Notes: generated from the letters alone by a model not told the origin. Positions 1-64,000 are shown, numbered from the stretch's first letter. The stretch: DNA of 64,000 nt from Candidatus Bathyarchaeota archaeon (GCA_963807605.1 CAWECG010000003.1:736001-800000); one strand, 5' to 3'. Numbers and translations are program-made.

Positions 1-230
1 ACAGGTTGGGAAGTATATCCATGTGGCGCCAGTCTGAAGCCCGAAGACGTTCCTCACGGAATCAGATGTGGATTGATTCTGATATACTAAGACTTGAGAT
101 CTTATGAAAACTCGGTTTCTACTTCATCTATAATAGAGACTCCTTGAACTAGACACATTTTGAGAGAACAAAGCGCGCCGTGGATGATCTGAGCATGTAC
201 CAGAGAGGAGTGTATTGGTGTGTGTGAACA

Positions 231-2063
231 ATGAGTGTAGCCGAACCGATTCTCGATTATGTCGAGTCTATCCGAACTGAGGCGTCCATCTCTCGTTCCA
301 CTAATATGTTTAAGAATCTTCTCAGATATCACAAACCATTTATTCCCATCGTAATTGTTATTCTTGTTCTGGCAGCTGTCAGATCATATGCATTCATACT
401 TGAGCCGCTGTATACCGCGGAGATAATTGATGAGGTAATCATTCAAGGCAAAAATGATCTCCTTTTAGGACTCGTATTGAAAATAGTGGCTGCCACAGGA
501 GCTTATGCGGCACTCAACTTTGCAATAACGTATATTCAAGGTTATGTCGCACAACTCATCCTAAGGAACGTAAGATCAGACTATTACGCCTCTTTGCAAT
601 CTAAGTCGTTCAAGTTTTACGATTCTACAGCTGTAGGGGACCTTGTGTCAAGAGCTACGATGGATCTACAGGGTGTAGAAGATTTTCTTAAAACATGGAT
701 GGGAGTCTCAGCACACGCAATTTTCACTGGAATTCTGATGTTTATGGTAATGTACTCTATTAATCCTATAATGGCCCTGATAGCTGCGTTGCCTTTAGTG
801 TTAATTTTCTATTTTCTAGCTCGACTTCAGATCAAGACCATGCCTCTATTCAGGAAAATGAATCTAATTCTAGGCAGGCTTGGTGCCTATGTGCAACAGA
901 ACATTCTTGGAATGAAGGTTGTGCGAATATTCGAGAGAGAGGCAGAGATGGAAAAGGGATTTAGACAGGTTGAAGACCGATTTGTAGACATAGCGATCAC
1001 AGCCGGTAAACTTCAATCTAAATATATGCCGAGCTCCCCCGCCATTCTAACTCTTGGAATAGCACTAGTGTATCTTTACGGTGGTAATCTAATAGCTTCA
1101 CCATCATCTATCTTAACAATAGGAGAGCTGACACTCTTTGCCAGATATATGACGAGATTGACTATTCCACTTCGTGATTTGAGTGTGCTTGTTGGCGTCT
1201 GGGTAAATGCCTCAGCTGGACTAGAAAGAATCTTCGAGATCATGAAACGCCAAATAGAGGTCGAAGACAACCCCAACGCCAAGAACCTCGTCATAACCAT
1301 TGGCAAAGTGGAATTCAGAGATGTAACCTTCGGATATGCAAAGGATAAACCTGTATTGAGAAATGTAAGTTTCACAATTAGTCCAGGCGAGAGAATAGCA
1401 ATTCTCGGCTCCACAGGATCAGGAAAAACATCCCTGATCTATCTTATTCCGAGGTTCTATGATGTTGATTCCGGAAAAATACTGATCGATGATGTAGATG
1501 TCCGAAGTTTCAGACTTTCTTCTTTGAGGAAACAAATAGGCCTAGTGATGCAGAACGTATTCATCTTCACAGGCACTATCAGGAATAATATTGCATTCGG
1601 CAAACCTAATGCATCACTTGACGAGGTCATATCCGCAGCTAAGCTTGCTAAAATGCATGACTTCATAGAGGCACTTCCGGAAGGTTACAACACAATTGTC
1701 GGCGAAAGGGGAATAACACTCTCAGGCGGTCAAAGGCAGAGAATGACTATTGCTAGAACGCTTCTAACGAATCCAAGAATTTTGATTCTTGATGATTCCC
1801 TCTCCTTTGTGGATGCGAGGACTGAGAAGGACATTCAGGAAGCTATAGAGAAAGCCATGGAAGGCAGAACCTGCTTCATGATCGCTCAAAGACTATCAAC
1901 CATAAAGAACGCTGATAGAATAATGTTGCTTGACGAAGGCGAGATTGTTGAATTTGGGACACACCGTGAACTTCTAGCCAAGGGAGGCATATACAAGCGG
2001 ATATACGAGACACAGTTCCTTGAGAAGGACCCTGAACTGACACTTCAGACCGAGGAGAAATAA
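231..2063 (+). CDS. ABC exporter subunit (TMD+NBD), degenerate-site half of a heterodimer
   Basis: N-terminal TM domain, Walker A GSTGSGKT, LSGGQ signature, degenerate Walker B ILILDD and AQR switch. Confidence 0.93.
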   Translation: MSVAEPILDYVESIRTEASISRSTNMFKNLLRYHKPFIPIVIVILVLAAVRSYAFILEPLYTAEIIDEVIIQGKNDLLLGLVLKIVAATGAYAALNFAITYIQGYVAQLILRNVRSDYYASLQSKSFKFYDSTAVGDLVSRATMDLQGVEDFLKTWMGVSAHAIFTGILMFMVMYSINPIMALIAALPLVLIFYFLARLQIKTMPLFRKMNLILGRLGAYVQQNILGMKVVRIFEREAEMEKGFRQVEDRFVDIAITAGKLQSKYMPSSPAILTLGIALVYLYGGNLIASPSSILTIGELTLFARYMTRLTIPLRDLSVLVGVWVNASAGLERIFEIMKRQIEVEDNPNAKNLVITIGKVEFRDVTFGYAKDKPVLRNVSFTISPGERIAILGSTGSGKTSLIYLIPRFYDVDSGKILIDDVDVRSFRLSSLRKQIGLVMQNVFIFTGTIRNNIAFGKPNASLDEVISAAKLAKMHDFIEALPEGYNTIVGERGITLSGGQRQRMTIARTLLTNPRILILDDSLSFVDARTEKDIQEAIEKAMEGRTCFMIAQRLSTIKNADRIMLLDEGEIVEFGTHRELLAKGGIYKRIYETQFLEKDPELTLQTEEK

Positions 2064-3899
2064 ATGTCAAGTCCCTTCGGCGTTTTCTCAACAGCATATG
2101 AGGAATCTAGGAAACGGACGAACTCTGACAGGATTCTCTTAGGCAGAATATACAAATACGCTGGTCCGAACAAGAGAAATCTCCAAGCAGGCGTAACTGC
2201 TATTGTACTCAGTTCAATAACAGGGCTATTCTCACCATATTTGCACATGATCGCCATAGATCAAATAATTCAACCGAAGAATCTTTCAGGGTTCCTTTGG
2301 TGGATTCCTCTTTTCGTGTTCGTGACGATAAGTAGCTATTTGTTTCAGTACCTTCAAGTCTTCCAGATGAGGATTGTCGGAGAAAATGTCGTAGCTAGGA
2401 TGAGGGATGAGATGATGGCCCGACAGCAAGTGATCTCCCTCAGATACTTCTCCGAGGGAGAAATTGGAAGAATTATGTCAAGACTCGTAAATGACGCCAA
2501 TAACGTCAGAATATTTCTACGCATGGGATTGACGAGTATTGTTGTAGATACAGCTTCAATTCTAGGCTCGTTGATCATGATATTCATCCTCAACGTAAAG
2601 CTTGCTTTCATAGCTGTTGGCATTCTTCCAGTCGCAATAGTTGTGGGGTGGTTTTTAGGTAACTACTCAAGAAGAGCCTACAGAAGATCGCTCTCGAGCC
2701 TTGCGGGATTAGCCGGTCGAATACAAGAAAACCTCTCAGGCATGAAAGTGATAAAATCGTTTGCGCGTGAGCAAGAGACAGCAAGAGAATTTGAGAAAGT
2801 TCACAGTCAAACTGTTAAGGCAAACCTTAGAACGGTCAAGATTTCAGCTTCGTATCAACCCGCAGTCCTCTGTATGAGGGTAGTTGGCACCGCACTAATA
2901 CTCTGGTTTGGTGCGATTATGGTCCAAAGCGGAGAGATCAGCTTAGGAACGCTTGTGGCATTTACAGAGTACCAGTTCTTGTACTTCTTGCCATTTATAG
3001 ATCTGACAACGGTCTACGACCAATATCAGTCAGCCATGGCTGCGCTTGAGAGAATGTTCGACTTAATTGATACAGAGGTCGAAGTCAAGGATCCACCTCC
3101 ATCCAAAAAAGTAGAAATCGATACGATAAGGAATATTGGATTCGAGAATGTCACTTTTGGGTATGACCCTAGCAATCCAGTAGTTAGGGAGGTAAGTTTC
3201 ACCCTTGAGGGAGAGAAGAAACTTGCCATAGTTGGACCGACCGGTGCAGGAAAAAGTACAATAATAAATCTTCTGGCAAGATTTTATGATCCGCTTGACG
3301 GGAAAATAACTATCAACGGTGAAGATGCTAGGAATATTGGATTATACAACCTCCGCGAACACATGGGAATAGTTCTTCAAGATTCTTTTCTCTTTCCGAT
3401 AAGTATCAAGAACAATATCAGATTCGGAAGGCCTGACGCATCCGACGATGAAGTGGTCCAAGTAGCCAAGGCCGTTGGTGCACATCAATTCATAATGACG
3501 CTACCGGGAAGCTATGACTATGTAATACAGGAGGAGTCTTCAAACGTCTCGATAGGACAAAGGCAGCTGATAAGCTTCGCTCGGACCCTTTTGATGAATC
3601 CCCAACTCCTTATTCTTGACGAGGCCACCTCAAGTATCGATCCCTACACTGAACTTGTCATACAAAATGCGTTGAGGAGGCTTCTTCAAAACAGGCTGGC
3701 AATAATAATCGCACATAGACTCTCAACAATAAGACTCTGCGATGAAATCATAGTCATAGATGAGGGGAGGATAGTGGAAAGAGGAACGCACGTGGAGCTT
3801 ATGAAGAAGGGGGGGCTGTACAGCTCGTTTTATAGAATGCAGTTTAAAGAGGAGGAGGGCTTCGAAATGTTGGACACCCTTGCACAATCCCGACCGTGA
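2064..3899 (+). CDS. ABC exporter subunit (TMD+NBD), consensus-site half of a heterodimer
   Basis: Walker A GPTGAGKS, LLILDEATS, AHR switch; starts directly after the upstream stop. Confidence 0.93.
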   Translation: MSSPFGVFSTAYEESRKRTNSDRILLGRIYKYAGPNKRNLQAGVTAIVLSSITGLFSPYLHMIAIDQIIQPKNLSGFLWWIPLFVFVTISSYLFQYLQVFQMRIVGENVVARMRDEMMARQQVISLRYFSEGEIGRIMSRLVNDANNVRIFLRMGLTSIVVDTASILGSLIMIFILNVKLAFIAVGILPVAIVVGWFLGNYSRRAYRRSLSSLAGLAGRIQENLSGMKVIKSFAREQETAREFEKVHSQTVKANLRTVKISASYQPAVLCMRVVGTALILWFGAIMVQSGEISLGTLVAFTEYQFLYFLPFIDLTTVYDQYQSAMAALERMFDLIDTEVEVKDPPPSKKVEIDTIRNIGFENVTFGYDPSNPVVREVSFTLEGEKKLAIVGPTGAGKSTIINLLARFYDPLDGKITINGEDARNIGLYNLREHMGIVLQDSFLFPISIKNNIRFGRPDASDDEVVQVAKAVGAHQFIMTLPGSYDYVIQEESSNVSIGQRQLISFARTLLMNPQLLILDEATSSIDPYTELVIQNALRRLLQNRLAIIIAHRLSTIRLCDEIIVIDEGRIVERGTHVELMKKGGLYSSFYRMQFKEEEGFEMLDTLAQSRP

Positions 3900-4161
3900 T
3901 CTACGTAGGAGTGCACACTATTCGATTGTAAAGTCGCGTTATACGACGGTTTCGCGCGCTTCACTTCCGCTTGTAGTGTTGATTACCTGAGATGGAGACG
4001 ATTGATCAGTTGGCCTCCGCTTTTTCTTAAGGACGAAAACCCCGGCGAGCGCGCGCTAAAGTAATAGGACCTTACCATTACTTGATCACCGCCAAGTTAT
4101 AGCTTGAAGTTGGAAAGAAGGGCATGTGACGAAGACCGGATACTGCAGTCAATGTTTGCGA

Positions 4162-4644
4162 TCAAATATCTTTATACATTACGACCATGTGCCTGCCCGG
4201 ACCGTTGTAGTCCTTCACGGCTTTGACGCCGTCTAGATCTATCAGATCTCCCTCTTCAGAGAGTTTGAAACCTAGATTATGATGAAAGCTTAATGAATGC
4301 TTGTTTATGGGGTTAATTATCAAGCAAGCCTTGCGACAGCCCATTTTACTCACAACTTCAAAGAATCTGTTGTAGAGGTCTGTCGCAATCTTCCTTCTCC
4401 TCATCTCAGGAATGACGCATACGTCGTGTAGGTATGCTATGGCGGAGTCCAGCTGTGAGACCCATCCAAGAAGAAAGCCCACAATCTTGTCCTCATCTTC
4501 CGCTATCAGACAAGTATTGGCGAAATATCTTGTGAGGTCATGGTAGATGGAATCTCTTTCAACAGGCATTGGTGCACAGCTGGCTGCGATGCCCATTATT
4601 TCCAGAAAGTCTTCCTCTCGCACGCTTCTAATTCTTATCGTCAC
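4162..4644 (-). CDS. GNAT family N-acetyltransferase
   Basis: V.PEMRRRKIA acetyl-CoA motif, N..S..FH..LGF, C-terminal DYNGPG. Confidence 0.85.
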   Translation of the reverse strand: MTIRIRSVREEDFLEIMGIAASCAPMPVERDSIYHDLTRYFANTCLIAEDEDKIVGFLLGWVSQLDSAIAYLHDVCVIPEMRRRKIATDLYNRFFEVVSKMGCRKACLIINPINKHSLSFHHNLGFKLSEEGDLIDLDGVKAVKDYNGPGRHMVVMYKDI

Positions 4645-4782
4645 CAGGGAGAACCTCCAAACTATTGCACAGATAATTAGCCGGTCTCTACTCTAAACTG
4701 ACTCGTAAAAAGAAGTAAGAGACACGTTTTCTTTAGGCTTTCTACTTTCTAGGCGCGCTAGCTATCGCTTATAGCCGACAAT

Positions 4783-4965
4783 TCAGAATAACATGAAGAA
4801 TAGTGCCGAAAAAACTAAGGAAATGATAGCCGTAAAACCTGTACTGAAAGAGTTTACAAACTCGTTATTCAGCGCGCGCGCTTTCCTCAAAAACTCAGCC
4901 ACACCGATCACAAGAAAAACATAAAAAGTTAACGCGATGCCCAGAATATCTCCCAGATAATCCAT
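4783..4965 (-). pseudogene. Internally deleted membrane protein: phytol/dolichol-kinase-like N-terminus joined to a DUF92-like C-terminus
   Basis: N-term ..VIGVAEFLRK and C-term LNNEFVNSFST.. joined through an AGCGCGCGCGCT run at 4871-4882. Confidence 0.55.
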
Positions 4966-5079
4966 GCGATACGACCCCTTTTCTTGTCAAGAAAAGCATG
5001 ATCTAGGATCTTACATTAATGTCAAACCCTGCTCACTCTTTGGTGATCTCGCTGTTGACGCCCTGATAATGGAGGCTTC

Positions 5080-5676
5080 TTATTTTAGGTAGAGTTGTAT
5101 TTGCAAAAGCGTTAATCCAACAGTTAGTAGCGCGCCTGCTGCCACCTGGTTCAGGTCGTGTGCTCCGAGTTTGAGCCTAGCCCAGCCGATAGGAAAAATC
5201 AGCGCAAAAAATGGAACCATTATTGCTCCGAGCTGGAGGAGTAGAAAGGTAGCTGGACCTGTCAGTCCTGAAGCGTGTATACTTATCTTCCATGTCTGGC
5301 TTATCATCATCATAACAATAGAGTTGACTATGTAACATGCCATCAGAGCAATCAAGCTTTGGGGCGCTTGGACGATTACGAGAATGATTATACCTGCAAC
5401 GCAGCTGGCGATTGCTGCGATGAACGGTTTTGTACGTGTTCTTCTGTCCGACGCATACATATCCGGAATAATGCCTCTCTTCACCATAAGGCGGATCATG
5501 ACAAGTGGGAAAAAGCATGCAAACACTGAGGTTATGACTAGCAGCAATAACGTCGAGGAGGGGTGGATGGAGAGGATGAGAATTGTAAATGCGTACAATG
5601 CGGTGAAGGGCGCGTTGAAGACTGCCGATATTGCTTCAGCAATTCTCACTTGTGTATCCTTCAGATCGATCCACAC
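5080..5676 (-). CDS. PAP2-like membrane phosphoesterase
   Basis: WKISIHASG and WARLKLGAH..QV motifs, multiple TM segments. Confidence 0.75.
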   Translation of the reverse strand: MWIDLKDTQVRIAEAISAVFNAPFTALYAFTILILSIHPSSTLLLLVITSVFACFFPLVMIRLMVKRGIIPDMYASDRRTRTKPFIAAIASCVAGIIILVIVQAPQSLIALMACYIVNSIVMMMISQTWKISIHASGLTGPATFLLLQLGAIMVPFFALIFPIGWARLKLGAHDLNQVAAGALLTVGLTLLQIQLYLK

Positions 5677-5820
5677 GCATTGCAGTATGTCCTTTGAACC
5701 GGATATGGTTCGAGGCTTTTCTCTCTTTCTTCAAGACTGTTTTAATCTGCTACGAAGACAGACTTAGCTCTAGATTCCTCAGACCATGATAGTAGTGAGG
5801 TGGGCTAAATGCACGCGCTT

Positions 5821-7185
5821 TCATAGTCTGCTTGGGGCAGGGGATATGAATCCCTCTTTCTCCAGTACTTTCAATGACTTCTGATATTTGGATATCCGAC
5901 GCTCGGCGCTTTCTCTCAAAGCCTCGAAGCCTAGTTTCACTCTGGCTAGTCCAGTGTCCACTGCGGCTTTTCCTACGGCAGCCGCCACTCTTGGATACAG
6001 GGCTGAGTTCGCCATTGAAGGTATGATAATGTCCTCTCTTAGGCCCTGCTCTTTAGCACATTTCGCTATTTCATGAGCCGCTGAGAGCATCATAGCTGTG
6101 TTTATGCCTCTTGCTCTTACATCAAGGATGCCCCGAAAGACCCCTGGAAAGGCTATTGAGTTGTTGACTTGGTTAGGATAGTCTGGTCGTCCTGTGGCAA
6201 CTATCTTAGCTCCAGCTTTCGTTGCTTCTTCTGGAAGTATTTCTGGTACTGGATTGGCCAAGGCGAAGACTACCGGTTTATCGGCCATCATTGAGATCAT
6301 GTCTCCAGTTATCACTCCTGGTCCGGGTTGGGATAGACCGATAACTACATCCGCCCCCTTGAAGGCATCGTGAATTCCACCCTTGACTCCTTTCTTGTTT
6401 GTTATCTTAGCCATTTGAGCCTTGTATTTGTCCAGATCTCCTCTCTCATCATAGATGACCCCCTTGCTATCTACCATAAGGATATTTTCAGACTTGACTC
6501 CGGCTTCGATCAGTAACCTTGTTACGCCTATGGCTGCGGTGCCAGCGCCAATGACAGTGACGCGAAGTGCACTCAGCTTCTTTCCTACAACTTCTAGTGC
6601 ATTCAGTAGACCCGCAAGGACGACTATGGCTGTTCCCTGATAGTCGTCGTAAAACACGGGGGTTTCCAGTTCCTTCGTTAGTCTTTCAAATATGTAGAAG
6701 GACTTTGGGGCATCTATATCCTCTAGGTTGATTCCGCCGAATGATGGTGCAATCCATTTAGTCGCCTGCACTATCTCATCCGGGTCCTGTGTTGAGAGGC
6801 ATATCGGGAAGGCGTCAACATCGCCTAGGTATTTGAAGATAAGAGCCTTGCCCTCCATCACCGGTAGCCCAGCCCTTCCAATGTTACCGAGTCCCATAAC
6901 TCTCGAACCATCTGTGACGATAGCGACCATGTTCCCTACGTTAGTGTACTCGAAAACTTTCTCCGGATCCTTTTCAATCTCTTTGCAGGGATCAGCTACC
7001 CCCGGGGTATACCACACTGCAAAGTCTTCAAAAGACTTGACTGGAACTTTGGATGTTATAGCCAGCTTTCCTCGGTAGAACTTATGCCACTCATTCGCTA
7101 TCTTTCCATAGGGTTTGGACATTGCCTCTTTCATCAAGATGTGATACTGTGCCCCTTGATATCTTTCTTCTGGACACACTGACAT
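5821..7185 (-). CDS. NAD(P)-dependent malic enzyme
   Basis: YTPGVA, VMEGKA, GGINLEDI, GAGTA, ALANPVPEI, PNQVNN motifs; true start may be slightly downstream. Confidence 0.93.
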   Translation of the reverse strand: MSVCPEERYQGAQYHILMKEAMSKPYGKIANEWHKFYRGKLAITSKVPVKSFEDFAVWYTPGVADPCKEIEKDPEKVFEYTNVGNMVAIVTDGSRVMGLGNIGRAGLPVMEGKALIFKYLGDVDAFPICLSTQDPDEIVQATKWIAPSFGGINLEDIDAPKSFYIFERLTKELETPVFYDDYQGTAIVVLAGLLNALEVVGKKLSALRVTVIGAGTAAIGVTRLLIEAGVKSENILMVDSKGVIYDERGDLDKYKAQMAKITNKKGVKGGIHDAFKGADVVIGLSQPGPGVITGDMISMMADKPVVFALANPVPEILPEEATKAGAKIVATGRPDYPNQVNNSIAFPGVFRGILDVRARGINTAMMLSAAHEIAKCAKEQGLREDIIIPSMANSALYPRVAAAVGKAAVDTGLARVKLGFEALRESAERRISKYQKSLKVLEKEGFISPAPSRL

Positions 7186-7319
7186 TGGCCGTTGGGATCT
7201 CTGTCATCAGATTCACGTCATTCGACGAGACACAAGATCCGCCGTAGGGGAAAAGACGCAAAAGTGAAGTCTTCAAGCCATTATTGCTTGGTTTGGATGA
7301 TTATGCACGGCGCGTTCTT

Positions 7320-7454
7320 ATGAAGCCTGAAGAAAAAGAAAGATCCCCCATCTGTAAATGTGCAAATTGCGGTCAAATAATCGAATTCTGCACTAGGGAC
7401 AATCCCTGCCCGATTTGTGGTAGCTCTTCATTCACAGTTGAATACAGCAAATAA
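7320..7454 (+). CDS. 44-aa zinc-ribbon microprotein (below the ORF-track cutoff)
   Basis: Manual translation MKPEEKERSPICKCANCGQIIEFCTRDNPCPICGSSSFTVEYSK; two CxxC pairs. Confidence 0.65.
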   Translation: MKPEEKERSPICKCANCGQIIEFCTRDNPCPICGSSSFTVEYSK

Positions 7455-7550
7455 CAGATAATTCAGCTAAAATCCTTGTTCATAGTTCGCCAGAATCTCC
7501 ACGAAGAGCCGTAGCCCTCGATCTCACGGGCTAGCATGATCATTGTGGAG

Positions 7551-8060
7551 TCAGTTTGCTCTGAGCTCCTTGAATGCTAATTCGACAGCTTCTGTAACGG
7601 AATCCGCTGATAGAATCTCGTCCCCATCAATTACTGCCCCTGCCATCCTCTCAGCAATGCCTCCTGAGGATCTTAACGCGATAACCTTCTTGCCAGCCTT
7701 CAGTGCTAACCCAATCTCTGACAGGGTCCCAGCGCCTCCGTGTACTGCAATCACCACGTTAGCAGACCTGACGTTTATCGCGTTTCTTGCGTCTCCCATA
7801 CCGGTTACTACGAAAATGTCAAGGTATGGGTTAGCGTCTTTCTCAGACCCAGGGAGGATCCCAACTGTAAGGCCCTTGCTATCTTTTGCCCCCTTGCAAA
7901 CGGCCTCCATGACGCCACCTCTGCCGCCAGTGATGAGGACGGCTCCCCCACTTGCTATGGCCCGCCCTAATTCCTCAGCCATCTCATAGACTCTTGAGGG
8001 AATTTTACCGCTACTCCCAATAACGGCAATCTGCTTCATTTCTACGGCCTCTTCATCCAC
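7551..8060 (-). CDS. TIGR00725 / LOG-family Rossmann-fold nucleotide-binding protein
   Basis: GGRGGVMEA, GLTVGILP, GMGDARN, GGAGTLSE. Confidence 0.9.
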   Translation of the reverse strand: MDEEAVEMKQIAVIGSSGKIPSRVYEMAEELGRAIASGGAVLITGGRGGVMEAVCKGAKDSKGLTVGILPGSEKDANPYLDIFVVTGMGDARNAINVRSANVVIAVHGGAGTLSEIGLALKAGKKVIALRSSGGIAERMAGAVIDGDEILSADSVTEAVELAFKELRAN

Positions 8061-8295
8061 CTGTCTAGTTCTTGCTGACTTACTAGCTGCAATAGGAATA
8101 TAGGACTATTATCGGCTGAAAATTAAACCGTGAAATCATGAAATAGTAAAGTCTTCAAGTCATACACGCGAGTTACTGCCAGAATAATTACCCAAGATCT
8201 CTTCTTCGTCCTTATGTTTAGTCACTCGTTACGCCCCGACCTATTTGTGCGTGCATGCATGCTCAACCTTTTAGTCTCCGTAATTTTAAGTAAGC

Positions 8296-9606
8296 TTGGT
8301 GCTTAGAGTGCTCAGGCAGCGGTCTTCCGTGTTTTCTCTTGAGCTTTTTTCTCGTTGCGGGTGCCTCACTCTAGCTCTTATGCTCTTGATTGCGGCATCT
8401 TCTCCTCAAGGTTTTGCTCAAAACATATCGAACAAAGTGGTTGTTGTGAATTTCTCCTATAACGTTGACCCTGGAACGACATCTCTTGTAAACAGAGTTG
8501 TGAAGTTGGCTGAAAGTGAACGCGTCTCAGCCATAGTCATACAGATTAACACTCCCGGGGGCCTGCTGAAGGACACCCTCTCCATCATTTCCAGTATTAG
8601 TCAAGCAAACGAATCAGGTGTGCCCACCTACGCCTATGTTCCACCAAATTCTTTGGCCGCCTCTGCCGGTAGCTACATTGCCCAAGCGACCAACCGGATA
8701 ATCATGGGTGAGGGTTCAGTAATAGGTCCGTCAACCGCGATAGTCGTCGGCGGATCCCCTCTTGAGCAGAACCATACCGAAGCAGCTGCACTCAAACTGA
8801 TGGTAAGCTTAGCGACAAGATGGGGTAGAAATGCGACAAGCGCTTACAACATGGTCTACTCAGACCAAGCCTACTCGGCAGAAGAAGCCTACCGCAACCA
8901 TCTTGTTAATGGTATTGCTAACTCCTTGACTGAAGCTCTTGACAAGCTAGGGCTTTCAGGTAAAGAAGTTGTCATTGTGGAAGAGAATGCTTACGAGCAA
9001 TTCCTTAGCGCGGTCAGCAACCCCATCCTAGCTGGAATACTTGTAATGCTCGGAGTACTCGCCATAGTTATAGATCTCTATCATCCTACTGTACTTCTTA
9101 CAGTTGCAGGAGTCCTCTCCCTTGTTGCAGGACTGGTAGGGGTAGAAGTAGTTGGGGCTTCAATCTTGGGCTTCTTGATAATAGTGATAGGCGCAGCGAT
9201 GTTACTTCTAGAACTCAAATTAGGACACGGATTTATGATGATGATTGGAGTCTTAGCTGGAACAATAGGCGTTTACCTACTAGCCCAGGGGCTTTACTAT
9301 TATGGTTCTTCACCTATCAATCTCTGGGCTCAGACAGAACTCTTCAGCTTAGTTCTTGCGGGTATATTGGGCGGATTGTATATGAAGTGGATAATTGGTC
9401 CACTCAGGCGTAGACCAGCTCTGGTAGGTCCGGAGTCATTAGTAGGGAAAACCAGCATCGCTGTGACGAATCTCTCACCAGAGGGCGAGGTCAGGGTTGA
9501 TGGCATAATCTGGCGGGCAAGAAGTATCTCTGGTAACGTGGTTGCGGGAGAGAGCGTGAAAGTCAGATCTAGGGAGGGATTGGTTCTCTTGGTGGAAAAG
9601 AAATGA
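8296..9606 (+). CDS. nfeD: NfeD family membrane-bound serine protease (long form)
   Basis: NTPGG, AASAG, TM bundle, C-terminal OB fold (PEGEVRVDGIIWRA); adjacent to an SPFH gene. Confidence 0.9.
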   Translation: MVLRVLRQRSSVFSLELFSRCGCLTLALMLLIAASSPQGFAQNISNKVVVVNFSYNVDPGTTSLVNRVVKLAESERVSAIVIQINTPGGLLKDTLSIISSISQANESGVPTYAYVPPNSLAASAGSYIAQATNRIIMGEGSVIGPSTAIVVGGSPLEQNHTEAAALKLMVSLATRWGRNATSAYNMVYSDQAYSAEEAYRNHLVNGIANSLTEALDKLGLSGKEVVIVEENAYEQFLSAVSNPILAGILVMLGVLAIVIDLYHPTVLLTVAGVLSLVAGLVGVEVVGASILGFLIIVIGAAMLLLELKLGHGFMMMIGVLAGTIGVYLLAQGLYYYGSSPINLWAQTELFSLVLAGILGGLYMKWIIGPLRRRPALVGPESLVGKTSIAVTNLSPEGEVRVDGIIWRARSISGNVVAGESVKVRSREGLVLLVEKK

Positions 9607-9656
9607 CGTTAGGGTTCGAGAACCCTAATAAGAAAACAAGTTCCTATTGAGATGTA

Positions 9657-10517
9657 GTGGTGAGGTATTCTTTGGATCCAATTGTGGCTGTTGAAGCTTT
9701 CGTCGCGTTGGTCGTACTAGTCATCCTATTAAGTGGAATTAGAATTCTGAAGGAATGGCAAAGGGCACCAGTCCTTACACTCGGAAGATACCGAGGGCTC
9801 AAGGGACCGGGAGTAGTCTACATTGCGCCTTTCATAAGCAAAATTCCCGCCATAATATCGACCCGCCTTCAAGTGATGTCCTTCAAGACAGAGCAGACCC
9901 TGACTAAGGATAATGTTCCGGTGGTGGTTGACTCCGTCATGTACTTTCAACCCACTGATATTGAAAAGATTGTTCTGAGCGTGGAGGACTATTTTATGGC
10001 AACTCAGTTGGCAGCACAGACTACTCTTCGAGAAGTTATTGGTCAGACAACCTTCGACGAATTGTTAATAGAACGCGAGAAGGTAGGCGTAATTGCACGG
10101 GGGATAATCGACAGCAAGACAGAAGCATGGGGAGTCAAGGTAACATCTGTGGAGATCAAAGATGTTGCGATTCCACCAAGCCTACAAGACGCAATGTCAA
10201 GACAAGCCCAAGCTGAACGCGAAAGACGTGCAAGAGTAACACTCGCGCTTGCTGAATTCGAAGCCGCCCAGAAAATGGTCGATGCAGCGAATCTCTACAA
10301 AGATAACAACAGAGCTTTCGAGCTTCGATGGATGAATATAATATACGAGCTGGGGCTTCAAGGACGCAACACTATCATGTTGATACCGTCAAATATTCCC
10401 ACGGCAGGAGCAAGCATAGCTCCTAGGATCCCTCCTGTCGGAGTGTACGGCATCAAAGACTTGGCAAATAAGGGCAAATCCTCTTCAGACAACCCAGAAG
10501 ACAACGAAAAACAATGA
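9657..10517 (+). CDS. SPFH/band-7 stomatin-like protein
   Basis: TKDNV, AQTTLR, WGVKV..VEIKD, QAQAERERRA. Confidence 0.93.
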   Translation: MVRYSLDPIVAVEAFVALVVLVILLSGIRILKEWQRAPVLTLGRYRGLKGPGVVYIAPFISKIPAIISTRLQVMSFKTEQTLTKDNVPVVVDSVMYFQPTDIEKIVLSVEDYFMATQLAAQTTLREVIGQTTFDELLIEREKVGVIARGIIDSKTEAWGVKVTSVEIKDVAIPPSLQDAMSRQAQAERERRARVTLALAEFEAAQKMVDAANLYKDNNRAFELRWMNIIYELGLQGRNTIMLIPSNIPTAGASIAPRIPPVGVYGIKDLANKGKSSSDNPEDNEKQ

Positions 10518-10715
10518 CAAGGAAGAGTGATCGCTTCATTTCCACGTGTGTGCAGGCCGTACAGAAGAAAGAGATTATGTCAGGAAGATCATCAGTCTGA
10601 AAGATCGCTAGTCCCGCATGTGCCACCAACAATAATACGTGCCCGTGCAGTAACTGTTTCAGTGAGTGGGTCTGCATATAAGCGATGCCCACCTGATACT
10701 TTCAGGTAGAGAAAA

Positions 10716-11054
10716 GTGGTGAACAAAAGAAATCCAACCAGAGAAACAATAACAATACACGTAGTGCTAAGGGGAAAATTAAAAGAGTGACTCTCAAAAC
10801 TCAAAGACATGGGACTCGTAACAACCAACACAGACGCAGTATCACAGGGCATAATTCTGCTCTATGAGAGACACGCTGACAAGATAAAAGAACCAGAAAC
10901 AAGTAGAAACATGAGAAACCCCCTGGCACCCTACCCTAGTGGATTAAACATGTCTAACACTACATATGTAGTACTGTATTACATATGTAGAGCCTCTAAG
11001 CATGTAGCCTGTCGGAATATTCGGACTTTACACTCAGACAGCCAATTTGTTTAG
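10716..11054 (+). pseudogene. Ribbon-helix-helix-like regulator interrupted by an in-frame TGA (10788-10790)
   Basis: MVNKRNPTRETITIHVVLRGKLKE*LSKLKDMGLVTTNTDAVSQGIILLY reads as strand-helix-helix across the stop. Confidence 0.55.
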
Positions 11055-11127
11055 GTTCTAAGGTTTTGAATGCTAGGATGTCTAGGGTCTAAGGTTGTGA
11101 ATGTGTCCAAATTAAGATGCTCTCACC
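11010..11127 (+). repeat. Non-coding direct repeat of about 120 bp, copy 1 (copy 2 at 29542-29663)
   Basis: 76 bp identical core (11027-11102) plus near-identical flanks; internal tandem TAGG(T/G)TCTAAGGTT(T/G)TGAAT. Confidence 0.95.
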
Positions 11128-11359
11128 AGCTAGGGACACACACAGACAAAAAATAGTCTGCTCTAACGGTTCAAATTAGGGTGATCTCACTAGCTAGGGG
11201 GGATAGAATCTGGCTGTTTTGTGTGCTCACGTGGATGCTGGTTTTTTGACGTGGACATCCACATGGACATTTCTGGAGTGAATAGCGCACGATCCCATTA
11301 CTTAAGACCAAGATCCACAACGGATTTATTGGAACTTAGGCATTTTCTGTCGACGGTAC

Positions 11360-11950
11360 ATGACTCAGGTTTTCATGTCCCACACCAAGCTAGACAAAGA
11401 ATTCTGTAATCTATTCGATAACGCGTGTGCCCGCGTCGGCATCAAAGCCTTTCGATCTGAGTTTGAGACAATTCCGCTACCTGCATGGGAGACCATTCGC
11501 GATGAAATTAGGAGATCGTCGGCGATGTTCCTCCTTATCGGGAGGGAGTTGGTAAATATGCAAGAGAAATCATGTCGCGAGTCCGAAGCAGGACGGACTT
11601 GGAAACATACTCAAAACTGGATTGTTTACGAGGTTGGCTTAGCATGCCAGCAAGGCATAGATGTCTGGGTTCTATGCGACAATGTTGCAATCAATTTTCC
11701 GGTCCCTTACTTCAATCATTATCAACCTTTCGCAGGTGACATAAGATGGCTAAAAATGGTTCTTGACTAGTACTTAAGGGACATAGAAAACACGCCTCCC
11801 TCTCTGCGGCCATGGTCAAGTCCATATGTCCGCATATTCAAACATCTCAATGAAGCTTGCGAAATGGAATTCGCCTTTTGGGCATATGATCACTCTCGAC
11901 CGTTCGAGGTTCGGTGCCCGCAATGTCTAAAAATTATGAGGTTTGGATAA
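11360..11950 (+). pseudogene. TIR-like domain plus C-terminal zinc ribbon, in-frame TAG at 11768-11770
   Basis: VFMSH..., NWIVYEVGLA (TIR catalytic Glu region); the frame continues after TAG to ...CPQCLKIMRFG*. Confidence 0.7.
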
Positions 11951-12236
11951 GTGCGCTCTTCTGAGCATACGGAGATCTTATCCTGCAAATAGCTATGGCT
12001 CGTCTTTTTTGCAGACTCAACAGTTCGACTCGATTCGATATCGCCTCCTTGGAATAGGCCTTAGGAAATCGGGGGTTGAGAAAGCTGTTTGGTCTTGTTT
12101 CTTTCGATTCGCATGGAGAAGCTTCTAGACGCTCTCGAACTCCGTGTAGGCGCCAGGCTTGCGCCGGTAGAGAAAGAGAAGACATCTCCTTGAGCCTAGC
12201 GCTGCAGAACTCTCGACGTCTAGTTGTTTCTCAAGG

Positions 12237-12413
12237 TTAAGCTGGTAGAGTTGTTTCAGAGCTTGTGGGATCCCTTTTAAGATAATAGTAGCAGACGGTC
12301 ACATCTTTGCCTGCAGCTATTCCTTTCGGGCAGTAGGCGCGGGTATGCTGGCAGGTATCGCAGAGAGTCAGGGTTAGCATCTCCTCTTCGATTTCTTCGG
12401 CCTCCCCATCCAC
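12237..12413 (-). CDS. Small Cys-containing hypothetical protein
   Basis: LCDTCQH...CPKG...VC pattern; start uncertain. Confidence 0.35.
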   Translation of the reverse strand: MDGEAEEIEEEMLTLTLCDTCQHTRAYCPKGIAAGKDVTVCYYYLKRDPTSSETTLPA

Positions 12414-12833
12414 CTGTGATCCATAGACAAAGAGATTTGCAGTCCAGAGCCCACATCTTGCAGGATTCAGTGATAACACTTTGCATAAGAGTCCAGCCAA
12501 GCAGCGCCGTGACGATCAACGGCTCGAACTCACCCTGCTACGCAGAGACATGTGGCGCCACGCACACAACGATAAAGACCGGAAAGAAGTCGTAGCAGCC
12601 AGCGACTATAGCCTGCATCCAAGGATCCCAACCGTTGCGGCGACGTTCTGGTTCAAGCTTCAGGTATGCGCATCCAGCCCTGACCACACCCTACCCAGCA
12701 CCGCCCACGGATCCGTACAGCCGAGGATCCTGGACTGAACTGATTGATAAGCTGCCTAAGAGAAAGAAGGATAAGGATACTTCAGTCATTTAGGTTATAC
12801 TGCCTTGCTCTACGGAGACGTGAGGTGAGAAAA

Positions 12834-12991
12834 ATGCCGAAATGTGCAAAGTGTGGAAGCGAATTAGTTAGTGACAAAGACATGGTCGGTCAAGAACCTA
12901 AAATCGGAATGGGGAAAATCCGCCTGAGAGAAAACAGTACAGGTGCATGAACGAGAAATGTGAATTACGAAATTATCCTCAGTCAGGATGA
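12834..12991 (+). pseudogene. Zinc-finger microprotein, apparently frameshifted
   Basis: GAGGTGA RBS, MPKCAKCGSEL; second half YRCMNEKC is in another frame. Confidence 0.45.
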
Positions 12992-13556
12992 TTGATCTCT
13001 GTGAGGGTCTGGCTTTATCCTTCTTACCTTCAGAGGGCTGGAACTCTTCGAGCATTTTTTCTATTTGCGTTCTTAGTTTGTCTCTGGTACCGTCGATTAG
13101 TTTAAGCCAATCATCCTGCCACTTCTTAATTCGGCGCGATGTTTCGAGCTCGCCTGATTCCTCTTGTTTAGGGATAATAGATTCTTTGAGAGGGTCAGTC
13201 ATTAGAAGATAATTGAGCTGTGGACCCAACACAGCGTCATACAAAGTAATTAGCTCATTCAGGTATCTAATTCGTATGCGTATATCGGTCATCGTCTTGG
13301 CCAAGTCTGGACGATGCAATGCCAACGCCACAGGGTTTAATGGCCTATCATCATAGGTCAGCTTGGCCAAATGATATTCGTGAATCTTCAGCAGATCCAC
13401 ATTGGCTGTCATGTCGGAGATCCATGCTGAGATTAGTTGTTTTCCGAGTTTCTTCTCTTTCCGTGATTCAAAAACAAATTCTTTCAGACCAACAATTATG
13501 AAAGCAACGACTGCTGAGATTAACGCGGATAGAATAGTTACGTTGACCGCGTCCAT
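12864..13556 (-). CDS. Hypothetical protein with N-terminal TM helix
   Basis: 230-aa ORF with a hydrophobic N-terminus; the C-terminal tail overlaps the opposite-strand remnant. Confidence 0.6.
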   Translation of the reverse strand: MDAVNVTILSALISAVVAFIIVGLKEFVFESRKEKKLGKQLISAWISDMTANVDLLKIHEYHLAKLTYDDRPLNPVALALHRPDLAKTMTDIRIRIRYLNELITLYDAVLGPQLNYLLMTDPLKESIIPKQEESGELETSRRIKKWQDDWLKLIDGTRDKLRTQIEKMLEEFQPSEGKKDKARPSQRSIILTEDNFVIHISRSCTCTVFSQADFPHSDFRFLTDHVFVTN

Positions 13557-13708
13557 TCGAACCCAAGCTGTCTTATCCTTTGTGTGTAAGTTAGCTTTTC
13601 AGTTTTCGCATCAGGACCTTGCGGTTGGTGAGCTAAAGTCCGCCGTTTACCTTGTATCATGCCCTTTTATCTGTCACCTGAGCTCTGACCTATAGAAATG
13701 GTGCAATC

Positions 13709-14491
13709 ATGTCTGGGAAGATATTAGAGCGCTTGGTCTCCTGGCTGCGAGATCTCAGAAGAAGGATCAGGCGTCTTGATGTGTTCACTTGTGTTTCCGT
13801 TGTTGTAGTGCTTGCATTTTTTGGCTACTTCCTACTTGCCAATTTAAGCGACTTTAGAAGCCAAGCCCAGATACTATTTGCATTCGCGTCTGTTTTACTG
13901 ACTATCGGCTTAGTCTATTCTAACCTGGTTCAACGTCCGGCGTCAAGATTTCTATCTATCTCGGTTGGACCTGTGGATCGTAATGATTTAGAGGAAGGAT
14001 ACAAGGCAACACTCTATGAGAGCCAACTTGTGACAGCCCCCCCTTTTCCTCCTGAATTAATCGAGTACAGGCTGATTCAACCTCATGCCAAAGTTGTCAA
14101 ATTCTTCCCTCGTGTTGTTCAGGAGATCCGATGTAAGACAACACCCCGCCAACTCAGAGTGGCGATCGACATCACCAATATCGGCCATTTCATGACAAGC
14201 ATCCATGAGTACGAAGTGGAGGAGTCTCCTGGCTCCAGACAGACCTACGTCGCGAGACTTGATCTTCCACACCAGAAACGGGAAACCCTGAGTCATGATT
14301 TTCCTAAAGAGGGGGGGTTGAGTCAGGGGTTCTATAAGATCAGGTTGACTGCAATCGCGGCCACGCAGGAGTTGTTGGAGACGGTGTGGCTGTGGATCTC
14401 GAAAGACAAGAAAACAATACGTTGGTGTAGCAAGAAGAACCCGCTGGAGAAATGTGCGCACATGTCAATTGTTAGTCCTCCTGTTCGATGA
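13709..14491 (+). CDS. Hypothetical protein, two TM helices plus a beta-rich domain
   Basis: 260-aa ORF with two hydrophobic segments. Confidence 0.65.
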   Translation: MSGKILERLVSWLRDLRRRIRRLDVFTCVSVVVVLAFFGYFLLANLSDFRSQAQILFAFASVLLTIGLVYSNLVQRPASRFLSISVGPVDRNDLEEGYKATLYESQLVTAPPFPPELIEYRLIQPHAKVVKFFPRVVQEIRCKTTPRQLRVAIDITNIGHFMTSIHEYEVEESPGSRQTYVARLDLPHQKRETLSHDFPKEGGLSQGFYKIRLTAIAATQELLETVWLWISKDKKTIRWCSKKNPLEKCAHMSIVSPPVR

Positions 14492-14641
14492 GCCGCTTAA
14501 CCTCAGATGCCCGGAGCTTCAGCCAGTCCCCAGCCGCTAGCGACCGTCTGCCGAAGAGAAAGAAGGATCCCTAGTAGATTGGTACGTTGTATCGGTCGTT
14601 CTCAAGAAGGCTTCTGATCTTCTTGACTACTGGCCACCGAT

Positions 14642-14670
14642 TGGTAGGTTCAATGGGATTTGAACCCACG
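14642..14670 (-). pseudogene. Degenerate tRNA 3' fragment (T-arm, acceptor strand, ACCA)
   Basis: Minus strand GTGGG TTCAAAT CCCAT TGAACCT ACCA; no matching 5' half nearby. Confidence 0.7.
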
Positions 14671-14759
14671 AGTCGTGGGAGTAATGACCATTGCAAAGCC
14701 AAGGTGTCCCACACCCGATGTTTGGGTTTCCCACACCCTCTCATAATGTTCCCTCAAAA

Positions 14760-14788
14760 TGGTGGGCCCGGAGGGATTCGAACCCTCG
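14760..14788 (-). pseudogene. tRNA 3' fragment with a GGGCCCG-type acceptor and discriminator A (Val/Ile/Met-like)
   Basis: Minus strand GAGGG TTCGAAT CCCTC CGGGCCC ACCA; no GGGCCCG 5' strand upstream. Confidence 0.8.
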
Positions 14789-15240
14789 AATATCGTGGGT
14801 TCTGGCTGCTCCCAGCGAAGCTTTGGAAGGTTTGGCAACCCCCGCACATTTTTTGGGCGGGGGTAAGGCTCTCCAAACCGCCGTTTCGGCAAGTTCGCCG
14901 CACCTCACCCTCCGCGTGCATCAGACTACCTCACAACATCCTAATACCGTTACCGAAGCTGCTGCTCGTCGGTGAGCAACTCCTTATCTTACCAGCCAGT
15001 CTGCACCCTCGAAAACCACTTCGCTGGAACTTGCTGGCTTGCGAGGGCAACCAGTGTGACAAAATCCAAATCTTAGCGTGAAGAGAATTCACTTAGATTC
15101 CAAGTTTGATTAAGTTCCCGGTCTCCAAAACCTCCAAATGCTCGGGGTGAAGCGTCAGCAGTCAAAACGAGTAACTGCTCAGACCACTTTGTCGCTGGCT
15201 ATCCTCCAACACCTTTTAGCACTCGATTGCCATAGTATGC

Positions 15241-15465
15241 GTGAGGATCAGCGATATGGGTAAGTTCAAGGAATTGCGCGATCAGCTCGACCAAGTTGAC
15301 AAGAGGCAGGAGAAGGCTGCTAGAGCATTTGCGACTAAACTAGATCAGCACGCTAGAAAAGTGAGCACGGACATTAACCGAGAATCGAAGAAAAATGCGC
15401 AGAGAATCGTTAAGCTGGAGAAACGTGTTGTCGATCTAGAACGCCGGTTGCGAAAAGCGAAGTAA
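15241..15465 (+). CDS. Small coiled-coil hypothetical protein
   Basis: Basic, heptad-like 74-aa ORF. Confidence 0.5.
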   Translation: MRISDMGKFKELRDQLDQVDKRQEKAARAFATKLDQHARKVSTDINRESKKNAQRIVKLEKRVVDLERRLRKAK

Positions 15466-15772
15466 CCAGGCCTATGGGCAGTTCATTGCTAAATAGGGTA
15501 ACGTCACGTTGTCGTCTGCTGCGTTTGCCTGTAAGTCGGCTGCTTGAAGAACAGTTCTAATCCTGCTCCCAGAACCGCCCCACAGTGATCGGATCGGGGG
15601 GATATTCAGTCGCCATGTTTCTTGCCAGCACATATCCAGTTGTTTCGACAAATTCAACCTTAGTAAATATGCCGTAAGCTTCTGCTGTCTCGCTAGGTCT
15701 TATATGCACTGCAGGCCGAATTCAAAAGCTTGGCTACTTGGGAGGGGGTGAGTCGGAAATGGAAGTCGAAAG

Positions 15773-15988
15773 TTGCCTTGTTGGGCGCGGGCTCTGGCGG
15801 TCGTGGTAGGGTTAGTTACGCTTGTGGCTGGATTCCTCGTGTTGGTGTTTCCAGCACTAGGTCTTCTCTTTGTCGTGTATATTCTAGCATTTGCACTGAT
15901 ACTCCTCGGCGTAGAGAGGCTTGGAATGGGTATCACGGGTCACGCCTACACGGTTACGGCTAAGAGTAAAGAACCAGCAAAAACCTGA
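15773..15988 (+). pseudogene. C-terminal fragment of a DUF308/HdeD-like membrane protein
   Basis: Two TM segments ending in GVERLGMGITG; no N-terminal part. Confidence 0.5.
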
Positions 15989-16088
15989 TGCACATCTATG
16001 CATTATCGGACCCTCCAGAGAACTCGTCGCTCTCCCATCCCTAATGTTTTGTCATCCTATCTACACCACTCACCATTTGTGACAGATT

Positions 16089-16260
16089 TCAAACGGAAAA
16101 CCGCAATGTGACTGCACCAAACTCGTCTACAAACTTTCTGGAAGGCAACGGCAACCTCTCATAGCGTGTCTTTACAAGGTACATCATTCCACTAATTGCC
16201 TGCAACGGATTACGCAGGTCATGCCCAACCATCGCCGCAGTACTCTGGCTAGTCTTCAAG
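16089..16260 (-). pseudogene. Histidine kinase H-box fragment
   Basis: AAMVGHDLRNPLQAI with no ATPase domain. Confidence 0.7.
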
Positions 16261-16567
16261 CTCGGCAAAGTAGCCGACGCATACACGGAGAAACTGAGAA
16301 CAAAGTAAGAAAAACAGTTCAAGAACCAACGACGACTCAAGACTGAGCTAGAGAGTCTTGGCCGCCCTCTATCATTTCTTTTTTCACACTCGCGAATTGG
16401 TGCCTTATTGAAATCAACAACCTCAGCCTGAGTAACTATGTTTCATACTGGCTATGACGAAGCATTGAGTGAACCAAGTCAGACGTTCGCCTTCAAGGTA
16501 AGGTCAGCTTATTCGGATGCTCTGCGACGATTCAAGTTCGCCGTAGTGCCTCTCTCTTGGTGGGGAA

Positions 16568-18115
16568 TCAGGTGTAGTCCAGAATGGTTGTCTTTTTGCT
16601 TGCTGTTCGTACTCCTGTCTGGCTGATGCGGTTGAGGATCGAACGCATCTTTTGCTCTTTGCGGAGGCTGCTCCAATAGTAGGCTTCGTCAACTGTGTCT
16701 TCAGCCATCAAGACTGTGACCTTGCCAATCCTGGTTCTTCCAGTTCTCCCCCTTCGCTGAATGGTTCGTATTTCGGATGGCACTGCTTCATAGAAGATGA
16801 CGTGGTCTACATCCGGAACGTGTAGGCCTTCTTCGCCTATGCTTGTGGTTACGAGGATATTGAACTTGCCAGATTTGAAGTCCTCCAACGTTTGCACTTG
16901 CTCCTTCTGGGATAGGCCTCGGCCGGAATCCTCGCCCGTTGCGTGGCCGACGAAGCGAACTGGGCGAGAGCCCTCCTGTTCTAGTCTCGTTACGATCAGC
17001 TCTACGGTGTCTCGATATTGCGTGAACACGATAATGCGACTGGTTTGATTCGACCTTAATTGTTCAATGATCAAGTCGGAGAGGACGTTCAATTTCGGAT
17101 GTGACGTGTGAATGTTATCGGTTAGCTGGATGGCTGTTTGAACTCGGGGATCTTTCAGCAGGCTTTTGATGGTTCGTTTAGGATTCTCCGACATGCGGCT
17201 GAAGTACTGCCTCAGGTTCTGGATGTCTTGCGTTTCAAGCAGTTCAATGCCGTGGAGCAGGGAGATGGCTTGCGCTTGCAGTGTTAGGGCAGCGAAGATG
17301 TAACCCGAACGTCTCTTCCGGAGCCTAATGATTAGCTGCTGTCTGAGGTCTAGGAGTAGTTTCTTTGGGATTAATTCAATGTTCGGGAGGACTTTCATGG
17401 ATTTGAGTTTCTGTATCTTCTCCTCGCTGACGCTTCTAAGTAGGCGGCTTACTTCCCGGTAGCTTTCGGGCAGCGGGACACGTTTCCAATCTATTACGAT
17501 TGAGTGAACGTAAGGTTGAATGTCCTCGTCGTATTCAGATCGGACTTCAACCTGTTTGATGAAGAGGTTCTCGCAGACCATCTGAATCTGCTCCTTCTTC
17601 CCCCCAGGTGAAGCGGTCAAACCAAGAATGAGCGGGTTAGTCGCAGACTGCTGATACTTCAAAGCGAGTTGCGTGTAATCATAGTCCTTCACGCATCTAT
17701 GCGCCTCATCGAAAACCATCAAACAGACATCCGAAAGCCCGTAACGGCCTGCTCGCACATCGTTCGCAATGACTTGCGGCGTGGCAAAGATGAAGTTGGA
17801 TTCAGCCCAGACCTTCTGCCTTCTATCAGCGGGTATCTGACCAGTTAAGTGATTGCAGATCGATTTAGTGAAATGGCTGCTGAAAACGGCATGATGCTGA
17901 ACCACCAGCGGTCTTGTTGGAGCCAGAACCACAACCTTACCGTCTGCCCGTTCTCCCACCCTCTTCTCAGCCACCAAGATCGCAATCACCGTCTTCCCCA
18001 AGCCTGTGGGCAACACGACGAGCGTGTTTGCTTTCGACGCTACCTCTGAAATGTGTATCTGGTACTCTCTGCTTTCCACGACGCTCAACCTCTCTTGGGA
18101 GAAGGACTCGTGCAT
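16568..18115 (-). CDS. Hef/FANCM-like DEAH helicase, helicase domain only
   Basis: REYQ, LPTGLGKT, FDEAHR, LTASPG, EEGL, IQRRGRTGR; no ERCC4 nuclease domain. Confidence 0.9.
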   Translation of the reverse strand: MHESFSQERLSVVESREYQIHISEVASKANTLVVLPTGLGKTVIAILVAEKRVGERADGKVVVLAPTRPLVVQHHAVFSSHFTKSICNHLTGQIPADRRQKVWAESNFIFATPQVIANDVRAGRYGLSDVCLMVFDEAHRCVKDYDYTQLALKYQQSATNPLILGLTASPGGKKEQIQMVCENLFIKQVEVRSEYDEDIQPYVHSIVIDWKRVPLPESYREVSRLLRSVSEEKIQKLKSMKVLPNIELIPKKLLLDLRQQLIIRLRKRRSGYIFAALTLQAQAISLLHGIELLETQDIQNLRQYFSRMSENPKRTIKSLLKDPRVQTAIQLTDNIHTSHPKLNVLSDLIIEQLRSNQTSRIIVFTQYRDTVELIVTRLEQEGSRPVRFVGHATGEDSGRGLSQKEQVQTLEDFKSGKFNILVTTSIGEEGLHVPDVDHVIFYEAVPSEIRTIQRRGRTGRTRIGKVTVLMAEDTVDEAYYWSSLRKEQKMRSILNRISQTGVRTASKKTTILDYT

Positions 18116-18210
18116 GCTAGAGTGGGTGAGTCACATTTTGCTTTGGCTCTCCTGAACTCACTCAACCGTTAGTTTGCTGGAACTATTGATAGGAACTATC
18201 GCAAATACTG

Positions 18211-18891
18211 TCAAGGCTCATGGAAACAGTCCTCCACAAATTGCTTGACCTTCGTGGAGGCATCAGGCTTGATCGGGGGACCGTGACCTGGGAGAAGACA
18301 GGCGTAGGACAATCCCGAGATTTTCCTGATTGACTCCTTCGCTCTTTCCAAGTCAAGGGTCATTGGAGGAAGTCTAAGAGATCCGCTTTCTGTTGTTCTA
18401 AGAGCATCCCCGACGAGTAAGGCTTCGCCGGGAATGTACACTGAAACGCTTCCATCAGTATGACCCGGAGTGTGGATTATCGTCACGCCGTCTATCTTGT
18501 CGGAATCTTTCAAGAGCACGTCTGGCTTGACTGGACTGAATCTTATGAACACGCCCATGACCTTGAGAACGAGCCCTACGGCGCCTTTGACCTCCTTGAG
18601 CTTCTTCTCCCCGGAGAGCCTGGGTGCATCAGCTTCATGAATAGCGACTTTGGCATTCGTCAGCTCCTTCAGCTTTGCAACGCTTCCCGAATGGTCGATG
18701 TCTGGATGTGTCAGAATTATGGTGCTTATTGATGAGGGCTCAATGCCCAAGCGTTTTGTGTAATCTAGAATCCTCGCATCGTTCCCAGGCATTCCAGTAT
18801 CCACGATTATGGCTTCGTCTTGGGAATGAATGAGATACGAGTTTGCGCCTCTGACACTCGGTATAAGATGGATACCTTTTGCTACTTCCAT
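18211..18891 (-). CDS. Metallo-beta-lactamase fold hydrolase
   Basis: THPDIDHSG, TPGHT, GD, PGHG. Confidence 0.9.
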   Translation of the reverse strand: MEVAKGIHLIPSVRGANSYLIHSQDEAIIVDTGMPGNDARILDYTKRLGIEPSSISTIILTHPDIDHSGSVAKLKELTNAKVAIHEADAPRLSGEKKLKEVKGAVGLVLKVMGVFIRFSPVKPDVLLKDSDKIDGVTIIHTPGHTDGSVSVYIPGEALLVGDALRTTESGSLRLPPMTLDLERAKESIRKISGLSYACLLPGHGPPIKPDASTKVKQFVEDCFHEP

Positions 18892-18984
18892 GTTTCAGCC
18901 CGTCTCTCAATGTCTTAAGTTGAGTCGTGCTTCCTTTTCAGACTTGTGAATCCAAGGAATCTGAAAGCCGGGTTGTAGTTATGG

Positions 18985-19559
18985 ATGGACAACCGGGAGA
19001 TAGCCGATTTCGTAAGGAAGATGAAACCTACCGATCATGTCGTCATGTTCTATTCAAAACCTGAAGACAAGCGTGAAGTGTTGTTCACTTTCCTCAAGGC
19101 TGGCTTGGATCAAGGTAAGGCGGCTGCATACGTGGCAACGCAGGAGTCTCCGGATGAGATCAGGCATGCTATGCAAGCTTTTGGCATAGATGTAGGGCAG
19201 CTTGAGAACCGGGAGCCTTGCACGTTTTCTCATACAAGGACTTGTACTTCAAGGGAGGCAGCTTCAGCATACCGAACGTGATGGGTATTTGGAAGACGCT
19301 CTATGCAGATGCCACAGCGAGGGGATTCAAGGGATTCAGGGCAGCGGGGGAGATGGCATGTTTCTTCAAGGAGAAGGCGCTGGAGTTTGTCGAGTATGAG
19401 AGGGCGCTTGGTAGGGCATTTAGTATGCCTTTGGAGGGCATCTGCGCCTATGACTCGAACTATCTAGTCGACAAAGGAGAACTCTTCCTAGACCTGATCA
19501 AGGCGCATAGCTCTGTAATCATCACAGGCCCGACGAGCGGCGTCGCAAGCAGCATCTGA
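18985..19559 (+). pseudogene. MEDS sensory domain protein, frameshifted near 19205-19218
   Basis: DHVVMFY..FLKAGL N-half and RAAGEM..EYE..ICAYD C-half are in different frames. Confidence 0.75.
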
Positions 19560-19561
19560 CA

Positions 19562-19730
19562 GCCATCCTTACTGTACCGCCTCCTCCGTCCGCAAGACCG
19601 GTCGGCGGCGTCGTGGAACCCGTCAACAAACTTACACTTCTCACACCATATTTGGTCGTCTTCGGAGTGGTCGCGGCTGTTGCAGTCGTCATCGTGACGG
19701 ATAGGAAACGCAGAAAACTCACAAAACATA
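19562..19730 (+). pseudogene. Orphan C-terminal membrane anchor (PVGG-type) of a surface protein
   Basis: Manual translation VPPPPSARPVGGVVEPVNKLTLLTPYLVVFGVVAAVAVVIVTDRKRRK. Confidence 0.6.
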
Positions 19731-19994
19731 GTGGCCCACGTGATTCACCCGAAAGATCACATAGTAATAATGGCTGCAGTCGATGAGCACGGAACCTTCA
19801 ACCTTGATACAGTCATGAATACTGTTGTGATCGATGATACGTTTCCAATTCACTATCTCAATGCGATCATGAACTCAAAACTGACCTCCTGGTTCACTTA
19901 CGTCTTCATTTACAACGTCTACCTCACCATAAGAGAATGGCATATACTGACTTCAGAGATGCAAAATGTCAGAGGAGGCGGCACCTCTCTCTAA
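19731..19994 (+). pseudogene. Fragment of a type IIG / TaqI-like restriction-modification specificity domain
   Basis: LDTVMN...YLNAIMNSKL..WF pattern. Confidence 0.5.
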
Positions 19995-20197
19995 TAGCTC
20001 CAAGATACACACTAGCCCCCCCTACGGGATTCATTAGGGTCTATAAGAATGATACCACACAATAATTGAGGGCTTTTCTGAAACGAGGTACAGCATGCGT
20101 GATTGCTGTTAGCGATATCATTGGAAAGCGCAGAGAACAGAGTGCTGAGAGCGTACTCTAAAACAGATTCAATAGAGACGCTCTTGTAGTACAAGGT

Positions 20198-21097
20198 GTG
20201 GAAATAATTCCCGCTTACATTAAATCGTGCCGGAATGGGGATCTGAAGAAGAGCAAAGAGAAGCTCTCGATTTTGCTCGAGAAGTGTGAGCTCTGCCCCC
20301 GAAAATGTCACGTAAATCGATTGAAAGATGAAAGAGGTTATTGCCGGTCCGGAAAGGACTTAATCGTCTCAAGCTACGGCCCACATTTTGGAGAAGAAGA
20401 GCCTCTAGTTGGCACAGGTGGCTCTGGAACTGTATTCTTGACGAACTGCAACCTCCTCTGCGTCTACTGTCAAAACTATGACATAAGCCACCTCGGCTAC
20501 GGTCACCCCACAAGTGAACAGAAAGCTGCTGAATACATGATCCACCTACAGAAGCAGGGCTGTCACAATATCAATCTCGTAACCCCCACACACTTCACCC
20601 CACAACTCGTTGAGGCGATAGAAATGGCAATTCCGAAAGGACTGTACTTGCCAATAGTCTGGAACTGTGGCGGCTATGAAAACGCTGAGACAATAAAATT
20701 GTTAGAAGGTATCGCCGACATCTACATGCCAGACATGAAATATGGATCCGAAGATTCTGCAAGAAAATACTCTGATGCTCCAGACTACTTTGAGCGCTGC
20801 GAGGAGTCAATAAGGGAAATGCATCGCCAAGTCGGTGATCTAATAATTGAAGACGGAATCGCCAAGAGAGGTCTCTTGATAAGGCATCTGGTCTTACCCA
20901 ACAATGCTGCACATAGCAGGGAAGTCTTGAAATTCATTGCAGAGGAGATCTCCAAGAATACCTACATCAATATAATGGATCAGTATAGGCCTGAGTACAA
21001 AGCATACGATTGCAAGGAATTAGGCAGACGCCCGACGCTCAAAGAGTATACAGAAGTAGTGAGAATTGCAGAGGAGTTGGGATTAAAGAGAGTTTAG
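20198..21097 (+). CDS. Radical SAM protein, PflX family
   Basis: CELCPRKC, HFGEE, CNLLCVYCQN, YMPDMKY, RHLVLP. Confidence 0.9.
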   Translation: MEIIPAYIKSCRNGDLKKSKEKLSILLEKCELCPRKCHVNRLKDERGYCRSGKDLIVSSYGPHFGEEEPLVGTGGSGTVFLTNCNLLCVYCQNYDISHLGYGHPTSEQKAAEYMIHLQKQGCHNINLVTPTHFTPQLVEAIEMAIPKGLYLPIVWNCGGYENAETIKLLEGIADIYMPDMKYGSEDSARKYSDAPDYFERCEESIREMHRQVGDLIIEDGIAKRGLLIRHLVLPNNAAHSREVLKFIAEEISKNTYINIMDQYRPEYKAYDCKELGRRPTLKEYTEVVRIAEELGLKRV

Positions 21098-21169
21098 ACG
21101 CTCAGACACACTCGATGAACGTTGTGAAAAGCGCGAATGTAAAGGTATTCGCAATCTGTATTTTTGATT

Positions 21170-22903
21170 TCAGCACGGTAATTTTTCGGTAGGCGGCATT
21201 AATGATTGAGGTAATGCTTCTTTGAACCAAGATGGCATAGATGTCCAGCATCTCTTGACTAGTCTATTAAAACTGCCATCGACAACATAGAATCTCGCTT
21301 TGTCGTCTTCAGCTCTTATTGCACGGCCGTAGGCTTGGATGACTTCCAGCATCGCTTGGTTATCGTACCACTGATGGTACCCCAGGTCTAGGCGTCTTTT
21401 GACACGTCTGTCACTCAGGTCGGGGAATGGCACTTTCAAGAGAATCTGGGCGTCGCACACGTCGTATTTCCAGTCCTGGCCTTCGGCGAAAGCCACGGAC
21501 ACGAACACCTTTCCACGTGAGCGCTTCCAATCATCAAGCCTCGCTTGGCGATCTCTACTTGTATGAACAATGAGTCTAGACTTCAGGTCCTCTCCGATAT
21601 ACTCTGCAAGCCATTGTTGGTGATGGTAACTATGGCAGTGTATAGCTACGTTTCCAGGTTCGCTTCTCAATATCGTCTCTACGTTACGTAGGGCGTCCTG
21701 CTTATTTTTATCCCATTCCTCTCTTGACAAAGGTCCTACAGCCATGTCTATTATAGGTCTGTTCTGAACTGGAAACGTGCTGGGAACATCTAGGAAGCAA
21801 ATCTCATCCTCCGTTAGCATGTCTTGGAGGCCTGTCAACTCTACATATTCCTGCGGGTCGAGAATCGTGGCTGAAGAAATAATATAGTATTCGGCTCGTT
21901 TCCAAACCAGCTCCTTCATAAACTGTTTTGCGAAGACAGGCTGCACCATCAACTTGTCGTTTTGGACTTGGAATATCCACTCACTCTTCGACGAATCGTA
22001 GAGATCATGATTTGAAATGAAGCGCTCAATCTTCTTCAAGTCTTCAGCCTGTAAGACTGATAGCCCAGTGGTTTCGGCGATTCTAGAAGCTTGCTTCTTG
22101 ATCGCCACTAATTGTTCTTTGATTCTTTGAAGAAGTTCCTTCATCTGGGTCTCCGTCTTGACTTTACGTAATTGGGGGAGTAACTTGTTGTAGACATCCC
22201 AAGGTATCGTAAACGGATCTACCCGTACTGAAATCTGGTTTAGACATTGTTCCTCGATATTGTGAGCCTCGTCAAGTATGAGTAAGCTCCTCCTTCCCAA
22301 AGATGACTCGACTTGACCTTCTGTCTGACCTTCCGCGATGAGGTATGCGAAGCTTAGCAACACGCTCTGCGCATTAACGGCTTTCATCTTCTGGATCCAG
22401 TAGCGACATACTCTGAAGCGCTCGCAAGTGTAATCTTCAGTCACGCATCTCCCTGCGTCAACACTTCGATCTGGCTGATGGTAGCACCAGTAGTTCTGTC
22501 GACCTTTAATCTCGACAAATATTGAACGTAAAAGTGGATCACAAAGTATCTGATCGATCAGAACCAGTTGTGGAGTTGCGTAGAAAGACTTCGTTACGGA
22601 GCAGAAGGCAGCGTTCACGTAGGACTTACCGAAACCTGTTGGTGCGGCTAAGATGAAGCATCTCTTTCCAGTTTTGAATGCTTCGACGACCTTGGCTACG
22701 ATCTCTTTCTGATATTCTCTGAGTGAGGGACTTGGAAAATTATTGAGTACATCATCCATGTCCAGATCTGAAGGAGATTTCACCAGCGTCGACCTTTGGA
22801 ATGTCCTGCTTGTCGGTGTCGAAGCGGTGCAACGATTTGGACACTTATTCCAGCCGGGGGGCATGTATCTGCCGCAGCTGGGGCAGAACTTCACCAAGAC
22901 CAA
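21170..22903 (-). CDS. DinG/Rad3-type SF2 helicase with N-terminal zinc ribbon
   Basis: APTGFGKS, KGRQNY.C Cys cluster, LDEAH, SSAT, EG.D, KVPFP, QAYGRAIR..DD. Confidence 0.85.
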   Translation of the reverse strand: MVLVKFCPSCGRYMPPGWNKCPNRCTASTPTSRTFQRSTLVKSPSDLDMDDVLNNFPSPSLREYQKEIVAKVVEAFKTGKRCFILAAPTGFGKSYVNAAFCSVTKSFYATPQLVLIDQILCDPLLRSIFVEIKGRQNYWCYHQPDRSVDAGRCVTEDYTCERFRVCRYWIQKMKAVNAQSVLLSFAYLIAEGQTEGQVESSLGRRSLLILDEAHNIEEQCLNQISVRVDPFTIPWDVYNKLLPQLRKVKTETQMKELLQRIKEQLVAIKKQASRIAETTGLSVLQAEDLKKIERFISNHDLYDSSKSEWIFQVQNDKLMVQPVFAKQFMKELVWKRAEYYIISSATILDPQEYVELTGLQDMLTEDEICFLDVPSTFPVQNRPIIDMAVGPLSREEWDKNKQDALRNVETILRSEPGNVAIHCHSYHHQQWLAEYIGEDLKSRLIVHTSRDRQARLDDWKRSRGKVFVSVAFAEGQDWKYDVCDAQILLKVPFPDLSDRRVKRRLDLGYHQWYDNQAMLEVIQAYGRAIRAEDDKARFYVVDGSFNRLVKRCWTSMPSWFKEALPQSLMPPTEKLPC

Positions 22904-23401
22904 GCACCGTCAATCATACTAGACGCTCATCCCGAAGTCCAACGAAGCTTTTCTTATATCGGCTCGCGTTTGTCTTCCCGTTTGGGTTTAGTGTTAGACT
23001 CAGATCCACACTTAGGCCTCTTCAAGACTAGGTTAAGGGGATGCCATTCGAAGACTCCCCGGTATGGGTTTTCCTCCATGAACTTCTTGAGAGGATTCTT
23101 AGCCATGGTCGAGTCTCATGATCCCAAACGCGTTAACATGAGCGTTTAAGAATCATCTGTCGAGCTTAAAGACATTCTCAAAATTTTGTGTCAGTAATCA
23201 CCTATATGATGGCGTGAATATGATGTGTAAAACGCCGCTCCCACCACGTTCTATCAGGCTGTTATCTAGGGACAGCTTTATGATTTTGTCGTAGGATGGC
23301 GCACGCTGTGTCTTCAGAAAAAAATTTTCTAGAGAGGAACGTGGAAAGAGGAGAAGGGCGCTATGTTTTCAAAGATCTAGGAAATCTATCAAGTCAACGC
23401 G

Positions 23402-23683
23402 TTACCCGTAATAATACTGTTGGCCGTACTGGTATGGGCTAGCGTACTGCTGTGGGTAATAGTACTGTTGTTGTGGATAGTACTGCGGACTATATTGTTG
23501 GGGAGGATAACAGCCCTGTGGAGAGCAATACTGTTGCGGATAATAGTACTGCGAATAGTATTGTGAATGGACAGGACATGAAACGCAAGTGCACTGAGTA
23601 CCTTGTGGATAGCCCCAGTAGGGCGTCTGAGGTGGCCTGTTCCAATACATGTATGGGTTATAACTCAAATCTCTCACTGACAT
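23402..23683 (-). CDS. Tyr/Gln/Pro-rich low-complexity microprotein (93 aa)
   Basis: Repeated YYPQQY units and a CTCVSCPVH motif; TATA-like TTTTAAG about 25 nt upstream of the ATG. Confidence 0.7.
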   Translation of the reverse strand: MSVRDLSYNPYMYWNRPPQTPYWGYPQGTQCTCVSCPVHSQYYSQYYYPQQYCSPQGCYPPQQYSPQYYPQQQYYYPQQYASPYQYGQQYYYG

Positions 23684-23849
23684 AGACTCTTGTCTAGGTG
23701 ACTTAAAAGGGATTTTAGTCTTAAACCGAATATTGGAATGAGAAACCCACTGACAGTTTAGCATGAACGTTCAATGTGTGCGCCAGCAAGAATCTATTGA
23801 AAGACTTATTCAAGTTTAGAGAGTCATTGATACTTGAAAGGGAACCTGT

Positions 23850-25115
23850 ATGACAGGCTGGTCTCCCAGTATGTTCAAGCCAGATTCTGAGCCTGGCAAA
23901 AACGTCTACGATAGACTGTTCATGTGCCTGTTGTTGGCATTTCTTGTCATTGGGTTTTTGTGGCTTGACAAACCTAATAATGCCCTCATATTCGACGAGA
24001 AATACTATGTCAATGCAGCAAGGAACATTCTCAAGTTACGGCAGAACCCCGATATCTATCCTGATGCCACGCCGGGATTGGATCCGAATCGTGAGCACCC
24101 ATTCCTTGGAAAAGGCATCATTGCGTTTTCTATGATGATCTTGGGAGATAACGCATGGGGATGGAGAACAGCCAGCGTCATATTCGGAACTGTTGCGCTC
24201 TTAGCCTTCTACGTGCTTGTTAAGAGACTCTCACGTAGGGGTGACCTCGCGTTATTTGCAGCATTACTTTTTGCACTCAGTAACCTCTTCTATGTGCATA
24301 GTCGCATCGCAACCTTGGATATTTTCCTGTTGGCCTTTATGCTTGTGGGTTTTTACTGGTATGAGGTTGGCAGACCGTCTCTTAGTGGTTTCTTCTTGGC
24401 TTTGGCCACTCTATCAAAACTAAATGGACTATTCGGTTTCGCAGCAATCCTCGTATTCCATTGTGCTAATCTCTTCATCAAATCAAGAGAGACTAAGAAA
24501 TTCGATTGGAGGTCGCTGCTAGGTTGGCTCGAAAAATACGCTCTGCCTTACTTTATGTCAGTCATCATACTTTTCACGATTTTTGATAGAATATGGGTGG
24601 GCTATAACAATCCATTAAACCACCTATCCTACATCTACGACTACTACACTACTTTAACAAGGCCGACGCCATCCGGTATTGAGAGTTATCCTTGGCAGTG
24701 GCTTGTTAATGAGGTTAAGATACCCTACCTAACTGTAAACATTGATGTTCGTTACGGGGAGCTGGTCAGCAACCGCCTTGTCATAGCTTTTGAGGGAGCC
24801 ATCAACCCACTTGTGATATACTTGGCAATTCCGGCAGTAGCTTACTCTGCATATGCAGCCTACAGAAGGGTGGAGAAGACCGCCCTGTTTAATGTGATAT
24901 GGTTCGTAACAACTTACCTGCCATGGTATCCCATGTCGATCATCGGCCACCGGATAATGTACCTGTTCTATTTCCTCCCGACGTTGCCCAGCGTCTGTCT
25001 CGCAATAGCCTATGTTTTCTTCGATCGGAATGCTGATAGAATTGTGTCTCTGACTTATCTATTTGCGGTGTTTCTGGGTTTCGTGATGCTCTTTCCATTC
25101 AAGCAAGTCCCTTAG
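23850..25115 (+). CDS. Dolichyl-phosphate-mannose protein O-mannosyltransferase (PMT/GT39-like)
   Basis: IFDEKYY, EHPFLGK, GWR, SRIATLD, S.PWQW, YLFYFLP. Confidence 0.85.
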   Translation: MTGWSPSMFKPDSEPGKNVYDRLFMCLLLAFLVIGFLWLDKPNNALIFDEKYYVNAARNILKLRQNPDIYPDATPGLDPNREHPFLGKGIIAFSMMILGDNAWGWRTASVIFGTVALLAFYVLVKRLSRRGDLALFAALLFALSNLFYVHSRIATLDIFLLAFMLVGFYWYEVGRPSLSGFFLALATLSKLNGLFGFAAILVFHCANLFIKSRETKKFDWRSLLGWLEKYALPYFMSVIILFTIFDRIWVGYNNPLNHLSYIYDYYTTLTRPTPSGIESYPWQWLVNEVKIPYLTVNIDVRYGELVSNRLVIAFEGAINPLVIYLAIPAVAYSAYAAYRRVEKTALFNVIWFVTTYLPWYPMSIIGHRIMYLFYFLPTLPSVCLAIAYVFFDRNADRIVSLTYLFAVFLGFVMLFPFKQVP

Positions 25116-25338
25116 TTCATGATGCACTGGGATTTTGGAGAATCTTCTGATGTGCTCCTATCAAAGAGATTAAAGAACAGCATCAAGACTCCTTTATGGA
25201 CTTCTTCCGTTCAAGCGTTCTTGTCCTGATGTAAGCCCGCGCCACCCCATGGGGAGGTGCGGGATGTATGATCGCCCGCTAGGTCACCATGGCAATGACC
25301 TGTCAACCAACTGCCATTGTATTAGTATGTGCGGGAGT

Positions 25339-25869
25339 CTATTTGACAGATACTTTATGTTTCTTTGTTTCGGTCGGTATCTTCTTCGGAACTCTCACTT
25401 CAAGCATTCCGTTATTTAGCGCCGCCTCTGCCTTGTCGGGTATGACTTCTTCAGGAAATGTTAGATTTCTGTGGAACCGAGAGTATCCACGCTCCTTGCG
25501 GACGTACCCCTCCTTCTCTTCATCTATCTTTGTCTTGGTTTCGGCTGATATCTCAATGCCTTTGGGTGTAACGGTTACGTCGATTTGCTCCTTAGGTACG
25601 CCTGGCATCTCAGCAGAAACTCGGTACTCCTTGCCAGCATCGATCAGATCTGCAAAGGGCTCTCTGACATCAGGTAGTTCAAACCAGGGGAAAGCGATCT
25701 TCGGCCAAGTGGAACGGATTGGGATCAGCATAGAGTCAAACCGTCTCCTGAATTCATCGACCATCCCGTCAATCTCACCTAAGAACTCGGAGGGTCTCCA
25801 AGGAACAATCTCGCCCTTTCCTACCTCCTCCTTCTTCTTAACGGAAATCTTCTCCTTTTTAGCAACCAT
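25339..25869 (-). CDS. Small heat shock protein Hsp20
   Basis: AEMPGV.KEQI, ER.YSRF.R, A.LNNGMLEVRVPK; AGGAGGTG RBS before the ATG at 25869. Confidence 0.93.
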   Translation of the reverse strand: MVAKKEKISVKKKEEVGKGEIVPWRPSEFLGEIDGMVDEFRRRFDSMLIPIRSTWPKIAFPWFELPDVREPFADLIDAGKEYRVSAEMPGVPKEQIDVTVTPKGIEISAETKTKIDEEKEGYVRKERGYSRFHRNLTFPEEVIPDKAEAALNNGMLEVRVPKKIPTETKKHKVSVK

Positions 25870-26170
25870 AGTTTCACACCTCCTTTCAATAGAGATTGTA
25901 TTGGCGATTACCAGATTCGCCACGACTAGGTATAATGTGCGGCGGCATGTAAATCTAACTGCAACTGAGTAGACTTCAGCCTGAAGCTATCAACGCCTAA
26001 AAAATGTCTACCCCAAAGTTATTCTGCACCATCTCGATAGTCTGACCAGCCCAGCCAATAGAACTCGTGGCGGTTTTCAGTTGACTGAGTTTGAGACACA
26101 TGTGAAACAAATCATTCAACGTACTTACAAGCGCGCGCTAACCAACATAATTACGCAAACAAGAAATCCA

Positions 26171-26839
26171 TCATTCTTCTTCAAAATTCGATATATCCAC
26201 AAACCAGTGATCGTTACGTTGAATTATTCCCTTATTTACTAATTTAATTCGTTGTCTGAATAGTGGTCCATTCGTAACGAAGGTGTGATATTCTCCGTTC
26301 TCTCCACATGCATCTATTCTCTTACTTTTTAGATATTCAAGAAACTCTCTATCGATGTTGTGACCCAGCCATTTTCTTTCAATCAGGTTCGATTTTGCGC
26401 TCAGAACCATGGCCTCAAAGCCTGAATCTAAGAATCCTGTGAAAATGTCTTCTGTATTTATCTTCCACAAGGGTTCCAATGGTTCAACTCCGATCTCGCT
26501 GCAGACTCTTTCAACCCAGTCTCTGTGTTCTTGAAGATATATGTCCCCGAACACCATTCCTTCGACTCCTTCTTCAACTAGACTCCCGACAGCTTCTTTG
26601 AATTTTTCTTCGTAATTGTTCCTAGCAGTCTCTTTTTGTAATAGTGAGATATGCATTGACTTTGCTTGTTCGGCAACTAGATTTGGAGTTCCATGAAACG
26701 AGACGCGTCTGTATTCTTGAGAGATGAAATTGACCAAGTAGCTAACCTTATGACCTTGCTGGACGGCTTTGTAGCAGGCGAAACAGCCATCCTTACCGCC
26801 ACTCCATGATGCAGCGACTATCACGATCCCAGACCTCAA
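26171..26839 (-). CDS. Diphthine-ammonia ligase family PP-loop ATPase
   Basis: SWSGGKD, FGDI, PLW, CGENGEYHTFV. Confidence 0.88.
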   Translation of the reverse strand: MRSGIVIVAASWSGGKDGCFACYKAVQQGHKVSYLVNFISQEYRRVSFHGTPNLVAEQAKSMHISLLQKETARNNYEEKFKEAVGSLVEEGVEGMVFGDIYLQEHRDWVERVCSEIGVEPLEPLWKINTEDIFTGFLDSGFEAMVLSAKSNLIERKWLGHNIDREFLEYLKSKRIDACGENGEYHTFVTNGPLFRQRIKLVNKGIIQRNDHWFVDISNFEEE

Positions 26840-27295
26840 TTCTTAGTACTGCCTTGTTGAAATGCGGATTATAAGCAGTAAGATATTCAATAGATTTACG
26901 CAGGTGTCCCCCAAGAGAATGATGAGATCGAAAGATGGCATATGGCCGTCAAGAGCAACGAAGAGCTTAAAGCGATTGCTGCTCGTGTTGCCTTGCAGGC
27001 TGAAGCATCTATGCGAGACAACAACAGCACACTGAGTATGTTAGATAGGCGCAGAATCATATAGCTTAGCAATTCTTACAAGTAGAAGCGAATAACCTTT
27101 CCAACGATCGACTTCACGTCAAACCGAGTCTCCGACAACAGTTATACGGTCTGACCGGCCTGACAACCCCCATTCGTAACTATGTTTTATAACCGATTAG
27201 AGCGATCTATATTCGATTAGTAACATAGGTCGCGTAGACATCTTCACTCCAATTCACAAAGCCATCCGTTAGCGCGCGCTAGGAAGATATGTCGA

Positions 27296-28072
27296 ATGGC
27301 TCAAAACATAGATCCGGTATATTTTCTTCAGCCAGTCATCACAGTTTTGTTCACCGTCGCCCTTGTTGTTTATTGGCACTACAGACGGAGTTTCACAAGA
27401 GGTGTGCTCATCTATTCTGCTCTTGCATATGTTGGGGCGATGGCGGCCAAAGTGATTGTCCAAGTCGTGACATTCGGTGCCTTCCAAGCACGCTTCAGCG
27501 ATAACGCCGCAGTTCTTGGAACTTACTTCGGGGCTCAAACAGTGCTCTTCGAAGTTGGTGGAGCATTCTTGGTGGCGGTATGGGCAGTTTCTCGAGCCAA
27601 AATGAACGCTAAGGACGCTGAAGGCTATGGACTCGGCCTCGCAATGTGGGAAAACGCGGGTTACTTGGGAACTCTCGGGTTAGTTAGCCTGATCACAATT
27701 TATGTGGTGTTGGCCTCCGGCAGCCCGGTTACACAAGAATTCTATTCGAGCCTGATCAGCACTCGGCCCGACCTCTTCTATCCTCCGTCGCAAGCTTTAC
27801 CCTTGATCGGATACGCCTTAATGGAGCGGGTGACCTCGCTTCTATTTCATTTTTCTTGGGGATGGCTCTGCCTTCTTGCAGCATATATGCATAAGAGATT
27901 CTATTTTCTGCTAGCTTTGCCGATGGGTTTAGTCGACTTCCTAGTGCCGTTTGCAGCTAGTCTCACAATTCCAGTTTTTGAGATGCTAATCTTTGTCCTT
28001 GGGTTATGTGCTTTAGCACTAACTTGGGCTGTCACAAGGAACCTACGAGATGGTCCTTTAAAACAAGACTAG
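27296..28072 (+). CDS. YhfC-like intramembrane glutamic protease
   Basis: Multi-TM protein, LFEVG, YGLGLAMWEN, ER..SLLFH. Confidence 0.7.
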   Translation: MAQNIDPVYFLQPVITVLFTVALVVYWHYRRSFTRGVLIYSALAYVGAMAAKVIVQVVTFGAFQARFSDNAAVLGTYFGAQTVLFEVGGAFLVAVWAVSRAKMNAKDAEGYGLGLAMWENAGYLGTLGLVSLITIYVVLASGSPVTQEFYSSLISTRPDLFYPPSQALPLIGYALMERVTSLLFHFSWGWLCLLAAYMHKRFYFLLALPMGLVDFLVPFAASLTIPVFEMLIFVLGLCALALTWAVTRNLRDGPLKQD

Positions 28073-28097
28073 CGAAAGATCATCTTGTGATTACCGC

Positions 28098-28132
28098 TGG
28101 TCAGGGTAGGGAGATTCGTGCACCAATTTACC
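28098..28132 (+). mobile_element. Degenerate second att-like junction (tRNA-3'-like core plus element arm)
   Basis: 16/21 identity to the att core and 12/14 to the adjacent arm at 29425-29459. Confidence 0.65.
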
Positions 28133-28253
28133 GTATGGCGCGCTGAGGACATATGCCACTGTAGCTCTCCTGGAAAGAAAAGACATCGCATCCGAACAAT
28201 CCCCTATCAGAAACAAGCCTGAAACCTCTCAGCCCGGTCTTTAGCGCGATCTC

Positions 28254-29213
28254 TTAACCTTGAAGCCCAGAATCGCCATAGAGAACCTTTAGAAGTTCTA
28301 TAAGTTTTTCGTCCCTCCACCTAGCAATCTCATCGGGATGCTTCTCTTGGAGGAGCTTCATCTTTCTAATCCCGTTGATAATCTTCCTCTCCGCCTGTGA
28401 GGGTATGGAAGTCCAAGTGGCGAGTGTTCTCCATCGAGCTGCCATCGCAGGTCCTAGATGGTGGAGATAGTATTCTATCCCGCCTTTTCCGCCTCCAAGA
28501 TGGTAGCTCAGGTGAGGGCCGAGTATCGCCCAGCGGATTCCTGGGCCGGCTGAAACAGCCTTATCAATGTCTTCCAGCTCCGCAACATCTTTGTAAACCA
28601 AATCAATTGCCTCTCTCCAAAGGGCTGCTGCCAAACGGTTTCCTATGGTTCCCGACATCTCCTTTTTCTGTACAACAGCGACCTTACCGAGTTTGGTCAT
28701 AAACTCTTTCGTTGCCTTTACAGTCTCAGGGGAGGTCTTTTTCCCAGGTATGATCTCGACTAGGGGCATAAGGTGGGGCGGATTCCATGGATGAGCGATA
28801 ATGCATCGTGCGGGTTTCTTGGTTGCCTTCTGTACTAAAGTCATCTTGAGAGTTGAGCTACTGCTGGCGAGTATTGTTTCTGGTGGTGCGATTGCGTCCA
28901 AAGATTTGAAGACCTTTTTCTTAGCTTGATAGCTTTCATATACCGATTCTTGGACGTAGTCAGTTTCAGCCACCGCTTCCTCGAGGTTTGATGTAATTCT
29001 AATCCTTCCCAGACAGTCTTCAACTGTTTTATCCTTGAGAATCCCTTTCTCGGAGAGAAACTTGAGGTTCTGCGTAATCTGTGACAGCCCCTGCTCAAGG
29101 GTCTCCTTCCTCAAATCTTGAAGAGTAATTTCATAGCCTTTCCATGAAAAGAACGTAGCCCAGCTATGGCCAATCAGGCCGGCTCCAATACAAGAAATCT
29201 TCTTAATGTCCAT
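28254..29213 (-). CDS. 3-hydroxyacyl-CoA dehydrogenase family (gulonate/carnitine dehydrogenase-like)
   Basis: IGAGLIG, QESV.E, LASSSS, HPWNPPHLMPLVE, GPGIRWA..GP. Confidence 0.9.
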   Translation of the reverse strand: MDIKKISCIGAGLIGHSWATFFSWKGYEITLQDLRKETLEQGLSQITQNLKFLSEKGILKDKTVEDCLGRIRITSNLEEAVAETDYVQESVYESYQAKKKVFKSLDAIAPPETILASSSSTLKMTLVQKATKKPARCIIAHPWNPPHLMPLVEIIPGKKTSPETVKATKEFMTKLGKVAVVQKKEMSGTIGNRLAAALWREAIDLVYKDVAELEDIDKAVSAGPGIRWAILGPHLSYHLGGGKGGIEYYLHHLGPAMAARWRTLATWTSIPSQAERKIINGIRKMKLLQEKHPDEIARWRDEKLIELLKVLYGDSGLQG

Positions 29214-29495
29214 CTGTTCCTCAACCTGTTTTGAGAATTCTACGCACGCAAAAAGCGTGGAACATCAATTGACTATATTATGCTTATTACAATTCAGGGA
29301 TTAATCTATTGCATGACTTCGTACTCCAGAGTTCTAACAAACTGGGTGCGCTAAGCAGATAATGCGAAAAGCGATGACTAGCTTCATGAGGAGTAAAAAC
29401 CTAGTCCGCTAGCCAGAAGATAGGTGGTGCGGGGAGTGGGATTCGCGCACCAATTTACTAGTAAATTTCCTGCCCGCCACGAGTACTCAATCAGA

Positions 29496-29526
29496 GCTGC
29501 GGGTTCAACTCCCGCCCAGTCCACTA
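29496..29526 (+). pseudogene. tRNA-Ala-like 3' fragment
   Basis: GCGGG TTCAACT CCCGC CCAGTCC A CTA; the ..GTCCA end is typical of archaeal tRNA-Ala (U70); no 5' half. Confidence 0.65.
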
Positions 29527-29541
29527 TTCTGGATTTTAGGG

Positions 29542-29663
29542 TGTCGGAATATTCGAGTTTTACACTCAGACAGCCAATTTGTTTAGGTTCTAAGGTTTTG
29601 AATGCTAGGATGTCTAGGGTCTAAGGTTGTGAATAAAAGTGTCCAAATTAAGATGCGCTCACC
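29542..29663 (+). repeat. Non-coding direct repeat of about 120 bp, copy 2
   Basis: Near-identical to 11010-11127. Confidence 0.95.
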
Positions 29664-29883
29664 CATTATCCACCACCAAATAACGTTGACCCATAGTTTT
29701 CTAGGGATAATGGAAAATAGACTAGTGAGTTGCTATGTCAATCAGTCTGAGTTTCGAGCATTATCCTCCCTGCCCTGATTGTGCTAAGAAAGAAGAGATA
29801 GATAAATTGTGGTTGGTCAGGCTGATTCGAGTTCGGACAAGGTCAGATTCTAACCCTTATACAAGCGAGCATCTTACATCAAG

Positions 29884-30294
29884 TTGGTAAAGATGAGTAA
29901 ATCTGATCGTTCAAGAAAAGAGCAAAAAACTCTCGTACCAACTGAACAACCTGTACCAGCTACACAACCTGTTGTTTGGAAACCAGAAGATGTTAAGAAT
30001 TTCATAGAAATGATACGTTCTTTGGGAAAAGAGCTTATCGATTACAAGAACAAGGAATTCGACTACAAGGTTCGAAGACTAGGTTCCGTAGGGGCACATA
30101 ATAGACGAATAACATATTCTCTGCTGTTATTCTTAACTGGACTAATAGTCGTCATGTCCGTGCTAACCTTCTTCGGGAAGGTAAGTGGTGATGCATTGCT
30201 TTTTCTAGCAGGAACAATTACGGGTTATGTCGTTTTAATGATTCAAGCACTTACTTATCCCCTATTCGAAGGCGAACCATCCCAGGAAAGTTGA
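29884..30294 (+). CDS. Hypothetical protein with two C-terminal TM helices
   Basis: 136-aa ORF, helical N-part then two TM segments. Confidence 0.65.
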   Translation: MVKMSKSDRSRKEQKTLVPTEQPVPATQPVVWKPEDVKNFIEMIRSLGKELIDYKNKEFDYKVRRLGSVGAHNRRITYSLLLFLTGLIVVMSVLTFFGKVSGDALLFLAGTITGYVVLMIQALTYPLFEGEPSQES

Positions 30295-30404
30295 GATAGT
30301 TCAAGATGACCTTTTTTGCTTCTAGACTCTTCTTGATGAGTTCTGCCCACATGTTCTTGTCGAGACTATTATAGATAGACCAGATGAGTAGGACAAAATT
30401 TTCA

Positions 30405-30848
30405 TCATTTACTGACACGCTCTTCTGATGATTTCAACAAAATCAGAGTCACAGGGTCTCCGACTCGCAAACCACTATGAACATACTCCTCCCTAGACAG
30501 AACCCAGTTAACCTCATTGGAACCTCCATTCCGTTGCTGATTAAAGGGATTACCCACAATCATTATCTCCATCAAGCCGGATATTCCTCCTTTGTTGATT
30601 GGAGAAATTATCGGTCTTTCTTGATCAGGATTTTCTTGGTCAAGTTCTATGATTACTAGAAACTTCAGATCGTTTTTTAATGTGACCACTTTGATTGTTC
30701 CAACCTTTTCTATTTGCGTTGTTCTTCTACCTCTTGTTCCATATCTTTCATATAGTCGAAGGCAGCCACCAAACTCTTCAGCTTTCTCCTCCTTCTGGCA
30801 GTACGCCCGCTTGAAATCTTTTGTCCACAGAAGAAGATTCTTCAGCAT
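30405..30848 (-). CDS. Hypothetical protein, start uncertain
   Basis: C-terminal LSREEY..SGLRVGDPVTL pattern. Confidence 0.45.
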   Translation of the reverse strand: MLKNLLLWTKDFKRAYCQKEEKAEEFGGCLRLYERYGTRGRRTTQIEKVGTIKVVTLKNDLKFLVIIELDQENPDQERPIISPINKGGISGLMEIMIVGNPFNQQRNGGSNEVNWVLSREEYVHSGLRVGDPVTLILLKSSEERVSK

Positions 30849-31222
30849 CTGGCACGAATATCGCTACCGTTATTCCAAGTACCCCTGCTATAGCTGCTAA
30901 CGTCAGTTCCGTTTCTTGCTAGGTCTGCCGGTGACTTGCCCTCTAAGGCCTGGTGTGGTCTAACACGGTTGTAGTAGATGTTCTGCATCGAGATTATTGG
31001 CGTCTCTTCCTTCTTCAGTCCACGCATAACCTTCTCCCTATCCCTCTTCGTGCCGTGTAACCGTTCGATGATGTTGTTGTTCATGTCTCCTGCAAGTCTG
31101 ATGTGCCTAATATGTTGAGTTCTCGGAGTCTTCATGGTGTAGAATTCCTTGTTGAAAGCGTTCTTGTATGCGTATAAGCCGTCAGTTACAACCTTCTCTG
31201 GCTTATTAGCATTGGGCCCCAT
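30842..31222 (-). pseudogene. IS6-like DDE transposase C-terminal fragment
   Basis: VTDGL.AY, NNIIERLHGT.RDREKVMRGLK, YYN.VRPH.AL.GKSPA. Confidence 0.8.
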
Positions 31223-31380
31223 CGGTTTTTTTGGAGGCTTGTTTGAGTAAACGGCCGAAGTATTCTCTCGAACACCACACCAGTGATAATAGCGGGGATC
31301 AGACAGGCCAATTACCCGAACAAACCTTAGAAAGCCTCATTCATTTGACCATAGACCGAATTGGACGTCCACGCTGCCGA

Positions 31381-31702
31381 TTAAGTCCCATCCCGAAGAA
31401 ATCGTTTCAAGGCTTCATTATCATCAGCCTGCTTGCGAATTATCTCTGGCAGTTGCTTCTCGAATTCTTCTATCATCATTCTCACCATGCTTTCTAGAGA
31501 TCGAGGGTCTTTCTGCATTATGTTCTTCCGTGAATAACTGTGTACTGTCTTGAGGAAATAGGGATGAAGCTAGCTTCTCTCGACCGAATCTTCGCAGAAT
31601 AGTCCCAACTTTTCTGTGTAAGGAGGGTGGGAAGCCAAGACACCGTACTCTATCAGAACTCCGGAATTGGTTACATATTCGATGCGCCCCCGTCGCGCGC
31701 GC
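31381..31702 (-). pseudogene. C-terminal remnant of a TIR / nucleoside-deoxyribosyltransferase-like protein
   Basis: Manual translation RRGRIEYVTNSGVLIEYGVL...; internal TAG at 31570-31572; 5' end cut at a (GC)n run. Confidence 0.5.
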
Positions 31703-31750
31703 TTGTATGATCACACGACACAAAGATTCTGATAGGCAAGGATTTTCGCC

Positions 31751-32074
31751 TCAGACGACCGATAGCTTCCATGACCAAGGCGCACTGGTCTTGTCCAAAT
31801 ACAGAACGCGGTTTTCTTGCATCGCCTGCTCGATCAGCTGGTCGAAGACCTGTGCCTCAACTACTCCGCGCAAAAGCAGCTCATAGTCATTTACATCGGC
31901 GAATGGGTTTCTCCAATTCGGCAGGTTCTCTTTAATAAGTCGAAGAGCATGAGGATGGAAGGCTGCAGGATCGCCCGTCGTAATAAAATTTACAAGCCAG
32001 TCGTACGCCCACAAGCCAGCAATTCTATGAGTTTCCCTTTCGTGCGTAAGACAATATATGATGGGACTATTCAC
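31751..32074 (-). CDS. Hypothetical protein
   Basis: 107-aa ORF with GTG start; IS inserted just upstream. Confidence 0.55.
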   Translation of the reverse strand: MNSPIIYCLTHERETHRIAGLWAYDWLVNFITTGDPAAFHPHALRLIKENLPNWRNPFADVNDYELLLRGVVEAQVFDQLIEQAMQENRVLYLDKTSAPWSWKLSVV

Positions 32075-32089
32075 TAATGCAGCATATTC

Positions 32090-33168
32090 TGCTGTGTTGC
32101 ATGACTAGACATTTTTGTTTATGGATGTAGGTTTGAGTTTTCGGTTTATTGACGTGGAAGTGGTTGGATGATCTATATTGCCTGTGAGAGAACTATTCCA
32201 CGATTGTGATTGGCTGCTAGAGATTGGAGACGCATCAATGAGGGTCTCGTGAAGCGTGGGGAGATCCTGCTTGACCCACGCATCCTTGACAGGTGGAACA
32301 TTGAGCTTGAAAAGATGAATACTGGGAAGGAAGGTGGACAATACGTCTACCCTGAGATCTTCATCAGGCTTCTAGGCTACATGCACCTGCTATTCCACCT
32401 ACCCTACAGGCAGACAGAAGGATTCCTCAAAGCCCTGAGAAGATTCGACTCAAGGATCCATGTGCCTGACTATTCAACCATAGATAGACGCGTGAACAGG
32501 TTAGATGTGAAGCTGGATGAGAAAGATTATGGCGACGACATAGTCCTGGCGGTGGACGCATCAGGCATCAAGGTGGCTAACCGCGGCGAATGGATACGCC
32601 ATAAATGGAAGGTGAGACGCGGATACCTCAAGATCCATATCGCCGTTGATGTAAAGCGGAAGAAGATACTCGCCTTGAAGGTGACGGATGAGAAGACAGG
32701 TGACGGAGGGATGCTCCAGCCGCTTGTTGATGAAGCCTCCAAGAAAGGTAAGGTCGCCAAGGCAATTGGCGACGGAGCATACGATATGAAAAGCAACTTC
32801 CGCTATCTCAACGCAAAAGGGATTGAGCCAGCCATCAAGGTGCGCAAGAACACATCCAGCAGGGCCGGAGGATGCATGCCCAGAAAGCTCGTAGCCCAAG
32901 AATACCTCAAAGACCCTGAAGCCTGGAAACACAATCATGGCTACGGGTATAGATGGATGGCTGAATCAGCCTTCTCATCGCTGAAGCGAACCTTCGGAGA
33001 ATACGTCTCAGCCAAAACGATGCAAAACATGGCACAGGAGATGATGATCAAAGCCTCACTATACAACATGCTGATAGAAACAACCACAGCAACACACGGC
33101 TAGACGAAACCTGAAGACAGCCAACAAAAGCGAAAAACATCACTGAAACCTAGTCGCGCAACACAGCA
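32090..33168 (+). mobile_element. IS5-family insertion sequence, complete
   Basis: 19-bp TIRs TGCTGTGTTGC(AT/GC)GACTAG with 2 mismatches; 8-bp target duplication GCATATTC at 32082-32089 and 33169-33176. Confidence 0.92.
32210..33103 (+). CDS. IS5-family DDE transposase
   Basis: LPYRQTEG, PDYSTI, AVDASG, KIHIAVD, GDGAYD, Y..RW.AESAFS..KR. Confidence 0.93.
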   Translation: MAARDWRRINEGLVKRGEILLDPRILDRWNIELEKMNTGKEGGQYVYPEIFIRLLGYMHLLFHLPYRQTEGFLKALRRFDSRIHVPDYSTIDRRVNRLDVKLDEKDYGDDIVLAVDASGIKVANRGEWIRHKWKVRRGYLKIHIAVDVKRKKILALKVTDEKTGDGGMLQPLVDEASKKGKVAKAIGDGAYDMKSNFRYLNAKGIEPAIKVRKNTSSRAGGCMPRKLVAQEYLKDPEAWKHNHGYGYRWMAESAFSSLKRTFGEYVSAKTMQNMAQEMMIKASLYNMLIETTTATHG

Positions 33169-33376
33169 GCATATTCCCTTAATTTATAAGGATCATAATA
33201 AGTGCTCATTTTTGAGCCACCTGCACTTCCTACTACTGGTGTACGGAATAAGGAGCGGAAGTTTTAACGTTCCGATTACTTCATTAAGAAAACCTACGAG
33301 TCTGCACGAATGATTATCGCCAGTAAGCCCTGATGGGGTGGATTTCGTGCACACACCTACCATTTGCTTACATGGT

Positions 33377-34351
33377 CTATAGGCCAAGTTGTGGAATAAA
33401 GGCAAGATAGGCGCGCCGAAGCTCTTCACGGTCTATTCGATCGTAGATGTCTATAGCGTCTCGGCGTCGGTCTCCCCTCAACGCCTTAATAAATTCTCTG
33501 TCCATCCCTGCCCGTCGAAGATGAGTGGTAAACCAATGCCTGAAACAGTGAGGAGACAGATGCTCTTCTGGACGTGAAGACTTTGGATCGTGAAGACCTA
33601 CCCGTTGCGCATACTTGGCAACCATCGAATATACCCCATTTCTGTTGAGTCTGAAGCCGTGTTCGCCAATGAAGAGTGCGTGAGTTGTGGGATTGATTTT
33701 TTCGCGCAGAGTTAGCCAGCGTTTCAGCAGCCGGGCTGTTTCATCGTCAAAGAATACGATTCTTCCGCTACGTTTCTTGAATTGTTTCCTCTTAATTGTA
33801 ATGGACTGTGTCGCCCAGTCAATGTCATCTATATCCGTAGCGATCAGTTCTCCCCGCCGCATACCCGTCTTAGCCAAAAGCGCTAGAATGGCCTTGTCAC
33901 GGGTGTCGATGACAGAGTTGATGAGGAGACTCATCTGTTCAACTGTTAGAAGCTTACGGGGTGACTCAACATCCCCGTCGTTCTCTTTCTTGTAGCGTCG
34001 CAGGTATCGTTTCCTCACGCCTGGCACTGGATTCCTCTCCATGTAGTCTTCGAAGACTAGGTATTCGTATAGTCCCGCTATGCCTGATAGGTCGTTTTCT
34101 AAGGTTCTCTGGTCTACACCCTGAGAGTACCTATGGCGAATATAATCGTGTAATACATGCTTGTCAACATTCACCATTGAGGTCCCCAGCCGGTTTAGAT
34201 AGGCTAGGTATTGGTTGATACTGGATCTGTAGCGACGGATTGTTTCTGCTGTCAACTGTCGGTCTTTGCAGTCTTCGACGAATAATTCTAGGAGGCGCTG
34301 AGGGGTGGGCTGAGTTAGAGCTTGCTGATGGGTTAACCTTTCCATTTCCAT
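33377..34351 (-). CDS. Tyrosine recombinase/integrase
   Basis: KTGMRRGEL, HCFRHWFTT, LRGD, IDIY catalytic residues; N-terminal SAM-like domain. Confidence 0.93.
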   Translation of the reverse strand: MEMERLTHQQALTQPTPQRLLELFVEDCKDRQLTAETIRRYRSSINQYLAYLNRLGTSMVNVDKHVLHDYIRHRYSQGVDQRTLENDLSGIAGLYEYLVFEDYMERNPVPGVRKRYLRRYKKENDGDVESPRKLLTVEQMSLLINSVIDTRDKAILALLAKTGMRRGELIATDIDDIDWATQSITIKRKQFKKRSGRIVFFDDETARLLKRWLTLREKINPTTHALFIGEHGFRLNRNGVYSMVAKYAQRVGLHDPKSSRPEEHLSPHCFRHWFTTHLRRAGMDREFIKALRGDRRRDAIDIYDRIDREELRRAYLAFIPQLGL

Positions 34352-34857
34352 CCCCTTCTCGTCTTTTCAACAACTCCGTAGGCCTCCAGGTTCTCCAACT
34401 GTTTGGCGACAGCCTTGACGAGAGGTGTCTCACGAGGGTCAATCTTCAGAAGCCGCAACAGATGATCAGAATCAACTCTATTGCCCTTCTTCAGCAGTTC
34501 AATGAGTCGTCTGTCGTATCCTCGGACACCTTTGAAGTCTTCCTCTAGAAACGGTTCGGCTCTGTATCGGCGCAGCTCATTCTCGACCCGTTCTAGAGCA
34601 AGTTTAAGGATTTCATTATCTCTGGTCAGTTTCTCGATATTCTCGTCCTTTTCTCTTAGTTGCTGTATGAGTGCTGCCCGTGGCTTGTAGTCTTCCTCAC
34701 CTTCCTCCTGTCGTAGGGAGTTAGCTACATGCTCAGTTACGAAGTGTGAGATCGAGACGTTGCCCTTCTTGGCTCTGGTCTTCCAGTCCTCCACCATTTG
34801 CACAGAAGGCAGATAGACGTAGATTGACCTCTGCTTGATGGACTGCGTTTTGCCCAT
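34333..34857 (-). CDS. Integrase-associated putative DNA-binding protein (RHH-like, coiled coil, wHTH-like)
   Basis: RSIYVYLPS..W..RAKK..VSISHFV N-terminus; overlaps the integrase start. Confidence 0.7.
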   Translation of the reverse strand: MGKTQSIKQRSIYVYLPSVQMVEDWKTRAKKGNVSISHFVTEHVANSLRQEEGEEDYKPRAALIQQLREKDENIEKLTRDNEILKLALERVENELRRYRAEPFLEEDFKGVRGYDRRLIELLKKGNRVDSDHLLRLLKIDPRETPLVKAVAKQLENLEAYGVVEKTRRGWKWKG

Positions 34858-34908
34858 TCAAAACCAAGAAATGATCTACGCGATTTGTATTTAAATATAC
34901 CAGTAAAT

Positions 34909-35065
34909 TGGTGCGGGGAGTGGGATTCGAACCCACGAACCCCTACGGGACAGGAGTTCTGCTGCGCAGGTAGGACCTCAAAGATGGCCGGATGCGCATC
35001 CTCAGTCCTGCGCTTCCAAACGCCGGTTTCGCCAGCGTACTTTGACCTGGCTTGGCAACCCCCGC
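34909..35065 (-). tRNA. tRNA-Leu(GAG) with two introns (26 nt in the D-arm, 43 nt at 37/38), CCA encoded
   Basis: Removing both BHB-type introns gives an 88-nt Leu cloverleaf with a long variable arm. Confidence 0.9.
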
Positions 35066-35303
35066 TTTCCAGATCACATCTAGAGGAGTATTTTATAGTG
35101 TTTTTCGTTTTTGCCATGTGTTTGTTGCGGGTTCAGGATCTGACTATATAATGAGTGCGTAGTCGCTTCTTCTCTTAATCACGTGCGCGTAATCGATGCT
35201 GGGTGAATGTGCTATAAAATTAATAGAAGCGATCAGCAAGGAGAAAGTTATACTTAATCCCGTTAAGTAAGAATAGAAGACTAAGAAGAAAAGGGGCTGA
35301 AAG

Positions 35304-35828
35304 ATGTCGTACACCCCAAGGGATATTGGTGAACTCTATACAATTGACGACATTGGCCGCATAGAGATCTATAGATGTCCCTTCTGCTATCATAGTGCGC
35401 CTGCACACCTTCCACTCTCGAAAATCAGCGGTCAGATAACGTGGGAAGCCAGTTTTACTTGTACCAAGTGTGGCAAGATTATGGTGAGATACCGTTTGTT
35501 TGATCAAGATACAATGCTTCTCACCTTTGGTTTGCCAGGAAGTAAATTCCTAGCAAGAGAGAAAGAAGTCGCTCCCTTAATGGACGATATTTCAATCGAA
35601 GCATCGAAAGCTGTTACTCATGGCGTCCTTGGTGGCTATACGAAAGACACAATCCAAGAAGAATTTACTCGAAGGGGTATAATGAAGTCAAAGAAAAATG
35701 ACCAAGTCTTTGAAGAAGTCCTCAAGAAAGTCCTTGATGACTACGAAATGAAGTTCTGTCCTTACTGCGATAGATACGTGAAAAAGAGCGACTCCTTCTG
35801 CAGCTATTGCGGAAGGGCACTTGTTTAA
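35304..35828 (+). CDS. Zinc-ribbon domain protein
   Basis: CPFC, CTKC, CPYC, CSYC. Confidence 0.7.
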   Translation: MSYTPRDIGELYTIDDIGRIEIYRCPFCYHSAPAHLPLSKISGQITWEASFTCTKCGKIMVRYRLFDQDTMLLTFGLPGSKFLAREKEVAPLMDDISIEASKAVTHGVLGGYTKDTIQEEFTRRGIMKSKKNDQVFEEVLKKVLDDYEMKFCPYCDRYVKKSDSFCSYCGRALV

Positions 35829-35943
35829 AGATGGAGCCTACGGCTAACCCAGATACCTTCTGTTTTCGTCCTTCTCTTGGCGACTACAGCTGTGAATACG
35901 ACTACGATTAGTCCGTCTAATTCTTAGACGCGGGCGAATATTC

Positions 35944-36699
35944 TTATAACGCTTTATGGGAAGCGGGAGCCTTCTGGACAAGCGATGGGAAGGCTCTGTA
36001 GCAAGCCCCCAGAATAGGTGGCACGAATACCAAGAGAAAAGGCATCTGATTTGTGAAAGTCCAAGCGAATAGGTACAGCGCAACTGTAAATCGCAACTGA
36101 TTGCCGAGATTAAGGGGAAGGATGAAGAACTGGCTCAGCAACCATATCCCCAAGCCAACTATTGCGCTTCCACATGCATTACCAATTATCGAGGCAACTG
36201 CGAAGGATCGCCATTCGGACCCTAACTTCACTAAAGCAACGCTTAGAGCTACGCTTACTACTGCGAACCCTATGAGAATAGCAGCCCACGCAGGGCTGAA
36301 ATCAGATCCCGTAATCCAATTTGTGAAGAATAATACTATGATGATCAAGCAACCTGTCGCTAGGCCTAGGTTCATGACAGCAGTTCTGGGCCTAGCTTGT
36401 GCAAGTCTTCCTATGAGGTAGAACATGACGAAGTTTGCTGGAACACCGACGGTTAAGCTCAAGATTGCGTTTCCATGAATTAACATGTCGCTGATGAAAA
36501 TCCCTATTGCGGCGCCAACTCCTCCAACCATTCCGCCGAAGAGGACTGCAAAGACTGCTGGAACAATTACAGCCACTCCCCAGAAACGCACAACCCCAAC
36601 TATAGGTGCGAATACCCCAAGGAAACTCAAGTAGCCAACTACGACGTAAAGGGCTGCGTTCAGCGACGCCATTGTGATGCGCAGACTTCTCGGAAGCAC
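35944..36699 (-). CDS. ECF transporter S-component-like membrane protein
   Basis: AALY, VRFW...VPAVFAVLFG..VGGVGAAIGIFISD. Confidence 0.8.
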   Translation of the reverse strand: MLPRSLRITMASLNAALYVVVGYLSFLGVFAPIVGVVRFWGVAVIVPAVFAVLFGGMVGGVGAAIGIFISDMLIHGNAILSLTVGVPANFVMFYLIGRLAQARPRTAVMNLGLATGCLIIIVLFFTNWITGSDFSPAWAAILIGFAVVSVALSVALVKLGSEWRSFAVASIIGNACGSAIVGLGIWLLSQFFILPLNLGNQLRFTVALYLFAWTFTNQMPFLLVFVPPILGACYRAFPSLVQKAPASHKAL

Positions 36700-36795
36700 T
36701 CAATGTTCACCTTAAAAGACCGTGGGGCTGCGAAGGCTAAATGATGCTGAAGTAGACTACTTAACTCTTGAGTCCAGGAAAAATCCGCAATCTGA

Positions 36796-37311
36796 CTAGA
36801 GGTAAGGAATGACTGCCTGCGGATACTTTCTCAGGAGAAGCTTCTGCAGCTCCTCACTTATACGATGGTCAATTTCCCGGTGTTTATCGGAAAGCAGACT
36901 CATCGGGTTATGAGTTGCCATGACAGGGCCTTGAAGGACCAGTGGGCTTCTTGCATCGTTCGAGGCGACAGGCTCAGATCTCATAGCCTTCAGGAGAAAA
37001 TCTCTAGGATCTTCTCCATTTTTCATAAGTGAGGAAAGTTCTCCTATCTGTCCTTGAGCGAGCGGCCTTAATCCGAACTCCTTAGTGTCGGCAACCTTCA
37101 AAGCTTCAATCTCACCTGTCACTCTGGCGCCAAGCCCAATAGATTTGTAGGGGTTGATCAACTCCTCCTTCAATATCCAAACCTGGGAACCGTTAGAGAC
37201 CAAGATTTGGCTGAAGTTTCGGTTGTCCCTGCCGACAAATACTCTCCAGCCCTTCGGATTGGAGTCGTACGACTTGGCAATCTCCCTCTTTAGCTTCTCA
37301 GCAGGCTGCAT
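36796..37311 (-). CDS. Conserved archaeal hypothetical protein
   Basis: 171-aa ORF with P.GWRV and FGLRP motifs. Confidence 0.7.
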   Translation of the reverse strand: MQPAEKLKREIAKSYDSNPKGWRVFVGRDNRNFSQILVSNGSQVWILKEELINPYKSIGLGARVTGEIEALKVADTKEFGLRPLAQGQIGELSSLMKNGEDPRDFLLKAMRSEPVASNDARSPLVLQGPVMATHNPMSLLSDKHREIDHRISEELQKLLLRKYPQAVIPYL

Positions 37312-37473
37312 CTCGCTCTCTGTCAGATAATTCTCACCTAAGATTTTGACAGGTAATCTCGTAGTAAGGGCGAATATTAACCTTTAACCAGAATAATCGA
37401 AAAGTTTCACCCTAAAAGAAGCTAATAGCCTCTTTCTGATCATTCCTTAGATGAACTAAGGAGCCTGTGTAAT

Positions 37474-38544
37474 GTGCGGATCCTAGCCTTGGACATCGGC
37501 TCGGGAACTGAAGACGTCCTCCTCTACGATGACTCAAGAGAGATCGAGAATTGTGTCAAGATGGTTCTTCCAAGTCCTTCACTGGTCTACTCAAAGAAAG
37601 TCCGCTACCTCACCAAGCTCAAATTAGACCTCTTCATTCGTGGACAGACAATAGGCGGGGGGCGCTTCGTTGAGGCCCTCAAAAAGCACCTGTCTAAGGG
37701 CTTGAGGGTCTTTATGACAGAGCGTGTTGCTTACTCTGTCAGAAACAACCTTGACGAAGTCAGGGCACAAGGTTTCCAGATAGTATCTGGAGAAGATCAG
37801 CCCCATGATTTCAAAGGCGAAATCTTAGAAGTCGAAGAAGTGAACCTGAGTAGACTTCAGACTTTTCTTGACTACTTCGAAGAGGATATTTCAGACGTAG
37901 AGGTCTCAGCCGTAGCTGTTCAGGATCACGGGGCCGCTCAGCCTAGCGTTAGCAATAGAAGATTCAGAATAGATGAAATGAGGAGGAGACTTACAAATCA
38001 TCCTGAACTCGAAAGCTTGGCATATCGCATTGATGAGGTCCCAAACCACTTCATAAGAATGAATTCAGCGATCAAAGCATCAAAATCTCAACTGCCAGAG
38101 GCTGAACCCATTGTAATGGATACATCAATCGCCGCCATTCTTGGATGTCTTGAGGATCCAAAAGTAAAGGATTTCAGGACAGTCCTGACGGCAAACATCG
38201 GCAATGAACATGTAACAGCCTCGATAATCTCAAAGAGAAGAGTTCTCGCCCTTCTTGAACACCACACAAGCCTTCTAACAGCACCGAAACTCGAATCAAC
38301 GATAAGAAACTTCATCAAAGGGAAAGTAAAAGATGAGACTGTATTTGCAGAAGGCGGTCACGGTGCTTTCTATTTGCAGGAGGCTGCGAGACTTCCGAGG
38401 ATAGACATCTTAGTTGTTACAGGTCCCCACAGAGCAAGACTCAAAGAGACTCGGTTAACGACATATTTTGCAGCCCCTGGCGGTGATATGATGATGACTG
38501 GGCCGATGGGTCTGGTCAAGGCTGCCAGCTTCAAATTCAAGTGA
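37474..38544 (+). CDS. DUF1786 family protein
   Basis: DIGSGTED, KMVLPSP, AVQDHG, EHHT, GGHG, APGGDMMMTG. Confidence 0.85.
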   Translation: MRILALDIGSGTEDVLLYDDSREIENCVKMVLPSPSLVYSKKVRYLTKLKLDLFIRGQTIGGGRFVEALKKHLSKGLRVFMTERVAYSVRNNLDEVRAQGFQIVSGEDQPHDFKGEILEVEEVNLSRLQTFLDYFEEDISDVEVSAVAVQDHGAAQPSVSNRRFRIDEMRRRLTNHPELESLAYRIDEVPNHFIRMNSAIKASKSQLPEAEPIVMDTSIAAILGCLEDPKVKDFRTVLTANIGNEHVTASIISKRRVLALLEHHTSLLTAPKLESTIRNFIKGKVKDETVFAEGGHGAFYLQEAARLPRIDILVVTGPHRARLKETRLTTYFAAPGGDMMMTGPMGLVKAASFKFK

Positions 38545-38670
38545 TCAAATCATAATAGTAACAACCAATCGGGGTCAGAACCCTCAGATTAGTGGAAAAT
38601 TCGATGAGTTTCTGGCGAATTAGGTGTGCTTAATAGAGAGTCATATCAGACTACGTGACAGTTGGGCAAC

Positions 38671-38991
38671 ATGAGCACGCCGATCACTATAACGGATGCA
38701 GATTTTGATACTGCAACAACAAATAACGCTGCTCTGGTCGTTGACTGTTGGGCACCGTGGTGTGGCCCGTGCAGAGCCATAACCCCTGTCGTAGATGAAC
38801 TCTCAAAGGCCTACGCTGGGAGAGTGACATTTGGCAAGGTCAACGTCGACGACAGTCCCAAGATCGCACAAAAATTCGGAATAATGAGCATACCCACTCT
38901 CCTATTCATCAAGAATGGACAGCTTGTAGACCATGTAGTTGGAGTTGTTCCGAGAAAAACTATCGAAGAATATATCCAGAAACTGCTTTAG
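38671..38991 (+). CDS. trxA: Thioredoxin
   Basis: WAPWCGPC, SIPTL. Confidence 0.95.
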   Translation: MSTPITITDADFDTATTNNAALVVDCWAPWCGPCRAITPVVDELSKAYAGRVTFGKVNVDDSPKIAQKFGIMSIPTLLFIKNGQLVDHVVGVVPRKTIEEYIQKLL

Positions 38992-39088
38992 AACTTTAAT
39001 AGCCTAGCCTTTACCGGCAGGAGATGGTCTGGAGACGAGCAAGGAAGGTATCACTCCTAAACCAAAAGACTTTGAAAAGAACTGCGAA

Positions 39089-39865
39089 TTGCTTCGTTCT
39101 CTCGGTATGTCAGAGGACGAATGCGCGGTCTATCTTGACCTCCTTGAGAAACCGAAAGGAGAGTCCATCGATAACATACTGACTAGTTTCGGGCCAGCTC
39201 CTCAAGAAGCTGAGGTGGCTGTGAGAAGCCTCATCGAGAATGGTTGCATATCGATAAGCAGTAACAGAATTGAAGCGAAACCTCCCAGAGACTTTCTACC
39301 GAATATTCTTCGTAAGAAGACGCTCGATTTTGACCTTGAACTGAAGCAGGCTCAAGAAGCCATTAGGTACCTGGAGCTTTCACTAGAACCTTATTATTGG
39401 GAGAGGCGAACAGGCCTCAGACCTGAGGAAATAATACGCCCCCTGACGGAACTTGACTCCATGGAGGCTCAGACAATTGAGATGATTACCAATTCGAGAA
39501 GTTACATCCACGTCTTTGCAGAGAAGTTTGACTGGTATGAGAACATTCACCATCAACTCAAGGACGCCCTCAACCGAGGGGTCAAAGCCAATATCTTGAT
39601 GTTGGTCAAAGACCAATACACGACCAAGAGATCAAAAGAATTGCGACAGTTGGGCGCGGAAGTCCGCCACTGCACTGAAGAATGGTATCCTGTTAGAGGA
39701 ACCTTGATCGATGATGAAAGGCTCGTCTTTCTAATATGGGCTACGAAAAAGAGTGGTGTTGCACAGCCAATCTACTATAGACCCCACTACACAGAGAATG
39801 CTGGACTGATAAGAATATTTAAAGACGCCTTCCAAAAGCGCTGGGAAGAAGCTAAAGCGATCTAG
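39089..39865 (+). CDS. TrmB family transcriptional regulator
   Basis: N-terminal wHTH (LGMSEDE..VY..LL) and PLD-like C-terminal domain; start may be upstream. Confidence 0.8.
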   Translation: MLRSLGMSEDECAVYLDLLEKPKGESIDNILTSFGPAPQEAEVAVRSLIENGCISISSNRIEAKPPRDFLPNILRKKTLDFDLELKQAQEAIRYLELSLEPYYWERRTGLRPEEIIRPLTELDSMEAQTIEMITNSRSYIHVFAEKFDWYENIHHQLKDALNRGVKANILMLVKDQYTTKRSKELRQLGAEVRHCTEEWYPVRGTLIDDERLVFLIWATKKSGVAQPIYYRPHYTENAGLIRIFKDAFQKRWEEAKAI

Positions 39866-40323
39866 TCCTTCACCCTCAGCCATCTTTGGGGTTTGATCCC
39901 CAGTTCCTCAAATTTCTCCCAAACCAGCTTTTCAACCTCAGATACTCCAAGACCGCCCACAAATACTAGATGTCCCTCACAAGTGCAGTCGGAGGCGCCG
40001 AATCCTCTATGGGCCACTCTGGCTCAATCGTCACTCAAGATCTTTCTAGCTAGGCTGCATTCTGAGGCACCTCGGGTCTCTGAGAATATAGCGGTAACCG
40101 GTCTTGCATGAGGATTACGTAGGAGGTAATCTATGTGCCAATGTTTCTTATTGCCTCCGTGAAAATGCCTCATAAGTCGTCCCTCAATTGATGACGAGGC
40201 TAATCCAAATCCGGATCCAACGTAGCCGTATGCACCCCTCTCAAGGTTTACCCTGCCTAGGCATCCGATCTTCACCGAGACATCTCTGCTTAAAATGATT
40301 AGCAGAGTGTAGATTCCTCTCAA
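39862..40323 (-). pseudogene. GIY-YIG / DUF123 family nuclease with an in-frame TGA at 40024-40026
   Basis: GIYTL, YGYVGS, HWHIDYLL before the stop; GFGASDCTCEGHL in frame after it. Confidence 0.8.
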
Positions 40324-40434
40324 TAGTGGGGCTCTCCACTATATCCCTGAGAAACCCAGCTCATATAGAAAATAATATCTCAGCTGAAGGTCAATCTTAA
40401 GCCTAAACATCCTTCAACATGCTCTATTGAGGAG

Positions 40435-41541
40435 TTGAGACAAATCAAGGCATTGATCCTTGCAGGGGGCTTCGGAACGCGCCTCAGACCCCTCTCCTGC
40501 GCCCGCCCAAAACTCCTATTCCCGATAGCCGGAAGACCGATGATCGAATGGGTACTTGACGAACTCTTGAAGAACGAAGTGGACACAGCAATTTTGGCGA
40601 CAAACTACTTAGCTGACATGATCAAGGCTCATCTTGGAAAGAAATTTGACGACATAGACCTCCATTACTCTTTGGAAGATAGACCGCTGGGGACTGGCGG
40701 AGCCATAAAGAGGGCAGAAAGGTTCCTAAAGAAGGATGAAGATTTCTTTGTCCTCAACAGTGACATAATCGCCTCACCTCCTCTGAAGGAGATCTTCCAG
40801 CAACACAAGTCGCTGAGAGCAACCGCCACTATTATGCTGCATAAGGTTAACGATCCCACACATTTTGGAGTTGCTCAGCTTGGAAGATCTATGCAAATTA
40901 CGAAGTTCATCGAGAAGCCCCGACTTCGAGACGCGCCTAGCAATTGGATCAATGCCGGCGTCTATATTCTGAACTCTAGTATCTTCAGCCAACTAACTCC
41001 TCGAACCAAGATCAGTATAGAAAAAGAGATCTTTCCAGGATTGGCTTCTTCTGGGAGACTTTACGGTTACAAGTACTTTGGGGAATGGTTCGACATTGGT
41101 AGGTTTGAGGAGTATAGAAGGGCGAATATCGCCGTTCTGTCAAGAGTCTCTACATCCAAGGCAATGATCGGTCCAAACGTTAAAGTTGATGCTAACGCTA
41201 GGCTAATTCCTCCGTTGACGATCGGTCCTCACTCAGTGGTGGGGACCGATGTGACTTTGGGTCCAAATACCTGTGTCGGCGGCAGATCCGTTATAAGCGA
41301 AGGGAGCCAGGTCTCAGACTCAATACTCTTTGACACAGTCTCTCTTGGCAAGAATTCATTCATCAACGGATCGTTGATAGGTGAATCCGCAGTTGTAGGA
41401 GCCAACGTCAGGATCGGAGAAGGATGCGTAGTCGGAGACAACGCATTCATTAATGATAATCTTACGCTAAAGAACAATGTGATAATATGTCCGTATAAAG
41501 AGGTCAGCAGAAGCATAAATCGTCCGGGAATCGTGACCTAG
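40435..41541 (+). CDS. NDP-sugar pyrophosphorylase (mannose-1-phosphate guanylyltransferase-like)
   Basis: LAGGFGTRLRPL, PLGTGG, FIEKP, W.DIG, hexapeptide repeats. Confidence 0.92.
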   Translation: MRQIKALILAGGFGTRLRPLSCARPKLLFPIAGRPMIEWVLDELLKNEVDTAILATNYLADMIKAHLGKKFDDIDLHYSLEDRPLGTGGAIKRAERFLKKDEDFFVLNSDIIASPPLKEIFQQHKSLRATATIMLHKVNDPTHFGVAQLGRSMQITKFIEKPRLRDAPSNWINAGVYILNSSIFSQLTPRTKISIEKEIFPGLASSGRLYGYKYFGEWFDIGRFEEYRRANIAVLSRVSTSKAMIGPNVKVDANARLIPPLTIGPHSVVGTDVTLGPNTCVGGRSVISEGSQVSDSILFDTVSLGKNSFINGSLIGESAVVGANVRIGEGCVVGDNAFINDNLTLKNNVIICPYKEVSRSINRPGIVT

Positions 41542-41544
41542 AAC

Positions 41545-42930
41545 TTGGCAACTGCAGCAAGGAAGTTCTTTGGAACCAATGGTATACGAGGGATTGTCAA
41601 CAAAGAATTAACCCCTCAACTCGTACTTGGTCTCAGCGAAGCCATAGGAACTGCATTCGGCCGCTCGAAGATCCTACTCGGTTGGGATGGGAGAACAAGC
41701 AGCCCGATGCTAGCTGATCTGGCAGCGTCTGGAATGGTGAGCGCAGGGTGTACCGTCTATGATATGGGGATGGCCCCCACACCTGCTGTACAATACCTCA
41801 CAAAGGCTCATAGTTTAAATGGAGCCGTCATGGTGACTGCCAGCCACAACCCTCCTGAATACAACGGAATTAAGGTCATGGACATCGACGGAGTCGAGAT
41901 CCCACCAGAAAAAGAGCTCCTGATAGAGAGAATCTACTTCAAGAAGCAAACATTTCTGCACGACTGGAACAAGTTGGGAGAGAGGCTACCGCTAAACGAT
42001 GGACTTGACAAGTACAGGGAGGCCATCAAAAAGCATGTTGATGAGGCTATAATCAGCAGATCAAAGTTCAAGATCGTCATAGACACAGCAAATGGAGTCG
42101 GCTCACTAGTGACGCCCTACCTAGCAAGAGAGTTGGGTTGCCAAGTGGTAACGATAAACTCTAACATTGATGGAACATTTCCTGGCAGACTACCAGAACC
42201 CACACCCTCAAATCTTGAGTCTCTCTGCCGAATTGTCAGTTCTGTCGGTGCGGATCTCGGGGTCGCCCACGATGGAGATGCGGATCGGGCCATCTTCATA
42301 GACGATAAAGGACTGGTCCAATGGGGAGATAGAAGTTTCGCACTCATAGCTCAACACTACTTGAAAAAAAATTTCGGAGAAGAGATAGTTACTCCTGTCA
42401 GCTCATCCCAAGTAGTAGAAGAGGTGGTGACGAGCTGTGGTGGAAAGGTCGTATGGACCCCAGTTGGCTCACCATACGTCTCAAGGACTATGATGAGCAG
42501 GGGAGCCAAATTGGGTGGAGAAGAGAATGGTGGAGTATTCTATGCCCCGCATATTCCAGTAAGGGATGGTGCGATGGCTACGGCCTTCATGCTTGAGATA
42601 ATGGCTTCAGCCGGTGAGAGACTTTCCACGCTTATGGAGAGACTTCCAAGATACTTCAATGTCAAGGATAAGCTTCCCTGCCCAAGTAGACTCAAATCAA
42701 AGGTGCTCAAGCAGCTTGAGAAGGAGGTTAAGGGCGTCAAGATTGAGACTATCGACGGATTGAAGATCTGGCATACGGACGGAAGTTGGATACTCATAAG
42801 ACCGAGTGGAACTGAGCCGGTGTACAGGATCTTTGCGGAGGCTAGGTCACAGGGTGAAGCCCTCTCCCTGACCTCGAGATATAAGAAGCTGATATCCAGA
42901 GCTATAAAGAGAAGTAGTCGGCGAAGCTGA
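41545..42930 (+). CDS. glmM: Phosphoglucosamine mutase / phosphomannomutase
   Basis: FGTNGIRG, TASHNP, DGDADR, GEENGG, RPSGTEP. Confidence 0.9.
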   Translation: MATAARKFFGTNGIRGIVNKELTPQLVLGLSEAIGTAFGRSKILLGWDGRTSSPMLADLAASGMVSAGCTVYDMGMAPTPAVQYLTKAHSLNGAVMVTASHNPPEYNGIKVMDIDGVEIPPEKELLIERIYFKKQTFLHDWNKLGERLPLNDGLDKYREAIKKHVDEAIISRSKFKIVIDTANGVGSLVTPYLARELGCQVVTINSNIDGTFPGRLPEPTPSNLESLCRIVSSVGADLGVAHDGDADRAIFIDDKGLVQWGDRSFALIAQHYLKKNFGEEIVTPVSSSQVVEEVVTSCGGKVVWTPVGSPYVSRTMMSRGAKLGGEENGGVFYAPHIPVRDGAMATAFMLEIMASAGERLSTLMERLPRYFNVKDKLPCPSRLKSKVLKQLEKEVKGVKIETIDGLKIWHTDGSWILIRPSGTEPVYRIFAEARSQGEALSLTSRYKKLISRAIKRSSRRS

Positions 42931-42931
42931 C

Positions 42932-43927
42932 TTGCTGGAAACTTACTTACCCGCAGCCTTAACATTGATCGTCAGTTTTGTCTTGACCTTTCTACTGCTT
43001 CCTCCTGTCTCTAATATAATGCGCAAGTATGGGATCGTTGGGGTTGACGTTCACAAGCTTGACAGGCCTTTGATTCCTGAGATGTGCGGTCTGGCTTTGG
43101 TTGTGGGCGTGACAGCCTCGACAATTGTTGTAGGTTTATTCTACAGTAGATATGTTGTTGTGGTTCTTGCCTTTGTGTCCGCAACCTTAATAGTTGCTGT
43201 TGTTGGCGTTGTTGACAGATTAGCAAATATAGGTCCGAAGTTGAAGCCCGTACTCACCGCATTTGGGGCTGTCCCAATTCTTCTTTTGTCAGCCTACAGT
43301 CCACGTCCTGTCCTGCCTTTTATCGGAGCTACAAGGCTAACGATAATTTATCCCATTCTCATTTTTGTCGCTATAGCAGTCACGTCAAACTCAACAAATA
43401 TGTTAGATGTTTTCAACGGCTCCTTAACTGGAACATGCTCTGTTGCTGTGGGTGCCATAATTGTCTGCACTTTTCTGGTGGGCCGCGCCGAAACTGCTGC
43501 TCTGGCAGCAGCTCTGCTTGGCGGTCTTATTGCTTTCCACATTTACAATAGATATCCTGCCAAGGTCTTTGCTAGTGATATCGGCAGCCTTTACGTGGGT
43601 GCAGCAATTGGAGCATTAGCTATTCTCGGTCATATCGAGGTGGCGGCTGTGACAGCTATGATGCCGCAGATAATGAACTCTTTCTATGGGTTGGTGGCAG
43701 TAGGCAGATTATATGAGCGGAGGGAGATCTCCTCACGACCCATAAAGATCCTGCCTGACGGAAGGCTTGCGGCTAGCAGAGATGTGAAGGCACCTATAAC
43801 GCTCTCACGCATGATCTTGGCTCGAACCCCTCTAAAGGAGTATGAGGTCACCAAATACATGGTGGTGCTCTCCTCCGTCTCGGCCATCCTAGCAGTTTTC
43901 ACGCAACTCTTGATAGTATGGCGGTAG
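42932..43927 (+). CDS. Glycosyltransferase family 4 (UDP-GlcNAc:dolichyl-phosphate GlcNAc-1-P transferase, AglH-like)
   Basis: G.DVHK....IPEMCG, N..NMLD..NG, YNRYPAKVF..D.G. Confidence 0.85.
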   Translation: MLETYLPAALTLIVSFVLTFLLLPPVSNIMRKYGIVGVDVHKLDRPLIPEMCGLALVVGVTASTIVVGLFYSRYVVVVLAFVSATLIVAVVGVVDRLANIGPKLKPVLTAFGAVPILLLSAYSPRPVLPFIGATRLTIIYPILIFVAIAVTSNSTNMLDVFNGSLTGTCSVAVGAIIVCTFLVGRAETAALAAALLGGLIAFHIYNRYPAKVFASDIGSLYVGAAIGALAILGHIEVAAVTAMMPQIMNSFYGLVAVGRLYERREISSRPIKILPDGRLAASRDVKAPITLSRMILARTPLKEYEVTKYMVVLSSVSAILAVFTQLLIVWR

Positions 43928-43930
43928 ATT

Positions 43931-44188
43931 ATGAGGACGGTAATTGGTCTAATCTTGATAATAGTTGTTGTCTGGATTACCATGCTGGCAGGTTTAGTTC
44001 TAATCTTTGTCACCCTGCCTTTTCTCACCTCAACACTCTCAGGGGAATTAGGAAGAGTGTTCGAGCAGGTAATTTTGGCAGGGTTGTCGATTATCGCAGC
44101 CTTTGTCTGGTTGACCATGTGGAGAGAACTGGCATTCAGGTATTTTTCGAGAATCCTCAGGAGAAATGAGGGGTCGGATGGGAGCTGA
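43931..44188 (+). CDS. Small two-TM membrane protein
   Basis: Operonic ORF with two hydrophobic helices. Confidence 0.6.
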   Translation: MRTVIGLILIIVVVWITMLAGLVLIFVTLPFLTSTLSGELGRVFEQVILAGLSIIAAFVWLTMWRELAFRYFSRILRRNEGSDGS

Positions 44189-44302
44189 GTGAAAACCCCC
44201 TTAGAGAGGCTGAAATAGACTCAGTTTTCATTGGTCCATCAGGACTGGATCAACTGCTCGAAGAATTTCCTGGATCCACTTATAGCATCCTTTGGAGTAT
44301 CG

Positions 44303-45358
44303 CTACTGATTGATGTTGTCGATGATTACTTTCAATGGATCCTCCATGCTTCGGAGAAGTTCTCGGGCTCTAATTCTATTCTCTGCTTGATAGACTTCGT
44401 CATTCAACCAGCTCAGAGTCTGTTCAGCTATCGATGCAGGATCGGTCAAGCGAGTGAGTAAGCCTTTCTCTTGAAGAAATGACTCCACGCGGGTAGGTCC
44501 CGCTGGAAAGTACGATATCGTAGGCACACCCATCATCGCGGCTTCAGCAGTCATTGTTCCGCCGCCGCCTATGAAAACCGATGTTGATGCCAGAAGAGTA
44601 GGCCCCCGGATGAGGGTCTTGGGAATAGTCACATTCTTCTGGAGTCTCTTGAACTGTGCCATATGTTGACTGTACCTTGGGAGAACAACAATTCTGGCTT
44701 TGCATTGCTTCCTTGACAACTCCTGTACGATTCTCAAGCCCAGATTCCTCCAATCTCCGTTCCTGTTCATCAAATACGCCGCAAATGACTCTTCGAGTCT
44801 CAGAGTGACTATCTTAGATTCTGTTCGCAATCCATGTCTTTCCAGTTCTCTCTGGTCCGGCTTGACATCCCTTATCCAGACGTAGGGATCCAAGGCGTTG
44901 TACTGTTTGATCTTTGAGAGTGATATGCCATATTGGGTCCAGTCCTCCTTCGGGATGATTGCGGGAGAGAAGAGTCTGGTTGACAGAGGAATTGTAAGTC
45001 TTGAGACGGCCTCGGCATGTGGTGAGTCACTAATGCAGTAGAATGGTATCGAGAGGCCATATGCCGACCGAGCGGCTTCGACAGAAGGAAAAGCAACAAC
45101 GAGATCTACACCGACACTCTTAATCAGCCTAGCAATTCTCGCGGTTCGTGTAAGGCTCTCCTGGAGTTTGCCTTCCAGGGTCGATCTATACGCACCGATT
45201 ACTGTGGCTTTCATTTTTTTCATTCGGAGCAGTTGGAGAGTCTCATGAAACTTCCTAGTAACCCTGGTTACCTTGTGGCCTTTATCTTCAAGCCTATTCG
45301 AGAGCTCTCCAAGGAAAAGTACCTGCTTCGGAGTTAGAATATCCACAAGTATCCTCAA
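44303..45358 (-). CDS. DUF354 family protein (GT-B-like)
   Basis: DILTPKQ, DSPHA, R.EES.AAY, GGGGTM..EAA..GVP. Confidence 0.88.
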   Translation of the reverse strand: MRILVDILTPKQVLFLGELSNRLEDKGHKVTRVTRKFHETLQLLRMKKMKATVIGAYRSTLEGKLQESLTRTARIARLIKSVGVDLVVAFPSVEAARSAYGLSIPFYCISDSPHAEAVSRLTIPLSTRLFSPAIIPKEDWTQYGISLSKIKQYNALDPYVWIRDVKPDQRELERHGLRTESKIVTLRLEESFAAYLMNRNGDWRNLGLRIVQELSRKQCKARIVVLPRYSQHMAQFKRLQKNVTIPKTLIRGPTLLASTSVFIGGGGTMTAEAAMMGVPTISYFPAGPTRVESFLQEKGLLTRLTDPASIAEQTLSWLNDEVYQAENRIRARELLRSMEDPLKVIIDNINQ

Positions 45359-45534
45359 TATTCCGGACCTACACTACGGCCTTAACATATGATCCAACCC
45401 GACGTGTACGAGAGATATCTCTGTTTCCATAGGCAGGAAATCATTCTGATGCTATCCTTTAAGTGAAGAGCAGTTAATAATTCTGATCAGCACAACGATG
45501 TATCAATCACTCGTTTGAATATCGGTGGGAAACG

Positions 45535-46914
45535 TTGCCTGTAATGAAACATAAGCCTGAAGAGGTCGCCAAGGAACTTGGACGTGGAAAAATTACAGTA
45601 GCCGTAATAGGCCTTGGATGGATGGGGCTTCCCTTGGCCTGTCTCTTCGCAGAGGCGGGAGCCAATGTTCTTGGTGCGGACAAAAACCAGAAGTTAGTTG
45701 AAAAGATTAACAGAGGCGAGTCGCCGATCGATGAGCCCAAGCTACCTCAGCTTGTGGCTAAACACGTCAGCTCAGGCAGACTCAAGGCGCTAGAGAACGT
45801 GGAGAAGGCCGCCTCAACAAGTGACGTAGTGATAATAACCGTTCCAACACTCGTCGATTCTCAAAAGCAAGCAGACTACACTATTCTGGAATCCGCCTGT
45901 AGAGAAATTGGCAAAGGACTGCTACCTGGAACCATAGTGATATTGATGAGTACAGTGGGTCCGACTGTTGTTGAGAGATTAATCAAGCCCGTCTTGGAGA
46001 AGCATTCAGGTCTGATTGCTGGAGATGACTTCGGTCTAGCCTACAGCCCCATAAGGGCGATGGGCGGAAGAGCCCTTAGAGACATTCAAGAGTACAAGAA
46101 GGTCGTAGGGGGACTTGACCAAGCCAGCCTTAAGATCGCCTCGGCGGTTCTTAGTACAATTGTCAAAGGAGGAATAGTTGAGACTAGCGATCTCAAGACG
46201 GCTGAGGCGTCAAAGATTTTTGAAACTGTCTACAGGGACCTCAACATAGCCCTAGCGAACGAGCTCGCCCTCTACTGCGAGAGGTCGGGAATAGATTATC
46301 TTGAGGCTATGCAGGCAGCGAATAGTCAACCATACTCTCATCTACACTACCCAGGAATAGGGGTTGGCGGCCATTGCCTCCCACTCTACCCATACATGTT
46401 ACAATCCGAGGCTCACTCTCTAGGTTTGAAACTTAGACTCGTCAAGACTGAAAGAAGGATCAATGATGAAATGCCAAGACATGTTGCACGCCTGGCGGCT
46501 TCAGGTCTTCGCCAAGTCGGAAGATCACTTACCAGAGCAAAAGTCACTGTGCTGGGAATATCGTATCGTGCAAATGTAAAGGAGACAAGATATTCCCCAA
46601 CTATCGAATTGATAGAGGCTCTGATGAGAAGAGGGAGCAAAGTTACGGTCTACGATCCAAAATTCGTGTACACGGAGATCAAGACGATGGGTTACAATTG
46701 TGAAGCAACGTTTGAAACAGCAGTCTCAAATGCGGAATGCGTCATTGTGACCGTTGGTCACGACGAGTTTAAGGCAATTGATCCGAAGAATCTAGCAGCC
46801 CTTGCAACAAAGGGCTGTGTTCTAGTTGACGCCGCAGGAATCTTGGATCCGAAGGCTATTGAGAAGGCAGGGATGATTTACAGAGGCGTCGGCAGAGGAA
46901 TCTGGACTAGATAA
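45535..46914 (+). CDS. Nucleotide-sugar dehydrogenase (WecC/WbpA-like)
   Basis: IGLGWMGLP, ST, YSPIR, E..YRD.NIALANE, GVGGHCLP. Confidence 0.9.
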   Translation: MPVMKHKPEEVAKELGRGKITVAVIGLGWMGLPLACLFAEAGANVLGADKNQKLVEKINRGESPIDEPKLPQLVAKHVSSGRLKALENVEKAASTSDVVIITVPTLVDSQKQADYTILESACREIGKGLLPGTIVILMSTVGPTVVERLIKPVLEKHSGLIAGDDFGLAYSPIRAMGGRALRDIQEYKKVVGGLDQASLKIASAVLSTIVKGGIVETSDLKTAEASKIFETVYRDLNIALANELALYCERSGIDYLEAMQAANSQPYSHLHYPGIGVGGHCLPLYPYMLQSEAHSLGLKLRLVKTERRINDEMPRHVARLAASGLRQVGRSLTRAKVTVLGISYRANVKETRYSPTIELIEALMRRGSKVTVYDPKFVYTEIKTMGYNCEATFETAVSNAECVIVTVGHDEFKAIDPKNLAALATKGCVLVDAAGILDPKAIEKAGMIYRGVGRGIWTR

Positions 46915-46970
46915 TCAAATTACTAGAGAAAGCATAAGTAAAATAGTGTAGTTCCACAGCTCGACTTACA

Positions 46971-48248
46971 GTGATAACATTGTCCGAAGGATCAGCTCTG
47001 CTCAGAGATGTCCTATCTAGAATGGATGAAGCCGCTACTAGACTGAAGATCGATTGGAATATCTACAAGACCCTAAGGACTCCACGTACCTCCCTTACAT
47101 TCACGTTTCCAATAAAGATGGACAACGGCTCCGTGGAAATGTTCACTGGATACAGAGTACTCTACAATTACGCAAGAGGACCGAGCAAGGGTGGTGTACG
47201 ATACCATCCGGACGTCAACCTTGATGAGATTACGGCGCTCGCAGCTATCATGACGCTAAAATGTGCCGTGGTAGGAGTGCCTTTCGGAGGAGCCAAAGGC
47301 GGAGTAGCGTGCGATCCACGTAAGATGTCAATCGATGAGTTAGAACGGCTAACTCGAAGATACACCTACATGATCCTTCCTATTTTGGGGCCGGAAAAGG
47401 ACATCCCGGCACCAGACGTTAACACAAACCAGCAGACTATGGCTTGGATGATGGATACGTACAGCATGCTCACAGGTCACACAGTATTGGGGGTTGTGAC
47501 AGGTAAACCGTTCCAATTGGGCGGATCAAAAGGAAGAAGCTACGCGACAGGAAGAGGAGTTGCATACACAACTTCAGAGGTATTAGACCACCTGAACATC
47601 CCGATCAAAGATACCAAAGTCGCCGTACAAGGCTTTGGAAATGTGGGCTCAAACACAGCAAGATTCCTACACGAAGATGGCTGCAAGATCACAGGCGTAA
47701 CCAGTCTCAGCGGAGGAGGACTCTTCAATGAGAATGGACTGGACATACCCGCCCTCCTCGAACATGTGAAGAACAAGGGAACGATATCTGGATTCAAAGA
47801 CTGTGAGTTTGTCACTGATTACCAAAAAGCAAACGAAAGACTCTTGAAATCAGAAGTGGACATCTTGATTCCGGCCGCACTTGAGAACCAGATAACGGAG
47901 AAGAATGCAGCAGAAGTCCGCGCGAAAATCATAGTCGAGGGTGCAAATGGCCCCACAAATAGCCTAGCAGATAAGATACTGGCTGAAAAGGGAAAAGTAG
48001 TCGTCCCGGACATAGTTGCAAATTCTGGAGGAGTCATAGTCTCCTACTTCGAATGGGTTCAAGACGTCCAAGCGTACCTGTGGACCGAGGACCAAGTCAA
48101 CCAGCGATTGAAAGAAGTGATAACAGAGGCGTTCAACAGGGTCTGGGACATGACTGAGGAATACAAGACGAGTATGCGCCGTGCAGCCTATATGGAAGCT
48201 GTTTGGAAGGTCGTCGAAGTAACCAAGATGAGAGGAATCTTTCCTTAA
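46971..48248 (+). CDS. gdhA: Glutamate dehydrogenase
   Basis: GPSKGGVRYHP, GGAKGG, DIPAPD, QGFGNVG, EGANGP, SYFEWVQ. Confidence 0.95.
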   Translation: MITLSEGSALLRDVLSRMDEAATRLKIDWNIYKTLRTPRTSLTFTFPIKMDNGSVEMFTGYRVLYNYARGPSKGGVRYHPDVNLDEITALAAIMTLKCAVVGVPFGGAKGGVACDPRKMSIDELERLTRRYTYMILPILGPEKDIPAPDVNTNQQTMAWMMDTYSMLTGHTVLGVVTGKPFQLGGSKGRSYATGRGVAYTTSEVLDHLNIPIKDTKVAVQGFGNVGSNTARFLHEDGCKITGVTSLSGGGLFNENGLDIPALLEHVKNKGTISGFKDCEFVTDYQKANERLLKSEVDILIPAALENQITEKNAAEVRAKIIVEGANGPTNSLADKILAEKGKVVVPDIVANSGGVIVSYFEWVQDVQAYLWTEDQVNQRLKEVITEAFNRVWDMTEEYKTSMRRAAYMEAVWKVVEVTKMRGIFP

Positions 48249-48262
48249 GAGGTGAGACACCC

Positions 48263-48538
48263 TTGAAGAAGAAATTAATGGATATACTTGCATGCCCCAT
48301 AGACAAGCATCACCCACTAGAACTCTACATCTTTGAAGAGAAAACTGAGATCAGTGAGGGAGTCATCGTATGTCCTCAATGCAATAGATTCTATCCAATA
48401 ATTGATGAGATACCTCACATGCTACCAGACAACCTCAGATCAAAAGAGGAAGACCTGAAATTCCTCAGAAAATGGCAAGCAAAATTCCCTGAGAAAGTGG
48501 TTAAAGAGGGAAAACCCTTCAACCTAGCGACGAGCTAA
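48263..48538 (+). CDS. Trm112 family methyltransferase activator
   Basis: LMDILACP.DK, EG...C..C.RFYPIIDEIP.MLPD; GAGGTGA RBS before the TTG. Confidence 0.88.
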   Translation: MKKKLMDILACPIDKHHPLELYIFEEKTEISEGVIVCPQCNRFYPIIDEIPHMLPDNLRSKEEDLKFLRKWQAKFPEKVVKEGKPFNLATS

Positions 48539-48684
48539 CATGCAATAAGCCTTGATTCTGAACGTTGCTTGGCCCCACTAATCTTCGAAGTACGAGATTA
48601 GTGGTCCCCTGAATCAGGGAAAGCAAAGATGAAAAGCATCCTCGCAACATGAAAATAGCTGTTTGCCAACAGTTGCTTAGGAAT

Positions 48685-48778
48685 AGCCCGGTAGTGTAGC
48701 GGACAAAGGATCGTTTCCGTCTAGGCATAGCGGGCTTTGGACCCGTTGACGGGAGTTCGAATCTCCCCCGGGCTACCA
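48685..48778 (+). tRNA. tRNA-Gln(TTG) with an 18-nt D-loop intron (48707-48724), CCA encoded
   Basis: AGCCCGG/CCGGGCT acceptor, GCGGG-CT-TTG-GA-CCCGT anticodon arm; BHB removal gives 76 nt. Confidence 0.92.
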
Positions 48779-48931
48779 CCCCTTTTTTGTGTTTAAGCAG
48801 TATTCTGCAAGCTCGCTATTACACAAGTGTGCGTTACTCGTACTTGTGGATATGTCTCTGTAGAAGATAGCCCCCTAAACCATAAGTCAATGACCGCTCT
48901 TCTAGTATTTTCAAGATGACTGGAGGCAATG

Positions 48932-49119
48932 TGTTCACTTTGTTCAGATTAATGTTCAAATGTTCACTATTTTGTTCAAATGTTCAAACGTAATGTTGTC
49001 CGGAAATAATTGGAATACACTCTTGCCATATACCCCAGCTAATAGGTAATATTGGAGATTTAATAGTAATATTCCAGAAACAATGTCCGTTCTGATACAT
49101 CTGAATGAACATTTGAACA
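48932..49119. repeat. TGTTCA direct and inverted repeat cluster
   Basis: Six direct TGTTCA (48932, 48941, 48953, 48961, 48973, 48981) and two inverted copies (49106, 49114). Confidence 0.8.
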
Positions 49120-49212
49120 AGCAAAGCGTGTACGAGGTAGACAGCACGCGCTATGGTATTCCCATCGCCTTGGATGCCTATCGACGTACGAGTTGCTTCT
49201 CGACGTTCCTCT

Positions 49213-49473
49213 AGCAGTTTCGTACATAGAAATATGTTCATGAGCTTGCACCAAGAGAATGTGATCTTGCGATTATCTGAGAAAGATAGAGAAGCATTCT
49301 TAGGACTTGAACAGGCTAGTCAATTCGGGCCCATGCCGGGAAGGGTGACGAAGGAGTATGTCGCTGTTCCCCCACAGATGCTCAAGAATGTGACTATCCT
49401 GAAGAAATGGATCAAACGGTCACTAGAGTACGCCTCAGATTTGCCGCCAGAAGAAAAGAGTAAAAGGAAATAA
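49213..49473 (+). pseudogene. TfoX/Sxy N-domain-like protein, 5' truncated
   Basis: FVHRNMFMSLH....LRL, F.PMPGR..KEYV.VP, W..RS.EYA..LPP. Confidence 0.65.
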
Positions 49474-49590
49474 TAGCCACGTCGGTGCCCCCTGCACGAA
49501 GGGTTCTTACGCAAGTTAACCCAAACAGATGGCTAGCATGAGATCATCAATCTCCCGCCAATTGCCGCAGCTCCTGCTTTGATGAATTGA

Positions 49591-50289
49591 GTGATAGGAA
49601 TGCCTTTCTGTGTCAAGTGTGGAAAACAACTCGAAACCGGTGCAAAATACTGCCTATACTGTGGGAAACCCGTCGCGTCACCACTTCCACCCTCACCTAA
49701 AGTATCACATGAAGAAGGAAAAATCTTGGCGGCGATACTTATCGTGAGCTTACTAGTGATAGGGGGCTTGTTATTCTTCGTACTTCAACCCCGGGCACCA
49801 CTACGCGTCATGATACCATTTCCAACGGCACAAAATCCTGAACCTGGACCTACGTCAACCCCAACTCTACCGTCTACACCTTCACCAGCTCCGGCCCAAA
49901 ACCAAACCCCTACAAATGAAGAGGGGCAAATTCGCAATGTCTTGACGGGTTATTTTGAGGCACTCAATCGGCATTCACCTGAGGATGCGGACACATTCTT
50001 TACAGATAATGTTGAGATACAGATCAATCACGGCAAAGATTACAATTACACGGGCCCCAGAGAAGGCGTGAAGTCATTTCTATCAACGGGTTTCAGCATA
50101 GCCCCTGACGCAACCATTACCAACCTAACCTTCTCAAATATGAACATAAATGGGAATGATGCAACAGTCCAAGCTAACTACGTTGTTTCCTCTAAATCGT
50201 ACAATCTCTCGTACAGTGTCACCGAACATATTGAGCTAACCAGAGAGAGCGGAGTTTGGAAGATAGCCAAGACAGACATTGTCTTCTAA
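49591..50289 (+). CDS. Zinc ribbon, TM, Pro/Thr linker and NTF2-like domain protein
   Basis: FCVKCG..YCLYCG, TM helix, PT-rich linker, C-terminal GVWKI. Confidence 0.8.
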   Translation: MIGMPFCVKCGKQLETGAKYCLYCGKPVASPLPPSPKVSHEEGKILAAILIVSLLVIGGLLFFVLQPRAPLRVMIPFPTAQNPEPGPTSTPTLPSTPSPAPAQNQTPTNEEGQIRNVLTGYFEALNRHSPEDADTFFTDNVEIQINHGKDYNYTGPREGVKSFLSTGFSIAPDATITNLTFSNMNINGNDATVQANYVVSSKSYNLSYSVTEHIELTRESGVWKIAKTDIVF

Positions 50290-50374
50290 CATGAGTGGCA
50301 CGCTCACACTTTATATGGAAAGGCTGCAAATTGGGTCAAACGAGAACTGAAAGCAACTGACCCGCGACATTAAG

Positions 50375-50764
50375 ATGCTGATTAAGTTTGTAGAAATCTA
50401 CTGCGGTAACAAGCATGAGTCACGTCATAAGAGTCAGTGGAGTTCCGTTGGTGGAGATGTGGAAGGGAAAGGAAATGATGGATCTCAGCTCTGTCAGGAA
50501 TGCCGCGAACTACTCGACTACTCCATTATGAGGCGAAGACTGTGCCCTTTAGATCCTAAGCCCATGTGTAAGAAATGTAAGATTCACTGTTATTCCAATG
50601 AGTATCGGTCAAAGATTAGGGATGTTATGAGATTCTCGGGAACGACCCTTACATTCTTGTTAAGTACTAATTCTGTTAGATTTTGTACCGAGTATTTATT
50701 GAGCCGTTTGTCTAGGTGGTTGAATGGCATGATGCGGGGACTCAAGTGCGTCTCTGATTTTTGA
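50375..50764 (+). CDS. YgbA / nitrous-oxide-stimulated-promoter family protein, C-terminus probably scrambled
   Basis: IYC..KH, LC.EC.ELL.Y...R...CP..PKP.CKKC.IHCY, IRDVMRFSG. Confidence 0.75.
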   Translation: MLIKFVEIYCGNKHESRHKSQWSSVGGDVEGKGNDGSQLCQECRELLDYSIMRRRLCPLDPKPMCKKCKIHCYSNEYRSKIRDVMRFSGTTLTFLLSTNSVRFCTEYLLSRLSRWLNGMMRGLKCVSDF

Positions 50765-50915
50765 ATGATTTCCTAGTATTTCTTGAGGCTAAACCTCAGT
50801 TTGCCGGCTTGAGTTCTGATGGGTTGATTTGGTTTCAGAAGAGGGCTGTTCGTGAGTTCGTAAGTATGTGTTGCTTATGCTTTGCAGTAGTATGTTCAGC
50901 AGAAGCCAGCGCGCG
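50690..50915 (+). pseudogene. Decayed N-terminal fragment of an integrase-like gene
   Basis: Frame-broken pieces FLNDFLVFLEAKPQFAGLSSDGLIWFQKRA and LQ*YVQQKP, ending at GCGCGCG. Confidence 0.4.
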
Positions 50916-51004
50916 TTCCACTTGACTGTTCAAAAGCCTATTCTTCGGAAAAAGGAATTGACTCATTAGCATTCTACGCTTTGGGAGGATCAAAGTACAG
51001 CAAG

Positions 51005-51748
51005 TTATAGGCTCTTACAGCGTGTTCTATAGCTTCTGTTCTTTTCCCTTGCTTGATCGAGAGATCTAGCAACATCATATTCCTTTCTTGCCTCTGAAAG
51101 GGCGGGTTTCTCATCCGAAATTTCAACGAGTTGACCTGCGAGAAGAAGTATTTCGTCTAAGAAGGTGTAGTTTAGGTAGGGGAGTTTTTCATAGTGTTCC
51201 ATCCTGTCTCTGTATCCTTCAAATCGTTTTCTCTCTTTAGAAAGTTCAGCTAGACTTCGTCCAGATTGGGCGACAGTCTCTAGCGCATTTTCAAAATTGA
51301 ATCTTGACACGGGCGTAGGGTCTATGCCTCTAATCTGTCTGTGGTAGAAGAAACGGTAGAGAGTCTGTATAGCAGAGCATAGACCTATTCCAGTGTTCCC
51401 AGCTACTGAGATGCCTAACCCATATTTTCCTTTGACATCGCAAATCTTCACGGTGTCCATGTAGTTTTTAGTTAGACCATTTATGCTGCCCCAATAGACG
51501 GGTGCACCCATGACGTACGCATCAGCTGCCTCCCATAAACTGTTTAACTTATCAGGACAACTGACTTCCTCGGTGTAGAATGGAACCTTGTAATCTATTA
51601 AGTAGACTTTCTCAGTTTCCACACCAGTCACTTTCGCACCCTCCAAGCATCTGGTGACGAGTTGGTCAGTCAGCCTGCCTCTTCTGGGGCTCCCAACGAT
51701 TCCAAGAATCATTCTTACCACGACATAGATATGTGTAACATAAATCAT
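51005..51748 (-). CDS. Flavodoxin-like NAD(P)H-dependent FMN reductase family, possible C-terminal frameshift
   Basis: GIVGSPR, GAPVYWG; alternative-frame tail IKQGKRTEAIEHAVRAYNLL. Confidence 0.8.
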   Translation of the reverse strand: MIYVTHIYVVVRMILGIVGSPRRGRLTDQLVTRCLEGAKVTGVETEKVYLIDYKVPFYTEEVSCPDKLNSLWEAADAYVMGAPVYWGSINGLTKNYMDTVKICDVKGKYGLGISVAGNTGIGLCSAIQTLYRFFYHRQIRGIDPTPVSRFNFENALETVAQSGRSLAELSKERKRFEGYRDRMEHYEKLPYLNYTFLDEILLLAGQLVEISDEKPALSEARKEYDVARSLDQAREKNRSYRTRCKSL

Positions 51749-51886
51749 CCTATATAATTCGATCAGTTACACTGAAGATCTACATTCTGACTTGGTATTC
51801 ATAGCCCCCTGTGTGTTAGTTAGTAAGGTTTGTGACTTACCCAGAGCTAAATTGCAGTTCTTCCTAATTGTTGTGTGTAACGAGCG

Positions 51887-52099
51887 TTGGGATCCAGCAC
51901 TACGCCTGACATAGAATTTTGTATATGCGGTTATTGCCCCACTTTCAAGGCTAGCCCCTTGTCAGGCAGGGTTTTCTGTGCAAAAGGAGAAGCCGAGGAA
52001 GAAGCCAAGAAGTTTGGTTGCGTATGCAATGCCTGTCCTACCTTTAGCAAATATGGATTGAAGGACGAATACTTCTGCGTCATTGGAAAGTCGCTTTAA
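51887..52099 (+). CDS. DUF2769-like Cys-rich small protein
   Basis: CIC..CPTF, FCAKG, GCVC..CP, YFC..G. Confidence 0.8.
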   Translation: MGSSTTPDIEFCICGYCPTFKASPLSGRVFCAKGEAEEEAKKFGCVCNACPTFSKYGLKDEYFCVIGKSL

Positions 52100-52373
52100 C
52101 AAACCCTAGACTAGTCTGCAGGTATAATAAAGAGGAATGTTAGCACGGGCCACATTAGGGTCTGTTTTACTTTGGATAGGCTTTTACGAGTTTCATGATT
52201 GCGACTACGAAGATTGTAGCAAAGATCAGCCATGGGAAGTGGTCCGCTTATGAAGGAACGAGGTGGTCATGTGATTCTTTCTGTAGAAGATGGAATTGTT
52301 CTGGTGCCCTGCACCCTTTGGTGTGCGAGCGCACAAACGATTGGCTTGCTAACGCTCATCGAGCATAAAGAAG

Positions 52374-52688
52374 TTACTTGTGCGTGTCCTTCCGGTCGTA
52401 CAATACAGTAGATTGGATGAGATCAGGTTGGCGATGCAACGGACCCTTCCTAGTCACGTAGACTGTCTTTCCATCTACCTTTATTCTGAGGCTATACCTT
52501 GCCCTTTCATCCTTCTCGATTCTGCGACTTCTCAACCTGAATGCGCGAGCTAAGTTAGCTGCCTTCTTATCGGATTCGCATGAAACCTTGAAACCATCAA
52601 GGATACCTTTTGAGACTAGCATGAGTTTCCGTTGCCGCTGACCGTAAGCTACGTACTTGTCAAAAGTTCCTGCGTCATACTCTCTCAA
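52374..52688 (-). CDS. Hypothetical basic protein
   Basis: 104-aa ORF, TTG start. Confidence 0.5.
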   Translation of the reverse strand: MREYDAGTFDKYVAYGQRQRKLMLVSKGILDGFKVSCESDKKAANLARAFRLRSRRIEKDERARYSLRIKVDGKTVYVTRKGPLHRQPDLIQSTVLYDRKDTHK

Positions 52689-52899
52689 TTAGTATTATCT
52701 CCATCGCCGTAGAAGCGCGCGGTTGAGTGCAACTTCTCTCGCTTCTCAGTTAACGTTTCTAGCACATAAGATATACCGTATTGCAGATTCCTCGATGCTT
52801 AGACCAAAAACAATTAATCATATCCCCAGATTCAACTTGGCAAATTGCATTCGGTATACGCGAAGACAAGGTTCGGTTGGATAATCCTACTTGGTTTAG

Positions 52900-54063
52900 A
52901 TGTGTGAGGCGGAGTACTTGGTTGTAGTCTATGCGGGTAGATCAAGAACTCTCTTGGTCAGCTTCCTCTCTAGGTTCGCCTTCATCTTCTCAATGCAGGC
53001 TATGCCTCCGCTGTTTCCCATGGTGATGACTGAGTTCAAAGTGAGCTTCACCACGATGAGCAGCCTCCTATGGCTTGTTGCCGTTCCAGGCCTCTTCTTA
53101 TCGGTTCTAGGTGGCCTTCTGACTGAGAAGTACGGTGTAAGATCAATCCTTACTGTTGGGTTACTGATTTGTGTGGCAAGTTCTGTGCTAATCTTATTCT
53201 CGAACCTCTTTGTCATTTTGCAGTTCTGTCAGTTACTCTTGGGTGTCGGTGGGGCCTTGGCGGTGGTCTCTGCTTCGACCCTGCTCTTTCAATGGTTTGA
53301 GAAAGAGAAGCTAGGGTTAGCTATGGGCGTGTTTGGTTTCTGCATGCCGGCAGGTACTGTGGCAGCGTTTAACAGCCTAGGTGTCTTTGCCGACAGTCAC
53401 GGTTGGAGAGCTTCTATCCTAATCGTAGTCGCGGTGAACCTCTTTGCTTTGCTAGCATGTCTTTTATTGACAAAGGAGAAAGATAGCGCTCGTCCTGGCA
53501 AAGTTACTCTTGCCCCCTTTAGAAATGTCAACATCTGGATTTTGGGGTTGGGCTGGGCACTATTCAATATGGCAGTCTTAGGCTTTACAACATGGGGTAA
53601 GACGATCTTTGTCAGGTATTACGATCTGCCTATGGAGTTCTCAGGTCTGTTGGCGAGCATGATCATGCTGGGTGCTCTCGTGCAGCCTTTAACAGGTCAT
53701 GTCTCAGATATACTGGGTCAAAGAAGATCCTTAGTCGTCGTCTCTTGCATTGTCATATTCATGATCTTTCTTTTGTTCCCCTATGTGCCGTCGACCTATT
53801 TGTTGCCAATAACATTCACGTTGGGACTCCTAGTTGCTTTCGTTCCACCGCCACTATTTGTCACGTCTGGTAAGATTCTCGGACCGGGAAACGGAGCGCT
53901 GGGCCTTGGAGTTATGAACACTTTCCTAAACTTCGGCATAATCCTTGGTCCCTTGACACTAGGATATGTTCTGGATGTGACTAACAGTAATTTTTTCACT
54001 TTTCTAACAATGGCGTCTTTCGCTCTGCTTTCAGCCATATTGATTGCAGCCCACTATGACTGA
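52900..54063 (+). CDS. MFS transporter
   Basis: About 12 TM segments, G.L.EKYG.R and G.VSD.LG.RR motif A copies. Confidence 0.9.
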   Translation: MCEAEYLVVVYAGRSRTLLVSFLSRFAFIFSMQAMPPLFPMVMTEFKVSFTTMSSLLWLVAVPGLFLSVLGGLLTEKYGVRSILTVGLLICVASSVLILFSNLFVILQFCQLLLGVGGALAVVSASTLLFQWFEKEKLGLAMGVFGFCMPAGTVAAFNSLGVFADSHGWRASILIVVAVNLFALLACLLLTKEKDSARPGKVTLAPFRNVNIWILGLGWALFNMAVLGFTTWGKTIFVRYYDLPMEFSGLLASMIMLGALVQPLTGHVSDILGQRRSLVVVSCIVIFMIFLLFPYVPSTYLLPITFTLGLLVAFVPPPLFVTSGKILGPGNGALGLGVMNTFLNFGIILGPLTLGYVLDVTNSNFFTFLTMASFALLSAILIAAHYD

Positions 54064-54555
54064 TGCATATGTGTGCACTCAAAAATTCAGCTAAGGAAGA
54101 GGGAACTAAGTTTTGCATCAATTGTAATGCATGTCCCCCCTAAGGCGACCTTCTCTCTAGGATGTGGAGCGAAAAAATTAACCCAGGATTAGTGCGCATT
54201 TGGGATGATTGAATTCCACTGCCAAACACTACCTTGTATGAATCCAGACGTTAGAAGTAACATGTTCTGTTTTCAATGCTGTAAAACCCAGTAGCCACAT
54301 TCTAACTTCACATTCCAATTGGACGCTTTATTATCTGCGGAGTGCGAGAGAATGAAAGACTCGAAGGTTATGAAACCAGTTCAAATGGCCCTTATGTTCT
54401 ACAAAACGCAGAAAGATGCACGCGCGTAGAATCTGAACGCGCCTCGCTGATTCACCGAAACCAATTCACAACGTACGCTCACCAGCTGGCGGGCGCTGAC
54501 ACACACTCAATGCTTATTAGCGATAGATCCTAATTCCATGACGAGCTGACTTTGC

Positions 54556-55011
54556 ATGTCAATCAAGATCGGCGATGAAGTGACGATTCATTTTACTGCC
54601 AAACTCGAGAATGGCAAAGTAGCGGAAACTACGAGTGGCAACAAACCGCAAAGTTACAGGATTGGTTCAGGTGCATTGCTGCCGGGTTTGGAGGAAGCTT
54701 TGATTGGATTGAAGAAAGGCGACAGGCGAAAGATAAAGATCCCTCCAAACAAAGGATTTGGAAAGAGAAGAGAGGATCTCCTAGATGAAATTCCTAAATC
54801 CATATTTAAGAAAGGGGTACATTTTTCAAAAGGAATGTTAGTCGAGCTAAATTCCAAAGAGGGTGGCAAGATCTTAGCCGTCGTTCGCACCGTGAAGAAG
54901 AACTCAATAATTGTAGACCTCAATCATCCCTACGCAGGGCGAACCTTGAGTTTTGATATCGAAGTTGTAAAAGTGTCGGCTCAGCAGTTGACACAAGTGA
55001 AGAGCACATAA
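54556..55011 (+). CDS. FKBP-type peptidyl-prolyl isomerase (SlyD-like)
   Basis: G..L.PGLEEAL.G, VDLNHPYAGRTL.F.IEV. Confidence 0.92.
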   Translation: MSIKIGDEVTIHFTAKLENGKVAETTSGNKPQSYRIGSGALLPGLEEALIGLKKGDRRKIKIPPNKGFGKRREDLLDEIPKSIFKKGVHFSKGMLVELNSKEGGKILAVVRTVKKNSIIVDLNHPYAGRTLSFDIEVVKVSAQQLTQVKST

Positions 55012-55229
55012 GCTTAACAGTCTTCTGCCAGTACTACTCACGAGGCGCCGCCTTCTGCCCTCCACCTGTCCAATTCCCATTTCGAATGATTCAGATAGTA
55101 TTTCAGGAGCTCTTTTACTCGTGTCTCTAAGCCCATTTCGTGTACCCGGTACGGTCGTCGCGTTTTGGAAGCCTGCATGGATAATTGTGATTACCCGTAT
55201 GATGGAAAAGTGATGCAAGAGGAAGTAGA

Positions 55230-55742
55230 ATGCCCCTAATGAAAAAGAGGGTAATCCTAGGAGTAGCCATTATTCTGTTTTCGATCTTTCTTGCGACTTT
55301 ACTACTAAATCCCTTCTCGGTAAAACCTAAGCCAATGACTCAGGAAGAAAGAGAAGCCGATCAGTCAGTACTGGTCTACTATGAGACTCTACGCAATGTG
55401 ACTATGCCAGATCAAATAGATCACATTGTTCAACTATTCACTAACGATTCGGTTATCACTGCTCCAGATGGAAAAATATACAGTGGTACAGAAATGATAC
55501 GACAGTTCTATGAAGACCGAGTGCGAGGTGTATTCCAGTATGACATCAAAGCCGATCTTTCTGAGGTCACAGTTAGTGATGGCACAGCCACAATAGTCTA
55601 TCATACTAAGTCCGTAGCATGGGTTCCTGGCTGGTCTAGTACCACTATAAACCCGCCTATTCATGTTCTTCTTGAGAAATTCTTGTTGGTTAGAGAAGCA
55701 GGTGTCTGGAAGATCGCTGCACTAGTGATGCAAAGCGAATAA
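55230..55742 (+). CDS. Membrane-anchored NTF2/SnoaL-like protein
   Basis: N-terminal TM, LFT.D.....PDG....G...IR.FY, GVWKI. Confidence 0.75.
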   Translation: MPLMKKRVILGVAIILFSIFLATLLLNPFSVKPKPMTQEEREADQSVLVYYETLRNVTMPDQIDHIVQLFTNDSVITAPDGKIYSGTEMIRQFYEDRVRGVFQYDIKADLSEVTVSDGTATIVYHTKSVAWVPGWSSTTINPPIHVLLEKFLLVREAGVWKIAALVMQSE

Positions 55743-55903
55743 TCTTGACGTTGCATTGCTAATCCATTCGGCTCTCGCCGAGAAGGCGCGCGCTACCGCT
55801 TGCCCAACTCGAAACAACATATCAAGCAATGAGTTACGCGCGGGCATCAGCCAATCTCAGTTTTATATGGTTCGTGGTCTTCTTTTCTGGTGGAGGCAGC
55901 TGT

Positions 55904-56257
55904 ATGAAAGTGATTAGAATAGACGAAGTTGCAGCAGAGAGACATACCGGAGGCTTATTTCTAGGCACCGCGGAGTTGAAAACACTCGTCGGTGAGTCAA
56001 CAGGTGCTAGGGATCTAAATGTATCCATAGTCGCCTTCCCACCTGGTGTAAAAAACAAACCTCACGTACATATGTACGATCAAGCGCTCTATATACTGTC
56101 AGGCAAAGGCGTAGTCGCTAATGAAAAGGAAGAGATAATCGCAGAGCCCGGGATGGTTTTCTTCATCCCAGGAGGCGAGAAGCATTGGCACGGTGCAACC
56201 AAAGAGAATTCGTTCTCGCACATATCAATCATGAGGCCGGGCAAGACTGAGTTCTAG
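55904..56257 (+). CDS. Cupin domain protein
   Basis: H.H..DQ.L..LSGKG, P.GEKHWHGA; GGAGG RBS. Confidence 0.9.
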   Translation: MKVIRIDEVAAERHTGGLFLGTAELKTLVGESTGARDLNVSIVAFPPGVKNKPHVHMYDQALYILSGKGVVANEKEEIIAEPGMVFFIPGGEKHWHGATKENSFSHISIMRPGKTEF

Positions 56258-56436
56258 TTACACCCGTGTGACAATTTGACTTTTCAACTGGCTGTAATGC
56301 CGCAATCGTTATGTGATGATGCATCTCTATTCCAATCCGGCCAGCGGATGGTGGCCTTAGCTGGTGAGCACACACAATAGCCGATTATCCAATTACGTTA
56401 CCATTGATAGAACACAAACGGTTCTTACCTTATTCC

Positions 56437-57063
56437 TCACAGAAATGTGAGTAGCTCAGGTAGATCATGAATTCGTACCGTCGCCACCTTCGCCAGTTCT
56501 TCATCACTATTGACGGCCACAGCCAATCCGGCGTTCTTCAAGAATCTGACATCGTACCTGCTGTCCCCTACGCACACACAATCGCTCTTGCTTATGTGCA
56601 TATCATCGAGTACATGATCGAGCGCTTCGTCCTTGCGGTTGAGGTCAACCCTAAAGATCCCGTTTCCGGTCAGAAATCCATCTCTGTCGGTTTGAAGTCC
56701 GTTAGCCACAGCAACATCGACTCCAAGCAGCGAGGCAACCTGATCAGTAAGAAGATCCAGCCCCGCGGAGATGATGACGACTTTGTATCCCCTCTGTTTT
56801 ATTTGTTGGACAACTTCCTTGGCATGAGGCGTCAGGGTGAAACTCGACAATATCGCCTTGATTTGTGAGATATGGAGCCTTCTGGGCCAGAGAGAGATAT
56901 CACGACGCATGAACTCTTCGTAGTCGATCCGTGCCTGTATATATGAAGCTAGGTTCGGAGCAGCCTTCTCTACGGTTCCAAAGTGGCCATGAATCCTCAA
57001 TCAACTACTTTTCTCGTTTACTAGAGTTCCATCCAAGTCAAAAGTAACAAGGCGGAACTTAAT
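56437..57063 (-). pseudogene. HAD phosphoserine-phosphatase-like protein, no start codon and an in-frame TGA at 57001-57003
   Basis: FDLDGTL..EKSS*LRIH; later ISAG, K and VGDS..D motifs. Confidence 0.8.
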
Positions 57064-57104
57064 GGATGTATGGCCGGTGTCGTGTCTATTTGTGAAGCTC
57101 CTCA

Positions 57105-58195
57105 TCATTCGCCGACCGGTTGTAATCCTTTTTCCGTGCGTTCGAGTTTGATCGTCCAGTAAGGTGCGAACCCCTCAAATTCATCAGATGTCGCTCGTAC
57201 TTTGATAGTCAGGCCCTTTGAGTCGAATTCATACACCGAATAGCAATTTTTCCCTATTATTCCGAGATCCTCTCTAACGACACCACTGCTCCCAGTTCCA
57301 TGAACTGCAAGAGATTGAGATGATTGATATTCGTTGTTCTTCGGAGGTCGAGAGATACAAGATACGAACGGTTGATGACGATGACCATGCGAGACTATGT
57401 CGACATTCAATTGCAGTGCCTTGTACATCAGCTGTCCCGCGTCCAAAGTCAGATCATAATTCCGGCTCAGTGTCGTTATTTCTTCTACTGGTGTGGCTGG
57501 GATAAGATGATGATGCATTGTCATGATTCTATACATTACACGTTGTCCGTCTACCTTCCAGTTGAGCGAGCTGGCGGCCTGTTCAAGTTGCTCTAGACCC
57601 ACAAACCCGTAGCCTGCGAATTGCCGGTCTTCTAGCCGGGTTGAGTTTAGCCCCAGCACATCAACTGTAACGTAATTGCTAAGTAAGTATCGGCGCCCCA
57701 ATGTGAGATGCTGGTTCGGAGGCAATCCGAACGCTGCCAAGAAGAAATCAACATAGTTCTTCTGCGCGACTTCGCTTGAGAATTGAACAGGCTTCTCTGG
57801 ATCGTACTTGTCATCTTCCTGCTCAGCCCATAGAATATCGTGATTACCAGGCACAACGATGAGATCATAATAAGGGTCCAGTTCAAAGATGGTCCTTAGC
57901 GTTGACGCGCGCGCGTGCCAATCGGATCCTCTGTGTCGGATACTTTGATGTCTTTCACTTTTGCTCTGTACGTCAGATGTTTCCCGCTATCCAGCAAGTA
58001 GACGACTAATGGCTCAGTCGTGCGAGCGGTTGTCGTGAAATCTGCAAACACGGCGCGCGGAATCTTTTCTTTGGGAAGTGCCCACCATCCCCACCAAACG
58101 TAACCGTGTTGAGTGATTAAATCTCGGTGCAGCTTTATTGTGAACCCTAGTTGGGTAGCAAGATCTCGGAATCTCAACACCATCGATGTCGGCAT
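57105..58195 (-). pseudogene. WWGWW-domain plus metallophosphoesterase gene with an internal deletion
   Basis: N-part LRFRDL..VWWGWW (57896-58195) and C-part VPGNHD/HHH/HGHRH lacking the first motifs, joined out of frame at CGCGCGCGCG (57906-57915). Confidence 0.7.
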
Positions 58196-58324
58196 TAATC
58201 CTTACCTGTTTAGAGCGAGTAATGACCTGCTGTCAGCCATCTAGCGCGCGCTAGGGTTAGAGATGTCTTTTCCATATGGCTATTGGTGCCACATTTCAAA
58301 TAAGCATTGTCAGCACACGTCAAC

Positions 58325-59212
58325 CTAGCTACGCACGCATACTTTCTGCCGCCATACTAACCCGCACACAAATCGGGGGCAGTACAGATTTTTCCGGTAT
58401 CGATCGTACTTCATACGCTTCCCACAGTTAGGGCAGTTGAAGAAGCCCTCCCAACCGCAGGTCAAACCATCCTGGCAGGAGAAAACCCCAGATTTGGTAT
58501 AGATCAGCTTGCTTCCGCAGTCTGGGCATTCATATTGGGGTGGGTGGTCTTCCATCCACCGTTTGGCTTGTGGTTTTCCCGATTGTATATTCTCGTAGGC
58601 CAACCAGCCGTCAACTTTCTGAATAATGTCCTCCCCCAAAGTTGGGAAGGCGTAATTCGGATAATGCTCCACATTGTATTCCCTGCGGTCTTTGTAGTCG
58701 TCAGCGGTCAATTCTTTGTGCATGAATTCCTCAAAAGTCAATCCAAGTCGTTGCAGGTGTTGCCTTATTTCGCCCAGTTTTTCAGGGGCTTCGGATAGAA
58801 CCTTCTCCACGAGCCCTAGCATTTTTGCTCGGTCATGCGACGCCTCATATTCTTCGAGTATTCGCTGGAATTTCCAGGCTTCACGTCGATGATGATCCCT
58901 TTCCAGCTCGGTTAGGTATTTCGCCTTTGCAAGCTCCTCTAGATTTGTTGCTGTTTTGACTTCAATCTTCAACTTTTCAAGCTCTTCGTCTGTGGGAGTC
59001 TGCGAGGCCTCTGCTTTGGATTCTTCTTCCTCAGCTTTCTTGAGCTTTTGAAATTGGCGGAATATCGTTGACTTTGGCGTGTCAAGCTTTTCTGCAAGAG
59101 ATCTCAACGAAGCGAGCCCTGCCTTCCATTCTAAGTAGGCCTTTCTCAACTTGTTCTCACCTGGTTGGAAATTTGCGTCATTGAGTCCCGTACTTCGTTC
59201 AAGGAGAGTCAT
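58325..59212 (-). CDS. HTH, coiled-coil and double zinc-ribbon protein (MGE-like)
   Basis: SLRSLAEKLDTPKSTIFR HTH; CPDC and CPNC. Confidence 0.7.
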   Translation of the reverse strand: MTLLERSTGLNDANFQPGENKLRKAYLEWKAGLASLRSLAEKLDTPKSTIFRQFQKLKKAEEEESKAEASQTPTDEELEKLKIEVKTATNLEELAKAKYLTELERDHHRREAWKFQRILEEYEASHDRAKMLGLVEKVLSEAPEKLGEIRQHLQRLGLTFEEFMHKELTADDYKDRREYNVEHYPNYAFPTLGEDIIQKVDGWLAYENIQSGKPQAKRWMEDHPPQYECPDCGSKLIYTKSGVFSCQDGLTCGWEGFFNCPNCGKRMKYDRYRKNLYCPRFVCGLVWRQKVCVRS

Positions 59213-59234
59213 GTGATCACCGTTAATTCAAGAC

Positions 59235-59770
59235 TATTTAGCTATTTCCAGTTCATTTATAAGGCTTTTTGAAGTAAAAATGAATAATAAAGAGTAATAT
59301 GTTGAAATAAATAAGAAATCATTGAAATAATCAACAATCATGAAAATAAGCACTTCTTAAATTAAGGAAAGATGAATTCCCAAAAAATAAACAGGGACAA
59401 CCCGTTCGTGCATACACTGACAACCGCATCCGTCTGTAGGCTGAGGGAGGGAGACAAAGATTATCGGGGCATGTTCGACTTTTGACGGAACGTGCGCAGC
59501 TATTCTTTCTTGGAAGTGGTTCCCCACAGAATTCAAAAGGACACACTGATTCCAGATTATCAGCACGAATCAAGGTTGCACATACACGTAGTGGAGCACT
59601 ATGACCCCCACTGGGACAACCGGGACAATGAGGACAATGGGACACTAGAATCTGATGGAAAATCGGAGTCTTATGTATTGAAAAGATTTTTTGAATCATC
59701 TAAAAAAGTACTTGGGACACGTGAAACATGTGGAACATGGCAGGACATGTCAAAACAGAATGGGACATAA
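59235..59770. repeat. AT-rich tract followed by two clusters of (G)GGACA repeats with 8-10 bp period
   Basis: AT-rich 59235-59390; GGACA at 59614, 59623, 59632, 59640; RRRACA six times at 59714-59767. Confidence 0.65.
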
Positions 59771-59813
59771 GGCGGCTTAATCAGAGAAAGAAGCCAGGAA
59801 CGTCAAGGTAATA

Positions 59814-60176
59814 GTGTTGCTCTTGGCTGACGAAACACAAAACAGAACGTACTCGAAAGGCCAGCTAAACAAGATTATCGACTCAGTCGTGCATCCCCTT
59901 TTCAAAAAAGATGCCAAATTCATCATAGTTGACAGCGCTCTCCACGCACTTGTCGAACAAAATCCCACCCTCTCGATAAGTAAATTCCTCAAATACAACC
60001 TCCAAGAGATTGTCCAACAAACAGTTGGAAAAGACAAACTCAGAAAAAAGAGAGTTGACAGCCTCATAAGACAGTTAAGGAAATTGTCTAGAGAATACCA
60101 GAGCATCCCAAGAAGACGCGTGCGTTCTGGCGGCAAAGCATCAAATGCCGCGCGCGGGTCGACAACCTCGACGTAA
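59814..60176 (+). CDS. Hypothetical basic protein
   Basis: 120-aa ORF with a (GC)n run near its end. Confidence 0.45.
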   Translation: MLLLADETQNRTYSKGQLNKIIDSVVHPLFKKDAKFIIVDSALHALVEQNPTLSISKFLKYNLQEIVQQTVGKDKLRKKRVDSLIRQLRKLSREYQSIPRRRVRSGGKASNAARGSTTST

Positions 60177-60221
60177 CTTTTTTTAAGATGCCACCAAAAC
60201 GAACATAACTGTGTTTAGACG

Positions 60222-60317
60222 ATGAATAATCGGACTGTGGCAGGGTCTCTCCTACTAGTCGGCAGCGCCCAATACATCATTAGTATGATTGTGGCGGAGT
60301 CTGTATACCGCGCGCGC
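60222..60317 (+). pseudogene. N-terminal fragment of a DUF998-like membrane protein
   Basis: MNNRTVAGSLLLVGSAQYIISMIVAESVY, then breaks at CGCGCGCGC. Confidence 0.65.
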
Positions 60318-60421
60318 TTCTCATTTTTCCAGTTTTGTTGCCCTTCTTGAATTTGCGTTCAGGATGTTCAATGTAGTCTTCAACCATCTTATCCAGTGTA
60401 TTCCAGTATTGTGTGTGTGCT

Positions 60422-61894
60422 TTAGCTGGTGAGCGACGACGACGAAACATTAATTCTGTGAGGGAATACCGGGTAGCACTGTGAAACGATTTCGAGTATT
60501 CTGTCGACTATGCGACAAACATCCGGAATAACATCGGGCAGGCTGCGTGGAGAGCCTCTTGGAATCCTGTGAAGTCTATGAAGTGGATTACCGCAGAGCG
60601 CAAATTCCGCATCACGCAATCCGCCCCAATGTCCATGAGAAAAAGTTGACATCCAAGAATAGAAGCAGTCGTACACATCTTTGGCACCGGCCTCTATACT
60701 GATCTTTCTGAGGTCTGCGTTCGCCCAGTGACCCAGTTCAATGGGCAAGAATTCTTGCCAGATGTCTTCGTTGGCGAGTGCTCGAAGCGTATCCGTATTT
60801 ACATAGCTCGATTTCTCGTTCAGGTGGTTCAGTTTTAGGTAGGATAACTTCACTTGGCCAGCGCCAAAGATCCTATATGATTTCCAGAGGTCATCCGTGT
60901 CTTTCACTGCTAGATACTTCAAAGTGATGTAACACTCCACAATAGTTCTAAGAATAATGCGCCCAGAAATGGAGTGGCTCAGGTGATTTCTGCACAGTTC
61001 CACGACTAAGCTGAGACAATAAAGCGCGATACCGAAAGTGGTGTCGTGGCGTGGATCTAATGCCGTTGTCGTTCTAGATTTGTTGCAGTGTTCCAAAAGG
61101 AGATCGTAAAGTTCCTTCACACGACTATCGGTACCCTCAAGGCTGTGCTCACTCGCTTGGACTTCTGGGATAGAATAGCAAGGAGTGTCACGCAGACATT
61201 GCTGCCAGAACGTGGCAGGCCATCTTCTGATCGTTTTATCAACTTGCCTGAAGGTTATTTCCATTGAGCGAATCGTCGGTTTGACTTTTCGCTGGTCTCC
61301 ACGGTCAGGGTAAAATAGGATTTCTTCTGCTATCTCTCTGTGTTCAGAAGAAAATTTTATTTTCCTAGAGACCATCATGCACAGCACTCTCACCCATCGG
61401 CAGTCCGTCGATTCTTGCGATTGATGATTGAGTATACTTGCCACAGCAAGCATTAGCGCCTCCCAATCTGTGCTCGAAGGAGAATCCTTGATCTTACTTG
61501 CCCATTCTCTTCTAGAGGGAATGTCCAACAGAAGAAGAGGCCTGAGTATGCGTCTATGTTCGTCGACTTCGACAAGAATATCTAGAATTTCATCGAGAAC
61601 AGGTGGTCTTAGATTCGAAAGACCAGTGTGTGTTATGTCGTCAGGGCGATCATTCCCCTGAAACTCAGCTACATATTTCACTATTTTTCGCAATACTGTC
61701 AAAGCATCTGGGCGAGGAAGATGTGAGAGCAAAAGTGACGTCCAAATGAACTCAGGTAGAAAGTCATCGATCCATGACATTGGCTGCAAATTCGGAATAG
61801 TTGCAAGCGACGGAATTAGGGTACCCTTGCTTAGCTTGTGCTGATCAATTGTTGAGTGATCATTCTTTGAAAGTGGTGTGCCTTGATTGGTCAA
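60422..61894 (-). CDS. DUF5677-like hypothetical protein
   Basis: SW.DD.LPEFIW, ILRTIVE.YI.L.YL, FSHG.WG, C.NPLHRLH. Confidence 0.65.
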   Translation of the reverse strand: MTNQGTPLSKNDHSTIDQHKLSKGTLIPSLATIPNLQPMSWIDDFLPEFIWTSLLLSHLPRPDALTVLRKIVKYVAEFQGNDRPDDITHTGLSNLRPPVLDEILDILVEVDEHRRILRPLLLLDIPSRREWASKIKDSPSSTDWEALMLAVASILNHQSQESTDCRWVRVLCMMVSRKIKFSSEHREIAEEILFYPDRGDQRKVKPTIRSMEITFRQVDKTIRRWPATFWQQCLRDTPCYSIPEVQASEHSLEGTDSRVKELYDLLLEHCNKSRTTTALDPRHDTTFGIALYCLSLVVELCRNHLSHSISGRIILRTIVECYITLKYLAVKDTDDLWKSYRIFGAGQVKLSYLKLNHLNEKSSYVNTDTLRALANEDIWQEFLPIELGHWANADLRKISIEAGAKDVYDCFYSWMSTFSHGHWGGLRDAEFALCGNPLHRLHRIPRGSPRSLPDVIPDVCRIVDRILEIVSQCYPVFPHRINVSSSSLTS

Positions 61895-62039
61895 AGTTAT
61901 TCTTCCTCAAGCTTATGCTAATCACAAGGTGAACTAATCACATACTCTCGCTGATCAAGTTGAAGTCTCCACATCTGTAACACTTTGGAGGTTGTTTTAC
62001 ACGAACACGCCCGCGAGTAGGGACGCCAATAGCTCCTTC

Positions 62040-63182
62040 CTAATGGTAGTCCGTTGGGTCTCCGGGGATCCAGTTTTCAAGAGGTTCCTTCAGAATAGTT
62101 GGCAATTGAGCATCATTGAAACATCTGTCTATCTGGTACATGTTCCTTTGCAGGTCACTCCCAAGTTTCGCCTTGATTGAAGTCGCAACCGGATCAACCA
62201 GAAATATCTTCAGCGCGAGATTTTCCTTGACCGCATTATAAAACACGTTGTTTACCGCTTCGTCTCTAAAGGAATAACCAATGACGATGCACACCGGGGT
62301 TCTCTTCAATTTCTCTTGAAACAAATGAAATAGTTCAAAGAAAGGATCTTGATAGATATATTTCGTTTGAATTGGATAGATCAACAATTCTCCGCGAATG
62401 TTATCTCCGTAGAGTGTTTTCTCTTGCCTCGCTGGCAGCAAGATAATTTCCCCTTTGTCAGTTATCCACTGGTCTATTGAACCGTGAAGCTTGTGAAGGC
62501 GAATGCGTTCGTCTCCGGCGAATCCTTCGTGTTGATGGAGATTCTTGATGTTGAAAATCATTTTGGTCTTGGTTGGATCCGCGTCGAATCCGTTTGTCAT
62601 TGGTATCATTTTCTTGTTACAGTATAGTTCTATGCAGAGGTCATAGTTAGTGGTGATTATGTCGACCGGAAGGTAAGTGGTTGCCGTGCCCGAAAGTCTG
62701 GCTGATATTATGTTGGTAATCCGTTCAGGAGATCTCGAAGCCTTAACTCTGAGAATGTTCAGCGCCTCAAAAAGTGAATCGTAGGTTTTAGTCATCTTGT
62801 CGATCTGTTCCTCTTTCAATCGAGAGGTCTCGTAGATGTAGTTCTTGATGGCTTGAATCGTATTCTCAAGATCTGGACGTTTAGGCAGTTGATCAATGGC
62901 ACTATATTGGGATAAGTACCATGGGAAGGGCCCAGAATCTCGAACGGCCTCTTTGGGGCTCATATAGCTGGTTAGAACGGTCAAGACCGATTCCAGATCG
63001 GGTGTAAAACCGAATTCTCTAATCTTCTTTTGAATTGACTCGATATCGTATTTGTTGATAGAGGGTATCTGCTTGATCTCATCGGTCATTTCCTGTAAAG
63101 TAGGAATGTCGAAACTCCTTGAGGCTCCTGCACCAAGAAAGACAATCACAAGAACCAACCCCCGCAAGCTACTAAGGCGCAC
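62040..63182 (-). CDS. SIR2-like domain protein (SIR2_2 type)
   Basis: FLGAGAS, TTNYD..IE, KLHGSI.., IGYSFRD. Confidence 0.88.
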   Translation of the reverse strand: MRLSSLRGLVLVIVFLGAGASRSFDIPTLQEMTDEIKQIPSINKYDIESIQKKIREFGFTPDLESVLTVLTSYMSPKEAVRDSGPFPWYLSQYSAIDQLPKRPDLENTIQAIKNYIYETSRLKEEQIDKMTKTYDSLFEALNILRVKASRSPERITNIISARLSGTATTYLPVDIITTNYDLCIELYCNKKMIPMTNGFDADPTKTKMIFNIKNLHQHEGFAGDERIRLHKLHGSIDQWITDKGEIILLPARQEKTLYGDNIRGELLIYPIQTKYIYQDPFFELFHLFQEKLKRTPVCIVIGYSFRDEAVNNVFYNAVKENLALKIFLVDPVATSIKAKLGSDLQRNMYQIDRCFNDAQLPTILKEPLENWIPGDPTDYH

Positions 63183-63183
63183 G

Positions 63184-64000
63184 CTAACTAGGAATAGTTT
63201 CCTCTGGGTAGTTTAGTCTGAAGAAATCCCTTACAATTTGGTCTTTGAGCTTGTAGTTTCCTTCCATTTTGAATATCAAATCGAACTCGATGAGTTTAGT
63301 CAAGTATCGAATCAGCCACTCCGGCCTTAGGCCCGTTTCTTTAGCAATTTTTGAAACGCTCATTTCTTCTTTTGAGAGAGCTCTTAGTATTCTCGCATAG
63401 TTCGTTTCTGTGACTTTAGAACCTAGATCATCGCTTAAAATATAGTTAACATACAAATAGAGGCCTCCAGTAACATTAGTCAACAGTCGCTCATATCTTT
63501 CTGCAACAGCCTCTCCCGGTCTTCTCGCTTCTGCCATTACAAGAAGGTAGAAAGGGTGCCCTCCTACAAGTCTGTAGACTTCTTCAGCTTCATTACGATC
63601 TACTTCTAGAGCTGCATTCAAGTAGAGCTCCCTAGCGTCTTTTTCCTCAAGAGGCCCAACCTCAATCAAGTTGAATCTGCCAAATAATGGTGAACCACCT
63701 TCACCAAATATACTCTTTAACATATGGACTCTGGAACCACTTAAGATGATGGAGACTCCTGCCAACTCATCTATGATTGATCTGAACTGATCCATCACAT
63801 TTTTCATACCGTCAAATCTAGTCCATTCAATGATTTTCTGAGCTTCATCCAAGATTATGACGACTCTTGTCCCTGAGACAGTGGCCAAATGGGAAGCGTA
63901 AGAAAAGGCTTTTCCAAAAGATTCAGTAAATCTTGGTTTTTCGTTCGCAAAAGCAGGTCTAATTGTCCAAACAGGTTTTCCGACATCATCTAGAGTGAGA
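63184..64000 (-). CDS. Archaeal ATPase with C-terminal wHTH, truncated by the window edge
   Basis: Frame open to the edge; VIILDEAQ, LSGS, SPLFGR, GGHPFYL. Confidence 0.85.
   Translation of the reverse strand, partial: LTLDDVGKPVWTIRPAFANEKPRFTESFGKAFSYASHLATVSGTRVVIILDEAQKIIEWTRFDGMKNVMDQFRSIIDELAGVSIILSGSRVHMLKSIFGEGGSPLFGRFNLIEVGPLEEKDARELYLNAALEVDRNEAEEVYRLVGGHPFYLLVMAEARRPGEAVAERYERLLTNVTGGLYLYVNYILSDDLGSKVTETNYARILRALSKEEMSVSKIAKETGLRPEWLIRYLTKLIEFDLIFKMEGNYKLKDQIVRDFFRLNYPEETIPS

Follow-up and report, generated by a model that had tools for sequence, protein, structure and literature searches.

The runs of alternating G and C in this locus raise the question of whether they mark deletion and rearrangement junctions, and thus might be the scar of an undescribed end-joining system, as a sequence-only reading of the DNA had proposed. 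We investigated them in the window (the whole stretch of DNA analysed, 64,000 nt) and across the genome and relatives of its host, an uncultured archaeon (Bathyarchaeia) that carries hundreds of tiny all-G/C palindrome copies. All ten runs of at least 8 nt in that reading are present as maximal alternating G/C tracts of 8–10 nt, as are its eight runs of 6–7 nt, and four more of 6–7 nt lie at 5130, 33411, 47919, and 58053 (Table 1). The conserved core block of 13.7 kb at 35.1–48.8 kb is indeed free of runs of at least 8 nt, its sole shorter run being the coding CGCGCG at 47919.

Table 1. GC runs in the window and the genes and fragments next to them
Feature	Position	Strand	Context
Run GCGCGC	173–178		Upstream of ABC transporter gene
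ABC transporter gene	2064–3899	+	Convergent with GNAT gene, run 4049 between
Run CGCGCGC	3953–3959		Shares spacer with run 4049
8-nt run GCGCGCGC, then TAA	4049–4056		262-bp spacer of the convergent ABC transporter and GNAT acetyltransferase genes
GNAT acetyltransferase gene	4162–4644	-	Adjoins spacers of runs 4049 and 4872
Run CTAG-GCGCGC-TAG	4753–4758		Shares spacer with run 4872
10-nt run GCGCGCGCGC	4872–4881		Between GNAT gene and PAP2-like ORF (5080–5676, -)
Run A-GCGCGCGC-TAA	26131–26138		Spacer of convergent ORF 25289–25972 (+) and diphthamide-synthase-like gene (26171–26839, -)
Run TTA-GCGCGCGC-TAG	27272–27279		Divergent spacer, 26171–26839 (-) and 27296–28072 (+)
Run GCGCGC	28138–28143		Convergent spacer
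9-nt run CGCGCGCGC	31694–31702		358 nt from IS240-type transposase remnant (30845–31336, -)
Run GCGCGCG	50909–50915		Between convergent YgbA_NO-like (50375–50764, +) and FMN reductase (51005–51748, -) genes
Run GCGCGCG	52715–52721		Divergent spacer ahead of MFS transporter gene
Run CGCGCG	54421–54426		Between MFS and FKBP genes
Run G-GCGCGCGC-TA	55786–55793		Between SnoaL-like gene (55230–55742, +) and cupin gene (55829–56257, +)
Run CGCGCG	55837–55842		5′ edge of cupin ORF
Metallophosphoesterase gene	57105–57854	-	Lacks first ~50 profile positions, loss on the run 57906 side
Pua-like gene remnant, PF24405	57899–58201	-	Profile positions 1–91 of 176; frame enters run 57906 and stops
10-nt run CGCGCGCGCG	57906–57915		Joint of 5′-truncated metallophosphoesterase and 3′-truncated Pua-like genes
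Run GCGCGCG	58053–58059		Within Pua-like remnant, reads Pro-Arg-Ala; may be ordinary coding sequence
Run CTA-GCGCGCGC-TAG, full 12-nt palindrome	58244–58251		Just upstream of Pua-like remnant, downstream of ORF 58325–59212 (-)
Segment	59609–60148	+	Paralogue G000:C1:358449-358971, 94%
Run CGCGCGCG	60149–60156		Right end of segment 59609–60148 and left end of 152-bp fragment
152-bp fragment	60157–60308	+	91% identical copy of G000:C1:426389-426539
Run C-GCGCGCGC-T	60309–60317		Right end of 152-bp fragment, whose reading frame is cut there

Abundance, form, and distribution of the runs

The phenomenon is real and undescribed. The genome holds 320 runs of at least 8 nt in 2.65 Mb (7.7 per 64 kb), a ~17-fold excess over the expectation from Markov models of order 0–3 built on the whole genome; in the same 2.65 Mb, GCGCGCGC was observed 298 times (14–25 expected) and CGCGCGCG 214 times (12–25 expected). 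With ten runs per 64 kb the window is ordinary for run density, and the rough earlier estimate of chance occurrence holds (~0.7 expected per 64 kb vs. the 10 seen). The typical run consists of 8–10 nt in which G and C alternate strictly, starting with either base, between a leading A and a trailing T. Eight is the favored length (198 runs, vs. 127 of 7 nt), and only four 12-mers exist in the genome. The −1 site is A in 247 and the +1 site T in 256 of the 320 runs, with no flank consensus farther out than 2 nt on either side. These caps are present at lengths 8, 9, and 10 and in both phases: the 74 9-mers and the 76 CG-phase 8- and 10-mers, together about half of all runs, are capped in the same way. 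Most runs are non-coding (279/320, or 87% by a crude gene call, vs. 22% for the 4-nt GCGC), and they cluster in accessory, IS-rich regions, with 61% falling within 20% of the 20-kb bins. Alternating GT/CA tracts are likewise over-represented, 5–8 times.

The motif is limited to certain lineages and patchy. Genera g1–g4 and g7 have 16–119 copies and g5, g6, and g8 have 0–5; class-wide, ~20 of 301 genomes are motif-rich, spread over at least seven families. This bears on a possible artefact of assembly or library preparation, in which GC would fill chimeric joins and for which nothing speaks besides the patchwork look of the DNA. Assembly chimeras are excluded because relatives whose genomes were assembled independently abound in the capped motif (and others lack it); furthermore, runs are common to some diverged paralogues, decay by point changes, and take IS insertions. 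We give the artefact practically no weight.

The excess, fixed caps, preferred length, and intergenic location would suit a selected functional palindrome (HIP1-, uptake-, protein-binding-, or terminator-like) at gene borders where duplications merely end. Such selection is nevertheless very improbable, given that the core block has no runs, that older paralogues have not kept the run, that C5 methyltransferases do not track the motif, and that homology breakpoints match the run edge within 1 nt rather than just the spacers. In the syntenic block G000 has none, whereas the runs of the sister genome G001 lie elsewhere, at synteny edges (small sample).

Runs at homology breakpoints

Within-genome alignments tied the runs to homology breakpoints at base-pair precision, in agreement with the original proposal. 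Homology ended no more than 3 nt from the run at 74 of 320 runs, vs. 45 of 960 random non-coding sites, and crossed the site at 2.5% of runs vs. 13% of random non-coding sites. It ended exactly at the run edge ~14–18 times more often than in neighbouring DNA. In the meta-profile, distinct HSP ends piled up at offsets −1/0 (12 and 12) and 0/+1 (9 and 11), against a local background of 0.6 per position (maximum 4), and no breakpoint peak was observed at the control motifs CTAG, GC-rich hexamer palindromes, and (GA)n. A breakpoint position is demonstrable for only about a quarter of the runs, 77% being without an informative paralogue.

The paralogue end had no GC run in 122 of the 144 alignments ending at runs; the run was therefore usually added, which favors de novo addition over pre-existing microhomology. 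At the joint, the source shared 0–4 nt with the run, and T was often missing from it. Among 85 breakpoints examined, a 4-nt match in the source was found in 6 and a shared run in 10, so that microhomology at pre-existing GCGC and cut-and-religate at GCGCGC, both raised earlier as alternatives, account for a minority only. In eight runs both flanks had paralogues, and the two lay at different, unlinked loci. Two clean replacement patches sit in otherwise continuous alignments of 90–93% identical paralogues, where 8 nt replaced 5 nt (C3:74808) and 10 nt replaced 6 nt (C1:353532). In the sister genome, a run (G001:C101:3089-3098) marks the exact point where homology to window position 35943 resumes past a replaced segment.

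Of at least five runs said to sit where a gene is broken, two could be confirmed in the window. Run 57906 is a deletion joint between two truncated genes, and 60309, together with 60149, brackets the 152-bp fragment. This fragment spans a promoter and ~30 codons from the 5′ start of a gene; its source is run-free at both ends, and the DNA around the fragment showed no collinear homology. A further fragment, of 57 bp, is also bracketed by runs that its source lacks. No recognisable broken gene ending at 4872, 31694, or 50909 was detected by Pfam in adjoining frames or by within-genome tblastx: the frame of the IS240-type fragment stops at 31336, short of run 31694 (a multi-copy IS at 32088–33168 is ~390 nt from this run), and both genes next to 50909 appear whole. 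The paralogue of segment 59609–60148 ends 17 nt earlier with its own cap, A-GCGCGCGC-TA, and has a second run at its far end, so the same sequence was truncated independently at different points with a separate run each time.

The runs are not, as had been supposed, a general scar of end joining. Of the 199 small indel blocks found when paralogues were aligned, 197 had no run and only 2 carried one, and only ~2% of all homology ends abut a run; most rejoining in this genome thus leaves no run, and the runs point to a special event rather than to a general repair scar. A second run at the other end was found in only ~8–10% of run-abutting fragments, and most had a run at one end only, which is also compatible with one-sided deletion from a pre-existing site.

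The last observation suits an explanation in which the runs pre-exist as fragile or nuclease-targeted (e.g., Z-DNA-prone) sites that provoke breaks at their edges and survive while one side is lost or replaced. Also in its favor are the small share of joints that carry runs, the use of runs by IS5 elements as insertion sites (which would make them reactive DNA), the over-represented GT/CA tracts, and a breakpoint enrichment that climbs with run length (about 4-, 9-, and 14-fold). The runs are alternating purine-pyrimidine tracts, as Z-DNA-type fragile sites would be, cause and effect not being separable here. We nonetheless consider this explanation unlikely: it gives no origin for 320 capped runs, and the two replacement patches, the 152-bp and 57-bp fragments with a run on each side that their sources lack, the unlinked flank paralogues, and the mostly run-free paralogue ends all count against it.

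Origin of the runs and candidate enzymes

Our main reading, to which we give about even odds (a probability of roughly 0.5), is that the runs are a dispersed, lineage-limited patch written anew at a particular, fairly rare type of break-and-rejoin event, which would fall mostly in non-coding accessory DNA. Patch writing at joints would leave runs where truncated genes stop, where captured fragments begin or end, and occasionally as small replacement patches within uninterrupted sequence. We infer a scheme in which each 3′ end at a break would gain a short tail, A first and alternating G/C after; the tails, being self-complementary, would anneal; fill-in opposite the leading A of each tail would give the T cap; and nicks would be sealed. 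The A/T caps would then be kept at any run length or phase, since tails start with A and fill-in adds T, and the scheme would also account for the 0–4 nt of microhomology between run and fragment. The tail might be written by an enzyme or copied by template switching from a run already present among the hundreds in the genome; why A(GC)n should be the sequence added is left unaccounted for.

Two IS5 families (DDE_Tnp_1; 41% identical, 7 copies each) have (T)A-GCGCGC at both borders, and neither shows any other target duplication. The runs could accordingly be IS5 leftovers, either excision footprints (doubled target duplications) or retained tips, with IS-mediated deletions truncating the neighbours; a GCGC duplication doubled inside TA..TA gives exactly TAGCGCGCGCTA, and patchiness and a location in IS-rich accessory regions are as in mobile elements. 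Because both families bear the run sequence at their borders, a transposon-linked origin keeps some probability, but we regard it as quite unlikely. Two GC-phase pieces would yield only even GC-phase runs, yet the 9-mers and the CG-phase runs are capped alike; re-insertion and excision predicts 12-mers, which are rare; sources mostly lack GCGC at breakpoints; solo runs are not flanked by target duplications; and the genome’s other IS families have ordinary borders. Nor does the transposase track the motif (9 hits and 2 motifs in G012; no hit and 16–63 motifs in g3, g4, and g7), although short-read assemblies often fail to recover IS copies. In the motif-poor G012, an IS5 element is bordered by only 4–5 nt of G/C, as expected if a GC target were duplicated over 4 bp; this implies that the IS uses runs and does not make them. 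The runs most likely serve IS5 elements as landing sites.

For patch writing at joints, the part of the end-joining proposal that stands is the addition of runs at breakpoints; no responsible enzyme was found among the candidates compared. The earlier reading suggested correlating the GC excess with primase/polymerase, ligase, Ku, or methyltransferase content; among relatives, neither the presence of Ku, LigD polymerase, Prim-Pol, PolX, or reverse transcriptase nor that of C5 methylase or IS5 transposase goes with the motif. G000 encodes Ku, a LigD-type polymerase, a ligase remnant, and PolX. Ku with LigD polymerase was found in G000 and in the motif-poor family f2 and not in the other motif-rich genomes searched; the classical Ku/LigD route, which follows f2 and not the motif, was rejected as the writer. 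PriS was detected in 38 of 41 genomes regardless of motif count and so cannot alone explain a patchy motif. We put forward only tentatively a dedicated, horizontally spreading enzyme that writes a self-complementary A(GC)n tail on broken 3′ ends, perhaps a nucleotidyl-transferase or primase-like protein of an unrecognised family, possibly on a mobile element. Were this true, it would be a linker-writing form of end joining in which any two ends can be joined, with no known counterpart, and the genome would hold a readable record of its past breaks.

Double-strand-break repair in Ku-less archaea is poorly understood, and some of the joints here can be recognised by a fixed sequence. If written at repair, this sequence points to an undescribed enzyme activity, provides a natural label, in uncultured archaea, for places where DNA was deleted, a gene truncated, or a fragment captured, and suggests a simple assay (break DNA and look for a GC patch). 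If instead runs cause breaks, short Z-DNA-prone palindromes would be shaping accessory genome regions. In genome annotation, the patches can serve as flags of pseudogene borders and of IS5 landing sites.

Comparison with known systems

Filler DNA, N-nucleotides, and templated insertions are known at Ku/LigD, TdT, and Pol theta joints. Like the runs, they place bases of neither parent at rejoined breaks, but they vary or copy nearby DNA, whereas the sequence here is always alternating G/C with A/T caps; the joints resemble those of Ku/LigD in having 0–4 nt of microhomology and few added bases, but of a fixed kind of sequence. Tc1/mariner excision footprints and the 4-bp target duplications of IS5 provide a second parallel, in short palindromic leftovers flanked by TA and in the two IS5 elements bordered alike; the runs differ in that many have odd lengths or CG phase, no duplications flank them, and their sources mostly lack GCGC. 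The GC clusters of yeast mitochondrial DNA are 30–60 bp long, with sequence families and target-site features. They too are G/C-rich palindromic insertions scattered in A/T-rich spacers, polymorphic, tied to deletions and recombination, and of unsettled mechanism; the patch here is only 8–10 nt. REP/BIME and MITE elements, which need a unit of at least 20 nt with conserved arms plus a transposase, were rejected, the consensus here ending within 2 nt outside the run.

HIP1 was first noticed at the borders of one deletion. It is the highly iterated palindrome (GCGATCGC) of cyanobacteria (PMC5861425, PMC4390886). Like HIP1, an 8-bp G/C-rich palindrome that is tens to hundreds of times over-represented, lineage-limited, and of obscure origin, the octamer here is many-fold above Markov expectation. 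A HIP1-like system, another alternative raised earlier, fails on coding distribution and, for the C5 methylases (PF00145), gains no support from methylase content: HIP1 is abundant inside genes, whereas the runs are mostly non-coding, and it accompanies methylases that recognise it, whereas PF00145 does not follow the motif across relatives. Furthermore, HIP1 sites are conserved in place, unlike the runs, which are not conserved between genera (small sample), and copies here arise by insertion, not by point change.

Archaeal PriSL in Saccharolobus performs terminal transfer, polymerisation across discontinuous templates, and microhomology-mediated joining (PMC3333859, PMC12019639). The insertions and deletions reported there are small and variable, unlike the runs (PMC3333859, PMC12019639), and the text of PMC12019639 makes no mention of palindromic or filler sequence. 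The likeness lies in an archaeal, Ku-independent joining in which nucleotides are added to 3′ ends and short homologies, 0–4 nt in our case, are annealed.

Census and form of the runs

The sequence-only reading had listed ten alternating G/C runs of 8–10 nt and eight shorter ones in the window, against a chance level of about one run per 64 kb. All of them are in place, together with four more of 6–7 nt that it did not list, and Markov models of orders 0–3 predict ~0.7 per 64 kb. In the whole genome (2.65 Mb, five contigs, 47% G+C), GCGCGCGC was observed 298 times vs 14–25 predicted and CGCGCGCG 214 times vs 12–25 (orders 0–3). Runs of at least 8 nt number 320, or 7.7 per 64 kb, so that the window is typical of its own genome. 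That the runs are an artefact is extremely improbable. By length, there are 127 runs of 7 nt, 198 of 8 nt, 74 of 9 nt and 36 of 10 nt, and 12-mers are rare; the second peak at 8 nt, in place of a smooth decay, speaks against simple dinucleotide slippage.

Runs are preceded by A in 77% of cases and followed by T in 80%; one position further out, T precedes (40%) and A follows (45%), and there is no consensus beyond. These A and T caps are present for 8-, 9- and 10-mers whether the run starts with G (GC phase) or with C (CG phase). Because they are constant over lengths and phases, the unit is a variable-length A-(alternating G/C)-T and not a single fixed word. With a crude gene call, 87% of runs are noncoding vs 22% for the 4-nt GCGC. 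Runs are clustered (61% lie within one fifth of 20-kb bins), and neighbouring runs share the same form slightly more often than expected (29 vs 22, P ~ 0.05). Alternating GT/CA tracts are enriched 5–8 times, and AT and GA tracts are not enriched.

The conserved block at 35.1–48.8 kb contains no run of at least 8 nt, as had been reported. A tRNA-like segment lies at its left edge and a tRNA gene at its right edge (table): the former could be a tRNA gene with an intron and a hot spot for integration, and the extra length of the latter suggests an intron.

Homology breakpoints at the runs

Runs and the 400 bp flanking them on each side were compared with the rest of the genome, with 960 random noncoding sites as control. 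Within-genome homology stopped within 3 nt of the run at 74 of the 320 runs vs 45 of the 960 control sites, and crossed the site in 2.5% of runs vs 13% of controls. In a meta-profile, the last two positions ahead of a run had 12 and 12 distinct alignment ends and the first two beyond it had 9 and 11, against a local background of ~0.6 ends per position (surrounding 300 nt; maximum 4). Enrichment rose from ~4-fold for GCGC 4-mers through ~9-fold for 6–7-mers to ~14-fold for runs of at least 8 nt, and no peak of homology ends was observed at the control motifs CTAG, GC-rich hexamer palindromes and (GA)n.

The runs had been interpreted as scars of end joining, with joining at pre-existing GCGC as an alternative. 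At the point where homology stops, a GC run is absent from the paralogue in 122 of 144 alignments; homology mostly starts 0 or 1 nt past the run, with a tail of 1–4 bases in common, and the T cap is often missing from the source sequence. Given these run-less paralogues and offsets of 0–4 nt, pre-existing GCGC microhomology accounts for only a minority of cases, the sources being without GCGC in most.

Two replacements are visible elsewhere in the genome: ATCAC is replaced by GCGCGCGC inside a 500-bp fragment that has runs at both ends, and ACCCTA by CGCGCGCGCG at another site. These are the only 2 of 199 distinct small indel blocks within paralogue alignments that carry a run. An end at a run was found in 103 of 2796 paralogous alignments, and only ~8–10% of fragments abutting a run have one at the far end too, which argues against a model in which fragments insert into a run and duplicate it. 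No target duplications flank solo runs, i.e., those without an insertion sequence. With so few run-bearing indels, alignment ends and two-sided fragments, runs mark a particular and rather infrequent kind of event and not the general outcome of repair. That the runs are instead pre-existing fragile or targeted sites causing one-sided loss is possible, if unlikely.

Genes broken at runs had been claimed at 4872, 31694, 50909, 57906 and 60309. The claims for 57906 and 60309 are borne out (table), but at 4872, 31694 and 50909 no broken gene could be confirmed at the run. No homologue of the truncated metallophosphoesterase at 57906 turned up in 16 relatives. Runs at 60149 and 60309 flank the 152-bp copy, whose source has neither, and no collinear homology was found around it. 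The paralogue of the preceding segment ends 17 nt earlier with its own cap, A-GCGCGCGC-TA, and carries another run at the opposite end; the different cut points, each with a run, indicate that the same sequence was cut twice, independently. The surrounding region looks like a decaying defence island. A metagenome scan for strain variants returned only relatives (69–71% identity), and no contig with the exact DUF5677 protein of the island was found.

In the sister genome, homology to window position 35943 resumes, after a replaced segment, precisely at a 10-nt run, and a second run lies 21 nt ahead of the start of the syntenic block. The 106 nt adjoining the run have no match in our genome; DNA identity between the two genomes is only 70–75%, so spacers are not alignable. 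A ~120-nt repeat, also found in the sister genome, has copies truncated at differing points by GC runs, and the most over-represented 10-mers of our genome include words from this repeat.

Features of the window and its genome (plain positions are window coordinates; C1, C3, C4 and C5 are contigs of the genome)
Feature	Position	Description
Joint	57906	run flanked by Pua-like gene truncated at position 91 of its 176-position profile and by metallophosphoesterase without first ~50 positions
Copied segment	60157-60308	152-bp copy, 91%, of C1:426389-426539; promoter and ~30 codons
Segment with paralogue	59609-60148	paralogue C1:358449-358971
Island	57105-63182	SIR2_2 (62040-63182) beside DUF5677 (60422-61894); several small ORFs without family assignment; Pua-like remnant; truncated metallophosphoesterase
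First IS5 element	C4:41593-42740 (L001), C1:381536-382674, C1:359514-360667, C3:246504-247639, C3:1079166-1080303, C5:37853-38975, C1:343588-344710	~1.14 kb; 355-aa DDE_Tnp_1/DUF772 transposase
Second IS5 element	C1:531279-532398, C1:587483-588606, C3:162625-163747, C3:256822-257945, C3:458329-459450, C3:701716-702841, C3:1082185-1083306	~1.12 kb
Multi-copy IS	32088-33168	DDE_Tnp_1 / DDE_Tnp_1_5; at least 7 near-identical copies; ends TGCTGTGTTGCATGACTAG
~120-nt repeat	11136-11276, C3:187153, C3:586628, C1:397038, at least 6 more	starts GTGTGTGCTCACCAGCT, contains TATAGATAACTGGCTGTTT
Left edge of conserved block	34906-35125	220 nt, 89% identical to sister genome; minus strand: tRNA-like end (T arm, acceptor stem, CCA); no ARAGORN or Rfam call
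Right edge of conserved block	48685-48778	94-nt tRNA gene; ARAGORN without amino acid; Rfam 54.7 bits
NHEJ-type cluster	C1:589618-592231 (L027:1618-4231)	Ku, 266 aa; LigD primase-polymerase domain protein, 287 aa; ligase remnant
PolX	C1:345080-346909 (L026:2080-3909)	609 aa, with PHP domain; beside IS5 copy
Solitary Cas1	C3:803495-804703 (L042:3495-4703)	casposase-like; ~3.5 kb past window end

Insertion sequences and enzyme candidates

Two IS5-family elements, whose DDE_Tnp_1 transposases are 41% identical to each other, are present in seven copies each and have (T)A-GCGCGC on both borders, the first family with 3–9 nt of alternating G/C per side. Five of the seven copies of the first element are near-identical, none of the seven has another target duplication, and borders of this kind also occur on its relatives in the sister genome and in two other related genomes (G002 and G012). 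Taken together, both borders of a copy amount to 11–14 nt in our genome, its sister and G002, except in one copy (9 nt); in the motif-poor G012 they hold only 4–5 nt of G/C. These lengths fit elements that insert into an 8–10-nt run and duplicate 4 bp of it, and we therefore read the IS5 elements as users of runs. The second element, with one in-frame TGA in its transposase, has the ends (T)AGCGCGC-(A/G)GGGTTGTCCCG, and most copies are flanked by TA at either end. The genome's remaining IS families show nothing unusual in their borders or duplications; the multi-copy IS in the window has 6–8-bp target duplications and borders without GC runs.

That the runs are themselves IS5-linked footprints is unlikely, since odd-length and CG-phase runs have the same caps, 12-mers are rare, the sources have no GCGC at most breakpoints, and the abundance of the motif is not matched by that of the transposase.

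We counted 106 copies of AGCGCGCGCT in our genome and 119 in its sister, with 16–63 in genera g2, g3, g4 and g7 and 0–5 in g5, g6, g8 and the majority of the order's other families. Among 301 genomes of the class, ~20 are motif-rich, in at least seven families, and one genus spans genomes with 83 copies and with 1–10. A correlation with primase/polymerase, Ku or methyltransferase content had been suggested; across relatives, no candidate follows the motif. Ku with LigD polymerase was found, besides our genome, in the motif-poor family f2 (41 genomes searched), and the ATP-dependent ligase ORF of our Ku cluster covers just the C-terminal portion of the adenylation domain. The PolX palm is sporadic among relatives, PriS is near-universal, a small primase-like ORF is present in f2 too, and C5 methylase does not track the motif either. 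Searches of the family gave no Prim-Pol (PF09250), and no RVT_1 reverse transcriptase turned up in our genome. The solitary Cas1 gene past the window end is surrounded by small ORFs without Pfam match.

Proposed origin and known systems

The best-supported account, to which we give a probability of roughly 0.5, is that the run is a patch added at certain break-and-rejoin events. Each 3′ end would gain an alternating G/C tail, A first; the tails of both ends would then anneal, and fill-in and sealing would complete the joint. Such a mechanism would account for the caps, for runs differing in length and phase and for the short microhomologies, but not for why the tail is G/C.

Full-text literature searches on GCGCGCGC and on highly iterated palindromes, both for archaea, yielded no description of the motif in this domain. 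It is quite unlikely that the runs are a selected HIP1-like motif: an iterated octamer palindrome is common to both, but the coding distribution of HIP1 is not, nor, in the small sample compared, is its conservation, nor, as far as C5 methylases go, its methylase link (PMC5861425, PMC4390886). PriS leaves the patchy distribution of the motif unexplained. The nearest described archaeal mechanism is PriSL-mediated end joining in Saccharolobus, for which no fixed filler is reported (PMC3333859, PMC12019639).
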